Below the pieces are notes generated by a model. It did no database searches and had not been told where the DNA came from. It saw only the letters and a list, made by a program, of their open reading frames with translations. Below, piece after piece: positions 1 through 64,000 of a stretch of 64,000 nucleotides of DNA (positions within the stretch are counted from its first letter, which is position 1; every line of letters begins with the position of its first letter). The position numbers and the translations under genes are program-made. The stretch is taken from positions 62,001 to 126,000 of IMG/VR virus record IMGVR_UViG_3300038441_001119; one strand, written 5' to 3'.

Positions 1-153
1 GACCGTCGTAACTAAGGGCTGGGGCGGATTTACCACACCCTGCACACATATAGTAAGGGTTACCTCCTCCTATAGGTACATCCTCCCTTATCTTTCCTCG
101 GAGAGTATTTATCCTGTTCTGTAAACGTACAGCCCGGGGAATGTGGTTATCCT

Positions 154-342
154 TCATTGTAACCATAATTTGATTAGCCGTACGGAAGCCGCCACCACCA
201 CAAGCAATCCTATATGAAACATGAATGCGGCAAAGAAATCCACCACTGCTGTAAGCCTGTCAGTATGCGGTCGTCCTTTGTATCCTTTGAAAACCAGAGC
301 AGGCAGTATCAGGCGTCGGTAAATATTTGGAAAGTCTTTCAT
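154..342 (-). CDS. small hypothetical membrane protein
   Basis: 62-aa ORF, C-terminal hydrophobic stretch, ATGA overlap with upstream gene. Confidence 0.55.
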   Translation of the reverse strand: MKDFPNIYRRLILPALVFKGYKGRPHTDRLTAVVDFFAAFMFHIGLLVVVAASVRLIKLWLQ

Positions 343-635
343 GCGGCGTAAGTGGGTACGAGTCTGGATATCAGTATCAAGCCTTTGGGTCCTCTGATAA
401 TAAGTTCATCAGGCAGGGACAGCTCAAACAGTTGCCTCATATGCAGATACCATTTGGTGGTCTCTTCGTTGCTCTTGTTACTGAAGGGTGTTATCCCTAC
501 CATCACCATCTGAGCTGCGTTCATTTCGCTCCACTGCTCTTTGGCCTTCTGCTGTACATGCTGACGTAGGGCAGTCAAGTCGTACACAGGGATTGACGAA
601 TCAGGGCCTATGGGGATAGGTTTTTCAGTGGGCAC
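339..635 (-). CDS. hypothetical protein
   Basis: ORF in a tightly coupled minus-strand run. Confidence 0.6.
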   Translation of the reverse strand: MPTEKPIPIGPDSSIPVYDLTALRQHVQQKAKEQWSEMNAAQMVMVGITPFSNKSNEETTKWYLHMRQLFELSLPDELIIRGPKGLILISRLVPTYAA

Positions 636-891
636 AGCGTTTGGATGAGGGTTGAGGTAAATTTCTCCATTCTTTGTAGGAAAGGTTACCGGGGTTACCT
701 GTGTGCTTTGTCCAAGCCTCGTATCGTTCCACGTCCCACTTGGTTACCTTCAGGTAATAGGCGTACGGGACAACAGTAATGAGGATGAAGACTTCAATAG
801 CCAATATGATCTTCAGCTTGGTCAGAGGATCCATTGATTTCTTGTTTTTACCTGCAGCCAATTTCTGACAGTGTACGCAGTTGTCTTTCAT
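625..891 (-). CDS. hypothetical membrane protein (start reassigned to MKDNC)
   Basis: ATG at 891 overlaps the stop of 888..1145 (ATGA); one TM-like segment. Confidence 0.55.
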   Translation of the reverse strand: MKDNCVHCQKLAAGKNKKSMDPLTKLKIILAIEVFILITVVPYAYYLKVTKWDVERYEAWTKHTGNPGNLSYKEWRNLPQPSSKRCAH

Positions 892-1145
892 TTCTGTGGT
901 CTCTTTGTGACTTTGACGTGGTGATTGCAGGTGTGCCTGACGAGGGCGAATGCTTTGCGGAGCGAGTCTGCAAATCCATCTGCGGCTTCCCTTGTCGTAA
1001 AGGCTTCCACTTCTGGTTGTATGTCGAACGACATCTCTCCATGACGGGAGGTCCACTCGACATAGAATAGATCGATAGCATCGACTTCCTTGGTGTTATT
1101 GGTTTCAGGGACGGTTAGTTTTTTGAATCTGAAGAATCGGAACAT
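888..1145 (-). CDS. hypothetical protein
   Basis: ORF just downstream of a terminator. Confidence 0.6.
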   Translation of the reverse strand: MFRFFRFKKLTVPETNNTKEVDAIDLFYVEWTSRHGEMSFDIQPEVEAFTTREAADGFADSLRKAFALVRHTCNHHVKVTKRPQK

Positions 1146-1162
1146 GGTGTGAATTGAGAGTT

Positions 1163-1200
1163 AAAAGAAAAAGGGAAGGGACCCTCACGAGTCCCTTCCC
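1163..1200 (-). terminator. intrinsic terminator
   Basis: 10-bp stem GGGAAGGGAC/GTCCCTTCCC followed by a U-rich tract on the minus strand. Confidence 0.75.
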
Positions 1201-1209
1201 ACAAAAACG

Positions 1210-1617
1210 TTAAGCAGCTTTGGTCAAGACCTCCTTTCCAGCTACCAGCCATGCACGGACGTCGTCGCCAGTGTAGGTAGGTTTGCAACCATACGTACGC
1301 ACCATTTGAGCGATGCGTTGGATCTGTTTGGTCTCCAGTGTGGTAGCTTTCTGCTCGACAGTTTCGTAAGTCTTACCGCGAACAATAGCCAGAGCCAGCA
1401 ATGCTTCCCGTGCTGCAGTTCGAACCTCATTGACTCGATGCATACGCAGGTAGTTGTACTGATTCCAGCTGCTTGTTCGTTGTTCTTCCTTGCGGATTAC
1501 CATAGCTTCCAGCGCCAGCGATTTGATCTTGACCCGCAAGGCACACCTCCGATCCAATGGTTGGATAGTTGATGTCTTCTTACGGGCCTTTCTCTTATCG
1601 CGTGTCGCTGCTTTCAT
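1210..1617 (-). CDS. basic hypothetical phage protein
   Basis: 135-aa ORF ending just before the terminator. Confidence 0.7.
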   Translation of the reverse strand: MKAATRDKRKARKKTSTIQPLDRRCALRVKIKSLALEAMVIRKEEQRTSSWNQYNYLRMHRVNEVRTAAREALLALAIVRGKTYETVEQKATTLETKQIQRIAQMVRTYGCKPTYTGDDVRAWLVAGKEVLTKAA

Positions 1618-1847
1618 GTTTTTGTTTTGGTCAATCTACGTTTTCATTGTGCGTAGTTCTCCTTTGTTCGTGGGAGAGTGGTGGAGTATTGCGGAGTTTA
1701 ACCGCCCTAGGGGTATTAAGAGGGGCTTCCCTCACCTAGTCGTACGAACTTATACCCCAGAAAAAGTAGCCTCGAATTCCCGACATTATTGGGGCATACG
1801 GATAGGTCCCGAAGTCAAGCATCCTCGCATTCGACGACCTTTGGAAA

Positions 1848-2363
1848 TTATTTCTTGATAGTCTTGTTGGAGGTAACGGCCTTGGTGACGAGCTTGGCCA
1901 ACGCAAGAATCGAGGCAGGGGCAAGGGTCTGGCATTCCACCTTGACGGTACCGTCCGAGGCGACGACAGCCACGTAATCGCCAAGCTTCATGGTTGCCGC
2001 TACTTTGACCAGAGCGAATATAGGCACCCAGTACTTGCGCTCCTTGGCGTTCTTGAGTTCCTTCAAAAGCACACCATCTTCTGTAATGGCGTGAACCTTA
2101 TGTACCTCCTCCTCGTAGATGTAGACATCTGACGATCCGTAACCGCCGAAGCCCATGGTCTCGTTACCCCAAGCTCCATGAAGTACCACCTGATCGCCAA
2201 CCTTGAGTTTGTAGCGATTCAAGAAGACTTTGTGTACATCTTTGTAGATGGAGTTGGAATTAAACGGAGCCTTGACGTTTTTCAGTGTAACTCTTGCTGG
2301 TGCCTTTTTCTTGGCGGGTACTCTTCCTCTGCGTGACATAATGTTGGGTAAGTTTAGATTCAC
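1848..2363 (-). CDS. hypothetical protein, paralog of 2360..2836
   Basis: C-terminal DYVAVVASDGTVKVECQT aligns with DYIAEVQHDASVKVGCTT. Confidence 0.7.
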   Translation of the reverse strand: MNLNLPNIMSRRGRVPAKKKAPARVTLKNVKAPFNSNSIYKDVHKVFLNRYKLKVGDQVVLHGAWGNETMGFGGYGSSDVYIYEEEVHKVHAITEDGVLLKELKNAKERKYWVPIFALVKVAATMKLGDYVAVVASDGTVKVECQTLAPASILALAKLVTKAVTSNKTIKK

Positions 2364-2836
2364 TTAGAGGTCTTCTTGCTCATAGCAAGGGCCGCCTCGT
2401 AGATTTCCTTCAGCTTTTCGAAGTGAACGGTAGTGCAGCCTACTTTGACCGAAGCATCGTGTTGGACCTCGGCGATGTAGTCACTGTTGATTCGGATGGA
2501 TGGTCCGCGCAGCCTGAGGACGTGTGCCGGAACAGTGATGGTGGAATATCCGGAACCACGGGTAGGTACGACAACCACGCCAGTCGGAGTGATTTTGGTA
2601 ACCGTATAGGCAACCCCAGATCCGTAGGACTGTCGGCGTGAAGGTTGTCCGGGGAATCCGAGGACACCAGTTTCCCATGAGGAGGTGATCTGTACGGAAT
2701 CCTGCAGACCGATATTGGCGGCCTCCAGCATGATCTTCTGCACATCAGCGTAAGTGTTCCTCTTGGTTGTGTCGGCTTTTTTGGTTGGTGCTGCTTTTTT
2801 GGCTGCCACTTTTTTAGCGTTGGTTTTAGAAGGCAT
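2360..2836 (-). CDS. hypothetical protein with Lys/Ala-rich N-terminus, paralog of 1848..2363
   Basis: shared YxDVxK and C-terminal motifs. Confidence 0.7.
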   Translation of the reverse strand: MPSKTNAKKVAAKKAAPTKKADTTKRNTYADVQKIMLEAANIGLQDSVQITSSWETGVLGFPGQPSRRQSYGSGVAYTVTKITPTGVVVVPTRGSGYSTITVPAHVLRLRGPSIRINSDYIAEVQHDASVKVGCTTVHFEKLKEIYEAALAMSKKTSK

Positions 2837-2941
2837 TGGGTGTGTGGGTGTGTTATTTGTGGAGGGTTATACTCCAACCCTTTACTTGCAAGCTAAGGTA
2901 AAAGCAGTACCTTGCTTGCCTGTAAAAGATTCCGTGTGAGA

Positions 2942-3541
2942 TTAATAGTCGTCGTCTTCTTCTACCGGAACAGAGGTATTGAAAACGGCTTGTAATTCCT
3001 GATGCTTTTTCTTGTATCCCTCTAGGTAACCTTGTTTGTGTACCCAGCGTATATAGGAGTAGACATCGTCAGGCTGTTCCATGAAGAAGCCCGTGTGAGC
3101 GAGTATGACAAGACCGTTTAGAGCGTTCCTGAAGTCCAGAGGGCGCAGACCTTCTAGCCTCCTATTGGTAGCGAGGTCATGGACAGGATTACCTGCGTTT
3201 TCGGGAATAGGTTCGAATCCTAGTTGCTGAAATACGGTGCGCAGGCGTGTGTTGGATTCGTTGTTCCAGATAACAACATCCAAGTTGTACTGATCTTTGA
3301 TGGCGATGGCATGAGGGTACGCAACACGTACGTTGTACCCTTCAGCCCACCTTTGCTTATCTGCGTCCTGAGACGAGTAGGGGCGAAGCTGTGGTTGTAT
3401 TTGGCGCAGCATTGCATCAGCCTGCTGTCCTTCTGGAATAAATGCCAGCAGGAACCGAGAGGTATCCTGCGTATCCAGACCTAGGTAAGAAAAGTAAAAA
3501 CGCTTGTGCGGTCTTGGTGGGTTGACTGGTACTTCGCTCAT
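2942..3541 (-). CDS. hypothetical protein
   Basis: 199-aa ORF. Confidence 0.7.
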   Translation of the reverse strand: MSEVPVNPPRPHKRFYFSYLGLDTQDTSRFLLAFIPEGQQADAMLRQIQPQLRPYSSQDADKQRWAEGYNVRVAYPHAIAIKDQYNLDVVIWNNESNTRLRTVFQQLGFEPIPENAGNPVHDLATNRRLEGLRPLDFRNALNGLVILAHTGFFMEQPDDVYSYIRWVHKQGYLEGYKKKHQELQAVFNTSVPVEEDDDY

Positions 3542-3563
3542 GGCGGTGTGTGATTAAAAAAAA

Positions 3564-3612
3564 TGGAGGCCCCGCTCGGTTATTCACCGATTCTCAGCTA
3601 GCACACGGGACC
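3564..3612 (-). ncRNA. tRNA-like mini-RNA (acceptor stem + T-arm-like hairpin + CCA, no D or anticodon arm)
   Basis: minus strand GGTCCCG-14nt-ATCGG TGAATAA CCGAG-CGGGGCC-T-CCA, directly downstream of two tRNAs; could alternatively act as a terminator. Confidence 0.4.
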
Positions 3613-3621
3613 TTTGGAAAG

Positions 3622-3695
3622 TGGAAGCCTCGGGGCGAATCGAACGCCCATTATTGCAGTCAAAGTGCAAAGTCTTACCACTAAACGACGAGGCT
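3622..3695 (-). tRNA. tRNA-Gln(TTG)
   Basis: AGCCTCG/CGAGGCT acceptor, TTGCA-CTTTGAC-TGCAA anticodon arm, TTCGATT T-loop, encoded CCA. Confidence 0.9.
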
Positions 3696-3696
3696 A

Positions 3697-3775
3697 TGGC
3701 GCCCGCGCTCGGATTCGAACCGAGAACCTTCTAGCCTAGGAACCAGACGCCTCTAACCGTTGAGGCTACGCGAGC
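3697..3775 (-). tRNA. atypical tRNA, Arg(CCT)-like, with 8-nt anticodon loop TTCCTAGG
   Basis: GCTCGCG/CGCGGGC acceptor, 5-bp D stem, TCTGG-TTCCTAGG-CTAGA, TTCGAAT, GCCA. Confidence 0.8.
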
Positions 3776-3813
3776 GATGAAGGTGGGTAGATTCTCACCT
3801 ACCCACCTAGAAG

Positions 3814-4806
3814 TCAAATACCAAGATCGCGGCAAATTTCATTCAGGTGTGCCGCTTCATCACCCCAAGAGGCAACAACAAGCGCACCACCCTGAACAAA
3901 CTTGACGACCAAGGGATCATGGGGTACTGGAAGAATCTGTGTAGCGGATGTACCATCTTTCTTGCACCGCTCAATGAAGTCATCCTTCACGTCGAACGCG
4001 GCATTGGGAGCAAGGATGAACATCTGGTTCTGCATTGTCGTGCAGTTGGATTCCAGACGCTTGGAGTGCGATTCGAACATAGTCTCCTCGTACTCTGCAC
4101 GTCGGCGTTTGTAATCTTCGCGTTCACGTGCTGCCTCGGCACCATTGTACATGAACGAGAAATCACTGATAACGACGCTAGCGTTCTGTTTCGCTACTCC
4201 CCGTATGCGTGCCCGGTAGGTACTCATTTCCGCAGCAGCATCTGAGATACGAGGTGCGGTGCCCTTGCCCGTACTATCGCAATCCATCAGACACAGGATC
4301 TCCGCCTTGTTCACATTGTGCACAGGCTGAAGCTCGAATGCCTCCATATAGCCCAACTGACTTGGCGGGACGGCGCCCCGGTAATGGTTGAGCGTATCTG
4401 TGTGAAGGTTCAAGGCTTTGCGAACAGCGTGGAATCCAGCCCAAGGGAGGAACCGGCTATTCGGGTAGTCCTTTTCATACTTCTCACGGAGATGAGGATA
4501 CTCAAGGAAGGACGAACGGAAGGCAGCGAGACGGATGTCCGAGGTCTTGGTGAACCCAAGTTTCTCAGCACGTTTCGCATTCTCCTGATCGACGAGAAAG
4601 GAAGGCGAAGTGGCTTCCTTGACATTGCGCTCAACGAAAGCGGCAATGGTTTCAGTGCTCTTGCGATCAAGAACAGCAGTATTGGATGGTTCCATTTGTG
4701 GATGAAGTGGTTCGATGTGTTCGAAAGTGTCAAACAAAAGGTCGTAGGGATCTGCACTCAGATCTGCCCATGCCTCCATGATGGCGTCAAGAGAATCAGA
4801 GTCCAA
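3814..4806 (-). CDS. hypothetical protein, paralog of 4796..5683
   Basis: shared YPxSRF(L/I)P, YxGxVP and DPLVxxFVxGGALxVASWGDEA motifs. Confidence 0.8.
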   Translation of the reverse strand: MDSDSLDAIMEAWADLSADPYDLLFDTFEHIEPLHPQMEPSNTAVLDRKSTETIAAFVERNVKEATSPSFLVDQENAKRAEKLGFTKTSDIRLAAFRSSFLEYPHLREKYEKDYPNSRFLPWAGFHAVRKALNLHTDTLNHYRGAVPPSQLGYMEAFELQPVHNVNKAEILCLMDCDSTGKGTAPRISDAAAEMSTYRARIRGVAKQNASVVISDFSFMYNGAEAAREREDYKRRRAEYEETMFESHSKRLESNCTTMQNQMFILAPNAAFDVKDDFIERCKKDGTSATQILPVPHDPLVVKFVQGGALVVASWGDEAAHLNEICRDLGI

Positions 4807-5683
4807 GTTCGTTGACTACGCCGTTAATGAATTCCGCCTCATCACCCCAAGAGGCGACGATAAGGGCACCGCCGGGAACAAAACGGAGGACGAGTGGATC
4901 CTTTGGGATCGGGAGCTTCTGGGTGGAAGCATCAACCTGTTCACGGAAACGCTTGACGAAGTCCTTGTCCTTGGTGAAGGCTGTTGGAGGAGCCACCACA
5001 AAGAACTCAGACCGGAACTGTTCGAAGAACTTGTTGAATGGCTTCAGATGGACTTTCATCCAACCCTCCTTGTTGACGGAGTTCGTAAGTTTGCGGCAAT
5101 CCAGCTCGCCGTTGAAGCAATCACGATTCTCGCTCATGATCCGGTTGAACGCCGTAACCGAAATACGACCGAAGTTGACATCGACGGTATTCTTGATGTC
5201 CTCGATCATCTTCTTGTGTGCCTTTTCGCACGCTTCTTGGTCCATCTCGAACTGTATGGGTGCGAGACCTGCCAGATGGTAGAGACCCTTCGTGTCAGGG
5301 AAGTCGCGCTCCTTGAGTTCGAAGTCGGTGATCAGTTTTGCCTGACTATCAGGAACACCACCTGCGTAGTATTCCGCCAAGTCGATGCTGAGCTTCATCG
5401 TGCTGATGGTAGCCAAAAGACCAGCCATAGGGATGAAACGGGAAGTAGGATACTTCGCGAGGTAGTGCTCGCGAAGTTCCGGATTGGCGACAAACTTACG
5501 ATGGAAATCGTTGAGTTTGATGGAAGCCGAGGATTTGAATCCGACGGCTGCGAGACGGTTGCACATCAGGGTTTCTTGGTGGAACCCCTCCGAGCGACCG
5601 TACACTTCGTAGTGGTTGATGAAACTGTCGATACGATCTGCTGAAGTGCCGACGGTTTTTGGATCAAGTGTTGGAGTTTGCAT
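4796..5683 (-). CDS. hypothetical protein, paralog of 3814..4806
   Basis: same motifs as neighbour. Confidence 0.8.
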   Translation of the reverse strand: MQTPTLDPKTVGTSADRIDSFINHYEVYGRSEGFHQETLMCNRLAAVGFKSSASIKLNDFHRKFVANPELREHYLAKYPTSRFIPMAGLLATISTMKLSIDLAEYYAGGVPDSQAKLITDFELKERDFPDTKGLYHLAGLAPIQFEMDQEACEKAHKKMIEDIKNTVDVNFGRISVTAFNRIMSENRDCFNGELDCRKLTNSVNKEGWMKVHLKPFNKFFEQFRSEFFVVAPPTAFTKDKDFVKRFREQVDASTQKLPIPKDPLVLRFVPGGALIVASWGDEAEFINGVVNELGL

Positions 5684-6233
5684 CTGGTAGTGTGGATCTA
5701 ATTAAATCCCGCACTTCCATCAGAATAAACCCGAGGTCATTTTCCCCGGGCCATTTCTCTGGTGAACGTGCATCGGGATGATCTGCAAGAAGACCCGTCC
5801 CATACCGTGTGTCGGTAGGATGAGCCTCGACGATAATGCTATCTCCCGTGTCCAGTAGATAGGACTGCAGGAGAGGATGCTGGGTGAACTTTTGCAAGTT
5901 CGCATGTGCGATGAATCCCCTATAAACGATATCCCATGCATTCTGTTCAAAGCCTTTGACCTCACGACCAATGGCTTTGATTTTCTGGGAATCGGGTTCC
6001 GCGAGAATACGATCCGCAGCTTCGTTGTCTCCGAAAAACCTCGCTTTCATCCACAGCATCAAATGCTTGGCTGATGCGAAGGTGATACCGGCATGTGTAA
6101 CATCGCATTGGAATCCCTGTGCGAGACAGGCATTGTCCAATTCGACGGGACTGGCAAGCTTGCTGCCGTAAAAGAAGGTGAAACTTGGTGTCTCACCTTC
6201 TTGCATTCTTCTAATCAATTTAGCCTTGTTCAT
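5664..6233 (-). CDS. NADAR (YbiA-like) family protein
   Basis: KARFFGD, KAIGREV, KFTQHP.L..YLLDTG, EAHPTDTRYGTG, GENDLGFILMEVR. Confidence 0.85.
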   Translation of the reverse strand: MNKAKLIRRMQEGETPSFTFFYGSKLASPVELDNACLAQGFQCDVTHAGITFASAKHLMLWMKARFFGDNEAADRILAEPDSQKIKAIGREVKGFEQNAWDIVYRGFIAHANLQKFTQHPLLQSYLLDTGDSIIVEAHPTDTRYGTGLLADHPDARSPEKWPGENDLGFILMEVRDLIRSTLPDANSNT

Positions 6234-6273
6234 GGTGGTTTCTGTTGGTAACGTTGGTTACGTTGGTTGGAAA

Positions 6274-6549
6274 TTAATCGTCGTCCATATGTTTGGTGGA
6301 CTCTATATGCCTGATCTCCTGCATTGTTTTTGCGTGGAGACTGTTGGGGTTACCTGCTTGCCTTGGATTACGACACATGGAGCAGGAGCAGGGTTTCCTG
6401 TTCTTGTGAAGGATAACAGCTCTCCGATGGATCTGTTCTGGAGTAAGCGATTTGAAGTAACGGTTGTTGATCTTCTCAAACTCCTCCATCCGGGCTACCA
6501 TCCGTTTTCGCTGATGGCGACGAAACGCTCTTCCGTATTCCGAGGACAT
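6274..6549 (-). CDS. small basic Zn-binding phage protein
   Basis: PCSCSMCRNPR motif. Confidence 0.65.
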   Translation of the reverse strand: MSSEYGRAFRRHQRKRMVARMEEFEKINNRYFKSLTPEQIHRRAVILHKNRKPCSCSMCRNPRQAGNPNSLHAKTMQEIRHIESTKHMDDD

Positions 6550-6551
6550 AT

Positions 6552-6938
6552 TTAGTCGAAGCTACCACCGCCTCCACCACCAGAGTCACCCCCGCTGAAA
6601 CTAGACCCGCCGCTATCGTAACTAGAACCGCCACTGCTATAGCCGCCGCTATCGTAACTAGAACCGCCGCTGTAATCGCTAGGCACAAAAGAAGTGCCAG
6701 AGCTATCACTATCATGCAGGGAAGAGCCAGAATGATGACCAGAATCTGAAGGGGCTTCGGGAGATCCTTCAGTTTTGTCTGATTCTTTGTGGTGGTGTCC
6801 TGACTCTGTGTGGATGAAGACAGGTACGTAGGGAGGGTGATACGATTCGGGTGACGGGGAACTGAATCCATGGTTACGACGGGGTGGTTGGTTCTGTTTC
6901 TTTTTGGAACCGAACAAGCGGTTGAAGGGCCAGATCAT
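6552..6938 (-). CDS. Gly/Ser-rich hypothetical protein
   Basis: low-complexity SGGSSYDSGG tail ending GGGGGGSFD. Confidence 0.7.
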   Translation of the reverse strand: MIWPFNRLFGSKKKQNQPPRRNHGFSSPSPESYHPPYVPVFIHTESGHHHKESDKTEGSPEAPSDSGHHSGSSLHDSDSSGTSFVPSDYSGGSSYDSGGYSSGGSSYDSGGSSFSGGDSGGGGGGSFD

Positions 6939-7164
6939 GTGTTTTGTTAATGGGTATGTATTGTGAACGCCAAGTGCACTTCAGATTGAAGCACAAGTAG
7001 TAACTGCCTGTTTTCATTTTCTCCATGAAGAATGCTTTCTCTTTGCATTCCGGACAATCGATCATGAAACAGGAGGGACAGACGTGCCACTTCTGCTTGG
7101 CGCATCCGGGTTTTAGTCCTCGCTCTCTATCGCAGAAGATACAGGTGGTGGGTTCTCCTTCCAT
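6874..7164 (-). CDS. Cys-rich (zinc-finger) hypothetical protein
   Basis: several CxxC pairs; overlaps both neighbours. Confidence 0.5.
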   Translation of the reverse strand: MEGEPTTCIFCDRERGLKPGCAKQKWHVCPSCFMIDCPECKEKAFFMEKMKTGSYYLCFNLKCTWRSQYIPINKTHDLALQPLVRFQKETEPTTPS

Positions 7165-7676
7165 GCGACAATAGGGCAATGTTTCTTGTACCAAGCCTTT
7201 ATACCGGCAACGAAGAAGTTATCTTCTGGTGGGCTGGCAAAGGAGTAACCTTGCTGCAGGCGGCGTTTCCGTTTCTCTCTCCATGTGGACACTTTGGTGA
7301 CAGCAAGGGAGATGGATATGATTGCCCCGCAGAACAAGGCCAGCGCGACTACAAAGGCCACCACACCTATGCCGAACTGCCACCAGTTAAGACCTTTTCC
7401 AAAAAAGAGCACGCCCATACAACTGCCGCCCATAGCTGCAACGAAGAGCAATACGAACAGGATGAAGTGGGCGGCGAGACTGGTACCGAAGTGTGTCCAG
7501 AATCCTCTCTTATACGGGGTACCGGAGTTCAGCCAAAGACCAAGCCATAGTACCGGGAAGGTGACTACATATAGGAGGGTTTTCCAGAAGTAAGGGCAGA
7601 AGTTTGTGGGTAGGGTATTATTTGGATTGACCCGTCGGTATAACCGGGCATGCCAAGCGTTGGAAGACAGATTCAT
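7113..7676 (-). CDS. multi-pass membrane protein
   Basis: three hydrophobic segments; NFCPYFW and HCPIV motifs. Confidence 0.75.
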   Translation of the reverse strand: MNLSSNAWHARLYRRVNPNNTLPTNFCPYFWKTLLYVVTFPVLWLGLWLNSGTPYKRGFWTHFGTSLAAHFILFVLLFVAAMGGSCMGVLFFGKGLNWWQFGIGVVAFVVALALFCGAIISISLAVTKVSTWREKRKRRLQQGYSFASPPEDNFFVAGIKAWYKKHCPIVAWKENPPPVSSAIESED

Positions 7677-8059
7677 TTTTCGGATAGAGTGAGGATGAGT
7701 GCTATGGTGATTTGACGTGGAGATGCAGAAAACGGATACAGGTCAGCTTGCATGGCTCCGGATTCTCGCTGCACCTTTTCAAGGTTTTCAGCGAATAGCT
7801 TTACCTTGTTCGGAAAGACCGATTTGTATGCCTCCATAGCGGGGTCATAGAAATCACTCGCACAAGGTGGGTGAGACGGATATCTCTCCACCGGCAGATG
7901 CTTGAACCGATCATGCTTCCATGCCTTTTCCTTCATGTCGCCTATGGGACCGAGATCATCGCACAGAGATCGCTCCACTTGAGTCCACCCGGTTTTCAAT
8001 GCGAGGATTGAATTGAGGTTGTGGTTTGGTTGCTTGTTCAGGTATTCAATGGTGTACAT
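7673..8059 (-). CDS. hypothetical protein (start reassigned to MYTIE)
   Basis: upstream extension would run through a strong hairpin. Confidence 0.6.
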   Translation of the reverse strand: MYTIEYLNKQPNHNLNSILALKTGWTQVERSLCDDLGPIGDMKEKAWKHDRFKHLPVERYPSHPPCASDFYDPAMEAYKSVFPNKVKLFAENLEKVQRESGAMQADLYPFSASPRQITIALILTLSEK

Positions 8060-8078
8060 AAAAAGATAAAAATGAGGT

Positions 8079-8110
8079 AAGTTCGGGGGTAGACAGCTAC
8101 CCCCGAACTT
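8079..8110. terminator. strong hairpin (terminator or RNA 3' end)
   Basis: AAGTTCGGGGGTAG-ACAG-CTACCCCCGAACTT, 14-bp stem. Confidence 0.6.
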
Positions 8111-8523
8111 TTTCACACACGCACAGTGGGAGTTAACCCGAAGATGCAGTTGCGCAGGTTCTAGCAGGCGACGACGTAACATTGACGGCCCCGACCTAAG
8201 AACTTGTCCTATCAATTTTTTCGACACAAGTTCAGCGACATCGCCCTCCCCTCACGGAACGACAATAGCGCCTACCTGCTGGCCGGATAGTTAGCGATCC
8301 ATTTTAACCTGTGGATACAGGAAGGCTGTACTTGGAACCCATTTGCGCAAAGGTTCCAAGTAGTCGTCAGCGCATACGTAGTAATGCCGTCTGTTCGTAC
8401 ACCACTGCAGTGTCGGAACTATACACGATATTAGAGCCATTGACCCGGGTTCATCGGTATTGGGCGGAGGTGCCGAGCGGGATGCTGGGCGGAAAGGAAA
8501 GTGACGACACACCTTCCTGGCTC
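8111..8523 (-). ncRNA. candidate large structured ncRNA
   Basis: no convincing ORF; begins at the promoter motif; nested helices (GAGCCA/TGGCTC, TACTTGGAACC/GGTTCCAAGTA, GAACTTGT/ACAAGTTC, CAGGTT/AACCTG, AGCAGG/CCTGCT, CAGTGG/CCACTG). Confidence 0.5.
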
Positions 8524-8556
8524 ATTAATATATAGCACCGCAGTGCTTATATTTGC
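8521..8556 (-). promoter_or_regulatory. bipartite promoter motif, copy 1
   Basis: GCAA-N14-GTGCTATATA-TTAA-TGAG. Confidence 0.7.
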
Positions 8557-8572
8557 TTGGTGTGTATTAGGT

Positions 8573-8616
8573 AAAAAGAAGTACCCACGTCCCCTTGCGG
8601 GGACGAAGGTACTTCT
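8573..8616 (-). terminator. intrinsic terminator
   Basis: AGAAGTACC..CGTCCCC/GGGGACG..GGTACTTCT hairpin + U tract. Confidence 0.7.
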
Positions 8617-8645
8617 CTCCATGGATGTTGACTGATACCCGGAAA

Positions 8646-8855
8646 TTAACGGCGGTCGTAGTTGCGAGGAGGCAGTTCAGCCTCGTGGCGGACGGCGTCG
8701 ACGAATTCGCGTTCTTTCTTCTCGCGATATTCCTCACGGCGTTCACGTTCGCGGTCGACGACTTTCTCTTCCTCCGTACGTGGGTCGCACGAGCTGAGGG
8801 CGAGGGCAGTGGAAGCAGCTGCAACGAGCAGCATGATATGTTTGTTCAGTTTCAT
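8646..8855 (-). CDS. small lipoprotein
   Basis: signal peptide with lipobox LSSC, charged tail. Confidence 0.7.
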   Translation of the reverse strand: MKLNKHIMLLVAAASTALALSSCDPRTEEEKVVDRERERREEYREKKEREFVDAVRHEAELPPRNYDRR

Positions 8856-8923
8856 CTGGTTTGGTGGGGTTGTTGGTTAACTATAGCACGGAAAGCTTGG
8901 GTGGAGTTTCACCACCCTCTTGG

Positions 8924-17766: not shown

Positions 17767-18492
17767 TCAGACAGGGACAGTAGCGTTTTTCTCACGCCAC
17801 TTGGCTGCCCGTTCTTCGCGTTCGGCTTGCCGTTGTTCAGGAGTTTTGAGTTCCTTCGCGGCTTTCGGCTCGGACGTGTGTTTGACGCGGTTCGCTTGGA
17901 GCTGGCGCATCGCTTTCTTGGGGAAGTGGCGCAGGTACTCCATGATCCGCTCATGGGAGGGCGCAGGGCACGCTTCCCACACCGAAAGAGGGATCACCGC
18001 AACCGGATCGTTTTCCAGCGCGACCTTGATACCCTCCTTCTTGCAGTACCGGTCGTTCATGGCGCAGGTTGACATGAAGATTGCGATATGAGTCGCGTTC
18101 TCCATGGTCACCAAGGTCATACCACCGGAATGACACACTTGAAGGGAAGAGTCCTCCTTGCGTGCTTCCCGAATGTAGACGATAGGCACGTAGTCATCCG
18201 TGAATGCCACCGTGGTACCTTTCGCGTAATCCACCGGTGCCTTGCCCGGATTGAGCATACACACCGGGCCGTCCAGCATCCGGGACATGTACCGGAGGTG
18301 GTGGCGACGTTGGCGATTGGTTTCCTGTCGGCAGGTTACTTTTTCCTCATCGCTGAGATCGTAACCGAAACGGGTGTTGTCCAGCAGCGGAGTAACCCAT
18401 GCGATGACGTCTGCGATGTTCGAGTCGTCTGCAGCCGGTGCGGAAATGTCCGTCGGGGCAGATGATTTTTCGTTGGTTTGGTTCTGGTCCAT
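17767..18492 (-). CDS. hypothetical protein
   Basis: 241-aa ORF. Confidence 0.7.
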   Translation of the reverse strand: MDQNQTNEKSSAPTDISAPAADDSNIADVIAWVTPLLDNTRFGYDLSDEEKVTCRQETNRQRRHHLRYMSRMLDGPVCMLNPGKAPVDYAKGTTVAFTDDYVPIVYIREARKEDSSLQVCHSGGMTLVTMENATHIAIFMSTCAMNDRYCKKEGIKVALENDPVAVIPLSVWEACPAPSHERIMEYLRHFPKKAMRQLQANRVKHTSEPKAAKELKTPEQRQAEREERAAKWREKNATVPV

Positions 18493-18576
18493 ATTAGGGA
18501 TTAGTGAAGATCGAGGTTAACAACTTACCTGATCTGCTTTGTTAGTATATGCCTGTATGCCAGAAAATTTCAGAAA

Positions 18577-19377
18577 TCAGCCTGCGTACTCGTGGTTACC
18601 TGCAGTACCGTCGTGGATGAACGGGATATCATCCTCCGAAGACTTACCTTTGAGGTTCTTCAGAGGGATGTCATCGTCTTCGTCATCGGTGTCGTCGTCT
18701 GGCGGTCCAGCATCGACGTCGATATCCACGCAGTTGAAGAGGTCTTCCGCGATGTGATGGTTGATCTCCATCACCATTCCGTACCAGTCTTCCTCGCGGT
18801 TCGCAGGATCAATGATACGCTGCCACCACGAAATGGGGAGACCTCCGCACATTTCGATGTTGTGTTCTTCGAGGTATTCGTTGACGAATTGGTACAGCTT
18901 GTTCCAGAGTGGAGGGTTGCGAGTAGCGATGTCTTCGGAGGAAGAGTAGTCCTCGAACAGTTCGCGGATATCCAACGAACCAGAGTGACGGACAGTGTCT
19001 GTGTCGGACCAGATCTCGCCTTCTCCATCGTAGGCGGTGACGTGCCACACAGCGCCTTCTGTGACTTCTTCTTCAGACGGGTTCGAATCGCCATGATCGT
19101 AGACAGTACCATCGGTGCGTTGACGGTGACGCATCGTTTTGACAGTCTGACCAGCTCCCGGCTCCTTGGAGTTGTGGTTGACGTTCTGATATAGACCTGC
19201 AAAGCAAGCGGCTACTTCCTTCAAGCCTGACCCTACAGCAGATAGGGCTTTGCGTGAGGCCGTATCCGGGTCCTTTGCGAAAGTGTGTACGAGTTTGTAT
19301 TCCGCCGCTTTCGTATCGCGATCAATCAAGCAGATCACGAACGTATACGGGCAGAAGTCGGATTTGAATTGCGACAT
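18577..19377 (-). CDS. acidic hypothetical protein
   Basis: Asp-rich C-terminal region with DDDIPL and EDDIPF. Confidence 0.7.
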   Translation of the reverse strand: MSQFKSDFCPYTFVICLIDRDTKAAEYKLVHTFAKDPDTASRKALSAVGSGLKEVAACFAGLYQNVNHNSKEPGAGQTVKTMRHRQRTDGTVYDHGDSNPSEEEVTEGAVWHVTAYDGEGEIWSDTDTVRHSGSLDIRELFEDYSSSEDIATRNPPLWNKLYQFVNEYLEEHNIEMCGGLPISWWQRIIDPANREEDWYGMVMEINHHIAEDLFNCVDIDVDAGPPDDDTDDEDDDIPLKNLKGKSSEDDIPFIHDGTAGNHEYAG

Positions 19378-19596
19378 TGTGGGTGAATTTGAACGACTAT
19401 CTAGCTAACGCAATCCCACTACAAAAGGGGTGGGTTCATGGGACGTAGTTCTATTCTTCCGGTCTAAAACCGGGACTTATTCAGGGGAATAAGGTTTCTG
19501 GTCAGGACATAAGTCTGGCCAGTAATAATGCACCAATTAAGATGAAGCACAGTGTGAACATCTAAAACTATGTGGGAGGGTGAGAGATATTATTCT

Positions 19597-19632
19597 CTCA
19601 AACTTATATAGCACTAGCGTCTGCATTATTGC
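19597..19632 (-). promoter_or_regulatory. bipartite promoter motif, copy 4
   Basis: GCAA-N14-GTGCTATATA-AGTT-TGAG + TGAGAGA/TCTCTCA hairpin. Confidence 0.7.
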
Positions 19633-19641
19633 AGACGAGGC

Positions 19642-21561
19642 TTATCTATGTTTCCTGTTCCTTACTTCGTCCAAGTCCAGCTTACCCGCAAGGATGTCTT
19701 CCATCTCTTGTCGCTTTAATCCAAGCAAATGCCGGATTGATTCTGCAAACGCAGGATTAGGGATGCGGAAGGGGAGGGTGATCTTGCCCCATCCGTTATT
19801 ACCCACAATCGCAGGGTCGAATAACCCTCCAGTGACAGGTGCCATGTTGTTCAGATTGAGAAGTTCCCCTTTCTGAATCTCGATGGCGTTCTTGTCATCC
19901 ACGTCTTTGTCAGTGGTAGGAGCAAGGCGCAGAATACCTTTACCAACATTACGAGGAGTAATACCGGCACCTACCATTGTGTTCATAGTCTTGTCCCATG
20001 AGAAAGGGACGCCCGGTTTAGCAGGAGTCAATCCCATACGCAGTGCTCTCCAGTACTCATCGTTTTGTTGACCGCGAAGAGTAATACCTTCCCTCAGGTT
20101 ATTGTAGGCACCAGAGGAGAGCATAACGTTGGACTCCAGTCCGGAAAGTCGTTTGGAACCACCGCCTTCTCCCGAACCTTTCGCAGGTTGACGGAACAAG
20201 TCGTAGCCACCCTGACCGCGAGAAGAAGCCTTACTCGACGAGGTATGGTGAAGTTTGAGCATGTAGGCGTTACCTACAAGCACAGGGTTCTCAAGAAATT
20301 GATTGGTCTCTGGATCGAAGATTTCCTCTTCGTCAGGGATTCCCGCTTCTTCCAGTTTTTGAAGAACGGTTTCGTACCACTTCTCGCCGGGTTTGGTGAA
20401 TCCGGGAAGTTTGATGGGCTTACCTTGAGCGGCAGCCACCTTACCCAACATGATCTCGTACAACAGGGAGTTGTTGGTACGCGATGGAATGGAAAGAGGA
20501 TTAAGAAGAACATCCAAAGGCTGACCATCCTTGGTGCGTGGCATCTTCTCATCAGGGATCACAAGGGATACGGTACCCTTCTGACCAGTACGGTAGACAA
20601 CCTTGTCACCCTCTTTGGTAGGGGCGTAGGCTTTGGTAACCACTTTGACACCTTTGGGTGTGTGGAAAACATCAACAACTTCAGCAGGATACTCTTCTTC
20701 CCAGACGGACGAAGAATCACCACGTGCCTGAGACATCGTTTTCGTGAGCTTGCCGACGTTTACACCGGCAGACGAAATAACACGAGGTCTGGTGGAAAGA
20801 ATGATAGGATCGCCGGGGTCTAGGATCTGACCTTTCTGAACAACTCCACGTTCATCCAGTTTAGCGAGTTGTTTCTTGTGGAACTTCTCAGGGAACAGGG
20901 AGCGGAAATGACCAAGGCCACCCTTGATGTCCCGGTCATACTCCTGTTCGTGTGTCTCCATGTGTTCGCTGACCATATTGTCTGCGAAACCTTTACGAAG
21001 GACGATAGCGTCGTCCATGGAGTAACCTTTATATGGAACCACAGCCACACGGGTATTCATTCCCATCGCCGCTGTGCCGTTGTCGTCCGTATAGTTGGAC
21101 GTAGCCAGCAGACCTCCTGCAGTGAACTTGTCTCCTACCTTTACCTTGGAAGTGTTATGGATACCAGACTTACGGTTGAAGCTCTGGTTATTGTAGATTG
21201 CTCGTTTCTTTTTCTCTCCAGTGGCGTTCTTGTAATGAATGTAATCAGGCGTGACTTCAGTCACCTCGCCATCTTCATCCGCAAACACAGCTCCCAGATC
21301 TTTACCGAGCTTTTCATCGAAGGAGAACCCACCATCGTCGGTGGTATCAAGGTTCTGCACCCATGGAGCTTCACGGTTGCGTAACGGCATAGCTTGGTTG
21401 TCGAATCGAGCGCCGTAGAATAGACGCGGACCCTGAACACCAGACTGAATAGGAATATGATTGATGTGAGTACCAAACAGATTCTCGTGAGAGATCAATT
21501 CGTAATCAATTTCATCATCATCAAAGTCCTGAATCTTACCGTTCCTGTAACCTACCGGCAT
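19642..21561 (-). CDS. rpoB: RNA polymerase beta subunit C-terminal part, fused to a beta-prime-like N-terminal segment
   Basis: GARFDNQAMPL, PYKGYSMDDAI, GDKVVYRTGQKG, DVLLNPLSIPSR, YMLKLHH, GGSKRLSGLE; tail GGLFDPAIVG..WGKITLP resembles RpoC DGLFCxxIFG..MGHIELA. Confidence 0.9.
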   Translation of the reverse strand: MPVGYRNGKIQDFDDDEIDYELISHENLFGTHINHIPIQSGVQGPRLFYGARFDNQAMPLRNREAPWVQNLDTTDDGGFSFDEKLGKDLGAVFADEDGEVTEVTPDYIHYKNATGEKKKRAIYNNQSFNRKSGIHNTSKVKVGDKFTAGGLLATSNYTDDNGTAAMGMNTRVAVVPYKGYSMDDAIVLRKGFADNMVSEHMETHEQEYDRDIKGGLGHFRSLFPEKFHKKQLAKLDERGVVQKGQILDPGDPIILSTRPRVISSAGVNVGKLTKTMSQARGDSSSVWEEEYPAEVVDVFHTPKGVKVVTKAYAPTKEGDKVVYRTGQKGTVSLVIPDEKMPRTKDGQPLDVLLNPLSIPSRTNNSLLYEIMLGKVAAAQGKPIKLPGFTKPGEKWYETVLQKLEEAGIPDEEEIFDPETNQFLENPVLVGNAYMLKLHHTSSSKASSRGQGGYDLFRQPAKGSGEGGGSKRLSGLESNVMLSSGAYNNLREGITLRGQQNDEYWRALRMGLTPAKPGVPFSWDKTMNTMVGAGITPRNVGKGILRLAPTTDKDVDDKNAIEIQKGELLNLNNMAPVTGGLFDPAIVGNNGWGKITLPFRIPNPAFAESIRHLLGLKRQEMEDILAGKLDLDEVRNRKHR

Positions 21562-21567
21562 AACTAA

Positions 21568-23427
21568 TTAATATGGAATGTAGTTATTGCTACCCGGTTG
21601 TCCCGGAGATTGCAAGAAACTATTAAGCAAGCCAGTTGCTCTGTTGATCCAAGGCACTTGGGGCGGCTCGTGTTCCATGAACTGAGCTTCAGCGGAAGGT
21701 GTGGCAGGCATCAAGTGTCTGCGAACCTGCGTGGCGTAATTGTGCATCGTGGAACCATAAGGGGTACTACGAAGATTTATGGGAGTTTGAATGCCCTTCT
21801 GACCTTGGGCGCCTACGCGGTTACCGATTCTAGCCGTTTGGATGTTCAGCTGACGAGGACCCATACCGTTGATGGCGTCTTGCTGAGGCTGCATGGAAGC
21901 AGACTTCACAGCATCAAGTGTCTTGCGAATACGATCCATCGAACTGCCAAGATTGATGGAGCCAAGGATGGGATCTTTCTTACCATCACCTGCACCGGAT
22001 TTCCCAGCCAGCTTCTGCGCTTCTTGATTGATCTTGAGGTTGATGTTCTCTTCCTGCAGTTTATCCAGCTTAGACTGCAAACTATCGGTGTCTACTTGCC
22101 CTGCGGCACCGCCGGCAGTTGCAAGAGGCGAGTTTGCCATGGAGGCAGGGGTACCCGGAGGGAGCGTAGCAGGATCAACTGCGTTGTTAGCAGGAGCACC
22201 AGCACGCATATTAGGATCATAAGCAGGCATAGTCGTAGCTGCTTTCTTCACATTGAGCTTGTCGATCTCGCCAGACAGCATGTTCATCTTTGTTTGTTCG
22301 CGTTTATGCACAGCCTTGCGTTTTTCTTCGGCTTCCAGTTGAGCTTGCTTCTGGGCTTCCATTTGCTCCTCTTGTTGGAGCTTGGCTGCCTCTTGCTGCT
22401 CTGACCATTGTTGCTTACGTTCGCCGGATTCGGTACGAAGTTGGCGACGAACGTCCTTACCGACATTACGTTGGATAGCGCCGGAGATAGGGATCTGTTC
22501 CTTCAGAGGGATACGCAGCTTGGTCTCGATGTCTCCGGGCTTACGTGTAGGAAGCGTCACAGACATGTCTCCAAGGTCTTCAGTCTTCTTACTGGACCTC
22601 CACTGGGCAATAGCAGTACCGAGGGCACCAAGGGCACCTACGCCTGCAGCAACACCCAATCCAGCTTTCATACCGGGGGACATACCTTCTTTCGGAGAAG
22701 AGACCGCTTTATTGATGTTGGGAATGTCCAACTGACTCAGCTTTTCATTACCCTTGAGTAGAAGATCCTTAGCAGGTATAGCAAGACCAGCAGCGACACC
22801 CTCAGCAGGACCAATACCTTTCCACACGCTACCAGCAGCAGCGCCGAAACCAGCATTGGTTGCCATCAGGTGACGACGATGAGGGTCAGCCATCGCGTTG
22901 GAAAAGTTTTCAATAGGTCCCTTGCCTTCTCCATAGGTAGCATAGTCAAGAGCGGGACCGCCAGCAAGGGCACCTCCTGCCAAGTGGGTAAGCCAGCTCA
23001 TGACCTTCCCCTTATCTGCAGCTTTCTTTACGACATACGGGATATGCAAGGCGTCTGCGAGGTGCTCAGACTCTTTGTTACCTTCAACAATGAGAGCCTT
23101 AACCTTATCCACAGAAGCACTCTTGATATGCAGCATCTTGCTGACAGCTTCCTTAGCCTTACCGCAACCACGATGCTCAGGGAGAAGTCCAATGGTGTAG
23201 TAACCTACTTTCACCATACCTTCCTTGCGTTCTTGCCATCCCACAAACCCCGCAGGAGACTTGTCGGAGGCCGAACGAATCATGTAGATGTCATCATGGG
23301 AATCAATGTTCAGACCATATGGCCACTTCCATGGAGCCTCGTCGTAGATAGTCTTGAGAACACCTTCGAGGATAGTACGGGAACTGGTGTCTGAAGCAGA
23401 CTTGGAAAACGATTCAACCAGATACAT
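21568..23427 (-). CDS. GNAT acetyltransferase domain fused to a virion-type low-complexity protein
   Basis: IGLLPEHRGCGKAKEAV (motif A), ALIVEGNKESEHLA (motif B); Gly/Ala-rich and coiled-coil remainder with KxA[SA] motifs. Confidence 0.65.
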   Translation of the reverse strand: MYLVESFSKSASDTSSRTILEGVLKTIYDEAPWKWPYGLNIDSHDDIYMIRSASDKSPAGFVGWQERKEGMVKVGYYTIGLLPEHRGCGKAKEAVSKMLHIKSASVDKVKALIVEGNKESEHLADALHIPYVVKKAADKGKVMSWLTHLAGGALAGGPALDYATYGEGKGPIENFSNAMADPHRRHLMATNAGFGAAAGSVWKGIGPAEGVAAGLAIPAKDLLLKGNEKLSQLDIPNINKAVSSPKEGMSPGMKAGLGVAAGVGALGALGTAIAQWRSSKKTEDLGDMSVTLPTRKPGDIETKLRIPLKEQIPISGAIQRNVGKDVRRQLRTESGERKQQWSEQQEAAKLQQEEQMEAQKQAQLEAEEKRKAVHKREQTKMNMLSGEIDKLNVKKAATTMPAYDPNMRAGAPANNAVDPATLPPGTPASMANSPLATAGGAAGQVDTDSLQSKLDKLQEENINLKINQEAQKLAGKSGAGDGKKDPILGSINLGSSMDRIRKTLDAVKSASMQPQQDAINGMGPRQLNIQTARIGNRVGAQGQKGIQTPINLRSTPYGSTMHNYATQVRRHLMPATPSAEAQFMEHEPPQVPWINRATGLLNSFLQSPGQPGSNNYIPY

Positions 23428-23468
23428 AGGACCCTTGTATCTTACTACCTTTCTGCCTTATTTGAAAT

Positions 23469-23510
23469 AAAAAAGAAAAGACTACCCCACCGGAAAGGCA
23501 GGGTAGTCTT
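23469..23510 (-). terminator. intrinsic terminator
   Basis: AAGACTACCC/GGGTAGTCTT stem + U tract. Confidence 0.7.
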
Positions 23511-23529
23511 GATGATACCATCCCAGAAA

Positions 23530-25200
23530 TTAATCGAACTGGTTGATGTGATACTCGGTGATCGTGTCGGTGGTGGTAACACGCACACGAATACCGTGCC
23601 CATCGTTCATACAGAGACCAGAAGCAGAACCAAGGGTAGGTCCTTCCATCTTGAGAGTCCTTGAAAGGGCCTCGATGGACTTGCGCACTTCGTGGTACTC
23701 GGATTTCAACATCTCAGGGAAAATGCATCCCGTAGGCTGTTGAGTATCCTGTGCTCCATCGAGAATGAACAAGGCAAACTGAGGATGATGGCTGAAGGCG
23801 GATTCATCGTTCCAGTGGGCTGGGTTCAGCGAAATCGCATTGACCTTCTTCCACGTTTGTCCGCGCAGTTTCCATTGGGAGGCTGCGGTAGGGGCGGTGT
23901 AGGTATAGTAAGAGAAGGGGTTGCGTTTTTCATGGTTATCCCACTGTAAGATAGGTTCGGCCTTCGAAAGCGATGCCGTAACAAACGACATGAAGTATCC
24001 TTGGAACGGAATGTATGCTTCGATACTGACGGCGGTGGGCAGCACAGTGCGGCGGAAACGAGTCCACGTAATGTTGGTACTACCGTGCACAGCACGAGGT
24101 GTGCGGGGGTTCGGTGGGGTTTGCTTGGTAGCAACCTTTCCAAACAATCCCGAGGTAGGGTTATTCGTGGGTTTGGTTGTGTTGGGTAGGACAGAGGGAG
24201 TCCACACCGTCCTGATTTCGTTCAGTTTTGCAAAGCGCCGACGGAAAGCCCCTGCAGCTCCGAGCTTGGTGACGATCTCTTCGGCTCGCTTGACGTTCTG
24301 AGCACCGGGAGGAGTCGATGGACGATTGAACTTGGTTGGATCAAGCCGGTCCCTCATGATGTTCTGGATGTGCTTCAGAGTGCTACCCTTTTGCACTTCC
24401 TCCAGAAGGTTCCCCGCAGCATTGCTCTTGATGTGATTGAAACCAGCAGGAGCCTGCGCCGAGCGCAACCACAGGAACCGATCACGTTTACGGGCTGTAG
24501 TTCTGTACAACTCATCGTGCAGGTTCTTGAACCACTCGATCTGACCTTGGATCTTCTCTGCGCGGAACAGTTTGTCTGCTGAAGCGATGTTGTTAGCCGT
24601 GGTAGCCTCAGCGCGAGTGAAGGTTGCCAAAGCCGATTTGAGGATACGGAACTCTTCCTTGCTCGCAGCATGCATCTGTTCGGCACTCTTGGTGAGACCT
24701 TTGTAGATGAGGTGAGAAGGAGGGGAAACCGCCATGTGCTGCCAGTCACCGGTTTTGGCGTCTCCCCACTCCTTGTCGGCGGAGTAGAAGACACCACTGA
24801 TGGTACCGCTCTCGACGTACTTCTTCATCGCCCGAACAGACTCAACGGTCTCGCCGGGTACACCATCCAGATTTCCCCACATAACGGAACGCAGGTTGAG
24901 GGTTTCCGGGTCAATGGTCACGAGGTTACCGTAGCGTTCGACGAAACGTCGGCAAGAATCGCAGCGATGCTCGGCGCGTGCTTGTTCGTTGTCCACGTGA
25001 TGCAGGAAGGTCTTGTGCAGATCGACGCCTGAAGAAGGCGTGACCGTGAACAGGATAGTGCCTTTGTCAGCGACAGCTTCGGCAAATGCTTTGCGTTGTC
25101 GCTTCAGGAAGTTGTGATATGGACGAGAGTCCTTATCAGTGCGAATTGCAGGTATAGCGGTCAGTGAAACCGCTGCAGGGGGTTGTGTCTTTTTAGCCAT
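23530..25200 (-). CDS. large hypothetical phage protein
   Basis: 556 aa; HRCDSC putative metal site. Confidence 0.8.
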   Translation of the reverse strand: MAKKTQPPAAVSLTAIPAIRTDKDSRPYHNFLKRQRKAFAEAVADKGTILFTVTPSSGVDLHKTFLHHVDNEQARAEHRCDSCRRFVERYGNLVTIDPETLNLRSVMWGNLDGVPGETVESVRAMKKYVESGTISGVFYSADKEWGDAKTGDWQHMAVSPPSHLIYKGLTKSAEQMHAASKEEFRILKSALATFTRAEATTANNIASADKLFRAEKIQGQIEWFKNLHDELYRTTARKRDRFLWLRSAQAPAGFNHIKSNAAGNLLEEVQKGSTLKHIQNIMRDRLDPTKFNRPSTPPGAQNVKRAEEIVTKLGAAGAFRRRFAKLNEIRTVWTPSVLPNTTKPTNNPTSGLFGKVATKQTPPNPRTPRAVHGSTNITWTRFRRTVLPTAVSIEAYIPFQGYFMSFVTASLSKAEPILQWDNHEKRNPFSYYTYTAPTAASQWKLRGQTWKKVNAISLNPAHWNDESAFSHHPQFALFILDGAQDTQQPTGCIFPEMLKSEYHEVRKSIEALSRTLKMEGPTLGSASGLCMNDGHGIRVRVTTTDTITEYHINQFD

Positions 25201-25397
25201 TGTGATAGGCGTGTCAGTGTGTTTTGGTGTCTTTGTTTGTGAAGTTCAGCAGCTCTAGCAATGATAGCCTCATCACTAAGGATCTGCAGCTCAAGCCAAC
25301 GAGCGAAGCCAGCGTCAACGATTTCCCGTGGACGCCCTTTGACTATTCGGACCTCTGCCTTTGCATTGGTCAGAGGAGTGTTAAGCTCCGAATTCAT
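25161..25397 (-). CDS. hypothetical protein
   Basis: 78-aa ORF. Confidence 0.5.
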   Translation of the reverse strand: MNSELNTPLTNAKAEVRIVKGRPREIVDAGFARWLELQILSDEAIIARAAELHKQRHQNTLTRLSQWLKRHNPLQRFH

Positions 25398-25977
25398 GTA
25401 CTATTTTCCTTTCCACCATGTCGAGCACATGCCCCCAGTCGAATTCATGAGTCGACAGAGCGTAGCTGTGCACGTCCTTACCGTCTAGATCTCGAAGACC
25501 TGTGGGACGCGTTTCGTCACGGAAGTAGGTCATAGCTTCTTCCAGACTGTCGGTCGCTCCACGGAAATCTTCCAGACCGCCGCCCGGGTAGTAGCTAGGT
25601 CCTGCGAATACCCAGAACCTTCCCATAGGAATTGCATTGAGAGGAGGGTTGGTCAGTACGGGGGTAGACAGTGCGTTGGGAGGAACAATTAGCTTTTCCT
25701 TTAATTCCTGCACCATCTTGTGAACAGAGGCCAAGGTGATGGGAGGCTTAAGGGAGACATACACCTGCTCACTGTCCTTGAGAATATGTCCTCCATCTAG
25801 AGGTGCTCCACCAGATGCAGCAGAAACGATCAACTCACTGGTTTCCGGTAACCCAAAGTCTTCCCGGAATTCACGGTTGGATTTCAGACGATCCACACTC
25901 CAACCCGGATCAATCCAGTAATCGTGGTTGATGCCGTTTACTGCGACTTTGATCTTGTTACGTTTGACGACGCTCAT
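25381..25977 (-). CDS. protein with N-terminal ubiquitin-like domain homologous to the di-Ubl
   Basis: KIKVAVNGINHDYWIDPG..REFREDFGLP aligns with KVIVHVNGNRSDFYVPYG..RQFKEDFALP. Confidence 0.7.
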   Translation of the reverse strand: MSVVKRNKIKVAVNGINHDYWIDPGWSVDRLKSNREFREDFGLPETSELIVSAASGGAPLDGGHILKDSEQVYVSLKPPITLASVHKMVQELKEKLIVPPNALSTPVLTNPPLNAIPMGRFWVFAGPSYYPGGGLEDFRGATDSLEEAMTYFRDETRPTGLRDLDGKDVHSYALSTHEFDWGHVLDMVERKIVHEFGA

Positions 25978-26152
25978 AGCCGTTGTTTTTTCCAGATTCC
26001 ACAATGTTGGCAACGAAGGTGTACTTCGAAACCACATGGCATGGTATGGGATGTTTCGTTGTAGATGTTGATGCTACTCTTTGTTTCCCACTGATGTTTG
26101 CACCCTTTGAAGGTGCCTATAAGTAGCCTGTATAGTAGACCTAACATAAGAG

Positions 26153-26227
26153 TGGTACCCCGTCTAGGAATCGAACCTAGATCTACCGCTTAGAAGGCGG
26201 CTGCTCGATCCATTGAGCTAACGGGGC
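26153..26227 (-). tRNA. tRNA-Arg(TCT)
   Basis: GCCCCGT/ACGGGGT acceptor, GCCGC-CTTCTAA-GCGGT, GGAT D-loop, ACCA. Confidence 0.92.
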
Positions 26228-26236
26228 TGAAGTGGG

Positions 26237-27499
26237 TTAGAACGCTTGGTACATCCGTTTACCGGAACGCTTCGAAGGGGTGAGCCTCAGGGTGGAGCCG
26301 TCGACATGCGTAATAAGAACCGAGGAGTCCGTATTGCGGATGATGCTGGCGATCTCACGGTTATACCAAGTGAGGGAACGGCTGTAGCTGCCTACGCGTG
26401 CATTGGGGTTATCCTCGTCCGTGTCATCAGTTTCAGCACGAAGGTACTGAACGTTGATGTAGTCGTCTTCATCAGGACCGAATTGCTGGAACGGAGAGGC
26501 AAACGACGCTTTGTAGAAAGCTGGAACTTCTTTGATATACTTCAGAAGTTTCTCGTCGACACTATCAAGGGCAGAAGCAATACCGTAACGCTTGGAGTTG
26601 CGGACGATATTGCGGATGGAGTAAGCGTAAGCAGCCGCGTGCTTGTCCTTCTCCTCCAGCTCGACGAAGTTATCGACCAGAGCAAGAACCGAAGTGCGCA
26701 GCTCGGCATCGAATTCAACACTCTCGTCGCTCTCGACATTGAGGAACGAAAGGAACTCCGAAGGAGGTTCATTGAACATCTTGGCTTCATTGATGATCGC
26801 CATCAGGGAGTCCAGCGACAAACCGAAGATAGTCTCGGCCGCCTTGATAACCGCATCCCGAAGATCACCCTCTGGGATCTGGTCACAGATGACAGCACGG
26901 AAAACGTCCTGACTGAGGGCGTCGTAACGCTTGTGGTAACGAACACGCCCCGGACGACTGTTGATGAAGGTGTTGACGTTCGGGTCGTTCGAGGTGAGGA
27001 CGAACAAGTGGGCAGTCGAAGAAGTACCGTCAAGAAGCGTGAGAAGATGAGCGGAATCCTCCTCGCTGTAGATCTTCTCGAACTCGTCCATGATGACGAC
27101 GCATTTGACAGGGATCTTCTGTAGGAAGTCCGAGAACTCTGAACCTTTGAAGAACGAGTTGATAAGCAGGACGGGCGACTTGGACTTGAGTCCGATCATC
27201 TTGGCGGCGACAGACTTGCCCGCACCCGATTTGCCACTGAGGAGAACGCCGATACCACGTTCAAGTTTGTGCCAAGCGGCGAGAGCGCGGTCAACGAACT
27301 TGTCGTCTTCACCGTAGATCTTTTTCGGAAGTTCGAGATCTTCTTTGATTTTCAGGTAGAAACCACTCATGTCGGCTGCGACTTCATACACGCCGACTGG
27401 GAGACCCTTGACGGGAGTGGATGCGCCATTGGTAAAACGAACTTCATTACCATTGGTGACGGAGTAAATGGGCGCTACAGTTGTTGTTTTTTCGGACAT
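26237..27499 (-). CDS. AAA+ ATPase
   Basis: Walker A GKSGAGKS, Walker B VVIMDEFEK, LLTLLDG, TSN, SRPGR arginine finger; start MSEKT. Confidence 0.9.
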   Translation of the reverse strand: MSEKTTTVAPIYSVTNGNEVRFTNGASTPVKGLPVGVYEVAADMSGFYLKIKEDLELPKKIYGEDDKFVDRALAAWHKLERGIGVLLSGKSGAGKSVAAKMIGLKSKSPVLLINSFFKGSEFSDFLQKIPVKCVVIMDEFEKIYSEEDSAHLLTLLDGTSSTAHLFVLTSNDPNVNTFINSRPGRVRYHKRYDALSQDVFRAVICDQIPEGDLRDAVIKAAETIFGLSLDSLMAIINEAKMFNEPPSEFLSFLNVESDESVEFDAELRTSVLALVDNFVELEEKDKHAAAYAYSIRNIVRNSKRYGIASALDSVDEKLLKYIKEVPAFYKASFASPFQQFGPDEDDYINVQYLRAETDDTDEDNPNARVGSYSRSLTWYNREIASIIRNTDSSVLITHVDGSTLRLTPSKRSGKRMYQAF

Positions 27500-27887
27500 A
27501 TTGGGTGCTGAGAGGAAATAAAAAAATAGAAAGGTGAAATGGAGGAGTGCCGCCATGCCGACACCCCTCCATCTCGTACGGTCTTGCAACCAACAGCAAG
27601 GAAACCCGTATCGCGTAAGCAGAACCGTTGCTCACTGGTTACGAGTTTCGAAGACAACCACATTGGAGGTTGACGCTAGGGTGACTTCTACCTTGCACTT
27701 ACCATTAGGCAGATGCTTATACCTTATACCTGAAATTAGTAACCACGGCAGGGCGTGTTAACTCCTGCTATCCTCTCCTGACAACCGATGGCCCGGTTTA
27801 AGAGGATCACCTGTTTGAGGCAGGTGGTTCGACACTTACGAACTTCGAGGTTTAACCAACAGACGACCCACCAAGGTCGACTGAAGA

Positions 27888-28676
27888 TTAGCCCGGACGA
27901 TTGGCTTGGGCGTGGCGGCGGCTGTTTGCAGCAGCACGCATGGCCTCGACGGTTTCTCGGCACATTTCTTTGTGCTCTTCCGAGTGTCGGGTCCAGTAGC
28001 CACCACCGCTGCCTGCGTGGATGATCTGCTTGGCGTAGGCTTCCCGTTCTTCAACGGAATTGCCGTGACCAGCAGCGATATGATCCACCCAAAGGACACC
28101 GGCATGCTGCAGCTTCTGCATGACCTGAATGTGCCCATCGGAACCGTTGCCAAAACTTGCGACCGCGTATGGTGTGATCGGTTTTGGTTGTTGGTCCCAG
28201 CGTCCGAATGATGCCGTCAACGAAGAGGAGGAAGCACGCTCGAACTTGCGTTCAAAGTAGGAAACGGCGAGAGCCAGATCCGTACCGCGTTTCTCCATTT
28301 CCTCAGGGGTAAGCAGCTGATAACAGACCCGCATGATCGTGGCGTTCTCAGGCCACTCACTCACGGGCAGGTCCTTTTCACGACCTTTGTACTTGCGCAT
28401 ATCTCCGCTACCCATCACTTTGATAATATGCATCTCGCGTTCGATAGGCATACTAATAAATTTCGGGTGCAGAATTCCATCTTTGACCCCACCGAAGAGT
28501 TCGATGGCACCGACGAGGCCACGGCGGACAGGGTAGAACCCGGTCAGGCGTACATTGACTTTGGATTGCTCAACCATTGGCGGGTTGAGTTCTCCGAAAA
28601 GTCCTTGATGGATGGCTTTGACGGATGCCTCGGTTTCGTGAGGTGCTGCAGGGGTTTCGTTCTTATGGTCGGACAT
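27888..28676 (-). CDS. hypothetical protein
   Basis: 262 aa, downstream of promoter motif copy 5. Confidence 0.7.
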   Translation of the reverse strand: MSDHKNETPAAPHETEASVKAIHQGLFGELNPPMVEQSKVNVRLTGFYPVRRGLVGAIELFGGVKDGILHPKFISMPIEREMHIIKVMGSGDMRKYKGREKDLPVSEWPENATIMRVCYQLLTPEEMEKRGTDLALAVSYFERKFERASSSSLTASFGRWDQQPKPITPYAVASFGNGSDGHIQVMQKLQHAGVLWVDHIAAGHGNSVEEREAYAKQIIHAGSGGGYWTRHSEEHKEMCRETVEAMRAAANSRRHAQANRPG

Positions 28677-28709
28677 GGTATGCTGTGTGTGAGAAAGAGT
28701 GTATCTCTT

Positions 28710-28745
28710 TCCAAATTTATATAGCGCAAAATCAGGGGGTATTGC
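28710..28745 (-). promoter_or_regulatory. bipartite promoter motif, copy 5
   Basis: GCAA-N14-GCGCTATATA-AATT-TGGA + GAAAGAG/CTCTTTC hairpin. Confidence 0.65.
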
Positions 28746-28806
28746 GGAAGGGGTTACGGTGCGCCAAACCGTAGCCCCTTCCTTGAATTATGCCAGAATG
28801 CCGATG

Positions 28807-28980
28807 TTATACCTTTGCGAGCTGTGCGAGACGCTTGTCACGCTCCCGTGCAATCCGACGTTTCGACTTTGCGGAGACGAATTCGTAGGTTTTGACTTTG
28901 GCGAAGATAGCCTCCACTTCTGCGGGGGTACTTGCTTCTTGGATTTGCTTGCGGGTGCTCTTTGAATGGGTGTTGGACAT
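28807..28980 (-). CDS. 57-aa basic protein (below ORF-track cutoff)
   Basis: MSNTHSKSTRK..RLAQLAKV. Confidence 0.5.
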   Translation of the reverse strand: MSNTHSKSTRKQIQEASTPAEVEAIFAKVKTYEFVSAKSKRRIARERDKRLAQLAKV

Positions 28981-29021
28981 GAGTCAGGAATGTAAGGGTC
29001 AGTTATGTATGGAAGACAAAA

Positions 29022-30686
29022 TCACAGGCTTTGAAGGTACTGCCCGATGGCAGCTGCATTCTTGCCCATGATCGGACTGTTCTTCGTGTCGTACATTACC
29101 GTTTGCTGGATGAAGCGGAGAGCTTCTTCAGCGCCTTTGCGGAGATGCTTGTTCTCAGAATCGGAATGCAGCGTAAGCATGCGGTCGATCATGAGACGAG
29201 ATTGATCTGAAGGCTTATTCAGCTGCGGCAGACTGTTGAGGGTCATTGCAATGTCCTTGTGGGTAGCGACACCCACTTCTGGAAGAACATTGATCATGTG
29301 CTGCAAACCAGAGATGGCTTCGTAACGCGACAGGGAAAAGCGCGACGACACTTCGAGGAAGAGGTGTGGAATCTTCCAGTCGGCGGAATTGATAGCTTCG
29401 TTGTTGTCAACGTCGGTATCAATAGTCGTCGCCGAATCTGTTCCAATAGGCTTCCCATTGCGAGTAATCATCGATTCCGAGATCCCCGTCACGATAGTCT
29501 TTGGGCGAGCGGGCACGCCACCCGCGCCTCCGGAAGGATAGGATGAACCATGACCACTGTAAGTCGTTCCTCCACTATAGCGACCACCTTGGCCTCCTCC
29601 GTAGTAGTTGCCACCACCATGATGGCTGGAATAGTTTGACTTTACTTCGGTGATACAGTCTTTCCACTCTTCGGGGAAGCCCTCGTCCTTGATGTGGGTT
29701 ACCCAGTGCAACGACAGCTTCTCGCGGACTTCCGCAGGAAGGGAGGCATCCCAACCGGGAACTGCGATGATGTGACCGAAGTCCTTCACCGGTACCAGCT
29801 CGGAGTTCGCAGGCAGAACGCGGTTACCTTGGTTGTCATACTCCGCAGACATCTTCACCCGGATACGGGCATGGATGTCGATAGGATACACAGCCATCTT
29901 GCCGACGGTGATATGGAAGCCCTGCTTGGTCGTCTCGTCGTCCTTGTCGGTCGCAGAGTCGAAAGCGCCCATATGAACGTGGTTGTGGGTTGTACCGTGC
30001 CAGTCACCGGAGTTGACGCCAAACTGCTCACGCAGCTTTGCGAACACTTCAAGGTTCTCCTCGGTCTCGTAATCCACCTTGACCGTCATTGCTCCACGTG
30101 TGATGCGCTGATGGAATGGGAAGTGGATGTATGCACCAGCCTCAGTGAGAAGGTGCGAGATGTGGGTCTCGGCGTTGTAGGTCTTGACCGACCAGATGTG
30201 GTACGCCACGATCTGTTTCCAGTCGTCGTACGTGATCTTCGGAGCGAGGATCTTCAGCTCCGGAGCTGCTGATTCCATGTTGAAACCAGCCGGTGGCGTT
30301 TCAGTCCACCCACGGAAGAACCTGTTTTCACGCGGAGCATAGAGCTTGCTGCCGCTGATCCGCAGACCACCTGCAGGCATTGCGACCTGTACGTACCGTG
30401 GATCCTCTTCTTCTGGGGCTGGTTCGGACGTAACAGTGATTACCGGTTGCTTGGCAACTGCAGCCGTTGAGGCTCCTGCTGTCGGCGGTACCATCGGGTT
30501 GACGCGCACTGGTTCTTCCGGGTTACTGAGGTCTGCGTTGGCAATGGCTTCGTCAACAGTTCGATTGGTGTTGTTACCCTTACCTCCTCCGCGAGGACCA
30601 CCTTGGTTCCGTTTGGACTTGTCGATGGTCTGGCCTTGCCCGCCCTTTCGGTTGGACCCTCCTTTGTTGTGATTGGTTTTGGCCAT
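29022..30686 (-). CDS. JAB/MPN+ metalloprotease-domain protein (Prok-JAB, PRTRC protein A-like)
   Basis: upstream AETH, GTTHNHVHMGAFDSATDKDDE (HxH-x7-S-x2-D), GFHITVG; start MAKTN. Confidence 0.8.
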   Translation of the reverse strand: MAKTNHNKGGSNRKGGQGQTIDKSKRNQGGPRGGGKGNNTNRTVDEAIANADLSNPEEPVRVNPMVPPTAGASTAAVAKQPVITVTSEPAPEEEDPRYVQVAMPAGGLRISGSKLYAPRENRFFRGWTETPPAGFNMESAAPELKILAPKITYDDWKQIVAYHIWSVKTYNAETHISHLLTEAGAYIHFPFHQRITRGAMTVKVDYETEENLEVFAKLREQFGVNSGDWHGTTHNHVHMGAFDSATDKDDETTKQGFHITVGKMAVYPIDIHARIRVKMSAEYDNQGNRVLPANSELVPVKDFGHIIAVPGWDASLPAEVREKLSLHWVTHIKDEGFPEEWKDCITEVKSNYSSHHGGGNYYGGGQGGRYSGGTTYSGHGSSYPSGGAGGVPARPKTIVTGISESMITRNGKPIGTDSATTIDTDVDNNEAINSADWKIPHLFLEVSSRFSLSRYEAISGLQHMINVLPEVGVATHKDIAMTLNSLPQLNKPSDQSRLMIDRMLTLHSDSENKHLRKGAEEALRFIQQTVMYDTKNSPIMGKNAAAIGQYLQSL

Positions 30687-30690
30687 GGTA

Positions 30691-32121
30691 TTAGATGAAC
30701 TGCGGAGTAAGCTGATCGGGTTTGAAGGTATTGATTGCCAGAATTTTGCTATGAGCTTTCTCAAAGGCTACGATAGGTTGAGGATCTTTCGGATGTGCGG
30801 CAGCTGCAAATTCCGCGAAATGCTTCGCAGCAGTTGCATCACGCAGGTGTATCCCTGCATGAGAGTTGTCACCAGTAGCACTGATGGTCGAGGTGAATGA
30901 CGTGGGACTCACGTTCTTGGAAGTGTGCGTAGGGAAGTACATCACACCATAGAAGAACGGGCCGTCGATCCACTGATTGAAGAACTCCTGTGCGTAACCC
31001 CAGAGGGCTTCGGCGTTCAGGATGTCTCCGGGCATCTTGTTGATCGCAGTACTGTTTTGAGCCGTGAGGATCGAAAGCTGATACGAACTGTCATACGGAG
31101 CACGTTGAACGCTGCGAATCCTGATGGCACCACGAGTAGTACCCTCTTGGGAGAGAGGGCCGCCCAGCATCTTCTCGATACCGACGCGTGTGGCTTCTTG
31201 GAAAGTCGCAGCACCACCTGCAGAGGGTACAACGAGGTACGATACCGACAGCGAGACCATCTTGGGCTTGAACGCAGGTGCGTCCCAGATGGACCGCGCC
31301 ATGTTCTTGTTGATAGTCATCTGTGAAACACCGCCTCCAACATCCCCAAACAGAGTGGAGAGACGCTGAGAACCAGCGATGGAGTGAGTGATACCAGCGA
31401 GAGGTGAGTTCTCGAAGATGAAGATCGGACGCAGCAGGGCGACGATAAACTTCCGTGAATCCGCCGGACCATAGTAGACACCGTTGGTAACAGGGATGGT
31501 TGCCTGAATGCAGTCAGCGATAGCCATCTTGGTCTCGCTGTTGCGGAGGGCCAGAATATGAGAGATATCCTGCAGAATGTGGGCTGGAGCACCCAGACGA
31601 GCGCGACCTTGGTCACCCCCACCTGTACTGGCAGAATTCTTCAGCATTCGCAGCATGTTCTTGTTAGCGTCCTCCTTTCTACGCAAGAACGAGAATTTTG
31701 GAGATTCGTAAACTTCCATGAGATCTTTGTGGGTGATCTCATCGAACTTCGTATTCATGAATGCGGCAGCAGCTGGTTCCCAGCTTTGCTGAATCATGCG
31801 GGCGACAACCTTGGAACGGAAGTCAGCGCCGTAGGCAGTAGGCTCTGGGACAAACGCAGGGATGTCTGCAAGGGGAATACCTTGGATGGCGTCGGTAGTC
31901 GAGGTAGTCCACGTGCCGCTGCTGAAGGTCAGGAGACGAACAGGCGACCCACTAGAACCGACGATTGTCGAGGTTACCGGGGGAGTCGGGATCGAGAACT
32001 GCCAAGCTGGAGCTGGAGTGGCTGGAGGTGGCGGAGTTTCGACTGCTGCAGCGGCTGGGGCCTTGTCCTTTTTGGCTGCAGTTTTGGTTACCCTCTTGGT
32101 GGCTTTCTTGGTAGTACTCAC
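30691..32121 (-). CDS. hypothetical protein inside the Ubl operon
   Basis: 476 aa, overlaps the E1 stop; no recognised domain. Confidence 0.75.
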   Translation of the reverse strand: MSTTKKATKRVTKTAAKKDKAPAAAAVETPPPPATPAPAWQFSIPTPPVTSTIVGSSGSPVRLLTFSSGTWTTSTTDAIQGIPLADIPAFVPEPTAYGADFRSKVVARMIQQSWEPAAAAFMNTKFDEITHKDLMEVYESPKFSFLRRKEDANKNMLRMLKNSASTGGGDQGRARLGAPAHILQDISHILALRNSETKMAIADCIQATIPVTNGVYYGPADSRKFIVALLRPIFIFENSPLAGITHSIAGSQRLSTLFGDVGGGVSQMTINKNMARSIWDAPAFKPKMVSLSVSYLVVPSAGGAATFQEATRVGIEKMLGGPLSQEGTTRGAIRIRSVQRAPYDSSYQLSILTAQNSTAINKMPGDILNAEALWGYAQEFFNQWIDGPFFYGVMYFPTHTSKNVSPTSFTSTISATGDNSHAGIHLRDATAAKHFAEFAAAAHPKDPQPIVAFEKAHSKILAINTFKPDQLTPQFI

Positions 32122-32837
32122 GTCAGTTTCACTTCAGTTGCTTCTTCATGCACTTCCGCTTTCGGGGCTTCCATTGGAATATCCTTGAAGCGGACACTGG
32201 TGACACCGTTGCGGGTGCCCTTGATTTCTGCTGGCACATTCTCCAGACTTGCGCAACGCTGCAGAGCATTGAACAGCCAGAGCATGAAGCTACCAGCGTT
32301 GTGGTTGGCAATCGGCAGTTGAGGTGCTGACTCGATTGCTTCGACGGTATTGCAGCTTTCGCCGGGGCCACGACCATCAGGGACGATGTTGTGGCGCACG
32401 TATGGGTCGCGATAGGTATCACCCCATTCCGGTATGAATAGGTATGCCTCGGGGTCTTCTTCTTCATTGGCACCCCAGATGATCGGGATGTCCATGCGTT
32501 CCGCGATCTTTTTCGCGTAGCAGCGTGCGTCGTGGTTGTCGACAGCCACGAACAGAATCTTGACATCGTCAGGAAGCTCGGTCATGTCGGAGATATAGGT
32601 CTCCATGCATGTGATCTTCTTGTCGGTGAACTTATCGTACATCGAGGCGTAGACTTTCGCCTTGTTTTCCGAGTCACCAAAGTGTGCGCCGATTTGACGA
32701 AGAGTATTCTTCTTCTCAAACTTGTCGCCATCGATGAGGAGCAGGTTGTGCGTCATCATGAGGGCGGGCAGGATGTGGGAGGTGACTCCTCCACAACCGA
32801 TAATGGCGATTGTATCAAAGGATCGTTCGATCTTCAT
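32118..32837 (-). CDS. E1/ThiF-family adenylating enzyme
   Basis: IIGCGGVTS, IDGDKFEKKNTLRQ, NKAKV, AVDNHDAR, ESC..PQLPIAN putative catalytic Cys. Confidence 0.88.
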   Translation of the reverse strand: MKIERSFDTIAIIGCGGVTSHILPALMMTHNLLLIDGDKFEKKNTLRQIGAHFGDSENKAKVYASMYDKFTDKKITCMETYISDMTELPDDVKILFVAVDNHDARCYAKKIAERMDIPIIWGANEEEDPEAYLFIPEWGDTYRDPYVRHNIVPDGRGPGESCNTVEAIESAPQLPIANHNAGSFMLWLFNALQRCASLENVPAEIKGTRNGVTSVRFKDIPMEAPKAEVHEEATEVKLT

Positions 32838-32846
32838 GAGTGGGTG

Positions 32847-33062
32847 TTACAGAGACTTGGACTGGTAGGTGGGGTTGTGTTTAGCAAAGATATCCCCGAG
32901 GATGCGGAGAGTTTTGCTAGGGATTTTGGGTGCTGGTTTCGGAGTCGTGAACTCCGTGATTCCTGCGGACAGGATATCAGCTGCGGCTTTGTCAGTGGGG
33001 GCTGCGCGGGCTTTAGCTGCTAGTGCGAGGAAGAAATCCCCGTCTTTTTTCTTAGCTGCCAT
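32847..33062 (-). CDS. small hypothetical protein inside the Ubl operon
   Basis: 71-aa ORF between E2-like and E1 genes. Confidence 0.55.
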   Translation of the reverse strand: MAAKKKDGDFFLALAAKARAAPTDKAAADILSAGITEFTTPKPAPKIPSKTLRILGDIFAKHNPTYQSKSL

Positions 33063-33065
33063 TTA

Positions 33066-34016
33066 TCAATCCCAGATAGGAGGGAGGGTTGCGGTGACCG
33101 TGCGAGCAATGGTTTTGGGGAACACAATGTGTAGATAGGGAGCAAGATCCCCTTCGTCAGCAATGCGTACTTCAGCGGTCATACCTGTCATCGTCTTGGA
33201 GACATCGAGGTTACCGGGAGATTCTTCGAGGTCGATGAAGACGTCGTTGAGACCGCGTGGTCCGAAAGCACCACGGGAAACCTGCGGGGACATACAGATG
33301 CGCCCGTCGTCGAAGATGTTATAAAGCGGAGGCTGATACAGGCGCTTGGTGGACTGCTCGACCATGTAGATGTACTGGGAGACATATCCCGGTTCACTGC
33401 GAGAACCAGCCTGCTCGGGATGGCTCTGACGTTGAACGAACATCACTTTGTCAAAGCCACACTCCTTGGCATTGATCGCGCACTTCCAGTTCATGGAGTT
33501 CTGGTTGAGATAGTGTCTGGAGTACTCCAGACCACCGCGATCCATATTGCTGGTGTATGGCTTGAACTTGATGGTTTTCGAAGCACCATCCCAGTAAGGA
33601 ACAAATGCACCGTTCCAAGTGCAGTAGTCCATGATCCAGATCTGCCAGATTTCACCGGCACGTTTCCACATCGACCATTTGATGTCTTGTGCGACACCAT
33701 CCACCTGAACCATCCGTTCAGTGGCCCTCATGATAGGTTCGAATGTGTCGCCACCAGTGATGTGCGAAGCGGCGATCTGTTCCACTTCCTCAATGGTGAT
33801 TTTGGCAAGGGTGAACTCACCGGGTTTGACCGATGGCATGAAGGCCATCATTGACGTTGCTGGTTTGTCCACTCCGATCACGAAACTACTCGCAGCAGGA
33901 CGCTGGATAGCTTCATAAACGATTGCATCGCCAGCAGGCGGTGCAGGTGGCGGACCTCCAGCGATATCAGCTGCGACTGCGGCAGCTTCTTCTTGTGGGG
34001 CAGCGGTTGCGCTCAT
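33066..34016 (-). CDS. prokaryotic E2-like protein (E2 family D / PRTRC protein B-like)
   Basis: LYQPPLYNIFDDGRICM matches the PxxNxxxxGxIC E2 active-site pattern. Confidence 0.7.
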   Translation of the reverse strand: MSATAAPQEEAAAVAADIAGGPPPAPPAGDAIVYEAIQRPAASSFVIGVDKPATSMMAFMPSVKPGEFTLAKITIEEVEQIAASHITGGDTFEPIMRATERMVQVDGVAQDIKWSMWKRAGEIWQIWIMDYCTWNGAFVPYWDGASKTIKFKPYTSNMDRGGLEYSRHYLNQNSMNWKCAINAKECGFDKVMFVQRQSHPEQAGSRSEPGYVSQYIYMVEQSTKRLYQPPLYNIFDDGRICMSPQVSRGAFGPRGLNDVFIDLEESPGNLDVSKTMTGMTAEVRIADEGDLAPYLHIVFPKTIARTVTATLPPIWD

Positions 34017-34032
34017 TTAGGGTGTTGTAGAT

Positions 34033-34078
34033 AAAAACAAAGAAAGAGGGGTGACACACGTTTCCGCATGTCACCCCC
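34033..34078 (-). terminator. intrinsic terminator between Ubl and E2 genes
   Basis: GGGGTGACA/TGTCACCCC stem + U-rich tract. Confidence 0.6.
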
Positions 34079-34123
34079 GCAGTTTGTTGCCACCTCCGAT
34101 ATGGACTATCAAAGGTAGCCCGT

Positions 34124-34154
34124 GAGTGAGGTTCAGTCTTCCCGAACCTCACTC
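34124..34154. other. stable hairpin right after the Ubl stop codon
   Basis: GAGTGAGGTTC/GAACCTCACTC 11-bp stem. Confidence 0.65.
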
Positions 34155-34161
34155 TGGATAA

Positions 34162-34611
34162 TTATGCCAATGCCTTGGACGAGGCGACGGTTTGGACAGT
34201 GATGACATCACCGGCCGAAAGCGTCACGTTGGATTCAGAGCCGTTGACGAACACGCGGATGTTCGAAGGAAGAGCGAAGTCCTCCTTGAACTGACGGTCG
34301 TTTTGAAGCGTAGAGGTGGTGGTGCCGTACGGGACGTAGAAGTCGCTGCGGTTGCCATTGACATGGACAATCACTTTGACACGTGCAGCTGCCTTGGACG
34401 AGGCAACGGTTTGCACTTCGACGATGTCCGAAGCGGCGAGTCGCTTGTCCGCAGTAGAACCGTTAACGATAATACGGATGTTCGAAGGAAGAGCGAAGTC
34501 CTCCTTGAACTGCCGATCACTGGCGAGAGCCGAGGCGTAGGTACCGGTTGGAACCCACCAGGTGTTGGTATTGCCGTTGATTTTGACTGCGATTTTGATG
34601 CGAGCTGCCAT
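34162..34611 (-). CDS. tandem di-ubiquitin-like (beta-grasp) protein
   Basis: Met + two 73-aa repeats (AAR..VQTVASSKA) + LA; hydrophobic strands, VNG motif and L..GD.(I/V) pattern typical of ThiS/MoaD/Ubl. Confidence 0.8.
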   Translation of the reverse strand: MAARIKIAVKINGNTNTWWVPTGTYASALASDRQFKEDFALPSNIRIIVNGSTADKRLAASDIVEVQTVASSKAAARVKVIVHVNGNRSDFYVPYGTTTSTLQNDRQFKEDFALPSNIRVFVNGSESNVTLSAGDVITVQTVASSKALA

Positions 34612-34760
34612 ATAGGTGGTTGTGTCTGTGTAGTGTGGTGTGCTCCTTGGAGCGGTATATATACAGACGCTCTCCCCTACAGGAGATGTTTTTAAAATGC
34701 CAACCACATGATGCCGAAAGTAATCCTAGAGGATTAAGTGCTTACGCACTCTATAGCAGC

Positions 34761-35207
34761 TTAGGCAGCAACCTTTGGAGTAAGGTCGATGAACTGAGCG
34801 GCGGCGCCAATTCCATGGCTGGTGATGATTTCGCGAACACGTCGCTTGCCGCTAATGGAGAGACCGCGAACGGGGTTCCAGTAGTAGCCAGTGTCGTGTA
34901 GCTGCGTCAGATCCCGGAGGAATCCAACGGGAAGGTCTGCGACGGCGTGGTGCAGGTAGTGGCGGTATCGAGGCGACAGCAACGATTCAGCACCAAGACC
35001 TGAGCCATTCACACCGTCGGCCAACATCTGCTCAACGTCGGCGAATCGTCCAAGAGCGCAACACTCACCCTTCAGGTTGAAGAGTTTGTTAGGCACCCGA
35101 CGCTTGGTATCCGCACCGTAATGCGAGATGGTGTCGTCGAGGGCATGCGCCATACGATGGGATTGAGGAATTTCGGAGCTGTAGCAAGGGGCGAGATTTA
35201 GAGCCAT
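34761..35207 (-). CDS. hypothetical protein
   Basis: 148 aa; CCALGR and LTQLHD motifs. Confidence 0.7.
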   Translation of the reverse strand: MALNLAPCYSSEIPQSHRMAHALDDTISHYGADTKRRVPNKLFNLKGECCALGRFADVEQMLADGVNGSGLGAESLLSPRYRHYLHHAVADLPVGFLRDLTQLHDTGYYWNPVRGLSISGKRRVREIITSHGIGAAAQFIDLTPKVAA

Positions 35208-35332
35208 TCTCTTTTATTAGGTGATGGGGTTGTTACATCACCAGATGGACCCCGGAACTGTCCTTCTGATGTCTCCGACCAAAGGCACTGATCGTGACGA
35301 TAATATACCTGAATACCACAAGAAGGGTTATC

Positions 35333-35536
35333 TTAACCGAGGCTCAGCGTATAGCACACAACTCGGTAATTCGCAGGGTTGCGATTGTAGCGGCTCTTCT
35401 CTTGTCGAGCGAGGCTACGGGTCGGTTGTACGGACGCAATGGTACCGTTGTCTTTACGTAGAACAGCCCAGAGACGTTCTGGCTCTGGCAGGTTGTAGAT
35501 AGTACCTTCTTGTTTTTTGATGCTAGTGCTTTGCAT
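35333..35536 (-). CDS. hypothetical protein
   Basis: 67-aa ORF. Confidence 0.55.
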   Translation of the reverse strand: MQSTSIKKQEGTIYNLPEPERLWAVLRKDNGTIASVQPTRSLARQEKSRYNRNPANYRVVCYTLSLG

Positions 35537-35539
35537 TGT

Positions 35540-36322
35540 TTATGTTCCCAGTAACTCACACTGTCTCTCGAACGGGAGTGTCGAGAAAAGTGTGAAACCA
35601 GTTCCCATCGCTTCCACGGCTCGTGCCGCTTCAGACCCCGCTACTTGTCCTGACCGTAGCGGTTGGGCGAAACTTTTATCGGTGGTCCGGAAAATCAGAC
35701 CGTGCGGATCGAACGGAAGTCCGATGTCATCCGCCTCCTTTTTGGAGAAGACGACCTTGCTGAAACGCAAATCGTGATCTTGGATCAGTTTGATCTGCGT
35801 ACTTTCAGTAGACGCAACCAGAGAGAAATTGAGTGGGACCTTATCCCGGTTGTTCACCCAGTAGCCGAGGCTAGTAGTCTGGGCGTGGAACTTGACCTCA
35901 GGATGTTCGGATGCTGCTTTCATCCAAGCCTTGAAGTAGTTCTCTGAAAAGAAGTCGCCCGAATAATGGACGATCATTTCCTTTGCATCCTTGGGGATGT
36001 TATTGCTGATGATGCCAGCCATCTCATCAACCGAGTCTCCTGCTGCAGCGAGCACTGCATAGTTCCTCTGGCGTCGATTGTAGATGTGGGGCGCCAGTTC
36101 CATGACGGCGCTATAGCACGTAAACCTTTCACCTGACTCTAGTGCAAGGGTGGACACGATCTCTCCCTCTAGGCGCTGACTGTGCACCTTGGAGAGAGAA
36201 CCTACGCCGCGATATGGACAGGTCCAGCCAGCGGGTAGGGAGAAGGTCAGGACATTTTTATCGACGTATGGTGCTCCAGCTTCAAAGAAGAGGCTATCGT
36301 CGCACAGGGTGAGATCAATCAT
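35540..36322 (-). CDS. GP88-like (radical-SAM-related) phage protein
   Basis: FSLPAGWTCP, CYS, HYSGDFFS..YFKAW..HPEVKF motifs. Confidence 0.65.
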   Translation of the reverse strand: MIDLTLCDDSLFFEAGAPYVDKNVLTFSLPAGWTCPYRGVGSLSKVHSQRLEGEIVSTLALESGERFTCYSAVMELAPHIYNRRQRNYAVLAAAGDSVDEMAGIISNNIPKDAKEMIVHYSGDFFSENYFKAWMKAASEHPEVKFHAQTTSLGYWVNNRDKVPLNFSLVASTESTQIKLIQDHDLRFSKVVFSKKEADDIGLPFDPHGLIFRTTDKSFAQPLRSGQVAGSEAARAVEAMGTGFTLFSTLPFERQCELLGT

Positions 36323-36585
36323 GTGGTGAGAATAAAACTAGCTACGTACCCACGAACATGTGGTGGGCAGGCTTCCAGTCTTGGATATATCACCAATGAA
36401 GATTTGTCGTTTGCCGGTCGATAGAATACCACGGGAAGCTGCTGTTCCCTAAATGCCAAAAACGTCGAGGGGTTAACCTCGACGAGACGACAGTGTTCAG
36501 CGAGAGCATACCGACTACCCTCGCTTTTAACAAACTCTTCAATCTCTCGGTTAGAGATCTTGTTCGAGAATAATTTCCGTTTCAC
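36319..36585 (-). CDS. hypothetical protein
   Basis: coupled ORF. Confidence 0.6.
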   Translation of the reverse strand: MKRKLFSNKISNREIEEFVKSEGSRYALAEHCRLVEVNPSTFLAFREQQLPVVFYRPANDKSSLVIYPRLEACPPHVRGYVASFILTT

Positions 36586-36784
36586 TTCCGGCGTTGGTGA
36601 TCAGCGCAACGAACTCCATGTCTTTCGTTCGGTCGGCTGCATATTCGTCGGTAAGGTCCTCCTGAATCTCTTTAATGAACTTAGCCTCGGATGTGTTGTA
36701 CACACGGGTGACCGAGATGTATTGCTCATCGTCTACGAGGTAGTCAGGGAGACGGAAGATTGCTGTCGCTTTTTTGGTCATCAC
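36551..36784 (-). CDS. acidic hypothetical protein
   Basis: downstream of promoter motif copy 6. Confidence 0.6.
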   Translation of the reverse strand: MMTKKATAIFRLPDYLVDDEQYISVTRVYNTSEAKFIKEIQEDLTDEYAADRTKDMEFVALITNAGSETEIILEQDL

Positions 36785-36839
36785 TTAAAAAGGATTAACC
36801 AATGGGCGTAGACACATTGTTGTGACATATATGTTTACG

Positions 36840-36874
36840 CTCATTAGTATATAACACAAATACGCTTTTTTTGC
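36840..36874 (-). promoter_or_regulatory. bipartite promoter motif, copy 6
   Basis: GCAA-N13-GTGTTATATA-CTAA-TGAG + GCGTAAACA/TGTCTACGC hairpin. Confidence 0.65.
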
Positions 36875-36882
36875 CTATTTGC

Positions 36883-37335
36883 TTATGGTTGGATTACGCG
36901 TGCTTTTGGACCGTAAACTCGTTCGATGTATTTGACACCGTCACGAGCAAGGTCGCGGTTGGTAATGATCAGATGACCATCTTCACCAATGGCAACCGCT
37001 TTGCGTTTCTTGAGTGCTTCGCGGGCACGTGCGGTTTCACGAGGAGAGTTCGAGTGCTTGAGGATAAGCTCATCAGGCGTGGTCGGATCTTCAATGGTTT
37101 CAGCTGCGTAAACTTCGAGGGCAACTTCGTGAACCTTTGCAGCTTTAGCGGCATCTTCCTGCGAGGGAGCTTCCAGTTGCTTAGCTGCTTCTGCTTGTAC
37201 CTGATCTAGCAGAGCTTGGATTTCGATATCTTCCTGAATACGCGCAGTAGCTTCTGCAATGATATCAAGTTCTGTAACCTTCTCAGCCTTTGGCTTTCGG
37301 GTACGCTTTTTCTTAGGGGTGCTGTCTTCGGACAT
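36883..37335 (-). CDS. hypothetical protein
   Basis: start MSEDS. Confidence 0.7.
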   Translation of the reverse strand: MSEDSTPKKKRTRKPKAEKVTELDIIAEATARIQEDIEIQALLDQVQAEAAKQLEAPSQEDAAKAAKVHEVALEVYAAETIEDPTTPDELILKHSNSPRETARAREALKKRKAVAIGEDGHLIITNRDLARDGVKYIERVYGPKARVIQP

Positions 37336-37366
37336 AGGCCGTGTATCGTTTATTTTTGGAAATGTG

Positions 37367-37846
37367 TCAACTATGTTTTTTACGCTTAGTGTCAGAGATT
37401 CCAAAAATCTCTTGTCCTATAACCATGAAGGCAGCCGGATCTTGAGGTTCCCCCACGAAATAGTGTGGGAGTTTCTTGGCTGATTTCCAGAACTCTGCGT
37501 AGTCCTCGTCGTCGATCTTAACGCTATGCGACTCAGCTTGTTTGTTACCCTGAGCGTCGATGATCTTGCTTGCCCTGATCTGCGGGTACTGCATACGTAC
37601 AGTTTCACTCTGACGCCATTTTTGCCAAATGCTGAACGCAAGCGGACCGGCATGGGACTCATTGTCCGCGTACACAAAAACACCATCGTATCCTTGCTCA
37701 GACGCAGACTCGTCAACGGGAAGTCGAACGTAGAATGGCAGCATTGCTCGTTCTACGGTAGTGCCTCCGCCTTTCATCCTAAACCTCGCCAGCTTACGTT
37801 TACACGCAGTGGCAGTCATTCCTTTAATCTCAATATTACCGGGCAT
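37367..37846 (-). CDS. hypothetical protein
   Basis: start MPGNI. Confidence 0.7.
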   Translation of the reverse strand: MPGNIEIKGMTATACKRKLARFRMKGGGTTVERAMLPFYVRLPVDESASEQGYDGVFVYADNESHAGPLAFSIWQKWRQSETVRMQYPQIRASKIIDAQGNKQAESHSVKIDDEDYAEFWKSAKKLPHYFVGEPQDPAAFMVIGQEIFGISDTKRKKHS

Positions 37847-37847
37847 A

Positions 37848-38816
37848 TTAGTCTTCCTTTTCTTTGTCGAAATAGTCCTCATCCTCATCATCGTCCACGT
37901 CGTTATCGCGGTCTTTCAGGATGGTGTCGATGATGCTGCTTCCAAAGTCTTCGTCATCATCATCCTCATCGTCTTCATCAAGTCCACCTCCTTGGACCAT
38001 AGCTTGGAACAATCCGAATGAGGCACGTTCGTCGTCTTCATCCTCATCAAAGTCCTGCGGTTGGGCAGCAGCAGCGTCCGTACGTGGGACAAAGTCCTGT
38101 GCAATGAAGTAAGATTCGAGCTTCTGGTCGGACAGAGCTGAGTTAAGCAGGACGTTTACGATATCCACAGGAATACCGTCTCCGTACTTGTGGTCCGCGT
38201 CTTCGTAAATCAGGCGGTCAAAGTCGAGAGTAAGCTTGGTGCCTTTAGGGAGCTTACCGTACTTACGCTGAAGAGTGACTTTCGTAGGGGTTCCTTGGTA
38301 GAAGTCAATCCGACCAGACGGTAGTAGGCTGATTCCACTGTTGTCGCCTTCATCACGCGAAAGGAAAGTCATGGACTGCACAATGGGTACGACTTCCTTG
38401 TTAAGGGTATCGAAAAGCAGTATAAAATAAAGTTTGGCGAGTTGTTTGGAAGCACAGCCCTTGACCAACACTCCATTGGCGGCAAGTTGCTCTTCTTCAA
38501 TGAACTCTTCCCCTTCTGGGATCAGTTCCGCAGATCCGTGGATGGTGAGACATCCCGGGGTAATGGAGATGTTATGCATGATGGTCTTGACGATCTCAAG
38601 ACGTGAGGTTTTCTTTCGTTCTAGGAAAGTCGCGATAGCCTCATTGGCGTAAAGATCAGGCAGTTCCTTTTCGACGATGGCTCTGAGAATATCGTTCTCA
38701 GGAAGTCCTTGATCGTCAATGGCAACTAAAAAAGAACTCAACGCTGGGACCAGTTCCGCGAGCTGTCGCATCGCGGGGTCTAGGAAGAGTTTGGAGGCAG
38801 GGTCGTTGCGTTTCAT
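37848..38816 (-). CDS. hypothetical protein with long acidic tail
   Basis: 322 aa, poly-D/E C-terminus. Confidence 0.75.
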   Translation of the reverse strand: MKRNDPASKLFLDPAMRQLAELVPALSSFLVAIDDQGLPENDILRAIVEKELPDLYANEAIATFLERKKTSRLEIVKTIMHNISITPGCLTIHGSAELIPEGEEFIEEEQLAANGVLVKGCASKQLAKLYFILLFDTLNKEVVPIVQSMTFLSRDEGDNSGISLLPSGRIDFYQGTPTKVTLQRKYGKLPKGTKLTLDFDRLIYEDADHKYGDGIPVDIVNVLLNSALSDQKLESYFIAQDFVPRTDAAAAQPQDFDEDEDDERASFGLFQAMVQGGGLDEDDEDDDDEDFGSSIIDTILKDRDNDVDDDEDEDYFDKEKED

Positions 38817-38862
38817 TTGCGTCGACCCTACCTCCTAGTCATTCTTTGTCAAAGGAAAAGTT

Positions 38863-39192
38863 TCAGATTCCTGCGAATTCTGTAATCTGATCCAGACGTT
38901 CCGTATCCCGCTCAGTGAGACCGACAATCGCGGTCCCTTTAAGCAGTCTGATAGGAATAGTTTCACGAACACCTTTCACTTCCACCACCAGCGTCGTACT
39001 ACCGACGAGAGTTGCTGGAAGGTCCGGAATGACCGCGTCAATTGGCGCGTCACCCGACATAATCTTCAACTTGCCATCCACCACTCGATACTCCGGTGAA
39101 GGAGCGGCTGACGAGGGAGGCGGCTGGGGCTTTTGTGGTTCTGCGTCCACGTGGAGCTTACCACCAACGATTTTATGGGATGGAGTCTTCAT
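38863..39192 (-). CDS. hypothetical protein
   Basis: 109 aa, internal (I/V)V(G/D)GKL repeat. Confidence 0.65.
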   Translation of the reverse strand: MKTPSHKIVGGKLHVDAEPQKPQPPPSSAAPSPEYRVVDGKLKIMSGDAPIDAVIPDLPATLVGSTTLVVEVKGVRETIPIRLLKGTAIVGLTERDTERLDQITEFAGI

Positions 39193-39322
39193 ACTGGCTT
39201 GGCTGTGTGTAACTTATATTGTTGCAAGTACTTGCGAGACCTGCTTTGCGTGCAACATACCGGGACTGATAATGAATGCCTTAGGGATATTAAAATATTC
39301 CCCTGCAGTAGTCTTGCAAGTA

Positions 39323-39358
39323 TTCACTATTATATAGCCCAGACATCATCGAAGTTGC
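39323..39358 (-). promoter_or_regulatory. bipartite promoter motif, copy 7
   Basis: GCAA-N14-GGGCTATATA-ATAG-TGAA, overlapping the end of 39330..39965. Confidence 0.55.
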
Positions 39359-39965
39359 CGGGTCTCAGAATGAACTTTCTGATCCGACCGATACCAGATC
39401 CGTATTCAACCATACGTCTGATGTTTTCCACAAGGGGAAGCTTGGGAAAAGTCTCAAACAGGTGAACAGAGGGATCCAGTGTGACGATATCCAGATGGAT
39501 GGCGGTGATCTCTTCCTTGTCGTCCAGCTCCACATGGATGTGCTTGCCCACTTTGACACGCGCAGGGGCGGAGCTATCCTCGAAGCGGGTGGTATCTCCG
39601 GTAATAGCCGCCCATCCAGCTGCACTCGGATTGTCGAGAGCCTTGATCAGGAACTCTTCATACTTGGTACCTATGGAGCGAGAGGAGGAATAGACATCCT
39701 CTTCATCGGCATCCATAAGGGCGGTGTTCTTACCCTCACGGGAGGAGTACCCGTTATCCGTAAAGTCAGGAACAGTTTCCCTAAGCAGAGTATAAGGGTC
39801 CTGCAGGCAGAGCTGCAAGGCCCGTAGATGCATCACCGGATAGGAATCTTCCGGAAACTGCAGAGTGTAATTTTTCACTACTCCACCTGATTTGACGTAG
39901 CCATTCAGCTGAAAGCTTTTATGGCTGGACTCAAGGTCGAGTAGTAGGTCTAGTGTTTTTTGCAT
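39330..39965 (-). CDS. hypothetical protein
   Basis: 211 aa. Confidence 0.7.
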   Translation of the reverse strand: MQKTLDLLLDLESSHKSFQLNGYVKSGGVVKNYTLQFPEDSYPVMHLRALQLCLQDPYTLLRETVPDFTDNGYSSREGKNTALMDADEEDVYSSSRSIGTKYEEFLIKALDNPSAAGWAAITGDTTRFEDSSAPARVKVGKHIHVELDDKEEITAIHLDIVTLDPSVHLFETFPKLPLVENIRRMVEYGSGIGRIRKFILRPGNFDDVWAI

Positions 39966-40149
39966 GTATGTGTGAACGCGGTTTAAATACGGCCTCGGTA
40001 ATCAATAAGACTAACCAGACCGCCAGAAATATAAGTGGGAGACTTGATGGTGGGGCACCTAGTACCATCATGAATAGATTGACTAAACTGATGACTACAA
40101 GACAGTAGCCAGCGGTTTTGCGTAGTGTTACCAAATGTCTGAATGTCAT
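39931..40149 (-). CDS. small membrane protein
   Basis: two TM-like segments. Confidence 0.55.
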   Translation of the reverse strand: MTFRHLVTLRKTAGYCLVVISLVNLFMMVLGAPPSSLPLIFLAVWLVLLITEAVFKPRSHIHAKNTRPTTRP

Positions 40150-40261
40150 GTTTTCTAGGGGTTGAATATTATCTGAAGTATAGCGGAAGCTGTTCGACTG
40201 CACGCATACACCTGCACACATACAGCGACAACTATGATGTACTTGATTATAGAGCGGGTAC

Positions 40262-40432
40262 TCAAGCCGTTGTGTAACCCATAATGATGACGATAAGGAT
40301 GACCGTAGTTACGGCACTCCATGCTCCTGCTCTAGTGGAGGACAACTGGAAAATGAGAGCCGATAAAAGAAGAGCACCTACAATGCTCATAATTGCCCAG
40401 TCCTTGTCGGTAAGTTGTATGTCAACTGTCAT
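40262..40432 (-). CDS. small membrane protein
   Basis: two TM-like segments; start MTVDI. Confidence 0.55.
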   Translation of the reverse strand: MTVDIQLTDKDWAIMSIVGALLLSALIFQLSSTRAGAWSAVTTVILIVIIMGYTTA

Positions 40433-40448
40433 AAAAAGGAAACCCGGG

Positions 40449-40943
40449 TTATCCCCGGGTCTTTTTGGTTTTCTTTTCTTGTGGTAGTCTTTTGTACCCT
40501 TTGCTTTCGAGTACACTTGCTATGGCTTCCAAGTCCCGCACCAGACGCGGAAGGTACAGCGGCTGCTTGTACTTATAGAGAAACATCTTGTGCTTCATCT
40601 TAAAGACAGCATCCTGCATACCCTTCGCGTCCACTACAGTATGCTTAGAAGTGATTGGAGAATCCTTGGCCTTACGTTTGGGACCAAAGATGAAGTCGCC
40701 TTTGTAGAGGATTTCCCTTCGCAGGACATTGTCAGTATCCCGGAAGGATTCTTGTAACAGGAACTTAGGTTGTAATTCGAACGTATCCCTGCCGAAATTA
40801 TCACGAAGAAACTTGTATACCTTCATTTCGTGCTTGGAGTCGAATACCACGCCATCTTCCGTACGAGCTTCCTTGGCAGACACGATAATGCGGCTGCCTC
40901 GTTTTTCTCTTCCGAAAGGATTGACTCCTGTTTCCTCTGACAT
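40449..40943 (-). CDS. DUF1064-like PD-(D/E)XK endonuclease
   Basis: DGVVFDSKHE, ELQPKFLLQ, YKGDF, VVDAKGM. Confidence 0.8.
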   Translation of the reverse strand: MSEETGVNPFGREKRGSRIIVSAKEARTEDGVVFDSKHEMKVYKFLRDNFGRDTFELQPKFLLQESFRDTDNVLRREILYKGDFIFGPKRKAKDSPITSKHTVVDAKGMQDAVFKMKHKMFLYKYKQPLYLPRLVRDLEAIASVLESKGYKRLPQEKKTKKTRG

Positions 40944-40974
40944 GTACGTCTACATACCAGTTACATGGAGAGTG

Positions 40975-41184
40975 TCAACTCTTTGTAGCAACTTCCAAAT
41001 CAGTTACCCCAATAATTTCTATTCCTAGGAGATTACCTTTGTTGTCAGCATCTACGACAACCGTAACGCCGTCTACAGAGGTGAACGACTTGGACATACG
41101 CACACCTTCGTAACCTTCGGCAACATGCATATAGATCATGCCGCCTTGCTTGGGGCTTATTTCTACTTTCAGTTTTTTGGCCAT
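40975..41184 (-). CDS. DUF2283-like small protein
   Basis: MIYM..VVDADNKGNLLGIEII. Confidence 0.6.
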   Translation of the reverse strand: MAKKLKVEISPKQGGMIYMHVAEGYEGVRMSKSFTSVDGVTVVVDADNKGNLLGIEIIGVTDLEVATKS

Positions 41185-41693
41185 GTGTTATAGGGATGAT
41201 TAACTAAATAGGCATTGGAGTAGCGGATATCTTCGGATACTTCAACAGTGGTCCATGAAGGGATTTCGATATCCTCGTCTTCGGATTCCAGCTCCACCTC
41301 GACCAGTTTGAGTTGTGAGTTCTCGTCCTCGAAAACATCAAGCTCCCAGACCTTACCCCCGAAAGGGATACGCAGTCTCTTTTTGCTGAGACATTTGACC
41401 TTAGGATCTACCAGTAGCTGCTCGGCCTTTTCGATAGGGATTTCCGTTTCGATTTCTTCGCGAGTGATCTTGGAGTCGGTGGGAGTCTTGATCGTCAGCA
41501 CAGACTTTGTGTCGTTTTCAACACGGACCCTTACGGTGACATTGGAGGTACCAGTATTGATGTAACCCTGCCTGATGTTTGTGAAATCCTTCAGCATAAC
41601 CTTGGGACGCATATTGTCCTCCAGCCAGCTTGCGAGTGCGTCCTCATCTACGAGGAACTTTCTTTCGATTTCTTTTTTGCTAATGGTGCTCAT
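41169..41693 (-). CDS. CYTH-domain protein (triphosphate tunnel metalloenzyme)
   Basis: EIERKFLV, IRQGYI, VRVR, LTIK, REEIE, WELDVF, EVELESE, RYSNAYL. Confidence 0.9.
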   Translation of the reverse strand: MSTISKKEIERKFLVDEDALASWLEDNMRPKVMLKDFTNIRQGYINTGTSNVTVRVRVENDTKSVLTIKTPTDSKITREEIETEIPIEKAEQLLVDPKVKCLSKKRLRIPFGGKVWELDVFEDENSQLKLVEVELESEDEDIEIPSWTTVEVSEDIRYSNAYLVNHPYNTWPKN

Positions 41694-41701
41694 AGGGGTA
41701 T

Positions 41702-41747
41702 AAAAGAAAACCTCCCCAATTACGCATTGTTAAGAGGCGGGGGAGGT
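41702..41747 (-). terminator. intrinsic terminator
   Basis: ACCTCCCC/GGGGAGGT stem + U tract. Confidence 0.55.
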
Positions 41748-41769
41748 ATGATTGAAGTTGTAAGTTAGT

Positions 41770-43068
41770 TTACAGTTTCTTGTCAAACATCTGATCTATT
41801 TCGTCAGTGGTTTGACCGTGAACCTGTTTGGCAGGAGTTTTTTGCATCTCCTTGCCGATGAGGAATTCCATCAGCTTGTGAGGGGAGAATTCATTGAATC
41901 CATCCTCGTCTGAAAGGGGTTCCTTGTCTTCCGCATCATCCTCGTCGTCGTCACCAAGTACTCCGTTGAGGGTGGAATGCATATCGCTTGCTCCAATGGC
42001 AGCAGCGATTTTAAGAAGCGCAACCTTGTCGGTCTCAGGCAGTTCAGCAGCAACCTTCACATAGGTAGGGCAGCTGTCTGCGTATTCTGCCGCTGCGATC
42101 TGAGCGGTAATAGGGAGCAGGACATCACTCTTACTAAGAAGACAGACGGACATCTTGCGAGCCGCTGGAGTGATCTCTTGATCCGAAGCACCCTTGATCA
42201 AATCGAACGCAGTACCAACACCAAGGTTAGCGACGTTGTCCTCAATCTCGGAAATGCGACCTTCAGCAACAGCATATACAAGGTCAGGAAGGAATGAAGC
42301 AGACTTAGCCATTCCCAATACTATATCACACAGAATGACTACCCCTTGCCTGAGGTCTTCTTCAGTAGTGGTAAAGTCCACCTCAGAGGCGTACTTGGTA
42401 GTCTCCTCTTCTTGTGGGGCTGGTTTGCCAATAGCGATAGGGTTCTCCTGATCGATTGGACGCCCGTCACGGGTGTAGCGAACGCGAAGGGATTTAGGCT
42501 TACCGAGAGCATCTCCCAGTTTAGTGGCCTTGCTTCCCGGAAAGTAATGATTAAGGGCCTTGTTGGTCACGACGCCAGACGCAATGCCAGCGAGCAAGGT
42601 GAGGGCAACAGGCGAAGAGGTAAGTAGTTCCGGAACACTAACAGGTTTACGGGAAGCATCAACAGCGGCAGCAGTCTTAACAGCCCCGGGTTCGTTGACG
42701 AGCTTGTCCCAGTAGACTTTCTGCGCGTCGTCGAGATCAGACTGAAGGCTTTTCTTCTTAACTTTCTGGTACAGTTTGCGACCCAGCATGTATGCAGCCA
42801 GAGCAGAAGTGATACCAGTAGCTGCAGCAGCTCCAGTACCAATAACAGAAGCTTGTTTGTCCAGAGGAACGTCAACGTACATCACATTGTCGTCATAACC
42901 AGTATCCTTCTCCCGGTCAGCTTTCTGCTTGAGGTATTGGATATAGTTCATTGCTGACGTGAGGGCAGCAACACCAAGACCGGCAGTAGCACCGGCGCCA
43001 GCAAAGGTTTTCACCAAATGCTTGGTACGAGGAGAGAATGCGCTATTAGTAGGAGCAGGAGCGGTCAT
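41770..43068 (-). CDS. putative virion (internal head) protein
   Basis: Gly/Ala-rich hydrophobic helices separated by KxA[SA] motifs; in portal cluster. Confidence 0.55.
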   Translation of the reverse strand: MTAPAPTNSAFSPRTKHLVKTFAGAGATAGLGVAALTSAMNYIQYLKQKADREKDTGYDDNVMYVDVPLDKQASVIGTGAAAATGITSALAAYMLGRKLYQKVKKKSLQSDLDDAQKVYWDKLVNEPGAVKTAAAVDASRKPVSVPELLTSSPVALTLLAGIASGVVTNKALNHYFPGSKATKLGDALGKPKSLRVRYTRDGRPIDQENPIAIGKPAPQEEETTKYASEVDFTTTEEDLRQGVVILCDIVLGMAKSASFLPDLVYAVAEGRISEIEDNVANLGVGTAFDLIKGASDQEITPAARKMSVCLLSKSDVLLPITAQIAAAEYADSCPTYVKVAAELPETDKVALLKIAAAIGASDMHSTLNGVLGDDDEDDAEDKEPLSDEDGFNEFSPHKLMEFLIGKEMQKTPAKQVHGQTTDEIDQMFDKKL

Positions 43069-43070
43069 GG

Positions 43071-43568
43071 TTAAAGTACATTAAACTTTTTGTACTGAAT
43101 AGACTGATATTGGAATAATACCTTGAAAGTCCCTTCAACGGTAGAAAATTCTGTCTTGTTGCGTAGGACTCGGATGCTAGGGGAACCGAGAGGCAACGTA
43201 AGGCTCATCAACCTGTCATACTCTTCCTGATGTTCCTGTTTGCACAGATCGAACACACGGGTATGGATCGACCCAAACTTAAGTGTGTCAGGCGCGGATA
43301 GAGCTTGGTCAGGGATGGAAGGCTTATCGTCAAAACGATCTGGCACCTTAGGAAGCACAGGAGCCGTAGCTTCCGATGGGCCTTTCGGTTCTTCCTCCTC
43401 TGGTTCAGGCGTCGGGATTGTTACACCACCTGCGGCTTCAAACTCACCTTGTTCCGCAGCAGCACCGGGGATGTAGTCCTCGTACTTGGCATCCTCCAAC
43501 TCATCAACTTCAACCGAGAAATCCTTTTCGTTATCCTCGTCGAAGGGAATCACATTATCATCTGACAT
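43071..43568 (-). CDS. acidic hypothetical protein
   Basis: 165 aa in portal cluster. Confidence 0.7.
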   Translation of the reverse strand: MSDDNVIPFDEDNEKDFSVEVDELEDAKYEDYIPGAAAEQGEFEAAGGVTIPTPEPEEEEPKGPSEATAPVLPKVPDRFDDKPSIPDQALSAPDTLKFGSIHTRVFDLCKQEHQEEYDRLMSLTLPLGSPSIRVLRNKTEFSTVEGTFKVLFQYQSIQYKKFNVL

Positions 43569-43570
43569 GC

Positions 43571-44206
43571 TTAGTAAGATGCAGCAAAACTCTTAACATC
43601 CGCAAGAGATTTATGCCGCTTGTTGCGCATATCTTCTTCCAGCAGTTTCCGCATACGGTCGTATTCAGAGATCTTCGTCTTGAGCTTCTCGTTCTCGATG
43701 TCGTCGTCTTCGTTGATCTGACGATTCATACCCCAGTAAAGACCTCCACCAACTGCACCAGTGGTTACACCGGCAGCTACGAGGGCTTTCATGAGGGAAG
43801 GGGAGTAAGTGACAGCACGGCCTGCAAGACCCGTAGCAAGCCCCTGTAGGCCCGGAGCGGCGCTCTTCTCAAATGAAGCGTCATGCTCTGCCATGCGGGC
43901 TTCTTCCGCTGCGACAATACGGCTAAAGTGGGGATCCAGAAGTTCAACCATTTCCTCGGACCAGTCGGTCTGCGAAGCGAGTTTCTTCATAAGGAAGTAC
44001 TCTTGGCTAACACCTTCACTCTTGAGAAGGCTTTCCGCAATACCGTTGGCACAGCTACGATACAAACCTACAGCAGCCTCTTTGATCATAGGATCCTTGG
44101 ACTCCACATTGAAGGCTTCCATTTCACCTAGAGTAACAAGAGGATCACGCCCAAGAGCGACAAGGCCGATGGTTTTACCGATTTCTCTGAACGATTGTGT
44201 ATTCAT
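43571..44206 (-). CDS. putative virion protein
   Basis: KEAA/KLAS/KSAA motifs, glycine-zipper helix. Confidence 0.55.
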   Translation of the reverse strand: MNTQSFREIGKTIGLVALGRDPLVTLGEMEAFNVESKDPMIKEAAVGLYRSCANGIAESLLKSEGVSQEYFLMKKLASQTDWSEEMVELLDPHFSRIVAAEEARMAEHDASFEKSAAPGLQGLATGLAGRAVTYSPSLMKALVAAGVTTGAVGGGLYWGMNRQINEDDDIENEKLKTKISEYDRMRKLLEEDMRNKRHKSLADVKSFAASY

Positions 44207-44982
44207 TAGTATGGACGGACGTACTGTCCGAAAGCGTTAACTTTTGATTGATTGGAATTGTAGCCAACGACGCCACCTATGATAGCACCCGCCAAGGGCA
44301 TAAGCAAACCTTTTGCAGACAGGAACCTACCCACAGCAGCACCCAGAGCAGCACCGATGAGACCGCTTACTCCGCGAGACAAACTGTTGGCTTCGCTATT
44401 GGACAAACGACGAACACCTGCGATGAGAGCCTGCTTCTCAGTGATAGACAAAGAGCCATTACGCTCGATGTCACGGATAAGATCGTAGGCACTACCGGAC
44501 TTGGTCATCTGGTTGCGTTGATAGTGATTATAAGCAAGAGCACCTCCACCCACAAGAGCGCCCAGTAGTCCTGCTTTCCAGTTACCACCTTCTTCAGCTT
44601 TATTGCCTGCATAGGCTGCCAGAGAGTTATTGGAGTACTGTTTGCTCTTCAGGTACTGGTTAAGGAGAGCACCCCCAATCAGCCCTACACCTGCTCCGAG
44701 CGCAATAGGTTTAGCATAACCAGAGTCCATGGTGGTGTCGAAACCACGCAGCATGTTACCAAACTGCGGTCGAACCATGTCCCCAATTTTAGTACCCCAC
44801 GAATTCTTATTAGCATCAAAGCGATCATAGGAATCGCGTGCTGCGCTATAAGGATTGGCTTGCTGATAATTGCGATCAAACGTCGCAGCAAACTGTTTGT
44901 CTGTCAGACTGTTGTAGACATCTGGCGGAATATCAGTTTGCCCAACCATCTGTGAGCGCATTTGTGGGGTATACTGCTGCAT
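44206..44982 (-). CDS. putative virion protein with glycine-zipper helices
   Basis: GAGVGLIGG, GLLGALVGGG, GLIGAALGAAVG. Confidence 0.55.
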   Translation of the reverse strand: MQQYTPQMRSQMVGQTDIPPDVYNSLTDKQFAATFDRNYQQANPYSAARDSYDRFDANKNSWGTKIGDMVRPQFGNMLRGFDTTMDSGYAKPIALGAGVGLIGGALLNQYLKSKQYSNNSLAAYAGNKAEEGGNWKAGLLGALVGGGALAYNHYQRNQMTKSGSAYDLIRDIERNGSLSITEKQALIAGVRRLSNSEANSLSRGVSGLIGAALGAAVGRFLSAKGLLMPLAGAIIGGVVGYNSNQSKVNAFGQYVRPY

Positions 44983-45188
44983 TAGTACGTCTGACGGTAT
45001 TGATCAGAGTCTACCTCAGATCCGTGTCCAGTACCAGCAATTACGTTGTCTCCGGTCCAGCCGGGGTCCTTGGGAGGATCAGGCTGAGGACCGTTCTTAC
45101 CGTTTTCCGATATACCGCCAATCTTGTCCCCTTCGATGCCGAGGACCTTCTTGCGGATCTCTTTGATTTGATGAATGCGAGGGTTCAT
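44982..45188 (-). CDS. small hypothetical protein (start MNPRI)
   Basis: TAATG coupling to portal stop. Confidence 0.55.
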   Translation of the reverse strand: MNPRIHQIKEIRKKVLGIEGDKIGGISENGKNGPQPDPPKDPGWTGDNVIAGTGHGSEVDSDQYRQTY

Positions 45189-47038
45189 TATTGTTGAGGA
45201 GGTGCGCCAGCGCCACCTTGTGCGGCGATCTGACCAGCTTGTTGTCTGCCCATGGACTCGCCTTGAGAACGATACTTCTCCATGAGTTGTTTCGCAAGAG
45301 CATGGATGTTCGGCTTGGTTGCCTCGACATTCGCCATATCCTTCTGGCGCTCGCCTTCTTCCATATTGAGCCACTTCTGCGCGAGTTGATCGGCTTCCTG
45401 CCATTGCTGATCGGGAGTACCTCCACCGCCTGCAGCACCAGCTTGACCCGGAGCACCTGCCCCAGCAGCTCCGACAGCCTGACCGAGACTTGCAGCTTCC
45501 TGTTGCTTCTGAAGCTCGGCTTGAGCCTCCTGAGCAGCAAGGTTGAACTCGGTGTCTTCTTGGAGACGCTGACGGTAGGCTTGGACGGGGTCCTTGATAC
45601 CGAGAGATTTGAGGAAGTGCTCGCGTGGAAATTCTCCACCAGCCATAAGCTGCATCTCGATGTTCCGTTTTTCGACATCGTCTGCAATGGTTGGGGTTTG
45701 CATTTCGATCTCCATAGGAGGAAGACCAAGGAAGTCACGGGTACGGTTGGTCACCCATTTAACGAACTTGTTGAAGTTATGATAAACGAAATGGAAGGAC
45801 CGCTCGAAGACACGGACTGCGATGGGGAAATTTTGATACTGCAGCGTACCATGGAACAGCTCAGCAGGGTAACCCACAGAGTTGAGGATGGTATTCATCT
45901 GCAGCTCCATGAGATCTTTAGGAACTAGCTCCTTACCGTTACCGGAAAGCTCGCTGTAGTTCGTCTGGAAAGGAATAGCGAACACACTGTCCTGCTCCTC
46001 GCGCCACTTATGGACAACACCTTTCATGTGCTGCATCCACTGTGCGGAGTTCTGCATGAACATAGGGTCAATGTCACCTCCCGAACCAGAACCAAAGCCG
46101 GGGGAAACAAGACGCAACGGAACCATGTAGTCACGAGCGAGCGTTTCGTCGATCTTACGGTAGACTTGGAGTTGGTGTAGCTCCCGATAATGGGCAATAG
46201 GATTTGGAATACCAAGTCCCTTCTTGGAGATACCAGTAATCGATGGTCGGGTGAACATAAAGACGTGACCTTCGTTGAAACGGAAGTCGCCTTTCTCTGC
46301 AATCACCTGCAGCATCTTCTTATGAGTCTGGTTGATCTCGAAGATGTCGTTATTTTGGATCGCTTGTTTGAACTCAGGATCGAATTGATAAACAACTTCG
46401 GTCTTCTTGGACATGGTTCCATAGTTGACCCGGCAGTAACGCGGATCAAGCATCACAAGCGAGATACCTTTCTTATCCTTGGAGAACTTGTCGATGAATT
46501 CGAACTCGACGGTATCAGCTTCCTTCCAAGAGCGACCTTGCGCCACCTGCTTTGGATCAGGAGCGGTAAAGGTGCATTTCTGCCAGTTGTATTTGAGCAG
46601 CTCGCGAGGAATGATACTGATGTTGTAATACTTCGGCTTACCGGGGACGCGAACATCCTTGAGGTACCGATGGAATGGGAAGTTAATACGAACAAAGCCA
46701 ACACCGTATGCTGACCAGTCGTCTCCCAAGTTTTGTTGTGTCTGGAAAATATCCAGATCATCCACTAGAAACTGACGCCATTCGTCCTGCTCTTCTGGAG
46801 AGCCTTTTTTACCAATGAAACCAACGTCCGTGATAAAGTGAGAGATGACCCGACGAGACGCTTCAGCGTACTGTCCCGTCAGGTTGTAAAGGTAAGCGCA
46901 GAAATCCAACGACGATCTATAGTCTGTCGGGAATGTCTCATTACTGTAGAGTAGGAACGGGTTGGTATGACCCTTCCCACCGCTACGAGGGGAGCTAAAC
47001 TGCTTGTTATTCCCGATAGGGATCGCATTGGAATTCAT
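45188..47038 (-). CDS. putative portal protein
   Basis: 616 aa, portal-like size and layout (GDDWSAYGVGFV, helical stem regions, Gln/Ala-rich tail), next to virion-type genes; inferred, not searched. Confidence 0.55.
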   Translation of the reverse strand: MNSNAIPIGNNKQFSSPRSGGKGHTNPFLLYSNETFPTDYRSSLDFCAYLYNLTGQYAEASRRVISHFITDVGFIGKKGSPEEQDEWRQFLVDDLDIFQTQQNLGDDWSAYGVGFVRINFPFHRYLKDVRVPGKPKYYNISIIPRELLKYNWQKCTFTAPDPKQVAQGRSWKEADTVEFEFIDKFSKDKKGISLVMLDPRYCRVNYGTMSKKTEVVYQFDPEFKQAIQNNDIFEINQTHKKMLQVIAEKGDFRFNEGHVFMFTRPSITGISKKGLGIPNPIAHYRELHQLQVYRKIDETLARDYMVPLRLVSPGFGSGSGGDIDPMFMQNSAQWMQHMKGVVHKWREEQDSVFAIPFQTNYSELSGNGKELVPKDLMELQMNTILNSVGYPAELFHGTLQYQNFPIAVRVFERSFHFVYHNFNKFVKWVTNRTRDFLGLPPMEIEMQTPTIADDVEKRNIEMQLMAGGEFPREHFLKSLGIKDPVQAYRQRLQEDTEFNLAAQEAQAELQKQQEAASLGQAVGAAGAGAPGQAGAAGGGGTPDQQWQEADQLAQKWLNMEEGERQKDMANVEATKPNIHALAKQLMEKYRSQGESMGRQQAGQIAAQGGAGAPPQQ

Positions 47039-47043
47039 TTAAT

Positions 47044-47214
47044 TCACTTACTGTCTTTAATCTCTTTATCTGAGATGTCGATTTCCGGAAGGTCTTTGAT
47101 GACCTTGGCAGCCTTGGTTAGACAAGGCTCGCCGTTGACGATAGTCGTACAAGTTTTACCAGTTTCAGAGCAGGGCGATATCCCTTCTTCTACTACAGCT
47201 TTCTTGACAAACAT
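47044..47214 (-). CDS. 56-aa hypothetical protein (below cutoff)
   Basis: MFVKKAVVEEGISPC.. fills gap. Confidence 0.5.
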   Translation of the reverse strand: MFVKKAVVEEGISPCSETGKTCTTIVNGEPCLTKAAKVIKDLPEIDISDKEIKDSK

Positions 47215-47218
47215 GTGA

Positions 47219-47803
47219 TTATTTTATCAGAAACAATTGAATTTGAAATGGAAATTTATCCACCGCGACCTTCCCCATGAACAAACATTCATAGGTACTG
47301 GATTCAGGAGTACCGGTCATAACTGTCACCTCCACGCCGGGGTCTAGTTCCACTTCGGTAAGGGACTTGGAAGGAGTCATTATGACAATATTACTACCGT
47401 CTTCCGACACCCGCATCTGCGACGACTTCAGAAAGATGCTGAATTTATCGATCTTCAGTCGGATAGGGCCTGTCTCGTTAGAGTACAAACTTGAGGCCCA
47501 TTCCAGAACCGCAGAAGCATCCGCTGGATGGTTTCTGGCAAATTTCATCGCAGCATCAGACAGCCCCGGCAAGGGCTGCTTGGCTGCTACTTTCTCCGCC
47601 ATCTTTTCCGACGCTTTATGCAGATCCGAAAGGAAGTCAGTGTTGATGAATGCCATGGCCTTCTCCGTACCTGATTCAGGTTCCTTACGTTCGGGTTTAA
47701 AAGTGGCAGCTTCAAGACCGTCCATAAGCATGAGGGTCTTAGCTTTAAAACTTTCAGGAGTCTTGTCAGACCCTGTATCAGGAATCGGTCCTTTGTGTGG
47801 CAT
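47219..47803 (-). CDS. hypothetical protein
   Basis: 194 aa. Confidence 0.7.
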   Translation of the reverse strand: MPHKGPIPDTGSDKTPESFKAKTLMLMDGLEAATFKPERKEPESGTEKAMAFINTDFLSDLHKASEKMAEKVAAKQPLPGLSDAAMKFARNHPADASAVLEWASSLYSNETGPIRLKIDKFSIFLKSSQMRVSEDGSNIVIMTPSKSLTEVELDPGVEVTVMTGTPESSTYECLFMGKVAVDKFPFQIQLFLIK

Positions 47804-48915
47804 TATTCTTTGTCGCGAATCGCTTTCCAGTTGGGGAACCTTAGCTTACCATCCTTAGTATAGCCTTGGAACTTAACTGTTGCCATCTTGCCGATGTACT
47901 TGTCTTTGTCAATCCACAATTGACGGTTAAGTTCATCCGTACCAGTAGGCCCGGCTTCGGATGTAGTACCGTCTTCTAGTCTGACAATCCATTTGCCTAC
48001 GCGGTCGGCGAATTTACCGACACCCGCTTCCACACCGACAACCTCGAACTCTTTGTCGATGAACGTCTTTACTTTGAGCAGATGCTTGGTGCGTCCGAAC
48101 TGGTAACCCTGTTCACCCCACCGAACCATGGTGCCCTCGTAGCCGTTGCTTACGAATACCCGGTCCCAATCCTCCATGTCTCCTACGTGATCGACCTTGT
48201 ACTGAGGAAGTAAGATGATTTGCTCATACTCCGAATGTTCCCGCATATCCTTCAGGATGGATCGCATATCGTATAGACGAGATTCAAAGTTCTCTGAAAG
48301 ATTGATATCAAACATGTGGAACTCCAGAATCTTTGCCCGCTCAATGTCTTCAGCTGTGGCGTCAGGTTGCTTCGCCAGACTAATGAGCTTATTGAAGTCA
48401 TCCTTCAGCACATGAGCATACAGTTCTCCGTCAAAGATTAGTTTATCATTCTTAGGGTCGCTGTAGATGTGTTTCTGGAATGGTTCAAAGATGTGCGGAC
48501 ATGTGATGATGGGTTTGTTACCACGTGACCACATACCATCCTTGTTGATGAGACATCGCATACCATCCAGCTTAGGAGAGACGAACGCCGGGTATACTAC
48601 CTTGGATTCGTAATCTGGGAACTCATGCGCGAGCGTACACTCAAACATTACTTCCTTGGTTTCAGGATCATCAACATACCCTTTATCCCTTTTCTTTTGT
48701 ACCTTGGACTTTGCCTCCGCGATAGCTTGCGCCTCGCCTGTCGTAGCGTTCTTCTTGCCTACGTGTTTCGGAGTGCAGGTGGTCCATACATTGGTCGTCA
48801 GTTTGAATCCGACGTAACCTTCGGTAACACGGAACTTATCTCCTTCAACTTCGATAGACCATTGCTGGGTTTTCTTGGCTTTAGGGTTGTACTTGTACAG
48901 TGTTGCTATAATCAT
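47803..48915 (-). CDS. ATP-dependent DNA ligase
   Basis: SPKLDGMR, FDGELY, FHMFD, EGTMVR, LLKVK, KLRFP motifs. Confidence 0.93.
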   Translation of the reverse strand: MIIATLYKYNPKAKKTQQWSIEVEGDKFRVTEGYVGFKLTTNVWTTCTPKHVGKKNATTGEAQAIAEAKSKVQKKRDKGYVDDPETKEVMFECTLAHEFPDYESKVVYPAFVSPKLDGMRCLINKDGMWSRGNKPIITCPHIFEPFQKHIYSDPKNDKLIFDGELYAHVLKDDFNKLISLAKQPDATAEDIERAKILEFHMFDINLSENFESRLYDMRSILKDMREHSEYEQIILLPQYKVDHVGDMEDWDRVFVSNGYEGTMVRWGEQGYQFGRTKHLLKVKTFIDKEFEVVGVEAGVGKFADRVGKWIVRLEDGTTSEAGPTGTDELNRQLWIDKDKYIGKMATVKFQGYTKDGKLRFPNWKAIRDKE

Positions 48916-49595
48916 TTTCTTTTACTGGTAAATCGGGACGCCATCATTTCAAGCGCCCCGATCTCTTCCTTGTTAGCGTTACGCCACTTCTTGTCCAGTA
49001 ATACGGACATCCGTACCAACTCTATGAAAGCTTTCCTTCCCATAAGGAAGTCACCTTCCACTTCATTGTGATTGGATATAAGAGTGGCCCTAGGTGATTC
49101 TTTGTAATGACTAAATTCCGTACGGAACATGTGCATCCCTGAGCTGGAATACACATGAACCGCCAGAACCATTACTCCGCCCAACACCTTGGAACGAAGT
49201 TCAGTATCAAATCCATTGCGTGTCATTGCCTCCTGATAAAGAGAAGCCACTTCCACCATCAAACCATTTGCGGGAATACGTAATCCCGATGAGACATATC
49301 CTTTGTAGAAGGGGAGGATGAGGTCTAGTTTTTGATATGGTTTGGCGATGGCGAGGTTCTCCGTATCATTGGGAGAAATGTAATCCGTAGGATCGATACC
49401 TAGTCGTTCGCAGATTTCCACCACACGAACGACTGGTATTCTAGTTATGCATTTCTTCCAACGGAACCAAGTGGTCCTGTCAGTTCCAACCGCCTTTAGA
49501 AGAGTATCTGCTTTCTGTTCCATGTCCGGATGAAGGCGTGTTTCCAGATCTTGGACAAACTTCTTCTGCGGTTCTTGTGACAGGTACTTAGCCAT
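48912..49595 (-). CDS. putative HTH (Xre-like) DNA-binding protein
   Basis: LLKAVGTDRTTWFRWKK..IPVVRVVEICERLGIDP. Confidence 0.6.
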   Translation of the reverse strand: MAKYLSQEPQKKFVQDLETRLHPDMEQKADTLLKAVGTDRTTWFRWKKCITRIPVVRVVEICERLGIDPTDYISPNDTENLAIAKPYQKLDLILPFYKGYVSSGLRIPANGLMVEVASLYQEAMTRNGFDTELRSKVLGGVMVLAVHVYSSSGMHMFRTEFSHYKESPRATLISNHNEVEGDFLMGRKAFIELVRMSVLLDKKWRNANKEEIGALEMMASRFTSKRK

Positions 49596-49631
49596 ACTTG
49601 GTTCTTACACGAACTGACGGATTAGGCCAGC

Positions 49632-50066
49632 TTAATAATACTGAGGAAAGGTTCCCGGGTCCGACCATTTGTCGGCCTCAGGTTTGTACGGAGGGGTGTC
49701 GTACTTACCCTGCTCTTCAATACGTTTCTGGATGTCTTTCGCAATCTTATCCAGAGGCATTGCAGGTACAGCAGGTTTAGGAGGAGGCATGTACCCCAAC
49801 CCGTAAGCTTCCTGAGAAACTTTGATATGAGCAGGCCACGATTTGAAGGGACCGGGGTTTAGTTCCCCCTGCAACCTACGGATTTCTTCCTTCAGGTTCT
49901 TGATCTTGATTTGCTGTTCAAGCTCACGCCGCTGGGCTTCCAAATCACGGATCTCCTCCTCGTAGTTCCGACGGCCTTGCCGTTCCTTGGCGTTGTCTAT
50001 GAGGTCTTGTTTAAAGTGATCCATAATACCGTTACAGGTCAGTGGTGGTAGTTGTTTTTGGCTCAT
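49632..50066 (-). CDS. coiled-coil hypothetical protein
   Basis: EEEIRDLEAQRRELE heptads. Confidence 0.65.
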   Translation of the reverse strand: MSQKQLPPLTCNGIMDHFKQDLIDNAKERQGRRNYEEEIRDLEAQRRELEQQIKIKNLKEEIRRLQGELNPGPFKSWPAHIKVSQEAYGLGYMPPPKPAVPAMPLDKIAKDIQKRIEEQGKYDTPPYKPEADKWSDPGTFPQYY

Positions 50067-50664
50067 TTGCTTTTGCGTAATCATCCAATGCTTTATGCAT
50101 TACTTCGTAACTCCCTGCGTCGATTGCAAGGAAATGCATCGCTTGGGAGTAGGCGTCATCCACTGCTTCATGGTGCACACCATAGCGTTGCATTTTCAAT
50201 CCTTTTGCAATAGGCAGATTCTTGATGGTGCGGTAACACCTGCTGTTCCATCTTCCCCACGGACGTTCGAGCTTTGCAGCCGCGTATGCCGTGTCGAGTA
50301 GAACATTGTCAAAGTCTGCTCCGTTTCCCCAGACTTTGACCTGACCACCCAGACGTTTCTGAGCAGTACCGATCCAGTCAGAGAACTTAGTCAGTCCCTC
50401 ACGGAGAGGTACGCTATCTTTCTTGAACTGGGCTTGGGCGTCCTTGGATTGTGAAATCCACCATAGAACCGTCGACACGTCCATCTTGAGACCATGGGTC
50501 GCTGCTTCTTCAGGATTTATGTATACCGAGAACTCCGAGTAAACGCCGAGCTTTGGTGCGAATGCCACGGCGCCAATTGCTGTGACAATCGACCCCGGAC
50601 CGTTGCCCAGAGTCTCAATGTCCAGCATGACATTTGTTTCCTTTTCTCCTAGTAGTATATTCAA
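50032..50664 (-). CDS. DEDDh 3'-5' exonuclease (RNase AS/DUF5051-like)
   Basis: MLDIETLG, VWGNGADFDNVLL, HEAVDDAYSQA. Confidence 0.88.
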   Translation of the reverse strand: MNILLGEKETNVMLDIETLGNGPGSIVTAIGAVAFAPKLGVYSEFSVYINPEEAATHGLKMDVSTVLWWISQSKDAQAQFKKDSVPLREGLTKFSDWIGTAQKRLGGQVKVWGNGADFDNVLLDTAYAAAKLERPWGRWNSRCYRTIKNLPIAKGLKMQRYGVHHEAVDDAYSQAMHFLAIDAGSYEVMHKALDDYAKANEPKTTTTTDL

Positions 50665-51026
50665 GCCAGTTCCAGTTCGATTTCTTTCTTAACGGTCTCA
50701 AGGGCTGCTTCCACTTGTTCCAAACTGATGAAACCACGGCTGGGATCGACTTGATCCTCATCAATGGATTTATTCAGATACTTGAGGATTTTGTCGATCT
50801 TCCGTTTCTGCAGTTCCGGTTTGATATCCGGTACCAGTCCCAGCTCATTCAGAACAGCCATGACCACCCATAGGTCTCCGAACTCGTACGTAACGCGTTC
50901 GCCATTGGTTAGGTCTTGTCCTGATTGAACTTCCTCAGTACCAAAGCGCATAGCCTTGGAACATCGTTGCCCGATTTCGCAGCATTCTTCAGCTGCTTGA
51001 TTTAGTAGTGCTTGTTCAAGTGTCAT
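50661..51026 (-). CDS. MazG-like nucleotide pyrophosphohydrolase
   Basis: AEECCEIGQ..SKAMRFG..EFGDL. Confidence 0.75.
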   Translation of the reverse strand: MTLEQALLNQAAEECCEIGQRCSKAMRFGTEEVQSGQDLTNGERVTYEFGDLWVVMAVLNELGLVPDIKPELQKRKIDKILKYLNKSIDEDQVDPSRGFISLEQVEAALETVKKEIELELA

Positions 51027-51342
51027 TCTTTTTCGATTCTATAATATCCCCGTCTGATTGTTCCAAGATCATGTCTATCTCCGCAGCCACTAGTGCTGCA
51101 GCCTTGACCAGATCCCGTAAACGATCTGCTCCTCTCGCTGGTTTCCAGTATTTATCTTCCCAAGGCCATAGCTCGGATTGCTTGATATGGGTCTCATTGG
51201 GACCATGTACATAGTGGTCCAGATAGCACATTGCTGCGTCCACCATCTCAGTACCTTCGTATTCGTCACTAGTATAGCCAAGTATTTCAACCTGACGCTG
51301 ACGTTCCGCTGCTATCAATTTTATGCCTCTGGATTCACTCAT
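51016..51342 (-). CDS. conserved phage protein
   Basis: IAAERQRQ..WPW..WKP..RDLVKAAALVAAEID. Confidence 0.7.
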   Translation of the reverse strand: MSESRGIKLIAAERQRQVEILGYTSDEYEGTEMVDAAMCYLDHYVHGPNETHIKQSELWPWEDKYWKPARGADRLRDLVKAAALVAAEIDMILEQSDGDIIESKKNDT

Positions 51343-51761
51343 TTCTCAAATGCGTCAGGGATACCGAGGGCAGTGGCGATCTTTTCCCAGTCCACGTAGT
51401 ACCTGTTGATACCACGCTCGTCTTTTGTATCAAAGATTACTGGTCCTGCCACATTCGTATCGTCGATATGGTAGTGACTGAAAGCTTTCGGGCTGGAGGT
51501 CCAGTGATGCTGCTGGGGGTTCTTGTTAACAGCCCATAGCGGGATGTTGTTTTTCTTGTACCATTCAATGGGCCCATCGAGGTGCTTACCACTTCGCATG
51601 GTCCATAGGATAATCTTACCGCCTTCTTCTACAATACGTCTAAGCACGGGTGCCGCACCGATGTCGTCTCCCAGATCAGGGAAACGATGTTTGGTGCACG
51701 TACCATCGAAGTCGACAGTAAAGATTTCCCCTTCAAATTTCTTTTTGGGTGTGTCTGTCAT
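51339..51761 (-). CDS. HAD-superfamily hydrolase
   Basis: VDFDGT, ILWTMR, SPK, IDD. Confidence 0.82.
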   Translation of the reverse strand: MTDTPKKKFEGEIFTVDFDGTCTKHRFPDLGDDIGAAPVLRRIVEEGGKIILWTMRSGKHLDGPIEWYKKNNIPLWAVNKNPQQHHWTSSPKAFSHYHIDDTNVAGPVIFDTKDERGINRYYVDWEKIATALGIPDAFEK

Positions 51762-51800
51762 AAAAACAAAGAACCCCGGCTACCCGTAGGCAGCCGGGGT
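51762..51800 (-). terminator. intrinsic terminator
   Basis: ACCCCGGCT/AGCCGGGGT stem + U-rich tract. Confidence 0.7.
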
Positions 51801-51814
51801 CTCAAAGGTTAAGT

Positions 51815-52027
51815 TCAGGAATCTTCTTTACCAATCAAGACGTTGTAGGTCTCGTTCAGATTAGATTCACGTTGTGCGTCGAGGGTTTGATACCTGTCGT
51901 ACAATTCGGAAACTCGGTCTTCTGCAACTCCTGCAGTGTGAAGTGCGGTCGTAAAAGCCAGACCTTTGATTTCTCGAATGCGGTCAGCATCAATCTCGTT
52001 GGCGCTCTTGTTCAATTCAGTGGACAT
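51815..52027 (-). CDS. small hypothetical protein
   Basis: 70 aa, N-terminal KSA. Confidence 0.6.
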   Translation of the reverse strand: MSTELNKSANEIDADRIREIKGLAFTTALHTAGVAEDRVSELYDRYQTLDAQRESNLNETYNVLIGKEDS

Positions 52028-52069
52028 GCATATGATTTATTATACGCGTGCCCGTTTGTCTATAAAAAA

Positions 52070-52462
52070 TTACAGAGCAGTCTCAGTCACAGTACCACTC
52101 TTCATGGTATGGACGATACTCTCATTAATTTCGTATGCTCCAGTGATAATGAAATCAACATCTGGAAATGCGTTGCGGATATTCTCTGCAACTTCGGTAA
52201 ACCAATGGGCAAACCTCGCATACACTGCGGTCTCCGGCATGGATGGAGCAACCCAAGCCGTATGGTACTCATAAACGTCCTCTTGCTCATCGTCGACAGG
52301 TTCAGCTTTGATGTAGAAAGTTATCTGTTTCTTCGATGATACGCGGTGTTCGAGTCGGTCCTTTGTGGTGACCTCCCCGTCGATATAGGCGCACTGGTAT
52401 TCAGTGAGTCCTTCTGCCTTAGTTTCTTCCTTCTTGGTCTCTGGTTCAGATGTCTGAGTCAT
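52070..52462 (-). CDS. hypothetical protein
   Basis: 130 aa. Confidence 0.65.
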   Translation of the reverse strand: MTQTSEPETKKEETKAEGLTEYQCAYIDGEVTTKDRLEHRVSSKKQITFYIKAEPVDDEQEDVYEYHTAWVAPSMPETAVYARFAHWFTEVAENIRNAFPDVDFIITGAYEINESIVHTMKSGTVTETAL

Positions 52463-52790
52463 TTAATGCGGTGTTGATTTGTTTTACTAGAGGAACGCCC
52501 TGTACGTTGTAAGCAGTCAGATCGATGGTTCGCTTGGTGTTAGAAATGGACGAGTAGGAATACTCAACCTGCAAATCCACAACCATGCTTGTGAATTCCT
52601 TTGTTCGGCTGATACCTGCTACCCATTCTTTGAACTTCCTACGAATGTCTTCGGTACTTGTAGCTCCCGGAAACAGATGGTCGGTAGTTCCTGTGAATAT
52701 CTTCGTGTTGTTATAGAATAGAAGGACTGAGAAGGTGGCCTTCTTGTATCCTTTGTTTTCTACAAAACTGTCAACTGCGTCTGCGGTCAT
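52446..52790 (-). CDS. hypothetical protein
   Basis: 114 aa. Confidence 0.65.
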   Translation of the reverse strand: MTADAVDSFVENKGYKKATFSVLLFYNNTKIFTGTTDHLFPGATSTEDIRRKFKEWVAGISRTKEFTSMVVDLQVEYSYSSISNTKRTIDLTAYNVQGVPLVKQINTALNDSDI

Positions 52791-53338
52791 ACGATCTCAA
52801 AGCCAATCTCCAGTGGGGCTGGAGCAGCCAATGGGGTTTTAGGACGGACCGACTCCAGAAGCTTGTCGATTGCTTTCAGAGACTTGGCGTCGGTCAGTAG
52901 ATGCTGGATTTGCTCCGCCTCACCGTCCAATGCTTCCTTGATCTTAAGCTGTATCTGCTTGGGATTCCATTGAGGCAGCTTGTTAGTGAGATCAACGATC
53001 TGCTTCTGCAGCTTATCAACACGCTCCCCTGCTGGGATCGGTTTCAATGCGATCAGGTAACCCTTGTTTGTGTTCGTGCTGAAGTTGTAGTTATTCTGGA
53101 TAGATTGCACCAGCGTAACTCTTTCGCTGGATAGATACTCCTTGGCGTCTGCCTCGGCAGCCGCCATCAGCTGTCCACGCAATGCCGCGATTTGGGTGGA
53201 GGCCGCGTCGTATTCCCTTTTAAATTCCTCCTGTGCACGCTGGAACATGGCCTTTGCAACCACCGTACGGGACGGGGTTGGTTCCATGTTCTTTGGGATG
53301 ATTGCAGCCTCTTGTTTAGTGACGATTCGTTTTGCCAT
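52787..53338 (-). CDS. helical hypothetical protein
   Basis: 183 aa. Confidence 0.7.
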   Translation of the reverse strand: MAKRIVTKQEAAIIPKNMEPTPSRTVVAKAMFQRAQEEFKREYDAASTQIAALRGQLMAAAEADAKEYLSSERVTLVQSIQNNYNFSTNTNKGYLIALKPIPAGERVDKLQKQIVDLTNKLPQWNPKQIQLKIKEALDGEAEQIQHLLTDAKSLKAIDKLLESVRPKTPLAAPAPLEIGFEIV

Positions 53339-53373
53339 GTTGCTCTTTGAAATGTCAGAGCAACCACGTTGGA

Positions 53374-54147
53374 TTACTCTGGAAGTTTGACTACCTTGCC
53401 GTCTAGATCGGCAGGGCTTCTATATTCCAGTTTACCGGTTCTCCTGTTACGGAAGAGCTGGTAAAGACGTCCATCACTACCAAACTTGGTTCCCCATGTA
53501 AGACGGGTGTCAATACCCGCACGTGAGGATTCAGGGCCAGAGAGGTTGTCAATAAACCCGAAGGAGCTGGCATGGACCGCCTGCATTTCAGGAGTGATCG
53601 ATTCGTCACTGGCAATACCACCGGGACCCATCTGGGTGATCCGGCGTGCAGACTCAATGAGCTGCATCGGGTTAATCTCCTCCAGAGGGGAAGACAGTGG
53701 GTTGTTTACCAACTGCTTCTCCGTATATTCGTCAAACGCAAGGGGTCCCAAGACAGACAGATTCTTTCTGTGGGCTGCCATACGCAGCAGTCTTTTACGG
53801 ACTTGACCTGCATCCGTGCGAATACGTTGTGAGAGGAGTTTGTCCGTGGTGAAGACTTTCTTGAAGGCTTGACTGTCCCGTTCATCGGTGTCAGCAAGCC
53901 CTCGGTTGACCGCTAGGAGCTTCTCGGTAGCCGCAAGGATACCGTTGATACCGACAGGCACATACGGCTCTTGGTCGGCGTCATAATCGTAGTCGTTGGC
54001 GCGTTCTATAGGCTTCTCTGATTTCTCAAGAGTAGTCTTAATCGCTGCAGGTGGTTGCGGGGGACTTACGGGTTCCGGCACGTAAGCGTTCTTCTGCATA
54101 TCGACTCTGTCAGCGAGCCAACTTTTGAATTTGTTTTTAGAGTCCAT
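53374..54147 (-). CDS. rpoB: RNA polymerase beta subunit middle part (fork loop / Rif-pocket region)
   Basis: INPMQLIESARRITQMGPGGI..VHASSFGFID..GPESSRAG matches [38 protein letters not shown]. Confidence 0.85.
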   Translation of the reverse strand: MDSKNKFKSWLADRVDMQKNAYVPEPVSPPQPPAAIKTTLEKSEKPIERANDYDYDADQEPYVPVGINGILAATEKLLAVNRGLADTDERDSQAFKKVFTTDKLLSQRIRTDAGQVRKRLLRMAAHRKNLSVLGPLAFDEYTEKQLVNNPLSSPLEEINPMQLIESARRITQMGPGGIASDESITPEMQAVHASSFGFIDNLSGPESSRAGIDTRLTWGTKFGSDGRLYQLFRNRRTGKLEYRSPADLDGKVVKLPE

Positions 54148-55595
54148 TAACGGTCAAGGTATGAAATCAGTCTCTCGAAGTCTGTATCGACATCTCCAGT
54201 AGTCCAGAACTCATCCGCGTTTTCCAGATAGTTCATGACAACAGCAGTGTTCACACTATGGGCACCGGACTTGAGCAGGTGATATTTAAGCTCCTGCTTC
54301 TGCTTGTACTCCTCCATGGCTTTTGCAACCTCTTCACGTCGGGTGGGTTGTTCTATCAGCTTGAGAGGGTCAATAGCCCAGTTTTTGAGAGCAAAGGCGC
54401 GACGAGGAGTAGGCTTCCGTTTGAAAACCTCACCATGTCGCTGCTTGAAGCTCTTCCAGCGTTTGATCTGTCTGTCATCATCAGGTGTTCTCTTACCATT
54501 CGAGTAACCTTGATACCACGAAATCCACCCTTTGGGATCACTTCCTTCAGGGAACCAACGTTCAGGCCAGTGTTCCATACTGGCAAGACGAGGGGTGTCC
54601 TCTGAGAAGATCTGGTCGTATGACTCTCCCATTTCTTCACCGGATAGATCAGGATTAAACTCACTGGAGGCGGACTTAATTACCTCAGGTATTTCCAAGT
54701 CGGGGAGGAAGTCCATTTTTTCCAGCTCTTGGTCCATCACTTTCCTTGCGGTTTCTTTCGCTTCCCATTGTTGTCTCCACGATGCGGACTTTGTGCGGTC
54801 AAACATGTTGGGAAGATTGCGGCTGGCAACCTTCTCGTGGATCATGGCGCGATTGAGTGCTTGGTTGATCAGTTCTACTTTCTCCTCGCGATTGGCTGTC
54901 GGGGGACGCATGAAACGAGGTACAAGCCTTTCGTAGGCTTTGTCGAACACGCGGGAATCGTATTTTGATCTGTTGGCTTCGACGATGTCTGCTCCCCACA
55001 TCTCCTCCAATTGCTTGTCGGGAATGCCCATGTCTTTCAACAGGGAGTACATGTGTAGGTTGGAGTTATGCACGGCAAGACGGTACTGCGCGGAATTGGG
55101 TTCGAAGTGAATACGGAAGGTATTCCCTGAACCGGGCCGTACGTTGAACTGAGTCTCGTAGTTACCGTTCTTTTGCTGACGTGTATAAACTCCGGGAAGG
55201 AGGCGGGATTGTGCGAGCGAGATGTATTCGTTGCCGTTGTGGATGAACGTACCCCTGTTCGTGAGGTAGGGAGTACGCATTAGGGTGGTTTTCTTTTGGT
55301 CGAGAAGATCGCCTGTCTTCTCGTCGAACAACTTGATGTTACCCCGGAGACGGCGCCCAAGGAAACGGTTGCTCATCAATGCCTTCTTCTGTTCCGGAAT
55401 GTCGTACTCATCCGGGTCGACATATTCCAGACCATCAAGTTCCATCCGCACACCTCCGTACGACTGGGGGAAAGATCTCTGCATCGCATCCATCGTTTGG
55501 GTATAGATGTCGTTGCGCAGGGTTTTGAAATCCGACGGGTCTCTGAGGGTGACTCCTTCAGGGATAGTCGGCTCTTCTTTCTTAGGTCCAGTCAT
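54147..55595 (-). CDS. rpoB: RNA polymerase beta subunit N-terminal part with extra C-terminal domain
   Basis: PYLTNRGTFIHNGNEYISLAQSRLLPGVY matches PLMTxxGTFxINGxERVIVSQLxRSPGVY. Confidence 0.85.
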   Translation of the reverse strand: MTGPKKEEPTIPEGVTLRDPSDFKTLRNDIYTQTMDAMQRSFPQSYGGVRMELDGLEYVDPDEYDIPEQKKALMSNRFLGRRLRGNIKLFDEKTGDLLDQKKTTLMRTPYLTNRGTFIHNGNEYISLAQSRLLPGVYTRQQKNGNYETQFNVRPGSGNTFRIHFEPNSAQYRLAVHNSNLHMYSLLKDMGIPDKQLEEMWGADIVEANRSKYDSRVFDKAYERLVPRFMRPPTANREEKVELINQALNRAMIHEKVASRNLPNMFDRTKSASWRQQWEAKETARKVMDQELEKMDFLPDLEIPEVIKSASSEFNPDLSGEEMGESYDQIFSEDTPRLASMEHWPERWFPEGSDPKGWISWYQGYSNGKRTPDDDRQIKRWKSFKQRHGEVFKRKPTPRRAFALKNWAIDPLKLIEQPTRREEVAKAMEEYKQKQELKYHLLKSGAHSVNTAVVMNYLENADEFWTTGDVDTDFERLISYLDR

Positions 55596-55623
55596 ACAAA
55601 GGTAGTTTAGCAGTTAGAGCAGG

Positions 55624-55926
55624 TTAATCAACAACCGTGTAGCCAAATTGAAGCTGTAACCACGAGGACAACACATGCATGCAGCGTGGGTTGTGCGGGC
55701 TATCCTCGAAATAATGGACGAGTTTGAACTCACTCTGCTCAGGGTAGAACTGAACATACCACACGTCAGATATTTTGTACAAACCCTTACCCCTGTAACC
55801 AGCCTTCACGTAGTGACGTCCCATAAGGACATACGCTATGTTGGCTACGATAGCTTCCTTGTCCTTCTTAAGGGTGGCTTTCAGGCTAGAAGGTATGGCG
55901 AAGCGTGCGTCTTCTAGTCGTGTCAC
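55624..55926 (-). CDS. hypothetical protein
   Basis: GTG start overlapping the NADAR stop. Confidence 0.55.
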   Translation of the reverse strand: MTRLEDARFAIPSSLKATLKKDKEAIVANIAYVLMGRHYVKAGYRGKGLYKISDVWYVQFYPEQSEFKLVHYFEDSPHNPRCMHVLSSWLQLQFGYTVVD

Positions 55927-56471
55927 AAAGGGACAGCACCTTCTACCAGTTTCAGCTGGAGTTCGGTTCGCACCTCCATCCAGAGATTGCCAAGGACATT
56001 TTTGCCATCCTTCTTTATACCCCATCCCCAGAAAGGATCACGCCATGAGTTTTCGATAAGAGGTCGGTCTTCCGTTTGCATCAGCTTCCGGTAGACGTAT
56101 TCGTGTTGCTCCACCTTGGCTTGCAAGATGCGCTTCATGATGTGGACTCTTACCTCATACCAATCCTCACGCTGAAGATGCTTATGATTTTGTGCGATCT
56201 GATATGCCTCGTGGGCTGAACGGGACCGTTTGATCAGATCTCGAACATGGAACTCACCCGGGAATTTCTCCCAGTGATACGCATGCTCTGAAGTGTCGAA
56301 GTCCCAGTCTTCCCATATAAGACGGAAGGATGAGAAGTTTGATAGTGGATAGAACTCGCGTTCATAGAAGAACACAGGGTCCTTGTTAGTGGGGGAATGG
56401 TCCTCCACTTCTCCTGCTTTCTTGAACATCTCGTTCTCCGCAGCCTGAAAAAGCGAATCGAACTTATCCAT
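55923..56471 (-). CDS. NADAR (YbiA-like) family protein
   Basis: LSNF, TSEHAYHWEKF, REDW, AKVEQH, LIENSWRDPFWGWG..GKNVLGNLWMEVR. Confidence 0.9.
   Translation of the reverse strand: MDKFDSLFQAAENEMFKKAGEVEDHSPTNKDPVFFYEREFYPLSNFSSFRLIWEDWDFDTSEHAYHWEKFPGEFHVRDLIKRSRSAHEAYQIAQNHKHLQREDWYEVRVHIMKRILQAKVEQHEYVYRKLMQTEDRPLIENSWRDPFWGWGIKKDGKNVLGNLWMEVRTELQLKLVEGAVPL

Positions 56472-64000: not shown

What the first reader, a model, noticed from the sequence alone, without database searches (positions are those of the whole stretch)
8079..8523. Candidate ~410-440-nt highly structured ncRNA with its own promoter
Seen: a gap without a credible ORF in a gene-dense genome. It is bounded by a terminator and promoter motif upstream and a 14-bp hairpin downstream. 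The 5' GAGCCA pairs with TGGCTC ~90 nt later, followed by nested long-range helices (CAGTGG/CCACTG, CAGGTT/AACCTG, AGCAGG/CCTGCT) and local hairpins. It lies beside the tRNA/tmRNA cluster, where large phage ncRNAs often sit. I could not match RNase P, SRP, 6S or group I/II intron signatures.
Basis: partly seen in the sequence, partly recalled or inferred. Interest (0 to 1): 0.65.

Follow-up and report, generated by a model that had tools for sequence, protein, structure and literature searches.

The report
Orphan noncoding transcription unit, soil jumbo phage
Between two terminators of a 212-kb soil phage lies a promoter-driven stretch of about 450 bases on the minus strand that encodes no protein; it is probably a real untranslated RNA or long leader, but nothing shows it to be unusually structured, conserved or a member of any known RNA family.

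Summary
The gap is real and lies on the minus strand. It has four parts in order.
- An upstream terminator at 8616..8577.
- A promoter at 8556..8523.
- About 410 nt with no coding signal.
- A perfect 14-bp hairpin at 8110..8079 with a T-rich tail. This tail runs straight into the start codon of an orphan gene at 8059.

The promoter is the strongest new evidence. It is the joint-best copy of a motif, GCA-N15-GnGCTATATA-N4-TG, that occurs 21 times in this genome, always on the minus strand.

The "highly structured" claim is not supported.
- Without the terminator hairpin, the fold energy is ordinary for this genome (GC-adjusted z -0.95).
- Rfam gives no match.

Covariation cannot be tested.
- Both downstream genes (P0001, P0002) are orphans.
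- All other assemblies of this phage are identical.
- The closest relatives, at 73% to about 50% RNA polymerase beta identity, show no sequence or model match.

Best reading: an untranslated leader RNA ended by a leaky terminator, which gates read-through into the downstream operon. Rival readings are a new trans-acting RNA, a decayed gene cassette, a small protein and a DNA site. Interest is modest.

The parts
8577..8616 (-). Upstream terminator. It ends the unit that carries the tmRNA, two tRNAs and the 69-aa lipoprotein-like gene 8855..8646.
   Evidence: Inverted repeat of 18 nt, 89% complementary, with a 4-nt loop. On the minus strand it is followed by TTTTTACCTAAT. The T-rich tail matches the other terminators of this genome.
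8523..8556 (-). Promoter of the phage-wide class GCA-N15-GnGCTATATA-N4-TG. GCAA is at 8556..8553, GCTATATA at 8536..8529 and TG at 8524..8523. The start of transcription is inferred near 8523, give or take a few bases.
   Evidence: Pattern search: 5 matches in the window against 0.10 expected, all on the minus strand. Weight matrix: 21 sites on the minus strand, none on the plus strand, and this site scores 31.5 bits, tied for best. The start site is inferred from spacing, not measured.
8113..8523 (-). Body of the predicted untranslated RNA, about 411 nt.
   Evidence: No coding signal in any frame. No Rfam match at E up to 10. No paralogue in the genome. MFE is -142.3 kcal/mol on the minus strand and -129.1 on the plus strand.
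8495..8518 (-). 5'-proximal stem-loop AGGAAGGUG / CACUUUCCU: 9 bp with a 6-nt loop.
   Evidence: Mean pair probability 0.93. In almost all of the 21 sites of this promoter class, a hairpin starts at the conserved TG. Their 40-mers fold better than genome 40-mers (mean -8.5 against -6.5 kcal/mol, Mann-Whitney p = 0.003).
8434..8523 (-). Predicted domain I: a 90-nt branched domain closed by GAGCC / GGCUC.
   Evidence: The closing helix has probability 0.95. This is a prediction only. A single-sequence covariance model, R1, found only chance-level matches in 13 related phage records.
8118..8427 (-). Predicted domain II: a long imperfect rod (8427..8365 paired with 8187..8118) that carries a branched core.
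   Evidence: Helix probabilities are 0.72-0.92. This is a prediction only. Model R2 of the core (8369..8183) matched nothing but itself.
8329..8362 (-). Strongest internal hairpin: an 11-12 bp perfect stem and a 12-nt loop UUUGCGCAAAUG that contains a 10-nt self-complementary word.
   Evidence: Inverted repeat I3. Pair probability 0.98. The palindromic loop can be read directly from the sequence. Its meaning is unknown.
8079..8110 (-). Downstream terminator hairpin: 14 bp perfect, 8 G-C pairs, loop CUGU.
   Evidence: Pair probability 0.98. Only two of the 25 perfect hairpins of at least 9 bp in the genome have a longer stem.
8060..8078 (-). T-rich terminator tail ACCTCATTTTTATCTTTTT, running into the ATG at 8059.
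   Evidence: It has the same style as other terminator tails in the genome, for example cattcctcttttttatc and cacttcttcttttttatgt. The U run starts 6 nt after the stem, so termination is probably incomplete (inference).
7673..8059 (-). First downstream gene, P0001 (128 aa, orphan). Its stop overlaps the start of P0002 (7676..7113, membrane protein, phrog_944).
   Evidence: The language-model look-alikes of P0001 are viral hypothetical proteins (score 0.94). No copy of this promoter motif lies between the terminator and this gene, and the next site downstream is at about -1380.
8291..8512 (-). I judge it not to be a gene.
   Evidence: The coding score is negative in its frame. No Pfam match passes threshold (best E = 0.037). 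Its start context is GC-rich and atypical. None of the three gene callers called it.

Best explanation
This is an untranslated, promoter-to-terminator transcription unit on the minus strand of a 212-kb soil phage.

**Proposed mechanism**
1. Transcription starts near 8523 from one of the phage's 21 copies of the promoter GCA-N15-GnGCTATATA-N4-TG.
2. Like the other transcripts of this class, the RNA opens with a 5' stem-loop. By analogy with 5'-terminal stem-loops that protect bacterial mRNAs from 5'-end-dependent decay, this probably stabilises it.
3. About 410 nt of non-coding RNA follow.
4. Most polymerases stop at the 14-bp hairpin 8110..8079 and its U-rich tail, releasing an RNA of about 445-460 nt.
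5. The polymerases that read through make the only class-promoter-driven mRNA for P0001, P0002 and the genes below them.

The element therefore works as a long leader plus a leaky terminator that sets how much of the downstream operon is expressed. The terminated leader accumulates as a by-product or carries an added function.

**Shown:** strand, promoter class, absence of coding signal, both hairpins, and the absence of this promoter motif before P0001.
**Inferred:** the start site, termination efficiency, read-through, and any regulatory input.
For: - **Promoter.** 5 window matches against 0.10 expected. 21 matrix sites, all on the gene strand, with this one tied for best at 31.5 bits.
- **5' hairpin.** It starts at the conserved TG in almost all 21 sites.
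- **Terminators.** The genome's perfect hairpins carry the same T-rich tails. Several are followed directly by a start codon with no promoter, so read-through is the normal arrangement here.
- **No coding signal.** None in six frames, and none under TAG=Q or table 4. The JGI caller places no gene here, and ENA and Logan only extend P0001 upstream through the terminator hairpin.
- **Downstream promoter.** The next matrix site below 8536 is at about -1380, so roughly 9 kb of genes depend on this promoter or on an unrecognised class.
- **Fold asymmetry.** The minus strand folds better than the plus strand: z -2.75 against -0.51, and MFE -142.3 against -129.1.
Against: - No RNA data exist. Only DNA soil metagenomes hold this phage, so neither the start, the end nor the read-through has been observed.
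- The U run is 6 nt from the stem. On the plus strand the same hairpin looks like a canonical terminator, so its efficiency and direction are uncertain.
- A 410-nt leader is far longer than those of the other promoters of this class, which lie tens to about 220 nt from the next ORF. Nothing explains why so much RNA would be needed.
- The phage has its own multisubunit RNA polymerase. Other promoter classes that I did not recognise could drive P0001 independently.
- No conservation evidence of any kind is available.
Confidence: 0.45

Rival explanations
1. A free-standing, trans-acting structured RNA of a new family. The roughly 450-nt RNA would fold into domain I plus a rod-and-core domain II and act on its own, like the large phage RNAs found beside tRNA islands. 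It might form homodimers through the palindromic loop UUUGCGCAAA.
For: - It has its own strong promoter and terminator.
- It sits next to the tmRNA and tRNAs.
- Folding is strand-asymmetric.
- Several helices are well defined, with probabilities of 0.93-0.98.
- A 10-nt self-complementary word lies in the 12-nt loop of the best hairpin.
- GOLLD and ROOL are phage RNAs, often near tRNA islands, that assemble through kissing loops (PMC12286853).
Against: - The fold energy is ordinary for this genome (z -0.95).
- There is no Rfam match, GOLLD, ROOL, 6S and RNase P included.
- There is no homologue anywhere, so covariation is zero by default.
- The tmRNA loci of relatives G002 and G010 have no such gap.
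- The palindrome is a post hoc observation.
Confidence: 0.25
2. Evolutionary debris: a promoter-terminator cassette whose gene has decayed or been deleted. It would still be transcribed but would have no function of its own, in a fast-turnover accessory region.
For: - The surrounding genes are orphans with weak coding scores, P0001 and P0002 at about 0-0.13.
- Gene content below the RNA polymerase gene differs in every relative examined.
- The region is not conserved even in the 73% relative.
- Its structure is no better than the genome background.
Against: - No frame shows patches of positive coding score, as a recent pseudogene would.
- No protein family matches any frame.
- ORFs from the two relative loci tested (L048 and L049) give no significant hit by tblastn.
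- Phage genomes rarely keep 400 nt of useless DNA behind their best promoter.
Confidence: 0.2
3. A small protein gene: the 73-codon GTG ORF 8512..8291, or its 49-codon ATG version starting at 8440.
For: It is the only minus-strand ORF above 30 codons that lies wholly inside the unit. It also lies downstream of a strong promoter.
Against: - The coding score is negative.
- The start context is GC-rich, unlike the A/T-rich context of 126 sure starts.
- No family match passes threshold.
- No gene caller called it.
- Its start lies inside the 5' stem-loop.
Confidence: 0.05
4. A DNA-level element, such as an operator or other protein-binding site or a replication or packaging signal, centred on the 34-bp palindrome 8329-8362.
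For: There is a perfect 11-bp inverted repeat with an inner TTTGCGCAAA palindrome.
Against: - It is a single copy with no iterons or repeated sites.
- It lies 160 nt or more downstream of the promoter, not over it.
- There is no strand switch here, since all genes run the same way.
Confidence: 0.05

Closest known systems
GOLLD (RF01998) and ROOL (RF03087), large ornate RNAs of phages and prophages
   Same: It is phage-encoded, several hundred nucleotides long, non-coding, and placed beside a tRNA/tmRNA island. A self-complementary hairpin loop could in principle mediate RNA-RNA contacts, as kissing loops do in those RNAs (PMC12286853).
   Different: There is no covariance-model match at E up to 10. 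It is shorter, at about 410-460 nt against about 580 and over 800. There are no homologues, so none of the conserved pseudoknots or bridges can be shown. Its predicted fold is no better than the genome background.
Transcription-attenuation leaders (riboswitch, T-box and other promoter-leader-terminator-gene arrangements)
   Same: The order of parts matches: promoter, long untranslated leader, strong hairpin with a U-rich tail, then the first gene 20 nt later with no copy of this promoter motif in between.
   Different: No known aptamer or T-box model matches. The leader is longer than usual. The only candidate anti-terminator pairing (8197..8189 with 8088..8080, 8 of 9 bases) is at chance level by my count. 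Terminators followed directly by genes are common in this genome, so this one need not be regulated.
5'-terminal stabilising stem-loops of bacterial and phage mRNAs (established knowledge, for example the ompA 5' UTR)
   Same: A hairpin begins at the conserved TG, at or next to the inferred first transcribed base, in almost all 21 promoters of the class, this one included.
   Different: This is a feature of the whole promoter class. It says nothing specific about this RNA, and its function has not been tested.
Stable RNAs of unknown function in phage tRNA clusters (T4 species 1 and 2 RNAs; from memory, not checked here)
   Same: A non-coding transcript encoded next to phage tRNA genes.
   Different: The T4 RNAs are much shorter, at about 120-140 nt, and are processed out of the tRNA precursor. 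This unit has its own promoter and is separated from the tRNAs by a gene and a terminator.

Membership tests
GOLLD RNA (RF01998) | Match to the family covariance model | tested here: not met
   cmscan of 7900-8800 on both strands at E up to 10 lists no GOLLD match. There is none at gathering score in the window either.
ROOL RNA (RF03087) | Match to the family covariance model | tested here: not met
   No ROOL match at E up to 10.
GOLLD/ROOL-like ornate phage RNAs (loose class) | Phage-encoded and near a tRNA island | tested here: met
   The record is a 212-kb virus. tRNAs lie at 9124-9291 and a tmRNA at 9396-9856 on the same strand.
GOLLD/ROOL-like ornate phage RNAs (loose class) | Conserved, covarying complex secondary structure | not testable with these tools
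   No homologue was found in the phages collection, viral contigs, metagenome contigs, genome contigs or 16 related phage records and loci. Other assemblies of the phage are 100% identical.
Known riboswitch, T-box or leader families in Rfam | Match to any cis-regulatory covariance model | tested here: not met
   Only chance-level microRNA, CRISPR-repeat and sRNA rows, all far below their gathering scores.
Attenuation-type leader (architecture only) | Promoter, untranslated leader, terminator and then a gene, with no intervening promoter | tested here: met
   Promoter at 8556..8523, hairpin at 8110..8079 plus tail, ATG at 8059, and no copy of this promoter motif in between.
Attenuation-type leader (architecture only) | Alternative anti-terminator structure or ligand-dependent switch | tested here: inconclusive
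   The only candidate is an 8-of-9 match between 8197..8189 and the 3' arm of the terminator (I10). About 0.5 such matches are expected by chance by my count.
6S RNA, RNase P RNA, SRP RNA, group I/II introns, small ribozymes | Match to the family covariance model | tested here: not met
   None is listed at E up to 10 on either strand.
Promoter class of this phage (GCA-N15-GnGCTATATA-N4-TG) | Both motif halves at exact spacing, on the gene strand, followed by a hairpin | tested here: met
   Zero mismatches to the pattern. Scores 31.5 bits, tied for best of 21. The hairpin energy of the first 40 nt is -12.9 kcal/mol.
Intrinsic terminator | G+C-rich hairpin followed at once by a U run | tested here: inconclusive
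   The 14-bp stem with 8 G-C pairs is met. On the minus strand the U run begins 6 nt after the stem. The consensus scan still lists it, and other terminators of this genome have the same offset tails.

The most novel reading that the evidence does not exclude
The unit encodes a new class of large phage RNA of about 410-450 nt, placed beside the tmRNA/tRNA island. It would fold into a two-domain structure and self-associate through the palindromic loop UUUGCGCAAA of hairpin 8362..8329. That would make it a small cousin of the RNA-only assemblies formed by ROOL, GOLLD and OLE. So far it is known from a single soil phage lineage.
Probability: 0.07. Interest if true: 0.7.

Novelty: new member of a known kind. 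Interest (0 to 1): 0.3.

Why it matters
If the unit is transcribed as predicted, it is a clean case of a phage spending about 450 nt behind one of its best promoters on RNA that is never translated, next to its tmRNA and tRNAs. It would be worth a Northern blot or probing experiment once a host or a cloned fragment is available.

The more solid gain is the regulatory grammar of an uncultured jumbo-phage lineage.
- A strand-specific promoter motif with 21 copies.
- A 5' stem-loop that starts at the conserved TG, at or next to the inferred first transcribed base.
- A characteristic terminator with an offset T-rich tail.
- No Shine-Dalgarno signal upstream of start codons.

These features allow transcription units to be drawn on this genome and on its relatives. 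As a structured-RNA discovery the case is weak. With no relatives there is no covariation, and thermodynamics alone does not separate it from ordinary sequence.

Tried and rejected
**Family and coding checks**
- Rfam at gathering score and at E up to 10: nothing relevant.
- Alternative codes TAG=Q and table 4 were tried only because one tRNA loop contains CUA. No ORF opens, and I claim no recoding.
- Pfam on the short ORFs: nothing passes threshold.

**Searches for relatives or paralogues**
- Similar DNA in 50,697 phage records: none.
- An exact 28-nt hairpin word in viral contigs: none.
- A 22-nt word in metagenome contigs found only a second, identical assembly of the same phage. In genome contigs it found nothing.
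- The downstream genes P0001 and P0002 as anchors: both are orphans among 5.8 billion proteins.
- The nearby HD-domain protein (10327-11016) against 1.84 billion representatives: no relative above 40% identity.
- The three assemblies fetched that carry P0002 are identical in the gap.
- Public reads: six soil DNA runs and no RNA run. The contigs laid are identical pieces of the same phage, with no variants in the gap.
- RNA polymerase beta relatives at 73%, 69% and 66% identity (L007-L009) and 13 IMG/VR records at about 50% or less show no nhmmer, BLAST or covariance-model match.
- The one weak R1 hit (18.8 bits in G006, with a copy in G005) rests on a 14-nt word inside a P/E-rich coding stretch. 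It has no protein-level similarity, so I judge it chance.
- tmRNA loci of relatives G002 and G010 have no comparable gap.
- Paralogues or over-represented words inside the genome: none.

**Other**

Full report
**Setting**

The window is bases 62001-126000 of a 212,352-bp virus record rated complete. The only public runs that hold it are soil DNA metagenomes. Almost all genes lie on the minus strand.

The phage encodes a multisubunit RNA polymerase beta subunit at 19642-21561. Its nearest named relatives share only 32% identity in that protein: Salmonella phage Arash and Vibrio phages D69, D148 and D181. Metagenomes hold a large clade of roughly 200-kb relatives at 55-73%.

**What is at the coordinates**

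Read on the minus strand, the order is as follows.
1. The stop of a 69-aa lipoprotein-like gene, 8855..8646.
2. An 18-bp imperfect hairpin at 8616..8577, followed by TTTTTAC.
3. An A/T-rich stretch ending in GGTGCTATATATTAATG.
4. About 410 nt with no long ORF.
5. A perfect 14-bp hairpin at 8110..8079.
6. The tail ACCTCATTTTTATCTTTTT.
7. The ATG at 8059 of an orphan 128-aa gene, P0001. Its stop overlaps the start of P0002, a membrane protein of phrog_944.

The tmRNA (9396-9856, 103 bits) and two tRNAs (9124-9199 and 9214-9291) lie just upstream on the same strand.

**It is non-coding**

- I trained a dicodon log-odds model on 111 long ORFs of this genome. It gives 0.30 +/- 0.15 for real coding windows and -0.43 +/- 0.14 for wrong frames.
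- Across 8080-8530 the best of six frames is -0.12 to -0.27.
- The JGI caller leaves 8060-8645 empty. The ENA and Logan callers only extend P0001 upstream to 8182, through the terminator hairpin.
- The 73-codon GTG ORF 8512..8291 has no family match that passes threshold. Its start context is GC-rich, unlike the A/T-rich context of 126 unambiguous starts, and its start lies inside the 5' stem-loop.
- One tRNA loop contains CUA, so I listed ORFs under TAG=Q and table 4. Nothing opens, and I claim no recoding.

**The promoter is real**

- K-mer enrichment in intergenic DNA picked out GTGCTATATA.
- Aligning its copies gave a two-part motif at fixed spacing, GCA-N15-GnGCTATATA-N4-TG.
- In the window, the pattern GCAA-N16-GCTATATA with at most one mismatch occurs 5 times against 0.10 expected, always on the minus strand.
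- A weight matrix finds 21 sites at 12 bits or more on the minus strand and none on the plus strand. The site at 8556..8529 scores 31.5 bits, tied for best.
- In almost all 21 sites a hairpin begins at the conserved TG. Their first 40 nt fold better than genome 40-mers (mean -8.5 against -6.5 kcal/mol, p = 0.003).
- The 5' stem-loop AGGAAGGUG/CACUUUCCU (8518..8495) therefore belongs to the promoter class, not to this RNA in particular.
- The start of transcription near 8523 is inferred from spacing to the TATATA element. It was not measured.

**The terminators fit the genome's style**

- The 25 perfect hairpins of at least 9 bp on the minus strand are often followed, after a few bases, by tails such as TTCTTTTTTAT or TTTACCT.
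- Both hairpins that flank the unit fit this style.
- Several such hairpins are followed directly by a start codon with no promoter, so read-through is the normal arrangement in this phage.
- No site of this promoter class lies between 8079 and P0001. The next site downstream is at about -1380.
- P0001, P0002 and roughly 9 kb of further genes therefore depend on read-through from 8536, or on a promoter class I did not recognise.

**Is it highly structured?**

- Against dinucleotide shuffles, the minus strand of 8113-8573 has z = -2.75 and the plus strand has z = -0.51. This asymmetry favours a minus-strand RNA.
- Against native windows of the same strand and length, the picture is ordinary.
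  - With the terminator hairpin included, the GC-adjusted z is -1.8, ranking 12th of 459 windows.
  - Without it, z is -0.95 (17th percentile). Positional entropy sits at the 16th percentile.
- The ensemble does contain well-defined pieces:
  - domain I, closed by GAGCC/GGCUC (probability 0.95);
  - hairpin 8362..8329 (0.98);
  - a junction at 8286..8191 with two hairpins (0.85-0.98);
  - a long imperfect rod pairing 8427..8365 with 8187..8118 (0.72-0.92).
The other three have probabilities of 0.028, 0.001 and 0.003. About 24 perfect 6-bp matches are expected by chance in 445 nt.

**Known families**

No Rfam family matches at E up to 10 on either strand. That search covers GOLLD, ROOL, 6S, RNase P, SRP, introns, ribozymes and riboswitches.

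**Homologues**

- Similar DNA in the phages collection: none.
- Exact hairpin words: none in viral or genome contigs. In metagenome contigs, only an identical second assembly of the same phage.
- P0001 and P0002 have no relatives at all among 5.8 billion proteins.
- The nearby HD-domain protein has no relative above 40% identity among 1.84 billion representatives.
- All assemblies and read contigs of this phage are identical in the gap.
- Through RNA polymerase beta I reached loci at 73%, 69% and 66% identity (L007-L009) and 13 IMG/VR records at about 50% or less.
- nhmmer, BLAST and two single-sequence covariance models (R1 for domain I, R2 for the core) found nothing beyond the phage itself.
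- One weak R1 hit rests on a 14-nt word inside a proline- and glutamate-rich coding stretch of G005 and G006. It has no protein-level similarity, so I judge it chance.
- Gene order below the polymerase gene differs in every relative. The tmRNA loci of G002 and G010 have no comparable gap.

**Interpretation**

*Shown:* a strand-specific class promoter, an ORF-free and coding-signal-free stretch of 410 nt, a strong hairpin with the genome's usual terminator tail, and a gene 20 nt further on with no copy of this promoter motif of its own.

*Inferred:* transcripts start near 8523. Many end near 8065, giving an untranslated RNA of about 450 nt. The rest continue into P0001 and P0002.

I therefore read the element as a long leader with a leaky terminator that gates a downstream accessory operon (confidence 0.45).

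The rivals are as follows.
- A free-standing structured RNA of a new family (0.25). The own promoter and terminator, the tRNA-island position (as for GOLLD and ROOL: PMC12286853) and the palindromic loop speak for it. The ordinary fold energy and total lack of conservation speak against it.
- A decayed gene cassette (0.2).
- A small protein (0.05).
- A DNA site (0.05).

**Unexplained detail**

The 12-nt loop of the best hairpin contains the 10-nt self-complementary word UUUGCGCAAA. It could mediate loop-loop dimerisation of an RNA, or it could be a protein-binding palindrome in DNA.

**Verdict**

The unit is very probably a real non-coding transcription unit. The claim that it is a highly structured ncRNA is unproven and is not favoured by the thermodynamic controls. 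It belongs to no known RNA family and currently has no relatives. Interest is 0.3.

Noticed in passing
window 3697-3775 (-), 9124-9199 (-), 9214-9291 (-): Three of the five tRNA genes in the window have 8-nt anticodon loops (UUCCUAGG, GUGAAAAC, AUUUUGGC) and an encoded CCA. ARAGORN reports 4-base anticodons CCUA, GAAA and UUUG, and Rfam's tRNA model scores them 44.6-53.3 bits. They may be quadruplet-decoding or frameshift-suppressor tRNAs, or simply odd loops.
   Followed up: partly
window 8536, 10301, 12648, 19612, 28725, 36855, 39338, 42329 (position of the G of GCTATATA, minus strand); 13 more sites elsewhere in G000: A phage-wide promoter class, GCA-N15-GnGCTATATA-N4-TG, has 21 sites on the minus strand and none on the plus strand. 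In almost all sites a hairpin starts at the conserved TG, usually UGAGRG...CYCUCA.
   Followed up: yes
genome-wide; in the window for example 1200..1173, 3808..3781, 8110..8079, 57718..57686: The phage's terminators are perfect hairpins of 9-16 bp followed, after a few bases, by tails such as TTCTTTTTTAT or TTTACCT. Several run straight into a start codon preceded by CACACC or ACACA, with no promoter.
   Followed up: partly
window 41710-41746 (-); also G000:C1:674-712 (-): There is an abiF RNA motif (RF03085) at 38.8 bits, just above the cut-off of 37. A weaker copy (27.3 bits) sits beside the tRNA cluster at the start of the genome.
   Followed up: no
G000:C1 about 53300-53790, minus strand (outside the window; L051:500-990): A second promoter-to-terminator stretch without a gene. 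It has a perfect TTGACA-17-TATAAT promoter, about 470 nt of non-coding sequence and a 13-bp terminator hairpin. The window covering it has the second most negative GC-adjusted fold energy of 459 (z -2.66). It has no Rfam match.
   Followed up: partly
window 9396-9856 (-): The phage tmRNA is unusually long at 461 nt. Rfam finds it (103 bits) but ARAGORN does not. The tag reading frame ends in ...VVALAA.
   Followed up: no
whole genome G000: There is no Shine-Dalgarno signal upstream of 126 unambiguous ATG starts. Information content is near zero and the context is only A/T-rich. This hints at a host that does not rely on Shine-Dalgarno pairing.
   Followed up: partly
L007:18112-19256: The closest relative found (RNA polymerase beta 73% identical, a 56.6-kb ENA contig) has its own stretch of about 1.1 kb without called genes. 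It is unrelated in sequence to the candidate and ends at a scaffold gap of Ns. It may hold one small basic ORF.
   Followed up: partly
window 6234-8059: The genes just downstream of the unit (P0001, P0002 and the ORFs at 6476-7194) have much weaker coding scores (about 0 to 0.13) than the genome average of 0.30. P0001 and P0002, the two I searched, have no relatives. This suggests a recently acquired or fast-evolving accessory block.
   Followed up: partly
relatives P0160, P0191, P0215, P0229 and others; L008:16774-20226: Several relatives carry intein or LAGLIDADG insertions in their RNA polymerase beta and beta-prime genes (PF14528, PF14890). The window's own beta gene has none.
   Followed up: no
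window 5664-6233 (-) and 11009-11494 (-): Two NADAR-domain genes (PF08719) bracket the tmRNA/tRNA/candidate region. The first scores E = 2.7e-38. The second, at 33.9 bits, is just under the cut-off of 35.1.
   Followed up: no

Follow-up and report, generated by a model that had tools for sequence, protein, structure and literature searches.

A phage bacterial-type RNA polymerase that appears to be encoded in five scattered genes, one of them a beta::beta-prime hybrid

The phage studied here appears to encode one bacterial-type RNA polymerase (RNAP) in five scattered genes, including a hybrid in which the C-terminal part of beta continues into the N-terminus of beta-prime, a layout that is kept in hundreds of uncultured relatives and appears to be undescribed. 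The enzyme is of a known kind, i.e. a phage multisubunit RNAP, and what is new is the five-piece layout with its shifted beta/beta-prime boundary. The analysed window comprises 64,000 nucleotides, positions 62,001 to 126,000 of a 212,352-bp phage record (G000), and its three RNAP ORFs very probably represent three out of five functional genes for subunits of one multisubunit enzyme of bacterial type that the phage encodes. The function of the five pieces and their assembly as one RNAP are inferred.

All five genes lie on the minus strand in an order colinear with rpoB-rpoC, i.e. beta-N, beta-mid, the beta-C::beta-prime-N hybrid, beta-prime-mid and beta-prime-C, and are dispersed across 113 kb (Table 1). 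Rpb2_6, Rpb1_2 and Rpb1_5 each have a single match in the record, consistent with one RNAP set only, and no alpha homologue was found there, RNA_pol_A_bac being without a match at E<=10. The three window ORFs fall colinearly on one phage family, phrog_24349 (positions 96-202, 384-535 and 598-1131 of 1191), far below which the phiKZ-type PHROGs score. Compared whole-length, the RNAP pieces are about 25-27% identical to bacterial subunits, which bears out the first-pass annotation in its description of a split, bacterial-like phage RNAP unlike the phiKZ type. Read with code 11, every piece gives an intact ORF that stops at TAA (5 of 5), and four of the five are devoid of Cys.

Table 1. RNAP genes and associated features; coordinates are those of the window, of the genome record where marked G000, or of the protein where given in aa.
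Feature	Position	Strand	Description
beta-N gene, 482 aa	54147..55595	minus	beta1/beta2 lobes + accessory domain
beta-mid gene, 257 aa	53374..54147	minus	segment of the fork / Rif region, about E. coli beta 425-580
beta-C portion, aa 1 to ~540 of the 639-aa hybrid	19942..21561	minus	catalytic double-psi barrel, flap, C-terminal clamp anchor
beta-prime-N portion, aa ~547-639 of the hybrid	19645..19923	minus	suggested N-terminal clamp segment of beta-prime
hybrid stop codon TAA	19642-19644	minus	
beta-prime-mid, 406 aa	G000 60624-61844	minus	Rpb1_2 at E 1.1e-16, motif NLDHDGD
beta-prime-C, 1158 aa ORF	G000 4721-8197	minus	Rpb1_5 at E 4e-11, Rpb1_4 weak
intein 1	aa 335-707 of beta-prime-C		Cys1, HN|S end, two LAGLIDADG motifs
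intein 2	aa 717-867 of beta-prime-C		Cys1, SN|S end (SN rather than HN)
sigma70-like protein, 258 aa	G000 172535-173311		sigma-like ORF, scores below Pfam cut-offs

The beta pieces and the hybrid subunit

The three RpoB pieces reported in the first-pass annotation were recovered as minus-strand ORFs of 482, 257 and 639 aa, the first two of which are indeed adjacent, the TAA of beta-N overlapping the ATG of beta-mid by one base (TAATG). In a phmmer search of the PDB, beta-N aligned to beta residues 51-212 (E 5.8e-7) and ~55-250 (E 6e-7), and its AF2 model (pLDDT 80.8) matched bacterial beta1/beta2 lobes in Foldseek (E 1e-10), an Mtb B1-B2 domain structure among them; Pfam Rpb2_1 and Rpb2_2 have no match in this piece. 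Residues ~20-290 represent the beta1/beta2 lobe region, and residues ~315-482 form a helical, Trp-rich accessory domain of no known family, for which Pfam, PHROG and the Atlas gave no lead. In a relative, the accessory helical domain is located on beta-prime-mid. Beta-mid reaches 25 bits against Pfam Rpb2_3 (cut-off 21) and aligned by phmmer to E. coli beta 425-580 in the PDB (E 1.5e-7). The N-terminal lobes and the fork of beta are both present, the former by the beta-N model and the latter by Rpb2_3 in beta-mid.

The hybrid starts 31.8 kb from beta-mid (53374 minus 21561), close to the ~32 kb first estimated. It covers profile positions 4-370 of 373 of Pfam Rpb2_6 (E 1.3e-54) and aligns to PDB bacterial beta chains (E 2.6e-47; Thermus beta 517-1085 of 1119), its structure model reaches a Foldseek E of about 1e-35, and the catalytic-side residues ascribed to this piece, i.e. 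MDDA, the Lys-bearing GDK..GQKG and the KLHH of the switch region, were all found in the translation. Beta is not a single polypeptide ending at the beta C-terminus in this phage, but is spread over three genes, the last of which continues into beta-prime.

It is the last ~95 residues of the hybrid that match the extreme N-terminus of beta-prime. With a profile of the last 120 residues, built from 18 family members, 26 of 30 matches correspond to the first ~54 residues of bacterial beta-prime (~6-54), the best E of 0.04 being marginal, while hhalign aligned the tail to Salmonella beta-prime 29-64 (E 8e-4) and the BLASTP alignment of the hybrid to concatenated Salmonella beta + beta-prime extends 63 residues beyond the beta end. 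These marginal E-values together with their positional consistency suggest that the tail is the beta-prime N-terminus, in agreement with the boundary displaced into beta-prime that was claimed initially. The tail is conserved up to a common C-terminus across 20 relatives.

The N-terminal zinc-binding element of beta-prime is absent, as had been noted, and neither the hybrid nor beta-prime-mid contains a Cys. Salmonella beta-prime has four Cys inside the 36 residues after its GLFC..IFGP motif, whereas the hybrid has ~50 residues after the GLF..I.G motif and zero Cys in the entire protein; the cluster is also missing in phages Arash and D69 and in 20 of 20 aligned relatives. Of the proposal that GLF..I.G is followed almost directly by G.I.L, the short segment of ~50 residues stands, but the G.I.L match itself (WGKITL to MGHIEL) was made by eye only and was not reproduced by MAFFT.

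The beta-prime genes and their inteins

The remainder of beta-prime, which the first-pass annotation had proposed to look for elsewhere in the genome, was located in two genes before the window. Beta-prime-mid, the catalytic gene, occupies the stretch from about 1.4 kb to 0.15 kb ahead of the window's first base; its Mg-binding motif deviates from NADFDGD with all three Asp kept; relatives have NADHDGD, GADFDGD or NADFDGD at this D-x-D-G-D motif. Beta-prime-C, about 54-57 kb before the window start, aligned in the PDB to E. coli beta-prime 590-930 and to the C-terminal part, and contains the bridge helix / trigger loop region (Rpb1_4/5). Its Cys 244, 301, 307 and 310 precede the inteins and are, by position, a putative second zinc site.

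Two tandem inteins, nine residues apart, occupy the trigger-loop motif of beta-prime-C. Intein domains were detected with Hom_end_hint (E 1e-14), LAGLIDADG_3 (E 2.5e-10) and Hint (E 9e-9), and the extein flanks realign to beta-prime. Judged from these sequence features both inteins are probably spliced, and their excision should leave a beta-prime-C of about 634 aa. In relatives, inteins are located in beta-mid, in beta-C and in the D-x-D-G-D motif itself, and on the broader reading given below nearly every catalytic motif of the clade would be intein-occupied. NUDIX, 2H-phosphoesterase/Acb1-like and DUF6624 domains are also observed fused to RNAP pieces.

Conservation, origin and assembly

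The hybrid has 628 metagenomic homologues at E<=1e-10, mostly of 633-647 aa, with 53-73% identity at 98-99% coverage on contigs of 185-225 kb, and the exact protein occurs on three contigs from different sources; beta-N has 416, mostly of 470-510 aa. The five-piece set is complete in five IMG/VR relatives (complete or nearly so, 94-100%), which have identical split points and differ in spacing, strands and intein positions. Beta-mid is a separate gene of 229-246 aa in four of these (G002-G005) and of 483 aa, intein-bearing, in the fifth (G001). Fused intermediates are numerous, i.e. beta-C::beta-prime-N::beta-prime-mid proteins of 940-1264 aa and full fusions of about 1456-1527 aa. Beta-N, beta-mid, beta-C::beta-prime-N and beta-prime-mid all align, in the same order and at 24-33% identity, to Arash gp206 and to D69_0261, while Arash gp216 and D69_0264 correspond to beta-prime-C minus the intein region. 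In a tree from a 'quick' search, rooted on Salmonella and Acinetobacter with a long-branch warning where Arash and D69 meet this outgroup, the full fusions are basal, one starred clade (99) holds all split-beta forms, with the ~640-aa forms nesting within this clade, and the split label requires 2-4 changes.

Given the fused, colinear proteins of Arash and D69, the basal position of fused forms and the nesting of the ~640-aa forms, the shifted boundary is best explained by an old fusion of the beta and beta-prime genes, after which fissions occurred one after another. In Arash, D69 and many metagenomic phages, the ancestral beta::beta-prime fusion would persist in the form of a single protein of ~1460-1525 aa. 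The cuts between beta-N and beta-mid and between beta-mid and beta-C would have come first and that between beta-prime-N and beta-prime-mid last, the latter stranding about 95 beta-prime residues on the beta-C gene. The zinc ribbon was presumably lost before the fissions, because Arash and D69 also lack it.

The opposite direction, i.e. an ancestral multi-piece state with the Arash-type and 940-1264-aa proteins as secondary fusions, would accord with the argument of Iyer et al. that phiKZ-type RNAPs keep a pre-cellular, many-subunit state (PMC7824862). The tree leaves some room for it, with the root placed on a long branch, the fused proteins P0265 and P0115 nested in the split clade and the split G001 grouping with the fused forms, and some fusion or fission events were therefore recurrent. 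We nevertheless regard this direction as improbable: beta is unsplit and the beta-prime N-terminus contiguous in the bacterial outgroup, hence each cut is derived wherever the root falls within the phage clade, and both the basal full fusions with the well-supported split-beta clade and the whole-length likeness of the pieces to bacterial subunits, unlike that of phiKZ-type proteins, argue in the same direction.

Serial fission would be a matter of gene structure alone if the pieces were rejoined into canonical beta/beta-prime, through split-intein trans-splicing or through frameshifting at the one-base overlap of beta-N and beta-mid. Inteins are rife in this phage RNAP family, and split-intein-joined 'fractured genes' are reported from metagenomes (PMC2677866), yet no Hint/intein domain or motif is present at any piece terminus, nor any intein-like blocks at piece starts or ends, the general lack of Cys and the five TAA stops speak against it, the hybrid C-terminus is conserved in the 20 relatives, and in relatives a gap of 0.7-2.4 kb containing other ORFs lies between beta-N and beta-mid, making rejoining highly improbable. 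Hardly any weight falls, finally, on a captured rpoBC operon in decay, of which the pieces would be remnants, or on an artefact, whether of assembly or of a stop codon that has been recoded. The genes are scattered, and recoding had to be considered in view of the rarity of TAG, which ends 8 of 226 long ORFs, and of one tRNA with CTA in the anticodon loop, but all pieces are intact and TAA-ended, adjacent ones differ in frame or lie tens of kb from each other, the catalytic residues are retained and an identical protein recurs in three independent contigs. Far from the pseudogene-like decay against which the first-pass annotation had cautioned, the pieces keep their full length, with 40-73% identity, across hundreds of proteins and five other genomes, the relatives being free of frameshifts or stops within them.

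Returning to fusion and fission, the five polypeptides would assemble non-covalently into an alpha-less core, as in phiKZ/AR9-type phage RNAPs, in which the hybrid would covalently link beta's C-terminal clamp anchor with the N-terminal clamp segment of beta-prime, that segment packing onto beta-prime-mid, and the sigma70-like protein probably directs initiation. The predicted complex of the tail and beta-prime-mid scored 0.74 (best of three controls 0.00), a level attained in 51 of 78 solved complexes and in 2 of 108 mismatched pairs, although this may mirror the model's memory of solved bacterial RNAPs, i.e. likeness and not binding; runs agree in at least 76% of contacts, with a partner pLDDT of at least 75. 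A broader reading, which taken as a whole we put forward tentatively and as somewhat more doubtful than probable, is that a very large clade of phages of ~165-225 kb, which is essentially undescribed, erased the universal beta/beta-prime boundary by fusion and repeatedly redrew it by fission, domain shuffling and intein invasion, giving 2-, 4- and 5-gene versions of a zinc-ribbon-less, alpha-less, sigma-dependent and possibly virion-carried RNAP, in which the hybrid subunit would act as an assembly tether, the role of alpha in cells. If true, these phages amount to a series of split-site experiments that nature has run on the core of RNAP.

Relation to known RNA polymerases

The closest isolates are the Salmonella phage Arash (gp206 + gp216) and the Vibrio phages D69, D181 and D148, with 32-33% identity over 92-98% of the hybrid. 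Arash and D69 share with this phage the covalent beta::beta-prime junction, the lack of the N-terminal zinc cluster and the cut between beta-prime-mid and beta-prime-C. In both, beta-N through beta-prime-mid is one ~1525-aa protein adjoining the portal gene, whereas here four genes over 57 kb take the place of this protein and beta-prime-C has two inteins; compared with the Arash-like pair of one ~1500-aa protein and a ~600-aa beta-prime-C, the proteins are homologous and colinear with the junction kept, but in four genes. A phage sigma factor is annotated in these phages, which are alpha-less as far as known. Purified virions of Arash contain gp206 and gp216 in abundance, and the two are labelled beta and beta-prime in the paper, the searched passages of which contain nothing on fusion (PMC10585845).

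The phiKZ/AR9-type phages (Chimalliviridae and relatives) resemble this phage in having beta/beta-prime in 4-5 genes without alpha or omega, compared to five genes without alpha here, and in a beta-prime cut that falls just past the catalytic double-psi barrel, close to the gamma/beta-prime site of cyanobacteria (PMC7598289). However, they have two very divergent sets (virion and non-virion), no sigma and no hybrid subunit (PMC7824862, PMC7598289), while here there is one set, 24-27% identical to bacterial subunits, with a sigma-like ORF and a hybrid subunit. The uncultured Caudovirales that encode a multi-subunit RNAP (mReC; Weinheimer & Aylward 2020) likewise have subunits alignable to cellular beta/beta-prime and branching outside bacteria, defined by beta/beta-prime matches of at least 800 aa, NADxDGD and a Gp23-type capsid where detected; that paper has no mention of splits or inteins (PMC7481178). 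In contrast, the pieces here are of 257-639 aa with the motif NLDHDGD, the 1158-aa piece is without the motif, and the Gp23 capsid (PF07068) has no match in this phage, which is thus set apart by the published mReC criteria. A contig from the same metagenome as one relative (L022), with matches of 1056 aa and 1291 aa located 119 genes apart, is listed as not clustering with mReC (PMC7481178).

Among cells, Helicobacteraceae and Wolbachia have rpoB fused to rpoC (Zakharova 1999; Lane & Darst 2010, cited in PMC7483510), and archaeal and chloroplast split sites are tolerated by E. coli RNAP (Severinov 1996, cited in PMC7483510). Cyanobacteria and plastids have beta-prime cut near the same place as here. 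We know of no cellular lineage in which the fusion goes together with a beta-prime cut after ~95 residues, or in which the beta-prime N-terminal zinc ribbon is lacking. Inteins occur in RNAP catalytic subunits, including archaeal RpoA examples, and those in this phage resemble known RNAP inteins in being located at most conserved motifs and in having a Hint domain with or without a LAGLIDADG endonuclease, but differ in that two of them, nine residues apart, share the trigger-loop motif of a phage beta-prime.

The hybrid chain and the displaced boundary

Few biological machines are as conserved as multisubunit RNA polymerase (RNAP), and the limits of its large subunits are nearly invariant in cells. 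In the phage genome studied here, a linear IMG/VR record of 212,352 bp (CheckV completeness 100%) in which the window occupies bases 62001-126000, almost every long ORF is on the minus strand, and most match neither PHROGs nor Pfam. The first-pass annotation had described a beta subunit in three pieces with a displaced beta/beta-prime boundary. This observation is confirmed, the three ORFs being found at exactly the positions it gave, all on the minus strand and with the catalytic-side motifs present in the translated hybrid, and its interpretation is supported and extended.

The beta-N and beta-mid genes overlap by one base (TAATG), and the gene for the hybrid lies 31.8 kb from this pair. Beta-N aligns to beta residues ~55-250, and its predicted structure (pLDDT 80.8) matches the beta1/beta2 lobes. 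Beta-mid carries Rpb2_3 and corresponds to E. coli beta 425-580. The hybrid matches Pfam Rpb2_6 (E 1.3e-54) and bacterial beta chains (E 2.6e-47), with an alignment that starts at residue 517 of the 1119-residue Thermus beta and runs to about 1085; in Foldseek its model matches bacterial beta (E about 1e-35, identity 24-27%). All three pieces map in order onto phrog_24349, a single phage family of 1191 positions.

RNAP genes and other features, in window, whole-record (record) or protein coordinates; L008 and L082 are loci within the record
Feature	Position	Strand	Length	Remarks
beta-N	window 54147-55595	-	482 aa	
beta-mid	window 53374-54147	-	257 aa	
hybrid beta-C::beta-prime-N	window 19642-21561	-	639 aa	
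beta-prime-mid	record 60624-61844	-	406 aa	ends about 150 bases ahead of window start
beta-prime-C	record 4721-8197 (L008:2721-6197)	-	1158 aa	
tandem inteins	record 5597-7195	-		
intein 1	beta-prime-C aa 335-707		373 aa	two LAGLIDADG motifs
intein 2	beta-prime-C aa 717-867		151 aa	mini-intein
sigma70-like ORF	record 172535-173311 (L082:1045-1821)	-	258 aa	phrog_351, E 1.3e-10
NADAR-domain protein	window 55923-56471	-		PF08719, E 4e-26
619-aa ORF	window 21568-23427	-	619 aa	
AAA ATPase	window 26237-27589	-		phrog_2376
ATP-dependent DNA ligase	window 47803-48915	-		
DEAD-box helicase	window 60018-61751	-		
tmRNA	window 9396-9856	-		full-length Rfam match, 103 bits, E 3.8e-39
abiF RNA	window 41710-41746	-		38.8 bits, gathering score 37
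five tRNA genes	window 3622-3775, 9124-9291, 26153-26227	-		

The beta portion of the hybrid stops at about residue 540. When a profile of its last 120 residues, built from 18 relatives, was searched against the whole PDB, 26 of the 30 matches were to the first ~54 residues of bacterial beta-prime (best E 0.04); in hhalign the tail matched Salmonella beta-prime 29-64 (E 8e-4), and in BLASTP against concatenated Salmonella beta and beta-prime the match extended 63 residues past the beta end. Pfam RNA_pol_Rpb1_1 gave no match to the 102-aa tail alone. The tail is conserved and forms the common C-terminus in 20 relatives. In Salmonella beta-prime, four cysteines lie within 36 residues after GLFC..IFGP; only about 50 residues follow the equivalent motif in the hybrid, and the whole protein is devoid of cysteine, hence the zinc cluster is missing, as had been noted on first reading. 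As to GLF..I.G being joined to a later beta-prime segment, MAFFT matched the tail to Salmonella beta-prime up to GLF..I.G and did not sensibly place the remainder, so that the correspondence past the gap is one made by eye only. Outside the inteins, the only cysteines of the RNAP are at four positions in beta-prime-C, resembling the second zinc site.

Beta-N ends in a helical, Trp-rich domain (residues ~315-482), for which Pfam, PHROGs and the ESM Atlas gave no lead; a capsid/protease cluster with the best Atlas TM score (0.45) was judged not meaningful. Since a homologous domain sits on the N-terminus of beta-prime-mid in the relative G002 and beta-N is only 372 aa in G003, this domain moves between RNAP pieces. 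Other additions were observed as well: NUDIX on the beta-prime-mid N-terminus in G001 and G002 (L037:5718-7766; L056:5879-8461), a 1401-aa beta-N fused with Acb1/2H-phosphoesterase and DUF6624 in G004 (L077:2974-7179), and PF13563, PF23474 or PF00293 on many beta-N database homologues.

The rest of the enzyme and its putative assembly

A domain search of the whole genome returned a single match each for Rpb2_6, Rpb1_2 and Rpb1_5. The catalytic remainder of beta-prime, which the first-pass annotation had suggested seeking elsewhere, was located as beta-prime-mid, which aligns to E. coli beta-prime 181-512 and carries the Mg site as NLDHDGD. Beta-prime-C matches E. coli beta-prime in two stretches, 590-930 and the C-terminal part; the roughly 585 residues in between are an insert of two inteins. 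These are separated by nine extein residues inside the conserved trigger-loop motif, and both open with a nearly identical N-terminal block. Spliced beta-prime-C would be about 634 aa, similar to its counterpart gp216 of Salmonella phage Arash (606 aa); because the alignments of relatives start at aa 14-27, the real start codon is probably the ATG that lies 20 codons downstream. The five genes share one strand and follow rpoB-rpoC order across 113 kb. The domain search of the genome was blank for an alpha homologue. The sigma70-like ORF, with Sigma70_r2 and r3 matches under the Pfam cut-offs, is a candidate for the factor with which the phage RNAP initiates.

We propose that the five chains would form an alpha-less core, in which the hybrid would tie the C-terminal anchor of beta to the N-terminal clamp segment of beta-prime, with the latter likely packing against beta-prime-mid. 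Complex prediction of beta-prime-mid with hybrid residues 440-639 scored 0.74, versus 0.00 for the best control. Of 78 solved complexes 51 attained the mark of 0.74, as did 2 of 108 mismatched pairs; it measures likeness rather than binding, as bacterial RNAPs are among the solved structures. At least 76% of contacts are common to the runs, partner pLDDT is at least 75, and the tightest predicted contacts link tail residues ~587-606 to beta-prime-mid 66-73. In purified Arash virions no protein is more abundant than the fused beta::beta-prime chain, and gp216 was detected too (PMC10585845); by analogy, the RNAP of the present phage may be carried in the virion as an early polymerase.

The neighbourhood offers further observations. 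The NADAR gene is directly upstream of beta-N, and the 619-aa ORF, with a weak GNAT-like N-terminus (under the cut-off) followed by a long, low-complexity stretch rich in Ala, Gly and Gln, ends six bases before the hybrid start; in one relative (locus L011) a small GNAT gene lies upstream of the hybrid. The ATPase, ligase and helicase genes lie between or beside the RNAP pieces, and no family was found for seven of ten large ORFs scanned. The phage also encodes its own tmRNA. Two Verrucomicrobiaceae MAG-binned contigs (L083, JAQGPI010000198.1; L084, JAQGPI010000625.1) encode hybrid relatives of 54-55% identity, which either points weakly to the host range of the clade or is a binning artefact.

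Conservation and origin of the split

A database search yielded 628 relatives of the hybrid at E<=1e-10, mostly of 633-647 aa with 53-73% identity over 98-99% of the length and on contigs of 185-225 kb, and 416 of beta-N; the hybrid protein is identical on three contigs of different sources. All pieces were mapped in five complete or nearly complete IMG/VR genomes (167-204 kb; CheckV 94-100%), found by an alignment-based scan, as a single-protein query of viral contigs gave none. The cuts beta-N/beta-mid, beta-mid/beta-C and beta-prime-mid/beta-prime-C are present in all five, and beta-prime-N/beta-prime-mid in four, being absent from G005, which has a 1224-aa protein. The spacing, order and even strand of the pieces vary. 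Inteins interrupt beta-mid (a LAGLIDADG intein in G001, L034:5712-7163), beta-C (G002), the D-x-D-G-D motif (G004) and beta-prime-C (G002, G003 and G004).

With full-length kin for the hybrid and all pieces in five relatives, the pseudogene-like decay that the first reading had held against itself was not found, and the fragments are neither decay nor artefact. Split-intein trans-splicing, which would restore longer chains, was rejected as unlikely, because no Hint domain or intein motif occurs at any piece end and four of the five polypeptides (1784 residues) are Cys-free. Stop-codon recoding as a cause of false splits was likewise rejected, as all five genes stop at TAA. ARAGORN gives an 8-base anticodon loop for three of the five tRNAs, one with CTA, and 226 long minus-strand ORFs end in TAG 8, TAA 134 and TGA 84 times; the CTA anticodon and rare TAG hint at amber suppression or recoding, on neither of which any RNAP gene depends.

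Fused proteins of isolates, Arash gp206 (1525 aa) and D69_0261 (1527 aa), are colinear over beta-N, beta-mid, hybrid and beta-prime-mid, and likewise have no zinc cluster. With the G005 fusion as query, hundreds of proteins were found that join Rpb2_6 and Rpb1_2, either of 940-1264 aa (beta-C through beta-prime-mid) or of 1456-1540 aa (full fusions), and longer with inteins. A tree of 48 rows, covering the stretch that corresponds to the hybrid and with Salmonella and Acinetobacter as its root (a quick search with a long-branch warning), has the full fusions at its base; in the next clade, starred 99, all forms have a cut beta, the 940-1264-aa forms make up a basal grade and most of the ~640-aa forms are nested. 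Since two fused rows nest among split ones, some fusion or fission events recur; compared with the bacterial state, each cut is derived whatever the root. The simplest history starts from a beta to beta-prime fusion at the base of the phage group and continues by serial fission, in which the final cut left about 95 beta-prime residues on the beta-C gene.

The beta/beta-prime boundary is hence not structurally sacred: on this history, a phage lineage fused the chain and then cut it at new places, leaving a hybrid subunit in an arrangement kept by hundreds of relatives. The natural graded series of full fusion, three-piece and five-piece forms lends itself to studies of alpha-less core assembly, of the use of the beta-prime zinc ribbon and of what makes inteins accumulate in the active sites of polymerases.

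Comparison with known systems

In the open-access literature, where absence is no proof of novelty, we found no description of the hybrid subunit, the five-gene layout or the tandem trigger-loop inteins. Judged by the RNAP gene, the isolates closest to this phage, with 32-33% identity at the protein level, are Salmonella phage Arash and the Vibrio phages D69, D181 and D148. Cellular beta/beta-prime fusions occur in Helicobacteraceae and Wolbachia (cited in PMC7483510). Phages of the phiKZ/AR9 type have split RNAPs in two divergent sets, with no sigma and no hybrid subunit (PMC7598289, PMC7824862). For the bacterial-like phage RNAPs termed mReC, a minimum subunit length of 800 aa and the motif NADxDGD were required, in a paper that nowhere mentions splits or inteins and lists a contig with distant 1056-aa and 1291-aa hits, from the same metagenome as one of our relatives, as non-clustering with mReC (PMC7481178). 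By comparison, the present RNAP falls outside this definition in size and motif, and a genome search for a Gp23-type capsid was blank. As this comparison suggests, filters of such a kind would drop split pieces, and pipelines labelling the hybrid as plain "beta" overlook its beta-prime part.

What the first reader, a model, noticed from the sequence alone, without database searches (positions are those of the whole stretch)
25381..27499. Third copy of the same Ubl domain, fused N-terminally to another protein, near an AAA ATPase
Seen: the first ~75 aa of 25381..25977 align with the di-Ubl units (VNG..D(Y/F)(W/Y)(I/V)xxG..R(E/Q)F(R/K)EDF(G/A)LP) but lack the SSKA end. An AAA+ ATPase is the next protein gene upstream, with only tRNA-Arg between them. 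Inference: a genetically pre-conjugated Ubl fusion (adaptor, decoy or permanent substrate); the ATPase could be the reader or unfoldase, by analogy with Cdc48/Mpa.
Basis: partly seen in the sequence, partly recalled or inferred. Interest (0 to 1): 0.6.

Follow-up and report, generated by a model that had tools for sequence, protein, structure and literature searches.

The report
Tail-less ubiquitin-like domain fused to phage protein
A giant bacteriophage that carries its own ubiquitin-like tagging genes also has a third, fast-evolving copy of the tag. This copy is permanently fused to a small phage protein of unknown function and has lost the tail needed for tagging, and the neighbouring AAA ATPase turns out to be a common phage gene with no detectable tie to the tagging system.

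Summary
Gene 25381..25977 (-) encodes 198 aa. Residues ~3-78 are a genuine paralogue of the two units of the di-Ubl gene at 34162..34611 (BLASTP E 2e-11 and 5e-11). A family profile built without any window sequence also finds it (E 3.4e-14; next best ORF 0.27), and the AF2 model is a ubiquitin/SUMO/BilA-like beta-grasp. The family's conserved C-terminal tail, [S/A]-x-K-A, is replaced by S-L-K-P-P. A helical and Pro-rich linker then leads to a C-terminal domain (PF26894 Phage_T4_Y07C, phrog_1411) that is otherwise found as small hypothetical phage proteins.

The ATPase at 26237..27499 is a classic-clade AAA: it passes PF00004, and its fold is nearest Ycf2-FtsHi, Bcs1, YjoB, Cdc48 and FtsH. It belongs to a family (phrog_2376) found in 397 phage records and 79 further viral loci, none of which shows a Ubl, E1, E2 or JAB nearby. 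Three related phage contigs keep the Ubl-E2-E1-JAB operon but have no ATPase or fusion within the sequence held. In the window, both genes sit in a hypervariable slot inside a hairpin-bounded accessory unit.

Best reading: a non-conjugatable, probably non-cleavable integral Ubl-domain protein, most likely a docking module. The ATPase-as-reader idea is unsupported. The fusion is known from this one phage only.

The parts
25381..25977 (-). Fusion gene, 198 aa (P0001): Ubl domain, linker and Y07C-like domain. An alternative upstream ATG at 26037 would give 218 aa (P0027).
   Evidence: ORF list. Called as 198 aa on the 212-kb contig. The same protein is carried by 4 contigs read in ENA and JGI records.
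25744..25971 (-). Ubl (beta-grasp) domain, residues ~3-78. Its tail reads S-L-K-P-P instead of the family's S-S-K-A.
   Evidence: BLASTP E 2e-11 and 5e-11 against the di-Ubl units. Independent profile E 3.4e-14. AF2 pLDDT 70-94. Foldseek hits to ubiquitin, SUMO, ISG15 and BilA. Family alignment of tails.
25642..25743 (-). Linker, residues ~79-112: a predicted amphipathic helix (82-95) followed by a Pro-rich stretch.
   Evidence: AF2 secondary structure, at low confidence. No homology to anything.
25384..25641 (-). C-terminal domain, residues ~113-198, of the Phage_T4_Y07C (PF26894) / phrog_1411 / phrog_4811 family, with invariant Y-Y-P..G..D. Function unknown.
   Evidence: Precomputed Pfam label. 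PHROG hits at E 4.6e-11 and 5.4e-9. tblastn matches in 215 phage records at a relaxed E of 1 or below (best 3e-5, most weak); the annotated genes fetched at these matches are hypothetical proteins of 65-133 aa. No solved relative.
25974..26147 (-). Uncalled 57-aa ORF rich in Cys and His (C-x-H ... C ... C-x-x-C). Its stop overlaps the fusion's ATG (ATGA). It is uncertain whether this is a gene.
   Evidence: ORF list and sequence. No family hit. Not called on the public contig.
26153..26227 (-). tRNA-Arg (anticodon TCT).
   Evidence: ARAGORN. Rfam tRNA, 66.5 bits.
26237..27499 (-). Classic-clade AAA ATPase, 420 aa, of the phrog_2376 family (as phi92 gp190). Layout: N-terminal beta domain, AAA core (Walker A G-K-S-G-A-G-K-S, pore-loop-like F-F-K-G, Walker B D-E-F-E, L-L-T-L-L-D-G, R-P-G-R), helical lid, and a variable C-terminal domain.
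   Evidence: Pfam AAA 29.1 bits against cut-off 21.2. phrog_2376 E 1.8e-64. Weak p97 D2 match. Motif conservation. AF2 with a 42-sequence alignment, pLDDT 80. Foldseek: Ycf2-FtsHi, Bcs1, YjoB, Cdc48/p97, FtsH, Rpt, Mpa.
25161..25397 (-). 78-aa gene overlapping the fusion's 3' end by 17 nt and the next gene by 40 nt. Function unknown.
   Evidence: No family hit.
23530..25200 (-). 556-aa protein (PF26675 DUF8224, phrog_1735), the last gene of the same tightly packed unit. It is widespread in other phages.
   Evidence: tblastn matches in 321 phage records.
27536..27575 (-). 17-bp hairpin upstream of the ATPase start. Taken as the upstream boundary of the accessory unit.
   Evidence: Pattern scan. 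This is a consensus match only.
23478..23510 (-). Strong terminator-like hairpin plus T-run just after the 556-aa gene. Taken as the downstream boundary of the unit.
   Evidence: Pattern scan.
34162..34611 (-). Di-Ubl gene (149 aa), the source family of the third copy. Both units end in A-S-S-K-A.
29022..34016 (-). Rest of the Ubl operon. E2-like 33066..34016 (invariant P..N..C). 71-aa ORF. ThiF-type E1 32118..32837. 476-aa unknown 30691..32121. JAMM/JAB-motif protein 29022..30686 (E, H-x-H, S-x-x-D).
   Evidence: Pfam ThiF E 3.6e-14 and a weak Prok-E2_D match. Motif conservation across related phages. Conserved gene order in L002, L012 and L014.

Best explanation
The gene encodes an integral (type-2) Ubl-domain protein. 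Its N-terminal domain is a diverged paralogue of the phage's own conjugatable Ubl that has lost the K-A conjugation tail (now K-P-P). It is permanently joined, through a helix and a Pro-rich linker, to a small Y07C-family phage domain.

Shown: the homology, the fold, the loss of the tail, the domain make-up, and the position in a separate, tightly packed transcription-unit-like block (ATPase, tRNA-Arg, fusion, 78 aa, 556 aa) in a hypervariable slot next to the Ubl operon.

Inferred: without a free K-A carboxyl end the domain cannot be adenylated by the E1. With Pro at the positions that flank the expected cut, the JAB peptidase is unlikely to release it. The Ubl domain would therefore act non-covalently, as a handle that docks the Y07C domain onto whatever recognises this phage's Ubl (the JAB, E2 or E1, or an unidentified reader), or that mimics an N-terminally Ubl-tagged protein.

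The neighbouring AAA ATPase is an independent accessory gene, not a dedicated partner.
For: Homology and fold.

Tail. In 28 family units the C-terminus is [S/A/N]-x-K-A. It is either the end of the protein, or followed by a few residues, or followed by the next unit. The fusion keeps the Lys but has P-P after it. The profile match ends at position 63 of 74.

Divergence. The fusion's Ubl has the longest terminal branch in the family tree, 1.59 against a median of 0.51. It does not fall in the clade that holds most of the single-Ubl proteins (support 94/96) but with the remaining rows, most of them poly-Ubl units; its exact place is unsure because the branch is long. This fits a paralogue released from the constraints of conjugation.

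Recurrence. Two other family members carry extra domains and have also lost the K-A tail: P0015, a Ubl-HicA_toxin fusion, and P0011, zinc ribbon-Ubl-250 aa.

The conserved N-terminal half, including the R-E-F-R-E-D-F-G-L-P block, is retained.

Separate unit. The genes overlap one another and the block is bounded by hairpins. The block is absent from the syntenic slot of three related contigs.

ATPase independence.
Against: The fusion is known from one phage only, so no comparative test of constraint or co-occurrence is possible.

No binding partner was identified. The single complex prediction (E1 with the fusion's Ubl) gave no verdict.

Retention of the N-terminal motifs may reflect fold requirements rather than a kept interface, and the long branch could equally mean decay of any Ubl-specific function.

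Non-cleavage is inferred from the sequence and from the general behaviour of ubiquitin-Pro fusions, not tested for this JAMM enzyme.

The C-terminal domain could not be modelled (pLDDT below 50) and has no known function. The rest of the 212-kb genome was not visible.
Confidence: 0.45

Rival explanations
1. Cleavable precursor. The fusion is processed by the phage JAB peptidase (or another protease) near K77. This would release a third free Ubl and the Y07C domain, as in polyubiquitin and ubiquitin-ribosomal protein fusions, lambda TAPI (predicted) or Type I Bub BubAB.
For: The same genome encodes a JAMM-motif protein and a di-Ubl that must itself be cut between units. The invariant Lys of the tail is kept, K77. 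There are precedents: BubAB is cut by BubC after the Ubl's C-terminal Gly (10.1101/2024.11.21.623953), and TAPI is predicted to be cut by the JAB of gpK (PMC1779556).
Against: The residue that forms the mature C-terminus in every other member (Ala after Lys) is Pro here, followed by a second Pro. The last strand and tail no longer match the family profile. The gene is not in the operon but in a separate unit about 3 kb from the JAB gene and about 8 kb from the di-Ubl gene.
Confidence: 0.2
2. Exapted scaffold. The beta-grasp domain no longer interacts with the Ubl machinery at all and serves only as a folding, solubility or oligomerisation domain for the Y07C module.
For: It has the longest branch in the family tree. 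The tail is lost and the C-terminal half has diverged. The gene lies in a hypervariable accessory slot among genes unrelated to Ubl biology. T4-like homologues of the Y07C domain carry a different, unrelated N-terminal extension of about 55 aa.
Against: The most conserved sequence block of the family is kept at 31-34% identity to the phage's own Ubl, despite the long branch. The fusion occurs in a genome that has the cognate enzymes. Other tail-less fusions recur in the same small family.
Confidence: 0.25
3. The adjacent AAA ATPase is the reader or unfoldase for the Ubl (free, conjugated or fused), by analogy with Cdc48 or Mpa.
For: The ATPase is adjacent and probably co-transcribed. It is a classic-clade AAA with a pore-loop-like F-x-G, L-L-x-x-x-D-G and R-P-G-R motifs, and its fold is nearest Ycf2-FtsHi, Bcs1, YjoB, Cdc48, FtsH, Rpt and Mpa.
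Against: The family is in 397 phage records and at least 79 further viral loci, with no Ubl, E1, E2 or JAB nearby. In phi92, LAh_8 and Ochrobactrum phage OC it sits among unrelated genes. The three related contigs that carry the Ubl operon show no ATPase in the sequence held. No recognised Ub-, Ubl- or Pup-binding domain was detected in it.
Confidence: 0.08

Closest known systems
Lambda/T1 tail assembly protein I (TAPI), a phage Ubl-linker-small C-terminal domain protein (Iyer, Burroughs and Aravind 2006, PMC1779556)
   Same: A phage protein with an N-terminal ubiquitin-like beta-grasp, a low-complexity linker and a small globular C-terminal domain, in a genome that also encodes a JAB peptidase.
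   Different: TAPI has a conserved Gly at the end of the Ubl and a Gly-rich linker, and lies between the tail genes K and J. Here there is no Pfam match to any TAPI model. The tail is S-L-K-P-P, the linker is helical and Pro-rich, the C-terminal domain is Y07C-like, and the neighbours are accessory genes, not tail genes.
Type I Bub BubAB (Ubl-E2 fusion cut by the JAB domain of BubCD), and Bil/Bub Ubls with extra domains (10.1101/2024.11.21.623953; 10.1101/2024.11.21.623966)
   Same: A prokaryotic-type Ubl genetically fused upstream of another domain, in a system with E1, E2 and JAB. Tandem Ubl proteins occur in the same systems.
   Different: BubA ends in a conserved Gly and is released by cleavage, and the extra domains of Bil and Bub Ubls are N-terminal to the beta-grasp. 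Here the extra domain is C-terminal, the cleavage/conjugation residue is lost, and the partner domain is not an enzyme of the pathway. PADLOC gave no hit for the Ubl, E2-like or JAB proteins.
Eukaryotic integral UBL-domain proteins (Rad23, Dsk2, parkin, BAG1) and linear ubiquitin fusions (UBA52, RPS27A; non-cleavable Ub-Pro fusions of the UFD pathway). From established knowledge.
   Same: A ubiquitin-fold domain at the N-terminus of a larger protein that is not conjugated, in an organism that also has a conjugatable paralogue. Pro directly after the Ub moiety is known to hinder removal.
   Different: There is no sequence relationship beyond the fold (13-23% identity in the ubiquitin, SUMO and ISG15 matches). 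No receptor (proteasome or UBA/UIM-like reader) is known or detected here.
Phage AAA ATPases of phrog_2376 (for example Escherichia phage phi92 gp190) within the classic AAA clade (Bcs1, YjoB, Cdc48/p97, FtsH)
   Same: The window's ATPase matches phrog_2376 at E 1.8e-64 and shares 25-29% identity and all the AAA motifs with phi92 gp190, LAh8_22 and phiOC_p118. Its fold is nearest classic AAA proteins.
   Different: None of those phages shows a Ubl system. The function of the family is unknown, and the C-terminal domain is variable.

Membership tests
Ubiquitin-like beta-grasp fold | beta-beta-alpha-beta-beta grasp topology that superposes on ubiquitin or other Ubls | tested here: met
   AF2 pLDDT 70-94 for residues 1-78. 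Foldseek hits to ubiquitin, SUMO, ISG15 and BilA with target-normalised TM 0.6-0.7 and rmsd 2.3-3 A. Viral ubiquitin-family hits.
The phage K-A-tailed Ubl family (di-Ubl 34162..34611 and 20-odd relatives) | Significant sequence/profile similarity to the family | tested here: met
   BLASTP E 2e-11 and 5e-11. Leave-out profile E 3.4e-14. Whole-library profile search lists it among 26 hits.
The phage K-A-tailed Ubl family, as a conjugatable modifier | C-terminal [S/A/N]-x-K-A at the end of the protein, before a short extension, or before the next unit | tested here: not met
   The tail is S-L-K-P-P, followed by 120 more residues. The profile alignment stops at position 63 of 74.
The phage K-A-tailed Ubl family, as a conjugatable modifier | Encoded directly next to the E2-like, E1 and JAB genes | tested here: not met
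   The gene lies about 3 kb beyond the JAB gene, in a separate hairpin-bounded unit. It is absent from the operon region of L002, L012 and L014.
Integral (type-2) Ubl-domain protein | The Ubl domain is embedded in a larger polypeptide and lacks the conjugation terminus | tested here: met
   Domain map.
Integral (type-2) Ubl-domain protein | Not released by the cognate peptidase, and acts by non-covalent binding | not testable with these tools
   Only inferred from Pro-Pro at the junction. The complex prediction of E1 with the Ubl gave no verdict.
Lambda TAPI | Match to the TAPI family, a terminal Gly on the Ubl, and a position between tail genes K and J | tested here: not met
   No Pfam or PHROG hit to a tail-assembly family. 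No terminal Gly. The neighbours are the ATPase, a tRNA and DUF8224.
Classic-clade AAA ATPase (PF00004) | Walker A and B, second region of homology with Arg fingers, Pfam score above the gathering cut-off, and an AAA fold | tested here: met
   29.1 bits against cut-off 21.2. Motifs conserved in 42 homologues. Model pLDDT 80 and top Foldseek hits all classic AAA.
Ubl/Pup-dependent unfoldase (Cdc48-Ufd1-Npl4, Mpa, proteasomal Rpt) | Co-occurrence with the modifier system | tested here: not met
   397 phage records and 79 viral loci have the ATPase without a Ubl, E1, E2 or JAB. Three contigs with the operon show no ATPase.
Ubl/Pup-dependent unfoldase (Cdc48-Ufd1-Npl4, Mpa, proteasomal Rpt) | A modifier-binding domain or adaptor, and demonstrated binding | not tested
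   No such domain was recognised by Pfam or NCBIfam. The ATPase-Ubl pair was not submitted for complex prediction.
Bil / Bub / PRTRC-type bacterial Ubl systems (for the operon that supplies the Ubl) | HMM matches to the system's Ubl, E2, JAB and E1 families | tested here: inconclusive
   The E1 matches only generic ThiF, plus weak matches to CBASS E1-E2 and PRTRC_ThiF models. The E2-like protein has sub-threshold Prok-E2_D and PRTRC_B hits over 20 residues around the Cys. The Ubl and JAB proteins have no hits. PADLOC 2.0.0 dates from 2023.

The most novel reading that the evidence does not exclude
The phage runs a minimal two-tier ubiquitin-like system like that of eukaryotes. One tier is a conjugatable poly-Ubl with its E1, E2 and JAB. 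The other is a dedicated, non-conjugatable UBL-domain adaptor that delivers or tethers a small effector (the Y07C domain) to a Ubl-recognising machine, possibly the co-transcribed classic AAA ATPase. That would be a viral, prokaryotic analogue of Rad23/Dsk2-type shuttling to an unfoldase.
Probability: 0.08. Interest if true: 0.8.

Novelty: new variant of a known kind. Interest (0 to 1): 0.45.

Why it matters
Ubl-domain proteins that are not themselves conjugated are a hallmark of eukaryotic ubiquitin biology. I found no description of one encoded alongside a cognate E1/E2/JAB system in a bacteriophage, in either the paper library or the databases searched here.

If the Ubl domain really docks onto the phage's Ubl machinery or onto readers of the tag, the fusion offers two things. 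It is a ready-made bait for finding what recognises this unusual K-A-tailed Ubl. It is also a first functional lead for the widespread but uncharacterised Y07C family of small phage proteins.

The negative result matters as well. The AAA ATPase should not be annotated as part of the Ubl system.

Tried and rejected
Homologue searches. Word-indexed searches with the fusion, the di-Ubl and the C-terminal domain returned only the query itself or nothing.

Scans for related loci. Scans of viral contigs with the Ubl alignment, the E1, the ATPase and the JAB alignment found only the same 212-kb phage. So did the scan of JGI metagenomes with the E1 alignment. The scan of 185,579 species genomes with the Ubl alignment found nothing, though its sensitivity is limited to two peptide patterns. 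Broader Ubl alignments had no stretch conserved enough to scan with.

Megablast of 13 kb against the phage collection: no match.

Family libraries. Pfam, PADLOC and NCBIfam gave nothing for the fusion. The PDB sequence searches with the Ubl profile and the Y07C profile gave nothing useful.

Modelling. The single-sequence AF2 model of the linker and C-terminal domain was unusable, with pLDDT below 50.

Complex prediction. E1 with the fusion's Ubl (residues 1-82): no verdict, which is not evidence either way. The ATPase-Ubl pair was not submitted because only adjacency supported it.

Contexts of other family members (P0005, P0007, P0008, P0011, P0014, P0015) were on contigs too short to be informative.

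Considered and rejected:
- Assembly or frameshift artefact. The same ORF is present on four contigs read in ENA and JGI records.
- TAPI membership. There is no family hit and the context is wrong.
- A fourth Ubl copy or a stand-alone Y07C gene in the window or in the relatives. None was found.
- A conserved ATPase + DUF8224 + Y07C module in other phages. In the 79 viral loci with an ATPase homologue, neither other gene lies within about 6 kb. The phage-record lists for the three families differ in their main taxa but were not formally intersected.
Full report
**What the window is.** Almost all genes are on the minus strand. The window is part of a ~212-kb phage contig present in IMG/VR, JGI and ENA (IMGVR_UViG_3300038441_001119; Ga0247822_10000002). 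It carries an RNA polymerase beta-like gene (19642..21561), a DEAD-box helicase, a DNA ligase, ThyX, five tRNAs and a tmRNA. Megablast finds no close relative in the phage collection.

**Checking the observation.** The product of 25381..25977 (-) is 198 aa.
- Residues 6-67 align with both units of the di-Ubl encoded at 34162..34611 (-): 34% and 31% identity, E 2e-11 and 5e-11.
- A profile search of 1.84 billion representative proteins found only 26 hits. About 22 of them are credible members of one small family. These are di- and tri-Ubl proteins, single Ubls and a few fusions.
- To avoid circularity I rebuilt the profile without the fusion and without the window's own di-Ubl. It still hits this ORF at E 3.4e-14, while the next non-Ubl ORF of the window scores E 0.27. 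So there are exactly three copies in these 64 kb.
- A single-sequence AF2 model is confident for residues 1-78 (pLDDT 70-94). It superposes on ubiquitin, SUMO, ISG15 and the bacterial BilA Ubl, and on viral ubiquitin-family proteins.

**The tail.** Across 28 aligned units the family ends in [S/A/N]-x-K-A. After that motif the protein either stops, carries a few extra residues, or continues into the next unit. This is the pattern expected if K-A is the mature C-terminus, playing the role of ubiquitin's G-G. That is an inference.

The fusion keeps the Lys (K77) but reads S-L-K-P-P and then continues for 120 residues. The family profile no longer aligns beyond position 63 of 74. In a family tree the fusion's Ubl has by far the longest terminal branch, 1.59 against a median of 0.51. 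It lies outside the clade that holds most single-Ubl proteins, among rows that are mostly poly-Ubl units, although its exact place is unsure. It looks like an old paralogue of the operon's Ubl that was released from the constraints of conjugation.

Two other family members with extra domains have also lost K-A. P0015 is a Ubl-HicA_toxin fusion. P0011 is a zinc ribbon-Ubl-250 aa protein. Tail-less fusions therefore recur in this family.

**The other half.** Residues ~113-198 belong to PF26894 (Phage_T4_Y07C), phrog_1411 and phrog_4811. A relaxed tblastn search (E up to 1) finds this domain in 215 phage records, with a best E of 3e-5 and most matches weak. In the records fetched it is a stand-alone protein of 65-88 aa or the C-terminal half of 125-133-aa proteins of T4-like phages. 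All but one of these genes are annotated 'hypothetical protein', and in the T4-like phages they lie next to tRNA genes. The invariant core is Y-Y-P..G..D. No solved structure or paper was found, and I could not model the domain. Its function is unknown. No second copy exists in the window or in the related contigs.

**The ATPase.** The 420-aa protein passes Pfam AAA (29.1 bits against a cut-off of 21.2) and matches phrog_2376 at E 1.8e-64. It has Walker A and B, a pore-loop-like F-x-G, L-L-T-L-L-D-G and R-P-G-R, all conserved in 41 homologues. An alignment-based AF2 model (pLDDT 80) is closest to Ycf2-FtsHi, Bcs1, YjoB, Cdc48/p97, FtsH, Rpt and Mpa.

Its distribution, however, is independent of the Ubl system.
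- tblastn finds the family in 397 phage records (phi92-like phages, Herelleviridae and others). The di-Ubl finds none and the E1 finds one weak hit.
- In 79 further IMG/VR loci (840 kb) no Ubl, E1, E2-like, JAB, Y07C or DUF8224 gene lies within about 6 kb of the ATPase.
- The annotated neighbourhoods in phi92, LAh_8 and Ochrobactrum phage OC are unrelated.

**Related phages.** Three contigs share the window's gene order: L002 (30.7 kb), L012 (14.6 kb) and L014 (22.9 kb). The order is GP88-like, 148 aa, poly-Ubl, E2-like, small ORF, E1, ~400-aa protein, JAB, then the 619-aa protein and, where the contig reaches that far (L002 and L014), RNA polymerase beta. Identities run up to 66%.
- Between the JAB gene and the 619-aa gene each contig has only about 1 kb, holding one 261-331-aa gene (plus a 71-aa gene in L002). 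These slot proteins are not similar to one another or to the window's 262-aa protein.
- The window has 5.6 kb in this slot. It holds the 262-aa gene and then a block between a 17-bp hairpin (27536..27575) and a strong terminator-like hairpin (23478..23510). The block contains the ATPase, tRNA-Arg, possibly a 57-aa Cys/His ORF, the fusion, a 78-aa gene and a 556-aa DUF8224 gene, the last three with overlapping ends.
- No ATPase, Y07C or DUF8224 gene is detectable in the sequence held for the three relatives. Only 14.6-18.2 kb of each was visible.

The ATPase and the fusion are therefore cargo of a hypervariable slot that happens to abut the Ubl operon. They are not conserved members of it.

**The operon that supplies the Ubl.** This was not the finding itself, but it is context. 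The E2-like protein has an invariant P..N..C segment reminiscent of the UBC H-P-N...C motif in all four phages. The 554-aa protein has a complete JAMM motif (Glu, H-x-H, S-x-x-D) that is conserved in L002. The E1 is a short, single-domain ThiF-type adenylase. Known-system models (PADLOC, NCBIfam PRTRC, Pfam Prok-E2_D) give only sub-threshold or generic hits. I found no paper describing a phage-encoded system of this kind.

**How it most likely works.**
- Shown: the homology, the fold, the loss of the tail, the domain architecture, the separate unit, and the independence of the ATPase.
- Inferred, step 1: without a free K-A carboxylate the domain cannot be adenylated.
- Inferred, step 2: with Pro on both sides of the expected scissile position, cleavage by the JAMM enzyme is unlikely. 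This is by analogy with ubiquitin-Pro fusions (established knowledge), so the Ubl stays attached.
- Inferred, step 3: the kept N-terminal half, including the family's most conserved block, suggests a kept interaction surface.

The domain would then act as a docking handle, or as a mimic of an N-terminally tagged protein, for whatever recognises this Ubl. I put this reading at 0.45. The only interaction test available, E1 with the fusion's Ubl, gave no verdict and carries no weight.

**Comparison with known systems.**
- The nearest architecture in phages is lambda/T1 TAPI: Ubl, linker and small C-terminal domain, with a JAB in gpK (PMC1779556). The defining features of that family (terminal Gly, tail-gene context, family match) are not met.
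- Type I Bub BubAB is a Ubl-X fusion cut by a JAB. Bil and Bub Ubls carry their extra domains N-terminal to the beta-grasp, not C-terminal.
- Functionally the closest analogue is the eukaryotic integral UBL-domain protein.

I therefore rate this a new variant of a known kind. It is real and unusual, but it is a singleton without a demonstrated partner.

**Verdict.** Interest 0.45.

Noticed in passing
window 29022..34611 (-); L002, L012, L014: A complete Ubl-E2-E1-JAB gene set (di-Ubl, UBC-like protein with invariant P..N..C, short ThiF-type E1, JAMM-motif protein, plus an unknown 476-aa gene). It is conserved with the same gene order in four jumbo-phage-like contigs. The Ubl family ends in K-A instead of G-G. 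I found no paper describing such a phage-encoded system.
   Followed up: partly
window 9396..9856 (-): Rfam finds a full-length tmRNA (103 bits, E 3.8e-39) that ARAGORN did not report. This is a phage-encoded tmRNA next to two tRNA genes.
   Followed up: no
window 3697..3775, 9124..9199, 9214..9291 (-): For three tRNA genes (confirmed by Rfam) ARAGORN reports odd four-base anticodons (ccta, gaaa, tttg). They may have unusual anticodon loops or be suppressor-type tRNAs.
   Followed up: no
P0015 (L009:37-471) and P0011 (L008:385-1545): Other members of the same small Ubl family are fused to a HicA_toxin domain (Ubl-HicA, 144 aa) or sit between an N-terminal zinc ribbon and a 250-aa C-terminal region. 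Both have lost the K-A tail. The contigs are too short to show context.
   Followed up: partly
window 25974..26147 (-): An uncalled 57-aa ORF with a C-x-H ... C ... C-x-x-C pattern starts 6 nt after the tRNA-Arg and ends in an ATGA overlap with the fusion's start codon. It may be a small zinc-binding protein translationally coupled to the fusion.
   Followed up: partly
window 23427..29022; L002 10553..11735; L012 12886..13671; L014 13150..14145: The slot between the JAB gene and the 619-aa gene is hypervariable. Each of the four phages carries different, mutually dissimilar genes there.
   Followed up: yes
window 21568..23427 (-): The 619-aa protein directly upstream of the RNA polymerase beta-like gene is conserved in the relatives. 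There its N-terminus carries weak or faint GNAT acetyltransferase Pfam hits.
   Followed up: no
window 26237..27499 (-) and 79 IMG/VR loci (L019-L097): A widespread family of phage classic-clade AAA ATPases (phrog_2376, as phi92 gp190), with conserved pore-loop-like and Arg-finger motifs, has no assigned function despite occurring in hundreds of large phages.
   Followed up: partly
window 41710..41746 (-): Rfam abiF RNA match, just above the gathering score (38.8 bits against 37).
   Followed up: no
window 28807..28980 (-): A small 57-aa ORF after the JAB gene appears, by eye only, to resemble the 71-aa gene that follows the JAB gene in L002. It may be a conserved small operon member.
   Followed up: no

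What the first reader, a model, noticed from the sequence alone, without database searches (positions are those of the whole stretch)
29022..34611. Phage-encoded ubiquitin-like conjugation operon: di-Ubl, E2, E1, unknown gene, JAB
Seen: five large co-oriented genes plus a small one, in the order di-Ubl (34162-34611), E2-like (PLYNIFDDGRICM), 71-aa ORF, E1/ThiF (GCGG, DxDxxExxNxxRQ, SC..Q), a 476-aa unknown, and a JAB protease (HNH..S..D). Established: E1+E2+Ubl+JAB is the minimal set for prokaryotic Ubl conjugation and deconjugation. Related modules occur in PRTRC/Prok-E2 loci and in bacterial antiviral systems (CBASS Cap2/Cap3, Bil). Inference: no sulfur-transfer genes (thiG, moaE) are nearby, so this is probably protein conjugation run by the virus itself, aimed at host or phage proteins or at countering host Ubl defences.
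Basis: partly seen in the sequence, partly recalled or inferred. Interest (0 to 1): 0.9.

Follow-up and report, generated by a model that had tools for sequence, protein, structure and literature searches.

The report
Jumbo-phage ubiquitin-like conjugation gene cassette
A 212-kb uncultured phage and about a dozen of its relatives carry a conserved gene set that looks like a complete ubiquitin-style protein-tagging system, including a tag gene built from tandem repeats like eukaryotic polyubiquitin; I found no report of such a set in phages, and nothing about it has been tested at the bench.

Summary
All six co-oriented genes and the quoted motifs are at 29022-34611 on the minus strand of a 212-kb viral contig.

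- **E1 (solid):** Pfam ThiF, E 3.6e-14, above the gathering score.
- **Tag (well supported):** It is made of ~73-aa units. A family member passes the Pfam ThiS threshold. Across nine phages there are 1-3 head-to-tail units, each ending in Lys-Ala. The last unit is followed by 0-3 extra residues, as in polyubiquitin. Two units in one phage differ by 24 nucleotide changes, all synonymous.
- **JAB protease (supported):** It has an invariant E...HxHx7SxxD motif. The 17 best Foldseek PDB hits are all MPN/JAB-fold proteins. A profile comparison links it to a Prok-JAB protein of Salmonella phage Arash.
- **E2 (weakest part):** It has an invariant PxxN[IV]x3Gx[IV]C motif, sub-threshold Prok-E2_D and PRTRC_B hits, and an hhalign probability of 67%. 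Foldseek found no UBC-fold match.

Gene order is kept in relatives whose E2 is only 26-34% identical. No relative was found in bacterial genomes, and no sulfur-transfer genes lie nearby.

Most likely this is a phage-run conjugation pathway that attaches the tag through a C-terminal alanine. The targets are unknown. It is a new variant of a known kind. It is not a member of Bil, Bub, CBASS or PRTRC.

The parts
34761..35207 (-). 148-aa gene of unknown function, always directly upstream of the tag gene
   Evidence: It has orthologues at the same position in L004, L011, L012, L013 and L014 (phmmer E 5e-30 to 6e-8). It has no Pfam or PHROG hit. Whether it belongs to the module is uncertain.
34162..34611 (-). 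Poly-Ubl precursor gene. Unit 1 is 34390-34611 and unit 2 is 34171-34389. Each unit ends ...SSKA. Codons for a Leu-Ala cap and the stop follow at 34162-34170.
   Evidence: The two units are 62% identical. Weak hits point to MoaD (8.9e-5), ThiS and SAMP1. Family member L020 passes the Pfam ThiS gathering score (28.5 against 22.5 bits). Nine phages carry 1-3 units, all ending KA, followed by a cap of LA, A, V, L, W, RAA, A or nothing. Units 2 and 3 of L011 differ by 24 nucleotide changes, all synonymous.
34017..34161 (-). Structured spacer between the tag gene and the E2 gene. It holds three hairpins. The last one (34047-34078) is G+C-rich and followed by a U-rich tract, like an intrinsic terminator or attenuator.
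   Evidence: The fold energy is -72.5 kcal/mol, z = -9.1 against shuffles, and the terminator scan found the hairpin. A G+C-rich hairpin plus U-tract lies at the same place in all five other loci folded, without sequence conservation.
33066..34016 (-). E2-like protein of 316 aa, the candidate Ubl-carrier. The active-site motif P230-x2-N233-I-x3-G-x-I-C241 is encoded at 33294-33329. The N-terminal part (residues ~55-153) is beta-rich and matches nothing.
   Evidence: P230, N233, C241 and N269 are invariant in 13 family members. Pfam Prok-E2_D scores E 0.0023 and is hit by 3 of 10 members. PRTRC_B scores 0.018. hhalign against PRTRC_B proteins gives 58-67% probability, E 5e-5. The AF2 model has pLDDT 71.7. 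Foldseek found no UBC match in PDB or BFVD.
32847..33062 (-). Small 71-aa ORF between E2 and E1
   Evidence: An ORF of 44-90 aa sits at this position in five relatives, but its sequence is not conserved. It has no family hit. It may or may not be a gene.
32118..32837 (-). E1-type adenylating enzyme: a single ThiF/MoeB-like domain of 239 aa
   Evidence: Pfam ThiF scores E 3.6e-14, 52.9 bits against a 28.1 cut-off. The family profile matches MccB (3.4e-7), SUMO E1 subunit UBA2 (5e-6), TcdA and BubCD in the PDB. G14-C-G-G, D36-G-D38, E41, N44, R47, Q48, K59 and D100 are conserved. Cys162 is kept in all 8 core orthologues.
30691..32121 (-). Gene X, 476 aa, unknown function, fast-evolving, with a Lys-rich N-terminal tail. 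Its GTG start overlaps the E1 stop codon.
   Evidence: It is present between E1 and JAB in all core relatives, but at only 12-26% identity. It has no Pfam or PDB match. It shows no similarity to the ~410-460-aa proteins of PRTRC loci.
29022..30686 (-). JAB/JAMM-type metalloprotease of 554 aa. It has a disordered N-terminal tail, an MPN-like core (residues ~145-350), a Gly/Ser-rich linker and a helical C-terminal domain. The motif H234-x-H236-x7-S244-x2-D247 is encoded at 29946-29987, and the upstream Glu is E173.
   Evidence: E173, H234, H236, S244 and D247 are invariant in 9 orthologues. In the AF2 model the core has pLDDT ~70-95. The 17 best Foldseek PDB hits are all MPN/JAB folds (Rpn8/Rpn11, Npl4, prokaryotic JAB 2kcq and 2kks), with best E 6e-3 and probability 0.95. 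hhalign against Arash gp247c, which passes Pfam Prok-JAB at 1.4e-7, gives 75% probability and E 2.6e-5 over 104 columns including the motif. The family has no direct Pfam hit.
27888..28676 (-). 262-aa gene of unknown function after JAB. Membership of the cassette is doubtful.
   Evidence: A gene of 217-331 aa follows JAB in the relatives. Sequence similarity is detectable only to L004 and L007, at E ~5e-4. It has no family hit.

Best explanation
This is a virus-encoded ubiquitin-like protein conjugation pathway, inherited as a core module of a rare lineage of large phages. The steps below mark what is shown and what is inferred.

1. **Tag synthesis.** The tag is made as a precursor of one to three head-to-tail ThiS/MoaD-like beta-grasp units of about 73 aa. 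Each unit ends in Lys-Ala, and the last unit usually carries 1-3 extra 'cap' residues. The sequence shows this directly. A terminator-like hairpin after the tag gene suggests it is transcribed in excess over the enzyme genes (inferred).
2. **Processing.** The JAB/JAMM metalloprotease cuts after each Lys-Ala. This releases monomers with a free C-terminal alanine, and the same enzyme probably also removes the tag from targets. This is inferred by analogy with BilC and Cap3.
3. **Activation.** The small ThiF-type E1 adenylates that alanine. It may then hold the tag on its conserved Cys162 (inferred).
4. **Transfer.** The tag passes to the invariant Cys241 of the E2-like protein. That protein's large, fast-evolving non-catalytic parts probably choose the target without an E3, as proposed for Bil (inferred).
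5. **Targets.** They are unknown. Candidates are host proteins, phage proteins, or the co-conserved Lys-rich protein X.
For: - **E1:** It scores above the Pfam ThiF threshold with a full set of adenylation-site residues.
- **Ubl family link:** L020 passes the Pfam ThiS threshold. The window protein gives weak MoaD, ThiS and SAMP1 hits.
- **Precursor architecture:** There are 1, 2 or 3 units in different phages. Every unit ends KA. Caps are LA, A, V, L, W, RAA or A, and one phage has no cap, its gene ending exactly at ...SSKA.
- **Selection on the units:** Units 2 and 3 of L011 differ by 24 nucleotide changes, all synonymous. A crude neutral expectation puts this at about 7e-15.
- **JAB:** The JAMM motif is invariant, MPN folds fill the top of the fold search, and hhalign links the family to a bona fide Prok-JAB protein.
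- **E2-like:** PxxN[IV]x3Gx[IV]C is invariant in 13 sequences. Two independent libraries hit only E2 families on this segment. hhalign to PRTRC_B gives 67%.
- **Synteny:** The gene order is kept in relatives whose RNA polymerase beta is 61-73% identical and whose E2 is only 26-34% identical.
- **Context:** No sulfur-transfer families appear among the neighbours.
- **Precedents:** A C-terminal Ala is conjugated by Cap2, and Cap3 cuts tandem cGAS-cGAS (PMC10097602). The JAB protease BilC pre-processes its Ubl (10.1101/2023.09.26.559546).
Against: - The E2 assignment is weak. All HMM hits are below curated thresholds and cover only about 20-33 residues.
- Foldseek with the AF2 model found no UBC or E2 structure in the PDB, and only two uncharacterised phage proteins in BFVD.
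- JAB has no direct Pfam hit, and no fold hit reaches E 1e-3.
- The tag lacks the canonical C-terminal Gly or Gly-Gly.
- No E3, no target and no biochemical evidence exist.
- My HMM and hhalign searches found no Ubl gene in the more distant cousins, L021/L027 and phage Arash.
Confidence: 0.65

Rival explanations
1. The biochemistry is the same (Ubl conjugation), but the purpose is conflict between viruses or with host defence. In one form the phage carries a Bil-like defence module to tag and disable competing phages. In another it uses the JAB protease and decoy tags to strip or saturate host Bil, CBASS or Bub conjugation.
For: Characterised bacterial E1-E2-Ubl-JAB systems work in antiviral immunity (PMC11601596; PMC10097602). 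The closest plasmid E1 relatives sit in Bub/6E operons. The E2-like protein and X evolve much faster than E1, as expected for arms-race components.
Against: The cassette sits at a fixed place in the core region, between the GP88-like gene and the RNA polymerase genes, in all relatives despite deep divergence. It does not look like a patchy accessory island. No relative was found in 185,579 bacterial and archaeal genomes. PADLOC models hit only the E1, and only weakly.
Confidence: 0.15
2. This is a sulfur-carrier or cofactor pathway, not protein tagging. In this reading the ThiS/MoaD-like protein is trimmed by the JAB protease, as with CysO/Mec+ or QbsE/QbsD. The E1 then adenylates it and it is converted to a thiocarboxylate to build a small molecule or a modified base. 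The 'E2' would be something else.
For: The tag's only family links are to the sulfur carriers ThiS, MoaD and SAMP1. The E1 is a minimal MoeB/ThiF-size enzyme with a conserved Cys. The E2 fold is not confirmed. That JAB proteases trim sulfur carriers is from my own knowledge and was not tested here.
Against: No rhodanese, cysteine desulfurase, ThiG/ThiH, MoaE or similar family is in the window neighbours scanned or in the related loci. Units end in Lys-Ala, not Gly-Gly. A tandem-repeat precursor with 1-3 units is not known for sulfur carriers, to my knowledge. A protein with an invariant E2-type Cys motif is always present.
Confidence: 0.1
3. The E1 modifies the C-terminus of the small protein without transferring it to proteins, for example by MccB-like adenylation or cyclisation that makes a peptide-nucleotide or lactam product. 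The E2-like protein and X would be scaffolds or export or immunity factors.
For: The best solved-structure match of the E1 by sequence is MccB. The C-terminus is non-canonical.
Against: MccB-type substrates are short peptides ending in Asn (my own knowledge). Here the substrate is a 73-aa repeated folded domain ending in Ala. The invariant JAMM protease and the E2-type Cys motif have no role in such pathways.
Confidence: 0.05

Closest known systems
Bil (BilABCD, bacterial ISG15-like) antiviral conjugation systems
   Same: It has the same four parts as separate genes: Ubl, E2, JAB peptidase and E1. In Bil the JAB pre-processes the Ubl, no E3 is encoded, and the Ubl may have two beta-grasp domains (10.1101/2023.09.26.559546; PMC11601596).
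   Different: The Bil E1 is a large IAD-AAD-CYS protein, whereas this one is a single 239-aa domain. The Bil Ubl ends in Gly, whereas this one ends in Lys-Ala. Every unit here keeps the mature C-terminus and unit number varies, so it looks like a cleavable polymer rather than a fixed two-domain tag. The cassette is encoded by a lytic phage lineage, and no bacterial relatives were found. An extra conserved protein X is present. No sequence-level match was seen beyond the superfamily.
PRTRC cassettes (ParB-related, ThiF-related) of plasmids and genomic islands
   Same: They combine a small Ubl (PRTRC_C), an E2 (PRTRC_B), a ThiF-family E1 and a JAB. The active-site segment of PRTRC_B, PxxNVx6C, aligns with the phage E2-like motif with the same spacing.
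   Different: There is no ParB and no PRTRC_E. NCBIfam scores fall far below the cut-offs (PRTRC_B 14 against 131 bits, PRTRC_ThiF 17 against 145 bits). X is unrelated to the large PRTRC proteins.
Bub / 6E (DUF6527) operons
   Same: The closest plasmid-borne E1 relatives by tblastn lie in 'multiubiquitin - E2/UBC - ThiF - DUF6527' operons. Their Ubls have 1-3 beta-grasp domains (PMC11601596). BubCD appears among the E1 profile's PDB hits.
   Different: Bub E1 and E2 lack catalytic cysteines and work through oxyesters, and Bub operons carry the DUF6527 serine protease. Here both Cys residues are conserved and there is no DUF6527. hhalign of the E2-like family against a Bub E2 and a DUF6527 protein was negative.
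Type II CBASS Cap2/Cap3
   Same: A C-terminal Gly or Ala is activated and conjugated through E1 and E2 cysteines. [quoted passage not shown] PADLOC E1-E2 models weakly hit the phage E1.
   Different: Cap2 is an E1-E2 fusion and the conjugated protein is the CD-NTase, not a beta-grasp Ubl. The window has no CD-NTase or effector.
Eukaryotic polyubiquitin genes (own knowledge, not tested here)
   Same: The repeats are head-to-tail and each ends in the mature C-terminus. The last repeat carries extra residues that must be removed. Repeats are kept identical at the protein level while diverging at synonymous sites.
   Different: No sequence relationship to ubiquitin was detected. There are 1-3 units only, and the C-terminus is Lys-Ala rather than Gly-Gly.
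Salmonella phage Arash gp246c-gp248c (cultured, 181 kb)
   Same: Arash is among the closest cultured relatives by RNA polymerase beta (32% identity). It carries adjacent ThiF (7.8e-15), Prok-JAB (1.4e-7) and Prok-E2_D-like (0.024) genes. hhalign links its JAB and E2-like proteins to the window families.
   Different: The gene order is E2-JAB-E1. I recognised no Ubl and no X. The E1 is 346 aa. The proteins are annotated only as structural or hypothetical, from a permissive virion proteome (PMC10585845).

Membership tests
E1 / ThiF-MoeB adenylating enzyme superfamily (PF00899) | The profile HMM match is above the curated threshold | tested here: met
   Pfam ThiF scores 52.9 bits against a 28.1 cut-off, E 3.6e-14. 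The family profile hits MccB, UBA2, TcdA and BubCD in the PDB.
E1 / ThiF-MoeB adenylating enzyme superfamily (PF00899) | Nucleotide-binding GxGxxG loop, Arg/Gln/Asn ATP-contact motif (DxDxxExxNxxRQ), Lys, and Mg-binding Asp | tested here: met
   G14-C-G-G17, D36, D38, E41, N44, R47, Q48, K59 and D100 are conserved across the orthologues aligned, including Arash for most of them.
E1 / ThiF-MoeB adenylating enzyme superfamily (PF00899) | A catalytic Cys that forms a thioester with the Ubl (canonical E1s only) | tested here: inconclusive
   Cys162 is conserved in the 8 core orthologues but not in Arash. Its equivalence to the E1 catalytic Cys was not established structurally.
E2 / UBC superfamily (including Prok-E2 families) | The profile HMM match is above the curated threshold | tested here: not met
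   Prok-E2_D scores 18.1 bits against a 25 cut-off over 21 residues, with 3 of 10 members matching. PRTRC_B scores 14.4 against 131 bits. hhalign gives 58-67% over 33 columns.
E2 / UBC superfamily (including Prok-E2 families) | A catalytic Cys about 8 residues after a conserved Asn of an (H)PN-like flap, following a beta-strand | tested here: met
   P230, N233 and C241 are invariant in 13 sequences, and the N-to-C spacing of 8 is the same as in PRTRC_B.
E2 / UBC superfamily (including Prok-E2 families) | UBC fold (alpha/beta sandwich: four-strand meander, flap, crossover helix) | tested here: inconclusive
   The AF2 model (pLDDT 71.7) has four strands, a loop carrying the Cys, then a helix. 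Foldseek found no E2 among the listed PDB or BFVD hits. The isolated C-terminal domain was not searched on its own.
JAB / JAMM / MPN+ metalloproteases | Zinc-site motif E...HxHx7SxxD | tested here: met
   E173, H234, H236, S244 and D247 (554-aa numbering) are invariant in 9 orthologues.
JAB / JAMM / MPN+ metalloproteases | MPN fold | tested here: inconclusive
   The top 17 Foldseek PDB hits are all MPN-fold proteins, with probability up to 0.95, but the best E is 6e-3 and TM-scores are low. The model core has pLDDT 70-95.
JAB / JAMM / MPN+ metalloproteases | Profile HMM match | tested here: not met
   None of the 9 members gives a Pfam JAB-family hit. There is only a transitive link: hhalign at 75% and E 2.6e-5 to Arash gp247c, which passes Prok-JAB.
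ThiS/MoaD-type beta-grasp Ubl | Profile HMM match | tested here: inconclusive
   The window protein scores below the cut-offs (MoaD 22.9 against 49.5 bits, ThiS, SAMP1). Family member L020 passes Pfam ThiS at 28.5 against 22.5 bits. No structure was predicted.
ThiS/MoaD-type beta-grasp Ubl | C-terminal Gly-Gly (or Gly) for adenylation | tested here: not met
   All units in nine phages end in Lys-Ala. Ala is a documented alternative in CBASS.
Bil (BilABCD) | [quoted passage not shown] | tested here: not met
   The E1 is a single 239-aa ThiF domain. The Bil architecture is taken from PMC11601596.
PRTRC | ParB-family gene plus PRTRC_A/B/C/E/F proteins that pass the NCBIfam models | tested here: not met
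   There are only sub-threshold PRTRC_B and PRTRC_ThiF hits and no ParB. X is unrelated to the large PRTRC proteins.
Bub / 6E | A DUF6527 serine protease, and E1 and E2 that lack catalytic Cys | tested here: not met
   No DUF6527 hit was found among the cassette proteins. Cys162 and Cys241 are conserved. hhalign against a Bub E2 and a DUF6527 protein was negative.
Polyubiquitin-type precursor (architecture, not homology) | Head-to-tail units that each end in the mature C-terminus, a removable C-terminal cap, and units held identical by purifying selection | tested here: met
   Unit numbers are 1, 2 or 3. Caps are 0-3 residues. Units 2 and 3 of L011 differ only at synonymous sites: 24 nucleotide changes and 0 amino-acid changes. 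Actual cleavage cannot be tested with these tools.

The most novel reading that the evidence does not exclude
A lineage of large lytic phages has carried its own complete ubiquitin-like tagging system as a core, vertically inherited module. The parts are a polyubiquitin-style precursor gene, a processing and deconjugating JAB protease, a minimal E1 and an E3-independent E2. The chemistry uses a C-terminal Lys-Ala instead of Gly-Gly. The virus uses the system to modify host or viral proteins during infection. If so, this would be, as far as I could find, the first virus-of-bacteria Ubl conjugation pathway and the first polyubiquitin-like gene architecture outside eukaryotes.
Probability: 0.45. 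Interest if true: 0.85.

Novelty: new variant of a known kind. Interest (0 to 1): 0.72.

Why it matters
**Why it would matter.** The bacterial E1-E2-Ubl-JAB systems characterised so far in the papers I read (CBASS Cap2/Cap3, Bil, Bub) are host-side and are linked to antiviral defence. Here the same toolkit sits in the conserved core of a phage lineage. That would show viruses of bacteria running their own protein tagging, as many eukaryotic viruses manipulate ubiquitin.

**The precursor gene.** Its tandem units, each ending in the mature C-terminus, its cap residues and its synonymous-only divergence parallel polyubiquitin closely. They also give a clear, testable processing site.

**A practical handle.** The Lys-Ala end predicts a simple mass-spectrometry signature: after trypsin, modified lysines should carry a +71.04 Da Ala remnant. 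This makes target discovery practical.

**What I did not find.** Two broad jumbo-phage reviews that I searched do not mention any such system (PMC7824862; PMC13282480). My phrase searches found no paper on a phage-encoded Ubl pathway. The paper library is incomplete, so this is absence of evidence only.

Tried and rejected
**Searches that found nothing**
- Megablast of the cassette against GenBank phages gave no match.
- tblastn of the E2-like protein against plasmids gave no match.
- The word-indexed protein search found only self for the E2-like protein, both as a single sequence and as a profile.
- Single-protein scans of IMG/VR with E2, E1 and JAB returned only the source contig.
- PDB sequence searches for the E2-like protein, the Ubl, JAB and X gave nothing meaningful.
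- A scan of bacterial and archaeal genomes with the JAB family motifs found no relative.

**Comparisons that were negative**
- hhalign of the E2-like family against a Bub E2 and a DUF6527 protein.
- hhalign of the E2-like family against Arash gp250c.
- hhalign of the Ubl family against Arash gp251c.
- hhalign of X against the large PRTRC proteins.
- A first comparison of the JAB family with Arash gp248c used the wrong partner and means nothing.
- Foldseek with the full-length E2-like model gave no E2 hit.

**Ideas considered and set aside**
- A fixed two-domain ISG15-like tag. Rejected because unit number varies and every unit keeps the KA end.
- A prophage or plasmid origin. Rejected because no cellular relatives were found.
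- The small 71-aa ORF as a conserved partner. Its position is conserved but its sequence is not.

**Records not fetched**
- The best plasmid E1 hits were on Clostridium botulinum plasmids, and some PRTRC hits were on Vibrio cholerae plasmids. I used Celeribacter, Arthrobacter, Streptomyces, Photobacterium toruni, Shewanella and Vibrio campbellii records instead.

Full report
**1. What is there**

The window is part of IMGVR_UViG_3300038441_001119, a 212,352-bp viral contig. The same contig appears as Ga0247822_10000002. Almost all genes run on the minus strand.

The neighbours are typical of a large lytic phage:
- an RNA polymerase beta-like subunit,
- a DNA ligase,
- a helicase,
- a GP88-like protein (and the Pfam labels).

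Two details need adjusting. The JAB gene most likely starts at the ATG at 30686, giving 554 aa, the length of the database gene call P0002. The start of X (GTG, 32119-32121) overlaps the E1 stop codon.

The nearest cultured relatives are remote. Salmonella phage Arash and Vibrio phages D69, D181 and D148 have an RNA polymerase beta that is 32-33% identical.

**2. The cassette is conserved**

Relatives of the JAB protein and of the E2-like protein led to further loci:
- metagenomic contigs L004/L005, L006, L007 and L011-L014;
- L020 (the same contig as L023), L024/L025 and L026, found by motif scans.

All show the same gene order: a 148-aa gene, the Ubl gene, E2-like, a small ORF, ThiF, X, JAB. 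The cassette lies between a GP88-like gene and the RNA polymerase genes.

Identity to the window differs sharply by gene:

| Gene | Identity to window |
|---|---|
| RNA polymerase beta | 61-73% |
| E1 | 36-58% |
| JAB | 36-47% |
| E2-like | 26-34% |
| X | 12-26% |

This is a vertically inherited core module with slowly evolving catalytic parts and fast-evolving E2-like and X parts. It does not look like a recently acquired island. A motif scan of 185,579 bacterial and archaeal genomes found no relative.

More distant versions also exist:
- L021 (the same contig as L027), with a weak E2-like match, then E1, a 297-aa ORF and JAB;
- phage Arash, with gp248c Prok-E2_D-like, gp247c Prok-JAB and gp246c ThiF.

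**3. The parts**

*E1.* Pfam ThiF scores above threshold. The family profile hits MccB, the SUMO E1 subunit UBA2, TcdA and BubCD in the PDB. The ATP-site residues are conserved, and Cys162 is kept in the eight core orthologues. At 239 aa it is a minimal MoeB/ThiF-size enzyme. It has no rhodanese domain and no second adenylation domain.

*Ubl.*
- The 149-aa product is two ~73-aa units that are 62% identical.
- It gives weak hits to MoaD (8.9e-5), ThiS and SAMP1.
- The L020 orthologue passes the Pfam ThiS gathering score.
- Unit number is 1 in L014, 3 in L011 and 2 elsewhere.
- Every unit ends in Lys-Ala.
- After the last unit come LA, A, V, L, W, RAA or A. In L024 nothing follows, and the gene stops exactly after ...SSKA.
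- In L011, units 2 and 3 are identical proteins but differ at 24 nucleotides in 23 codons, all synonymous.

This is the architecture and selection pattern of polyubiquitin genes (own knowledge). It points to a mature tag with a C-terminal alanine released by proteolysis.

A third, degenerate copy of the unit forms the N-terminus of the 218-aa ORF at 25381-26037. It does not end in KA.

*JAB.*
- No Pfam model matches any of the nine orthologues.
- E173, H234, H236, S244 and D247 are invariant in the exact JAMM spacing.
- The AlphaFold model has a confident core.
- Its 17 best PDB matches are all MPN/JAB folds: Rpn8/Rpn11, Npl4, a BRCA1-A complex subunit, an eIF3 subunit, and the prokaryotic JAB proteins 2kcq and 2kks. 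The E-values are only 6e-3 and weaker.
- hhalign links the family to Arash gp247c, which passes Pfam Prok-JAB. The match has 75% probability and E 2.6e-5 over 104 columns, including the motif.

*E2-like.* The family has only about 13 known members.
- P230, N233, C241 and N269 are invariant.
- The motif PxxN[IV]x3Gx[IV]C has the same Pro-Asn and Asn-Cys spacing as PRTRC_B proteins taken from plasmids.
- It also resembles the UBC active-site signature (own knowledge, a lead only).
- For the window protein, the only Pfam hit and the only NCBIfam hit are to E2 families, Prok-E2_D (0.0023) and PRTRC_B (0.018). Both are below threshold and cover about 20 residues.
- hhalign against PRTRC_B gives 58-67% probability.
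- The AF2 model (pLDDT 71.7) shows a four-strand meander, a loop carrying the Cys, then a helix. This is compatible with a UBC core.
- Foldseek found no E2 in the PDB. In BFVD it found only two uncharacterised phage proteins.

I therefore treat 'E2' as probable, not shown.

*X and the small ORF.* X has no detectable relatives outside the clade. The small ORF is conserved only in position.

**4. Expression signal**

A G+C-rich hairpin followed by a U-tract lies directly after the Ubl gene in all six loci folded, with no sequence conservation. The window has three hairpins there, z = -9.1. This fits a tag made in excess over its enzymes. That reading is inference.

**5. Mechanism**

The best-supported reading is a conjugation pathway:
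1. JAB cuts the precursor after each Lys-Ala.
2. E1 adenylates the alanine.
3. The tag passes to Cys241 of the E2-like protein.
4. The E2-like protein transfers the tag to targets without an E3.

Each step has a precedent. The JAB protease BilC pre-processes its Ubl. Cap3 cuts a tandem cGAS-cGAS fusion at the end of the first copy, and CD-NTases ending in alanine are conjugated by Cap2. Only the sequence features are shown here. All the chemistry is inferred.

**6. Rivals**

- **Sulfur carrier.** A CysO/Mec+-like pathway (own knowledge) would explain the ThiS link and the JAB. It would not explain the repeat precursor, the Lys-Ala end, the missing sulfur-transfer genes or the ever-present E2-type Cys motif.
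- **Defence or counter-defence role.** This uses the same biochemistry and cannot be excluded. The fixed core position and the lack of cellular relatives argue against a recently borrowed defence island.
- **MccB-like chemistry.** C-terminal modification without transfer is unlikely for a folded, repeated 73-aa domain.

**7. Comparison with known systems**

The cassette works like Bil: separate Ubl, E2, JAB and E1 genes, no E3, and pre-processing by JAB. It fails the defining features of each named family:
- **Bil:** the E1 architecture differs.
- **Bub:** there is no DUF6527, and the catalytic Cys residues are present.
- **CBASS:** there is no E1-E2 fusion and no CD-NTase.
- **PRTRC:** there is no ParB, and scores fall far below the cut-offs.

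The closest plasmid E1s are in Bub-type operons. The closest E2 motif is in PRTRC_B. I therefore file it as a new, phage-borne variant of prokaryotic Ubl conjugation systems.

**8. Novelty**

Searches of the paper library found no description of a phage-encoded E1-E2-Ubl-JAB pathway. Two broad jumbo-phage reviews do not mention one. In phage Arash the related genes are annotated only as structural or hypothetical. That annotation comes from a virion-preparation proteome that listed 116 proteins, many of them enzymes, so it is weak evidence of expression at most. The library is incomplete, and this is not proof of novelty.

**9. Verdict**

- Confidence that this is a protein-conjugation pathway: about 0.65.
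- Interest: 0.72.

Noticed in passing
window 25381-26037 (-), Ubl-like part 25735-25974: A 218-aa ORF begins with a third, diverged copy of the cassette's Ubl unit (30% identity; family HMM E about 1e-27). This copy does not end in Lys-Ala. It is fused to a C-terminal domain that matches PHROGs of unknown function (phrog_1411, phrog_4811). No orthologue was seen in the related loci.
   Followed up: partly
window 26237-27589 (-): An AAA+ ATPase (phrog_2376, E 2e-64; Pfam AAA) lies between the cassette and the Ubl-fusion ORF. It is absent from the stretches of related contigs that I held. A link to the Ubl system (an unfoldase?) is pure speculation.
   Followed up: no
L011:7450-8190: A related phage has a tri-Ubl gene with a 28-residue N-terminal extension. 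Its units 2 and 3 encode identical proteins through 24 synonymous differences.
   Followed up: yes
L018 (Salmonella phage Arash, OQ632216.1, 176281-179301): A cultured phage carries adjacent ThiF, Prok-JAB and Prok-E2_D-like genes (gp246c-gp248c). They are annotated only as structural or hypothetical proteins. They could serve as an experimental handle.
   Followed up: partly
window 27536-27575 (-): A very strong 17-bp hairpin lies downstream of the 262-aa gene and just inside the 5' end of the longest ATPase ORF. It is possibly the terminator that closes the cassette's transcription unit.
   Followed up: no
window 30691-32121 and 29022-30686 (-), N-terminal ~40 residues: Protein X and the JAB protein both begin with Lys-rich, low-complexity tails in most orthologues. 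These tails could be DNA or RNA binding, or acceptor sites for the tag.
   Followed up: partly
window 21568-23427 (-) and 19642-21561 (-): A 619-aa gene is conserved in all relatives, with weak acetyltransferase labels in their precomputed Pfam hits. It sits directly upstream of the RNA polymerase beta-like gene. The lineage appears to have multisubunit-type phage RNA polymerase genes.
   Followed up: no
L008 (Celeribacter indicus plasmid pP73C): A Bub/6E-type operon (multiubiquitin, E2/UBC, ThiF, DUF6527) is interrupted by an IS256 transposase between the E2 and E1 genes.
   Followed up: no

What the first reader, a model, noticed from the sequence alone, without database searches (positions are those of the whole stretch)
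34162..34611. Polyubiquitin-style precursor whose units end in SSKA, not GG
Seen: the protein is exactly Met + 73 aa + 73 aa + Leu-Ala. Both units begin AAR(I/V)K, share DRQFKEDFALPSNIR and end VQTVASSKA, while other positions have diverged. Established: eukaryotic polyubiquitin is a head-to-tail precursor with a short C-terminal cap removed by a protease, and E1s normally adenylate a C-terminal Gly. Inference: the JAB cleaves after SSKA to release two different modifiers with a C-terminal Ala, i.e. a non-glycine Ubl chemistry with two surface variants.
Basis: partly seen in the sequence, partly recalled or inferred. Interest (0 to 1): 0.8.

Follow-up and report, generated by a model that had tools for sequence, protein, structure and literature searches.

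The report
Phage poly-Ubl precursor ending in Lys-Ala
An uncultured soil jumbo phage encodes two ubiquitin-like units joined head to tail, each ending in Lys-Ala rather than Gly-Gly, next to its own E2, E1 and JAB protease genes: probably a virus-borne protein-tagging system with an unusual C-terminus.

Summary
ORF 34611..34162 (-) is Met + 73 aa + 73 aa + Leu-Ala. The units are 62% identical (BLASTP 2e-34) and both end VQTVASSKA. AlphaFold gives two beta-grasp domains on a disordered SSKAA linker, and the best PDB matches are ISG15, linear di-ubiquitin and polyubiquitin.

The gene heads a conserved phage module: Ubl, terminator, E2-like protein (PxxN-x7-Cys241), single-domain ThiF-type E1 (invariant Cys162), a fast-evolving 476-aa protein, and a JAB protein (HxH-x7-S-xx-D).

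The 19 relatives recovered carry 1, 2 or 3 units. Nearly every unit ends A-x-x-K-A, and these are the three most conserved columns of the family. After the last KA comes nothing, or a variable cap (A, V, L, W, IA, LA, NS, VIG, RAA, up to 36 aa). Every internal junction is KA|A. More distant E2-JAB-E1-Ubl loci end in KG or KA.

The mature C-terminus is therefore very probably Lys-Ala, with Ala standing in for Gly. Cleavage and conjugation are inferred, not shown.

An Ala C-terminus already has a precedent in CBASS cGAS. This is a new variant of a known kind.

The parts
34761..35207 (-). Conserved gene of about 145 aa directly upstream of the Ubl gene. Function unknown; it may or may not belong to the module.
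   Evidence: Homologues (25-43% id) sit next to the Ubl gene in L011, L008, L004 and L012. No Pfam, PHROG, PADLOC or NCBIfam hit.
34162..34611 (-). Poly-Ubl precursor, 149 aa: Met, unit 1, unit 2, Leu-Ala cap, stop.
   Evidence: AF2 mean pLDDT 80.7 with two beta-grasp domains. Foldseek best hits are ISG15, linear diUb and polyubiquitin, E about 1e-7. Sub-threshold MoaD, ThiS and SAMP1 hits.
34390..34608 (-). Ubl unit 1 (residues 2-74), ending VQTVASSKA. Predicted mass 7819.8 Da if released.
   Evidence: The linker, residues 71-75, has pLDDT below 50.
34171..34389 (-). Ubl unit 2 (residues 75-147), ending VQTVASSKA. Predicted mass 7889.7 Da if released.
34165..34170 (-). C-terminal cap Leu-Ala, predicted to be removed.
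   Evidence: Caps in relatives are absent or variable: A, V, L, W, IA, NS, VIG, RAA, RKARKDRK, or 36 aa.
34017..34161 (-). Structured intergenic region with three hairpins. The last one (34047-34078) is a 14-bp GC-rich stem followed by a U-tract, i.e. an intrinsic terminator between the Ubl and enzyme genes.
   Evidence: terminator scan. MFE -72.5 kcal/mol, z = -9.4. A comparable hairpin plus U-tract follows the Ubl gene in six related loci.
33066..34016 (-). E2-like protein, 316 aa. Motif P230-x-x-N233-x7-C241 (PLYNIFDDGRIC, 33294-33329), with Cys241 the predicted catalytic residue.
   Evidence: P230, N233, C241, P267 and N269 are invariant in 7 orthologues. Pfam Prok-E2_D 18.1 bits on residues 222-242, below the cut-off of 25; 2 of 7 orthologues hit it. 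NCBIfam PRTRC_B hit is weak. All top Atlas feature hits are Prok-E2_D. The AF2 model is poor (pLDDT 49.6).
32847..33062 (-). Small ORF (71 aa) between the E2 and E1 genes. A small ORF is called at this position in the six related loci with gene calls there (44-131 aa; none in L011), but the sequence is not conserved.
32118..32837 (-). E1: a single-domain ThiF-type adenylating enzyme, 239 aa. Adenylation motifs are intact, and Cys162 (32352-32354) is invariant, 62 residues after the invariant Asp100.
   Evidence: Pfam ThiF 3.6e-14. Invariant G14-G17, D36, D38, N44, R47, Q48, K59, D100, N101, R105 and C162 in 12 sequences. Best solved relatives are MccB, TcdA and SUMO E1 UBA2. Weak PADLOC hits to CBASS E1-E2.
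30691..32121 (-). 476-aa protein of unknown function, always between the E1 and JAB genes and evolving fast (12-22% id). Candidate substrate or specificity factor.
   Evidence: the Atlas capsid-like features are a lead only. No family hit.
29022..30764 (-). JAB/MPN+ metalloprotease protein. The ORF from TTG is 580 aa; the likely start is Met27 at 30686. Zinc motif H260-x-H262-x7-S270-x-x-D273 (29946-29987), an upstream conserved Glu (AETHIS), invariant Trp182, and a long variable Gly-rich C-terminal half.
   Evidence: Invariant columns. Atlas: Prok-JAB and PRTRC_A clusters by features (0.94) and by structure (TM 0.54-0.69). One orthologue hits Pfam Prok-JAB at 1.1e-4.
28807..28980 (-). Conserved small protein (57 aa) directly downstream of the JAB gene. 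Function unknown.
   Evidence: 30-35% id to ORFs at the same position in L011, L005 and L004.

Best explanation
This is a phage-encoded ubiquitin-like conjugation module whose modifier is made as a head-to-tail polyprotein. Shown: the gene encodes two beta-grasp units with no linker, each with a flexible tail ending Ala-Ser-Ser-Lys-Ala. A conserved terminator follows the gene, and then come genes for an E2-like protein with an invariant Cys, a ThiF-type E1 with intact adenylation motifs and an invariant Cys, an unknown fast-evolving protein, and a JAB metalloprotease with an intact zinc site. Inferred: Met1 is removed, because Ala is at position 2 (the standard Met-aminopeptidase rule). The JAB cuts after each Lys-Ala, between the units and before the Leu-Ala cap. 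That releases two monomers of about 7.8 kDa that both start with Ala and end with Lys-Ala. The E1 adenylates the C-terminal Ala and takes it onto Cys162. The unit passes to E2 Cys241 and then to lysines of phage or host target proteins not yet identified. The JAB can also reverse the linkage. Ala plays the role of the usual terminal Gly. The tandem copies and the terminator supply modifier in excess over the enzymes; the copies are not two designed variants.
For: Fold: AF2 pLDDT 80.7 with two beta-beta-alpha-beta-beta domains, and the linker (71-75) and tail disordered. Foldseek gives ISG15, di-ubiquitin and polyubiquitin at E about 1e-7. Mature end = KA: the three most conserved columns of 26 non-redundant units are K73, A70 and A74. 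Proteins ending exactly at KA are P0020, P0027, P0029, the partial gene ends at L002 and L005, and the distant locus L016. Caps elsewhere are not conserved. Precursor: 1, 2 or 3 units. Of 13 internal junctions, 12 read KA|A and one reads KTA|T. Each downstream unit starts like the N-terminus after Met. Internal tails are kept even where units have diverged to 44-47% (P0016, P0019, P0021). Enzymes. The order Ubl, E2, E1, X, JAB is conserved in L002-L005, L008, L009 and L011, with the E1 at 48-57% id. A terminator follows the Ubl gene in all loci examined. G/A interchange: distant E2-JAB-E1-Ubl loci end GRKG*, GQKG|DRR, GDKG|L and GTKA*. Precedents: an Ala-terminated cGAS is conjugated by Cap2 (PMC10097602); JAB enzymes process Ubl precursors in Bil and Bub (10.1101/2023.09.26.559546; PMC11601596).
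Against: There are no biochemical data, and no transcript or proteome data; no RNA run was listed. The E2 fold is not confirmed, because the AF2 model is poor (pLDDT 49.6) and its Foldseek hits are meaningless. All E2 and JAB family hits for the window proteins are below curated thresholds. Known bacterial Ubls with 2-3 beta-grasp domains (Bil, Bub) act as uncleaved multidomain proteins (PMC11601603), so internal cleavage is not a given. Targets and biological role are unknown. The high DNA identity of the two tails could partly reflect recent gene conversion rather than selection in this particular gene.
Confidence: 0.55

Rival explanations
1. The protein is an uncleaved two-domain modifier, like ISG15 or BilA. 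Only the Leu-Ala cap is removed, and the whole 15.7-kDa di-Ubl is conjugated through the C-terminal Ala of unit 2. The internal SSKA is just a linker left over from duplication.
For: The best structural matches include ISG15. Bacterial Ubls with two or three beta-grasp domains are common and are reported as intact proteins (PMC11601603). The high DNA identity of the two tails fits recent gene conversion.
Against: Internal tails keep the full A-x-x-K-A motif even in proteins whose units have diverged to 44-47%, and in a 21%-identical middle unit that still ends EEKA. There is no linker at all, and each downstream unit begins like a mature N-terminus. Copy number varies from 1 to 3 within one family, including single-unit proteins with the same tail. 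The AF2 linker is disordered and there is no confident inter-domain packing (pTM 0.45).
Confidence: 0.22
2. It is a sulfur-carrier or peptide-modification system (ThiS/MoaD-ThiF, CysO-Mec+, QbsE-QbsD or MccB type). The E1 adenylates the tail to make a thiocarboxylate or a modified C-terminus used for a phage-specific small molecule, or for tRNA or DNA modification, not for protein tagging.
For: The Ubl has weak MoaD, ThiS and SAMP1 similarity. The best solved relative of the E1 is MccB, which adenylates a non-Gly C-terminus. JAB trimming of sulfur carriers is known (recalled from memory: QbsD, Mec+). The phage carries tRNA genes.
Against: An E2-like protein with an invariant Cys in a PxxN-x7-C motif is always present. 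No rhodanese, cysteine desulfurase or biosynthetic enzyme was found among the neighbours scanned. Sulfur carriers end in Gly-Gly and are not known as tandem precursors.
Confidence: 0.08
3. The tandem beta-grasp protein is a structural or assembly protein (for example a decoration, or a tail-assembly factor like lambda gpI). Its neighbourhood with the E1, E2 and JAB genes has no functional meaning.
For: Lambda-type tail assembly protein I has a Ubl domain next to a JAB protein (PMC1779556). The gene has its own terminator, as highly expressed structural genes often do.
Against: The same gene order is kept in at least seven divergent loci, and the four components co-occur in a different order in distant MAG loci. 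The most conserved part of the protein is its disordered tail, not a surface or the core. The module lies among replication and transcription genes, not virion genes.
Confidence: 0.05

Closest known systems
Eukaryotic polyubiquitin precursor (UBB/UBC/UBI4 type)
   Same: Head-to-tail beta-grasp units with no linker. A short variable C-terminal cap. Variable copy number. Units homogenised within a gene (concerted evolution). A flexible tail that is the most conserved element.
   Different: No detectable sequence homology to ubiquitin (14-16% id in structural alignments, no Pfam ubiquitin hit). The tail ends Lys-Ala, not Gly-Gly. Units in this gene have diverged to 62%. The predicted processing enzyme is a JAB metalloprotease encoded in the same operon. 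It is encoded by a bacteriophage.
PRTRC cassette / Iyer-Aravind operon type 6d (JAB-N+JAB, ThiF-like E1, Prok-E2_D, small Ubl) on conjugative elements
   Same: The same four components. The E2 matches Prok-E2_D and PRTRC_B at the active-site segment. The JAB resembles PRTRC_A by features and structure. Distant relatives of the E1 sit next to JABs that hit PRTRC_A at 1e-11.
   Different: All scores are far below the curated cut-offs. The type 6d Ubl has a conserved C-terminal Gly (PMC1779556), whereas here it is Lys-Ala and tandem. The gene order differs, no ParB-like partner was seen, and the host replicon is a jumbo phage. PRTRC itself has no characterised function.
Type II CBASS Cap2/Cap3 conjugation of cGAS/CD-NTase
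   Same: An E1/E2 cascade plus a JAB protease acting on a C-terminus that is Gly or Ala. An Ala-ending cGAS (E. cloacae) is conjugated, and Gly-to-Ala is tolerated (PMC10097602). The E1 has weak PADLOC hits to Cap2.
   Different: Cap2 is an E2-E1 fusion and the 'modifier' is an enzyme with no beta-grasp fold. Here E1 and E2 are separate, the modifier is a small tandem Ubl, there is no CD-NTase, and the system is phage-borne rather than a host defence.
Bil (BilABCD) and Bub bacterial ubiquitination-like systems
   Same: A Ubl with one to three beta-grasp domains, an E1, an E2 and a JAB peptidase that pre-processes the Ubl C-terminus (10.1101/2023.09.26.559546; PMC11601596; PMC11601603).
   Different: Bil and Bub Ubls expose a conserved Gly; in E. 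aridi BilA the terminal Ala98 is a cap removed after Gly97. The Bil E1 is a large IAD-AAD-CYS protein, and Bub uses oxyester intermediates without an E1 Cys. Multi-domain Ubls there are reported as intact proteins. These systems are bacterial and anti-phage. Here the E1 is a minimal 239-aa domain with a conserved Cys, the motif is KA, and the system belongs to the phage.
ThiS/MoaD/SAMP sulfur carriers with ThiF/MoeB
   Same: A small beta-grasp protein with the ...NG...GD.I.V... pattern and a ThiF-type adenylating enzyme. Sub-threshold MoaD, ThiS and SAMP1 hits.
   Different: No Gly-Gly. An E2-like protein is present. The architecture is tandem. No sulfur-donor genes are nearby.

Membership tests
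Ubiquitin-like beta-grasp modifiers used by E1/E2 cascades | Beta-grasp fold | tested here: met
   AF2 pLDDT 80.7, with two beta-beta-alpha-beta-beta domains. Foldseek prob 1.00 to ISG15, diUb and polyUb.
Ubiquitin-like beta-grasp modifiers used by E1/E2 cascades | Flexible C-terminal tail ending in Gly (usually Gly-Gly) | tested here: not met
   The tail is flexible but ends Lys-Ala in both units and across the family. Distant relatives end Lys-Gly or Lys-Ala.
Ubiquitin-like beta-grasp modifiers used by E1/E2 cascades | Encoded with an E1 adenylating enzyme and an E2 with a catalytic Cys | tested here: met
   ThiF 3.6e-14 with intact motifs. E2-like PxxN-x7-C is invariant. Synteny holds in at least 7 loci.
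Ubiquitin-like beta-grasp modifiers used by E1/E2 cascades | ATP-dependent activation and isopeptide conjugation to targets | not testable with these tools
   Needs biochemistry or proteomics.
Polyubiquitin-type precursor | Head-to-tail identical-register units without a linker, plus a C-terminal cap | tested here: met
   M + 73 + 73 + LA. Relatives have 1-3 units and variable caps.
Polyubiquitin-type precursor | Sequence homology to ubiquitin | tested here: not met
   No Pfam ubiquitin hit even at E = 10. 13-16% id in the Foldseek alignments.
Polyubiquitin-type precursor | Proteolytic release of monomers | not testable with these tools
   Inferred from the retained internal tails and the JAB gene in the operon. 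No experiment.
PRTRC / operon type 6d | E2 scoring as Prok-E2_D / PRTRC_B above the curated cut-off | tested here: not met
   Prok-E2_D 18.1 bits against a cut-off of 25. PRTRC_B 14.4 against 131. The Atlas hits favour a distant relationship.
PRTRC / operon type 6d | JAB scoring as PRTRC_A; E1 scoring as PRTRC_ThiF | tested here: not met
   The window JAB has no NCBIfam hit. The E1 scores 17.2 bits against PRTRC_ThiF, cut-off 144.75. Structural similarity to PRTRC_A clusters is TM 0.54.
PRTRC / operon type 6d | Small single Ubl with a conserved C-terminal Gly | tested here: not met
   Tandem units ending Lys-Ala. The Gly is the feature described in PMC1779556.
Type II CBASS (Cap2/Cap3) | E2-E1 fusion protein acting on a CD-NTase | tested here: not met
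   E2 and E1 are separate genes. No CD-NTase or other CBASS component among the seven module proteins scanned with PADLOC.
Type II CBASS (Cap2/Cap3) | Substrate C-terminus conserved as Gly or Ala | tested here: met
   KA in the family, and KG or KA in distant loci, compared with PMC10097602.
Bil (BilABCD) | [quoted passage not shown] | tested here: not met
   The E1 is 239 aa with a single ThiF domain. The feature is as described in PMC11601596.
ThiS/MoaD sulfur carriers | C-terminal Gly-Gly, no E2 partner, and a score above the family cut-off | tested here: not met
   moaD_arch 22.9 bits against 49.5, and thiS 13.6 against 37.45. The tail is KA and an E2-like gene is present.

The most novel reading that the evidence does not exclude
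A clade of uncultured jumbo phages carries, in its conserved core genome, a complete ubiquitin-like tagging system of its own (poly-Ubl precursor, E2, E1, JAB). The modifier is a beta-grasp protein activated through a C-terminal alanine. The phage uses it to tag host or phage proteins during infection, for example to disarm host defences or to control its own assembly. That would be the viral mirror image of the bacterial Bil, Bub and CBASS systems, and the first beta-grasp Ubl family with an obligate non-glycine reactive end.
Probability: 0.45. Interest if true: 0.85.

Novelty: new variant of a known kind. Interest (0 to 1): 0.72.

Why it matters
Prokaryotic ubiquitin-like conjugation has so far been characterised as a bacterial defence against phages (CBASS Cap2, Bil, Bub). 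This module sits on the other side of that conflict. It is syntenic in every related phage contig recovered and lies beside the phage's RNA polymerase genes, so the virus itself appears to tag proteins.

The family also relaxes the textbook rule that a beta-grasp modifier needs a terminal glycine. An invariant Lys-Ala tail, interchangeable with Lys-Gly in distant relatives, would extend the Gly/Ala tolerance seen for cGAS to true Ubls. It would also define what the E1 pocket and the JAB S1 site must accommodate.

There is a practical consequence. Because Lys is penultimate, trypsin should leave a single-Ala remnant (+71.04 Da) on modified lysines, a ready proteomic handle.

Finally, the family independently reproduces the polyubiquitin gene design: linker-free repeats, variable caps and concerted evolution. 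That bears on why this design arises.

Tried and rejected
- **Megablast of 10 kb against GenBank phages:** no match.
- **tblastn of the Ubl against phages:** no match.
- **tblastn of the E1 against phages:** only a weak hit, in Salmonella phage Arash.
- **Word-indexed protein searches:** for the Ubl and the E2 these found only the proteins themselves. The exhaustive HMMER search was needed to find the Ubl family.
- **IMG/VR and JGI metagenome scans:** these returned only the source contig.
- **PHROGs and PADLOC:** nothing for the Ubl, E2, JAB or the 476-aa protein.
- **PDB profile search with the JAB alignment:** nothing.
- **AF2 of the E2 with a 7-sequence alignment:** pLDDT 49.6. Its Foldseek hits (Kir channels, spike, adenovirus knobs) are meaningless and were discarded.
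- **Atlas capsid-like features for the 476-aa protein:** only 4 of 10 hits are consistent, so this is kept as a lead only.
- **RNA runs:** none was listed. The DNA runs are soil metagenomes.
- **Canonical PRTRC protein C:** I tried to fetch one from plasmids for a direct tail comparison. This led instead to a JAB-ThiF pair on a 266-kb Sporosarcina plasmid with no annotated Ubl, so I rely on PMC1779556 for the type 6d Gly.
- **Ubl near the E2-JAB-E1 trio of phage Arash:** none found.
- **Terminal Ala as a one-residue cap (as in E. aridi BilA, Gly97-Ala98):** considered and rejected. Here the Ala is invariant while real caps vary, no Gly precedes it, and distant relatives have Gly at exactly that position.
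- **'Two conserved surface variants':** considered and rejected.
Full report
**1. Observation**

Translating window:34162-34611 on the minus strand gives a 149-residue protein. It parses exactly as Met, 73 residues, 73 residues, Leu-Ala.
- The two units align without a gap at 45/73 identities (BLASTP E = 2e-34).
- Both start AAR(I/V)K, share DRQFKEDFALPSNIR and end VQTVASSKA.
- DNA identity is 66%, lowest at third codon positions (52%), so the copies are old enough to have diverged.
- However, 25 of the 45 identical residues use identical codons, against about 16 expected. A 12-codon block is identical at the DNA level. That looks like patchy gene conversion.

**2. Where the window comes from**

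The window matches the 212-kb contig IMGVR_UViG_3300038441_001119 at 100% identity over the genes tested; the same genes also lie on the JGI record Ga0247822_10000002, 212,409 bp. The runs that hold it are soil metagenomes.
- Almost all long ORFs are on the minus strand.
- There are tRNA genes, a split multisubunit RNA polymerase beta subunit, an ATP-dependent ligase, a helicase and phage ATPase families.
- The nearest cultured phages by RNAP beta are Salmonella phage Arash and Vibrio phages, at only 32-33% identity.
- Nothing in 50,697 GenBank phage records matches the region at the DNA level or matches the Ubl protein.

This is an uncultured jumbo phage.

**3. The fold**

AlphaFold2 on the single sequence gave mean pLDDT 80.7. 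The model has two separate beta-beta-alpha-beta-beta domains. The segment 71-75 (SSKAA) is below pLDDT 50, and the C-terminal tail has low confidence.

Foldseek against the PDB returned ISG15, linear di-ubiquitin, Naegleria polyubiquitin and other tandem Ubl proteins, at E about 1e-7 and probability 1.00. The low TM-scores (0.35-0.45) are what a flexible two-bead model should give. Sequence profiles see only sub-threshold MoaD, ThiS and SAMP1 similarity.

**4. The neighbourhood**

Reading downstream on the minus strand:
- **Structured intergenic region.** It is 145 nt long, with three hairpins (z = -9.4). The last is a 14-bp GC stem with a U-tract.
- **316-aa E2-like protein.** The only invariant block among seven orthologues is P230-x-x-N233-x7-C241 (PLYNIFDDGRIC), followed by SPGN. 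From memory, the Asn-to-Cys spacing equals that of the HPN...C motif of UBC enzymes. Pfam Prok-E2_D and NCBIfam PRTRC_B hit exactly this segment but below threshold. All top ESM-Atlas feature hits are Prok-E2_D clusters, many of them viral. The AF2 model was too poor to confirm the fold.
- **Small ORF with no sequence conservation**.
- **239-aa ThiF-type E1** (Pfam 3.6e-14). In 12 sequences it has invariant GCGG, DGD..E..N..RQ, K59, VDN..AR and Cys162, which lies 62 residues after Asp100. From memory, that spacing matches the crossover-loop cysteines of ThiF and MoeB. Its best solved relatives are MccB, TcdA and UBA2.
- **476-aa protein with no detectable family**, only 12-22% identical among orthologues.
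- **JAB protein.** H260, H262, S270 and D273 are invariant (HxH-x7-S-xx-D), with an upstream AET Glu. It resembles Prok-JAB and PRTRC_A clusters by features and by predicted structure (TM 0.54-0.69). The Atlas record starts at Met27, which would place the start at 30686 rather than at the TTG at 30764.
- **Further conserved genes.** A 57-aa ORF follows the JAB gene, and a gene of about 145 aa precedes the Ubl gene.

**5. Relatives**

E1 homologues at 48-57% identity lie on phage-like contigs with the same gene order: Ubl, E2-like, small ORF, E1, a protein of about 400 aa, a JAB protein of about 500 aa, then RNAP beta a few genes further. In every locus examined a strong hairpin with a U-tract follows the Ubl gene.

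The exhaustive HMMER search with the Ubl found 19 proteins including the query. Cutting them into units shows the following.
- **(a) Copy number.** It is 1 (P0024-P0027, P0030, L004), 2 (P0001, P0014, P0016-P0019, P0021) or 3 (P0015, P0029, P0031).
- **(b) Unit ends.** Nearly every unit ends [A/S]-x-x-K-A. K73, A70 and A74 are the three most conserved columns of 26 non-redundant units, ahead of any core position.
- **(c) Caps.** After the last KA the protein either stops (P0020, P0027, P0029, and the gene ends at L002 and L005) or carries a cap that is not conserved: A, V, L, W, IA, LA, NS, VIG, RAA, RKARKDRK, or 36 residues.
- **(d) Junctions.** Of 13 internal junctions, 12 read KA|A and one reads KTA|T. 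First units start M-A. After Met removal, every unit in most of the two-unit proteins (this one included) would start with Ala and end with Lys-Ala.
- **(e) Exceptions.** The three family members without the motif (P0022, P0023, P0028) are single Ubl domains. Two of them are fused to other modules, so they are probably not conjugatable.

**6. A wider circle**

Scanning one genome per species with the E1 profile found five loci at 27-33% identity in MAGs (Uhrbacteria, Saccharimonadia, Planctomycetaceae and unclassified bins).
- Each has a JAB, and four of these JABs hit PRTRC_A at 1e-6 to 1e-11.
- One has an upstream protein with the motif PAFPNIYND..KIC.
- Four have a Ubl that the unit profile recognises. 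These end GRKG*, GQKG|DRR, GDKG|L and GTKA*.

So the terminal residue after the invariant Lys is Gly or Ala, again with optional caps. This is the strongest evidence that the Ala is the reactive residue, standing in for the canonical Gly, and is not a cap.

The opposite case exists in E. aridi BilA, where Ala98 is a cap removed after a conserved Gly97 (10.1101/2023.09.26.559546). Here no Gly precedes the Ala, and the Ala is invariant while true caps vary.

**7. One modifier in several copies, or two variants?**

In a unit tree, the units of one protein cluster together for P0001, P0014, P0015, P0017, P0018, P0021 and P0031, and for the two conserved units of P0029. Only the first units of P0016 and P0019 group across proteins.

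Unit identity within a protein ranges from 100% (P0015, P0018) down to 44%.

Together with the identical-codon blocks, this is concerted evolution or repeated duplication, as in polyubiquitin genes. With the conserved terminator, the simplest reading is dosage: more modifier than enzyme. It may or may not matter in this particular phage.

**8. Mechanism**

*Shown:*
- the fold;
- the tail conservation;
- the precursor architecture;
- intact E1 adenylation motifs;
- invariant Cys in the E1 and in the E2-like protein;
- an intact JAB zinc site;
- conserved synteny and the conserved terminator.

*From established knowledge:*
- Met excision before Ala.
- E1 adenylation followed by a thioester relay to the E2.
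- JAB enzymes that pre-process Ubls and reverse conjugation: BilC (10.1101/2023.09.26.559546), the BubCD JAB domain cutting BubAB after Gly229 (PMC11601596), and Cap3 (PMC10097602).
- E1/E2 conjugation of an Ala-terminated substrate. cGAS in Cap2/Cap3 operons ends in Gly or Ala, and the E. cloacae protein ends in Ala and is conjugated. A Gly-to-Ala mutant still forms the thioester, whereas Ser, Val, Arg and Trp do not (PMC10097602).

*Inferred:*
- The JAB cuts after each KA.
- The E1 charges the Ala.
- The E2 transfers the unit to lysines.
- The 476-aa protein may be a substrate or a specificity factor. Its fast evolution would fit a host-facing role, but this is speculation.

The biological role is open. 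The module is syntenic in every related locus recovered and sits among transcription and replication genes, which argues for a function in the phage's own programme or in host takeover rather than a sporadic accessory gene.

**9. Comparison with what is known**

Tandem prokaryotic Ubl domains "reminiscent of poly-ubiquitin" were noted in 2006 (PMC1779556). Bil and Bub Ubls with two or three beta-grasp domains are described as intact proteins that can form filaments (PMC11601603).

The component set and the weak profile hits place this module nearest the PRTRC / type 6d cassette, which has no characterised function and whose Ubl has a C-terminal Gly (PMC1779556). All curated thresholds are missed by a wide margin, so I do not file it as a member of that family.

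I found no paper describing a phage-encoded Ubl-E2-E1-JAB module or a beta-grasp Ubl with a Lys-Ala end. The library does not cover subscription journals, so this is an absence in what was searched.

**10. Verdict**

The core of the interpretation (a poly-Ubl precursor and an Ala-terminated modifier) is well supported by comparative evidence but untested biochemically. The "two variants" part is not supported.

My estimates:
- about 0.75 that this is a conjugation system using a C-terminal Ala;
- about 0.55 for the full model including internal cleavage;
- 0.22 for an uncleaved di-Ubl.

It is a new variant of a known kind. The phage ownership and the non-Gly beta-grasp tail make it of real interest.

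Noticed in passing
window 3697-3775, 9124-9199, 9214-9291 (all - strand): ARAGORN calls three tRNA-like genes with unassignable four-base anticodons (ccta, gaaa, tttg), next to normal tRNA-Gln (3622-3695) and tRNA-Arg (26153-26227). They could be odd or frameshift-suppressor tRNAs, or false calls.
   Followed up: no
window 34017-34161 (- strand); L011:5765-5857, L008:8191-8310, L004:6775-6920, L009:8454-8524, L002:107-252, L005:79-135: The spacer after the Ubl gene is strongly structured (three hairpins, z = -9.4 in the window). In every related locus it ends in a GC-rich hairpin plus U-tract. This is a conserved terminator or attenuator between the modifier and its enzymes.
   Followed up: partly
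L022 (Salmonella phage Arash OQ632216.1): 1519-2274, 2261-3499, 3499-4539: A cultured phage has an E2-like (LPFPNQYGDGNMC, gp248c), JAB (HSHNTMGAFFSGTD, gp247c) and E1-like (gp246c) trio. They are annotated only as hypothetical or structural proteins. gp248c and gp246c carry the record's MS-based 'structural protein' label (PMC10585845). No Ubl was found nearby.
   Followed up: partly
L015, L016, L018, L019 (MAG contigs; about 3300-7000 in each locus): Distant E2?-JAB(PRTRC_A-like)-E1-Ubl loci occur in CPR and other MAGs. Their Ubls end ...KG or ...KA, with or without short caps. Whether these contigs are cellular, prophage or mis-binned phage was not checked.
   Followed up: partly
L021 (Sporosarcina psychrophila plasmid pSP10-266k NZ_CP146247.1): 4569-6511: A JAB-ThiF pair, with a possible E2-like ORF at 2317-3405, sits beside DNA polymerase III gamma/tau and delta' genes and a 5'-3' exonuclease on a 266-kb 'plasmid'. 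This may be a phage-plasmid carrying a related system.
   Followed up: no
window, 30 nt upstream of 28 minus-strand start codons (e.g. 34612-34641, 34017-34046, 32838-32867): Most genes lack a Shine-Dalgarno sequence. Several upstream regions are A/C-rich (ACAACACC-, ACACCC-like), which suggests SD-independent initiation in the unknown host.
   Followed up: no
window 30691-32121 (- strand): The 476-aa protein between the E1 and JAB genes evolves very fast (12-22% id among syntenic orthologues). The ESM-Atlas feature search places it near viral capsid-protein clusters (score 0.94), but the hits are inconsistent. This is a lead only.
   Followed up: partly
P0022, P0028 (proteins): These family members lack the KA tail and are fusions. 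One is a zinc-ribbon + Ubl + long C-terminal region (386 aa). The other is a Ubl followed by about 70 extra residues that look HicA-like to me (recalled, not tested) (144 aa). The Ubl domain is therefore also used as a non-conjugated module.
   Followed up: no
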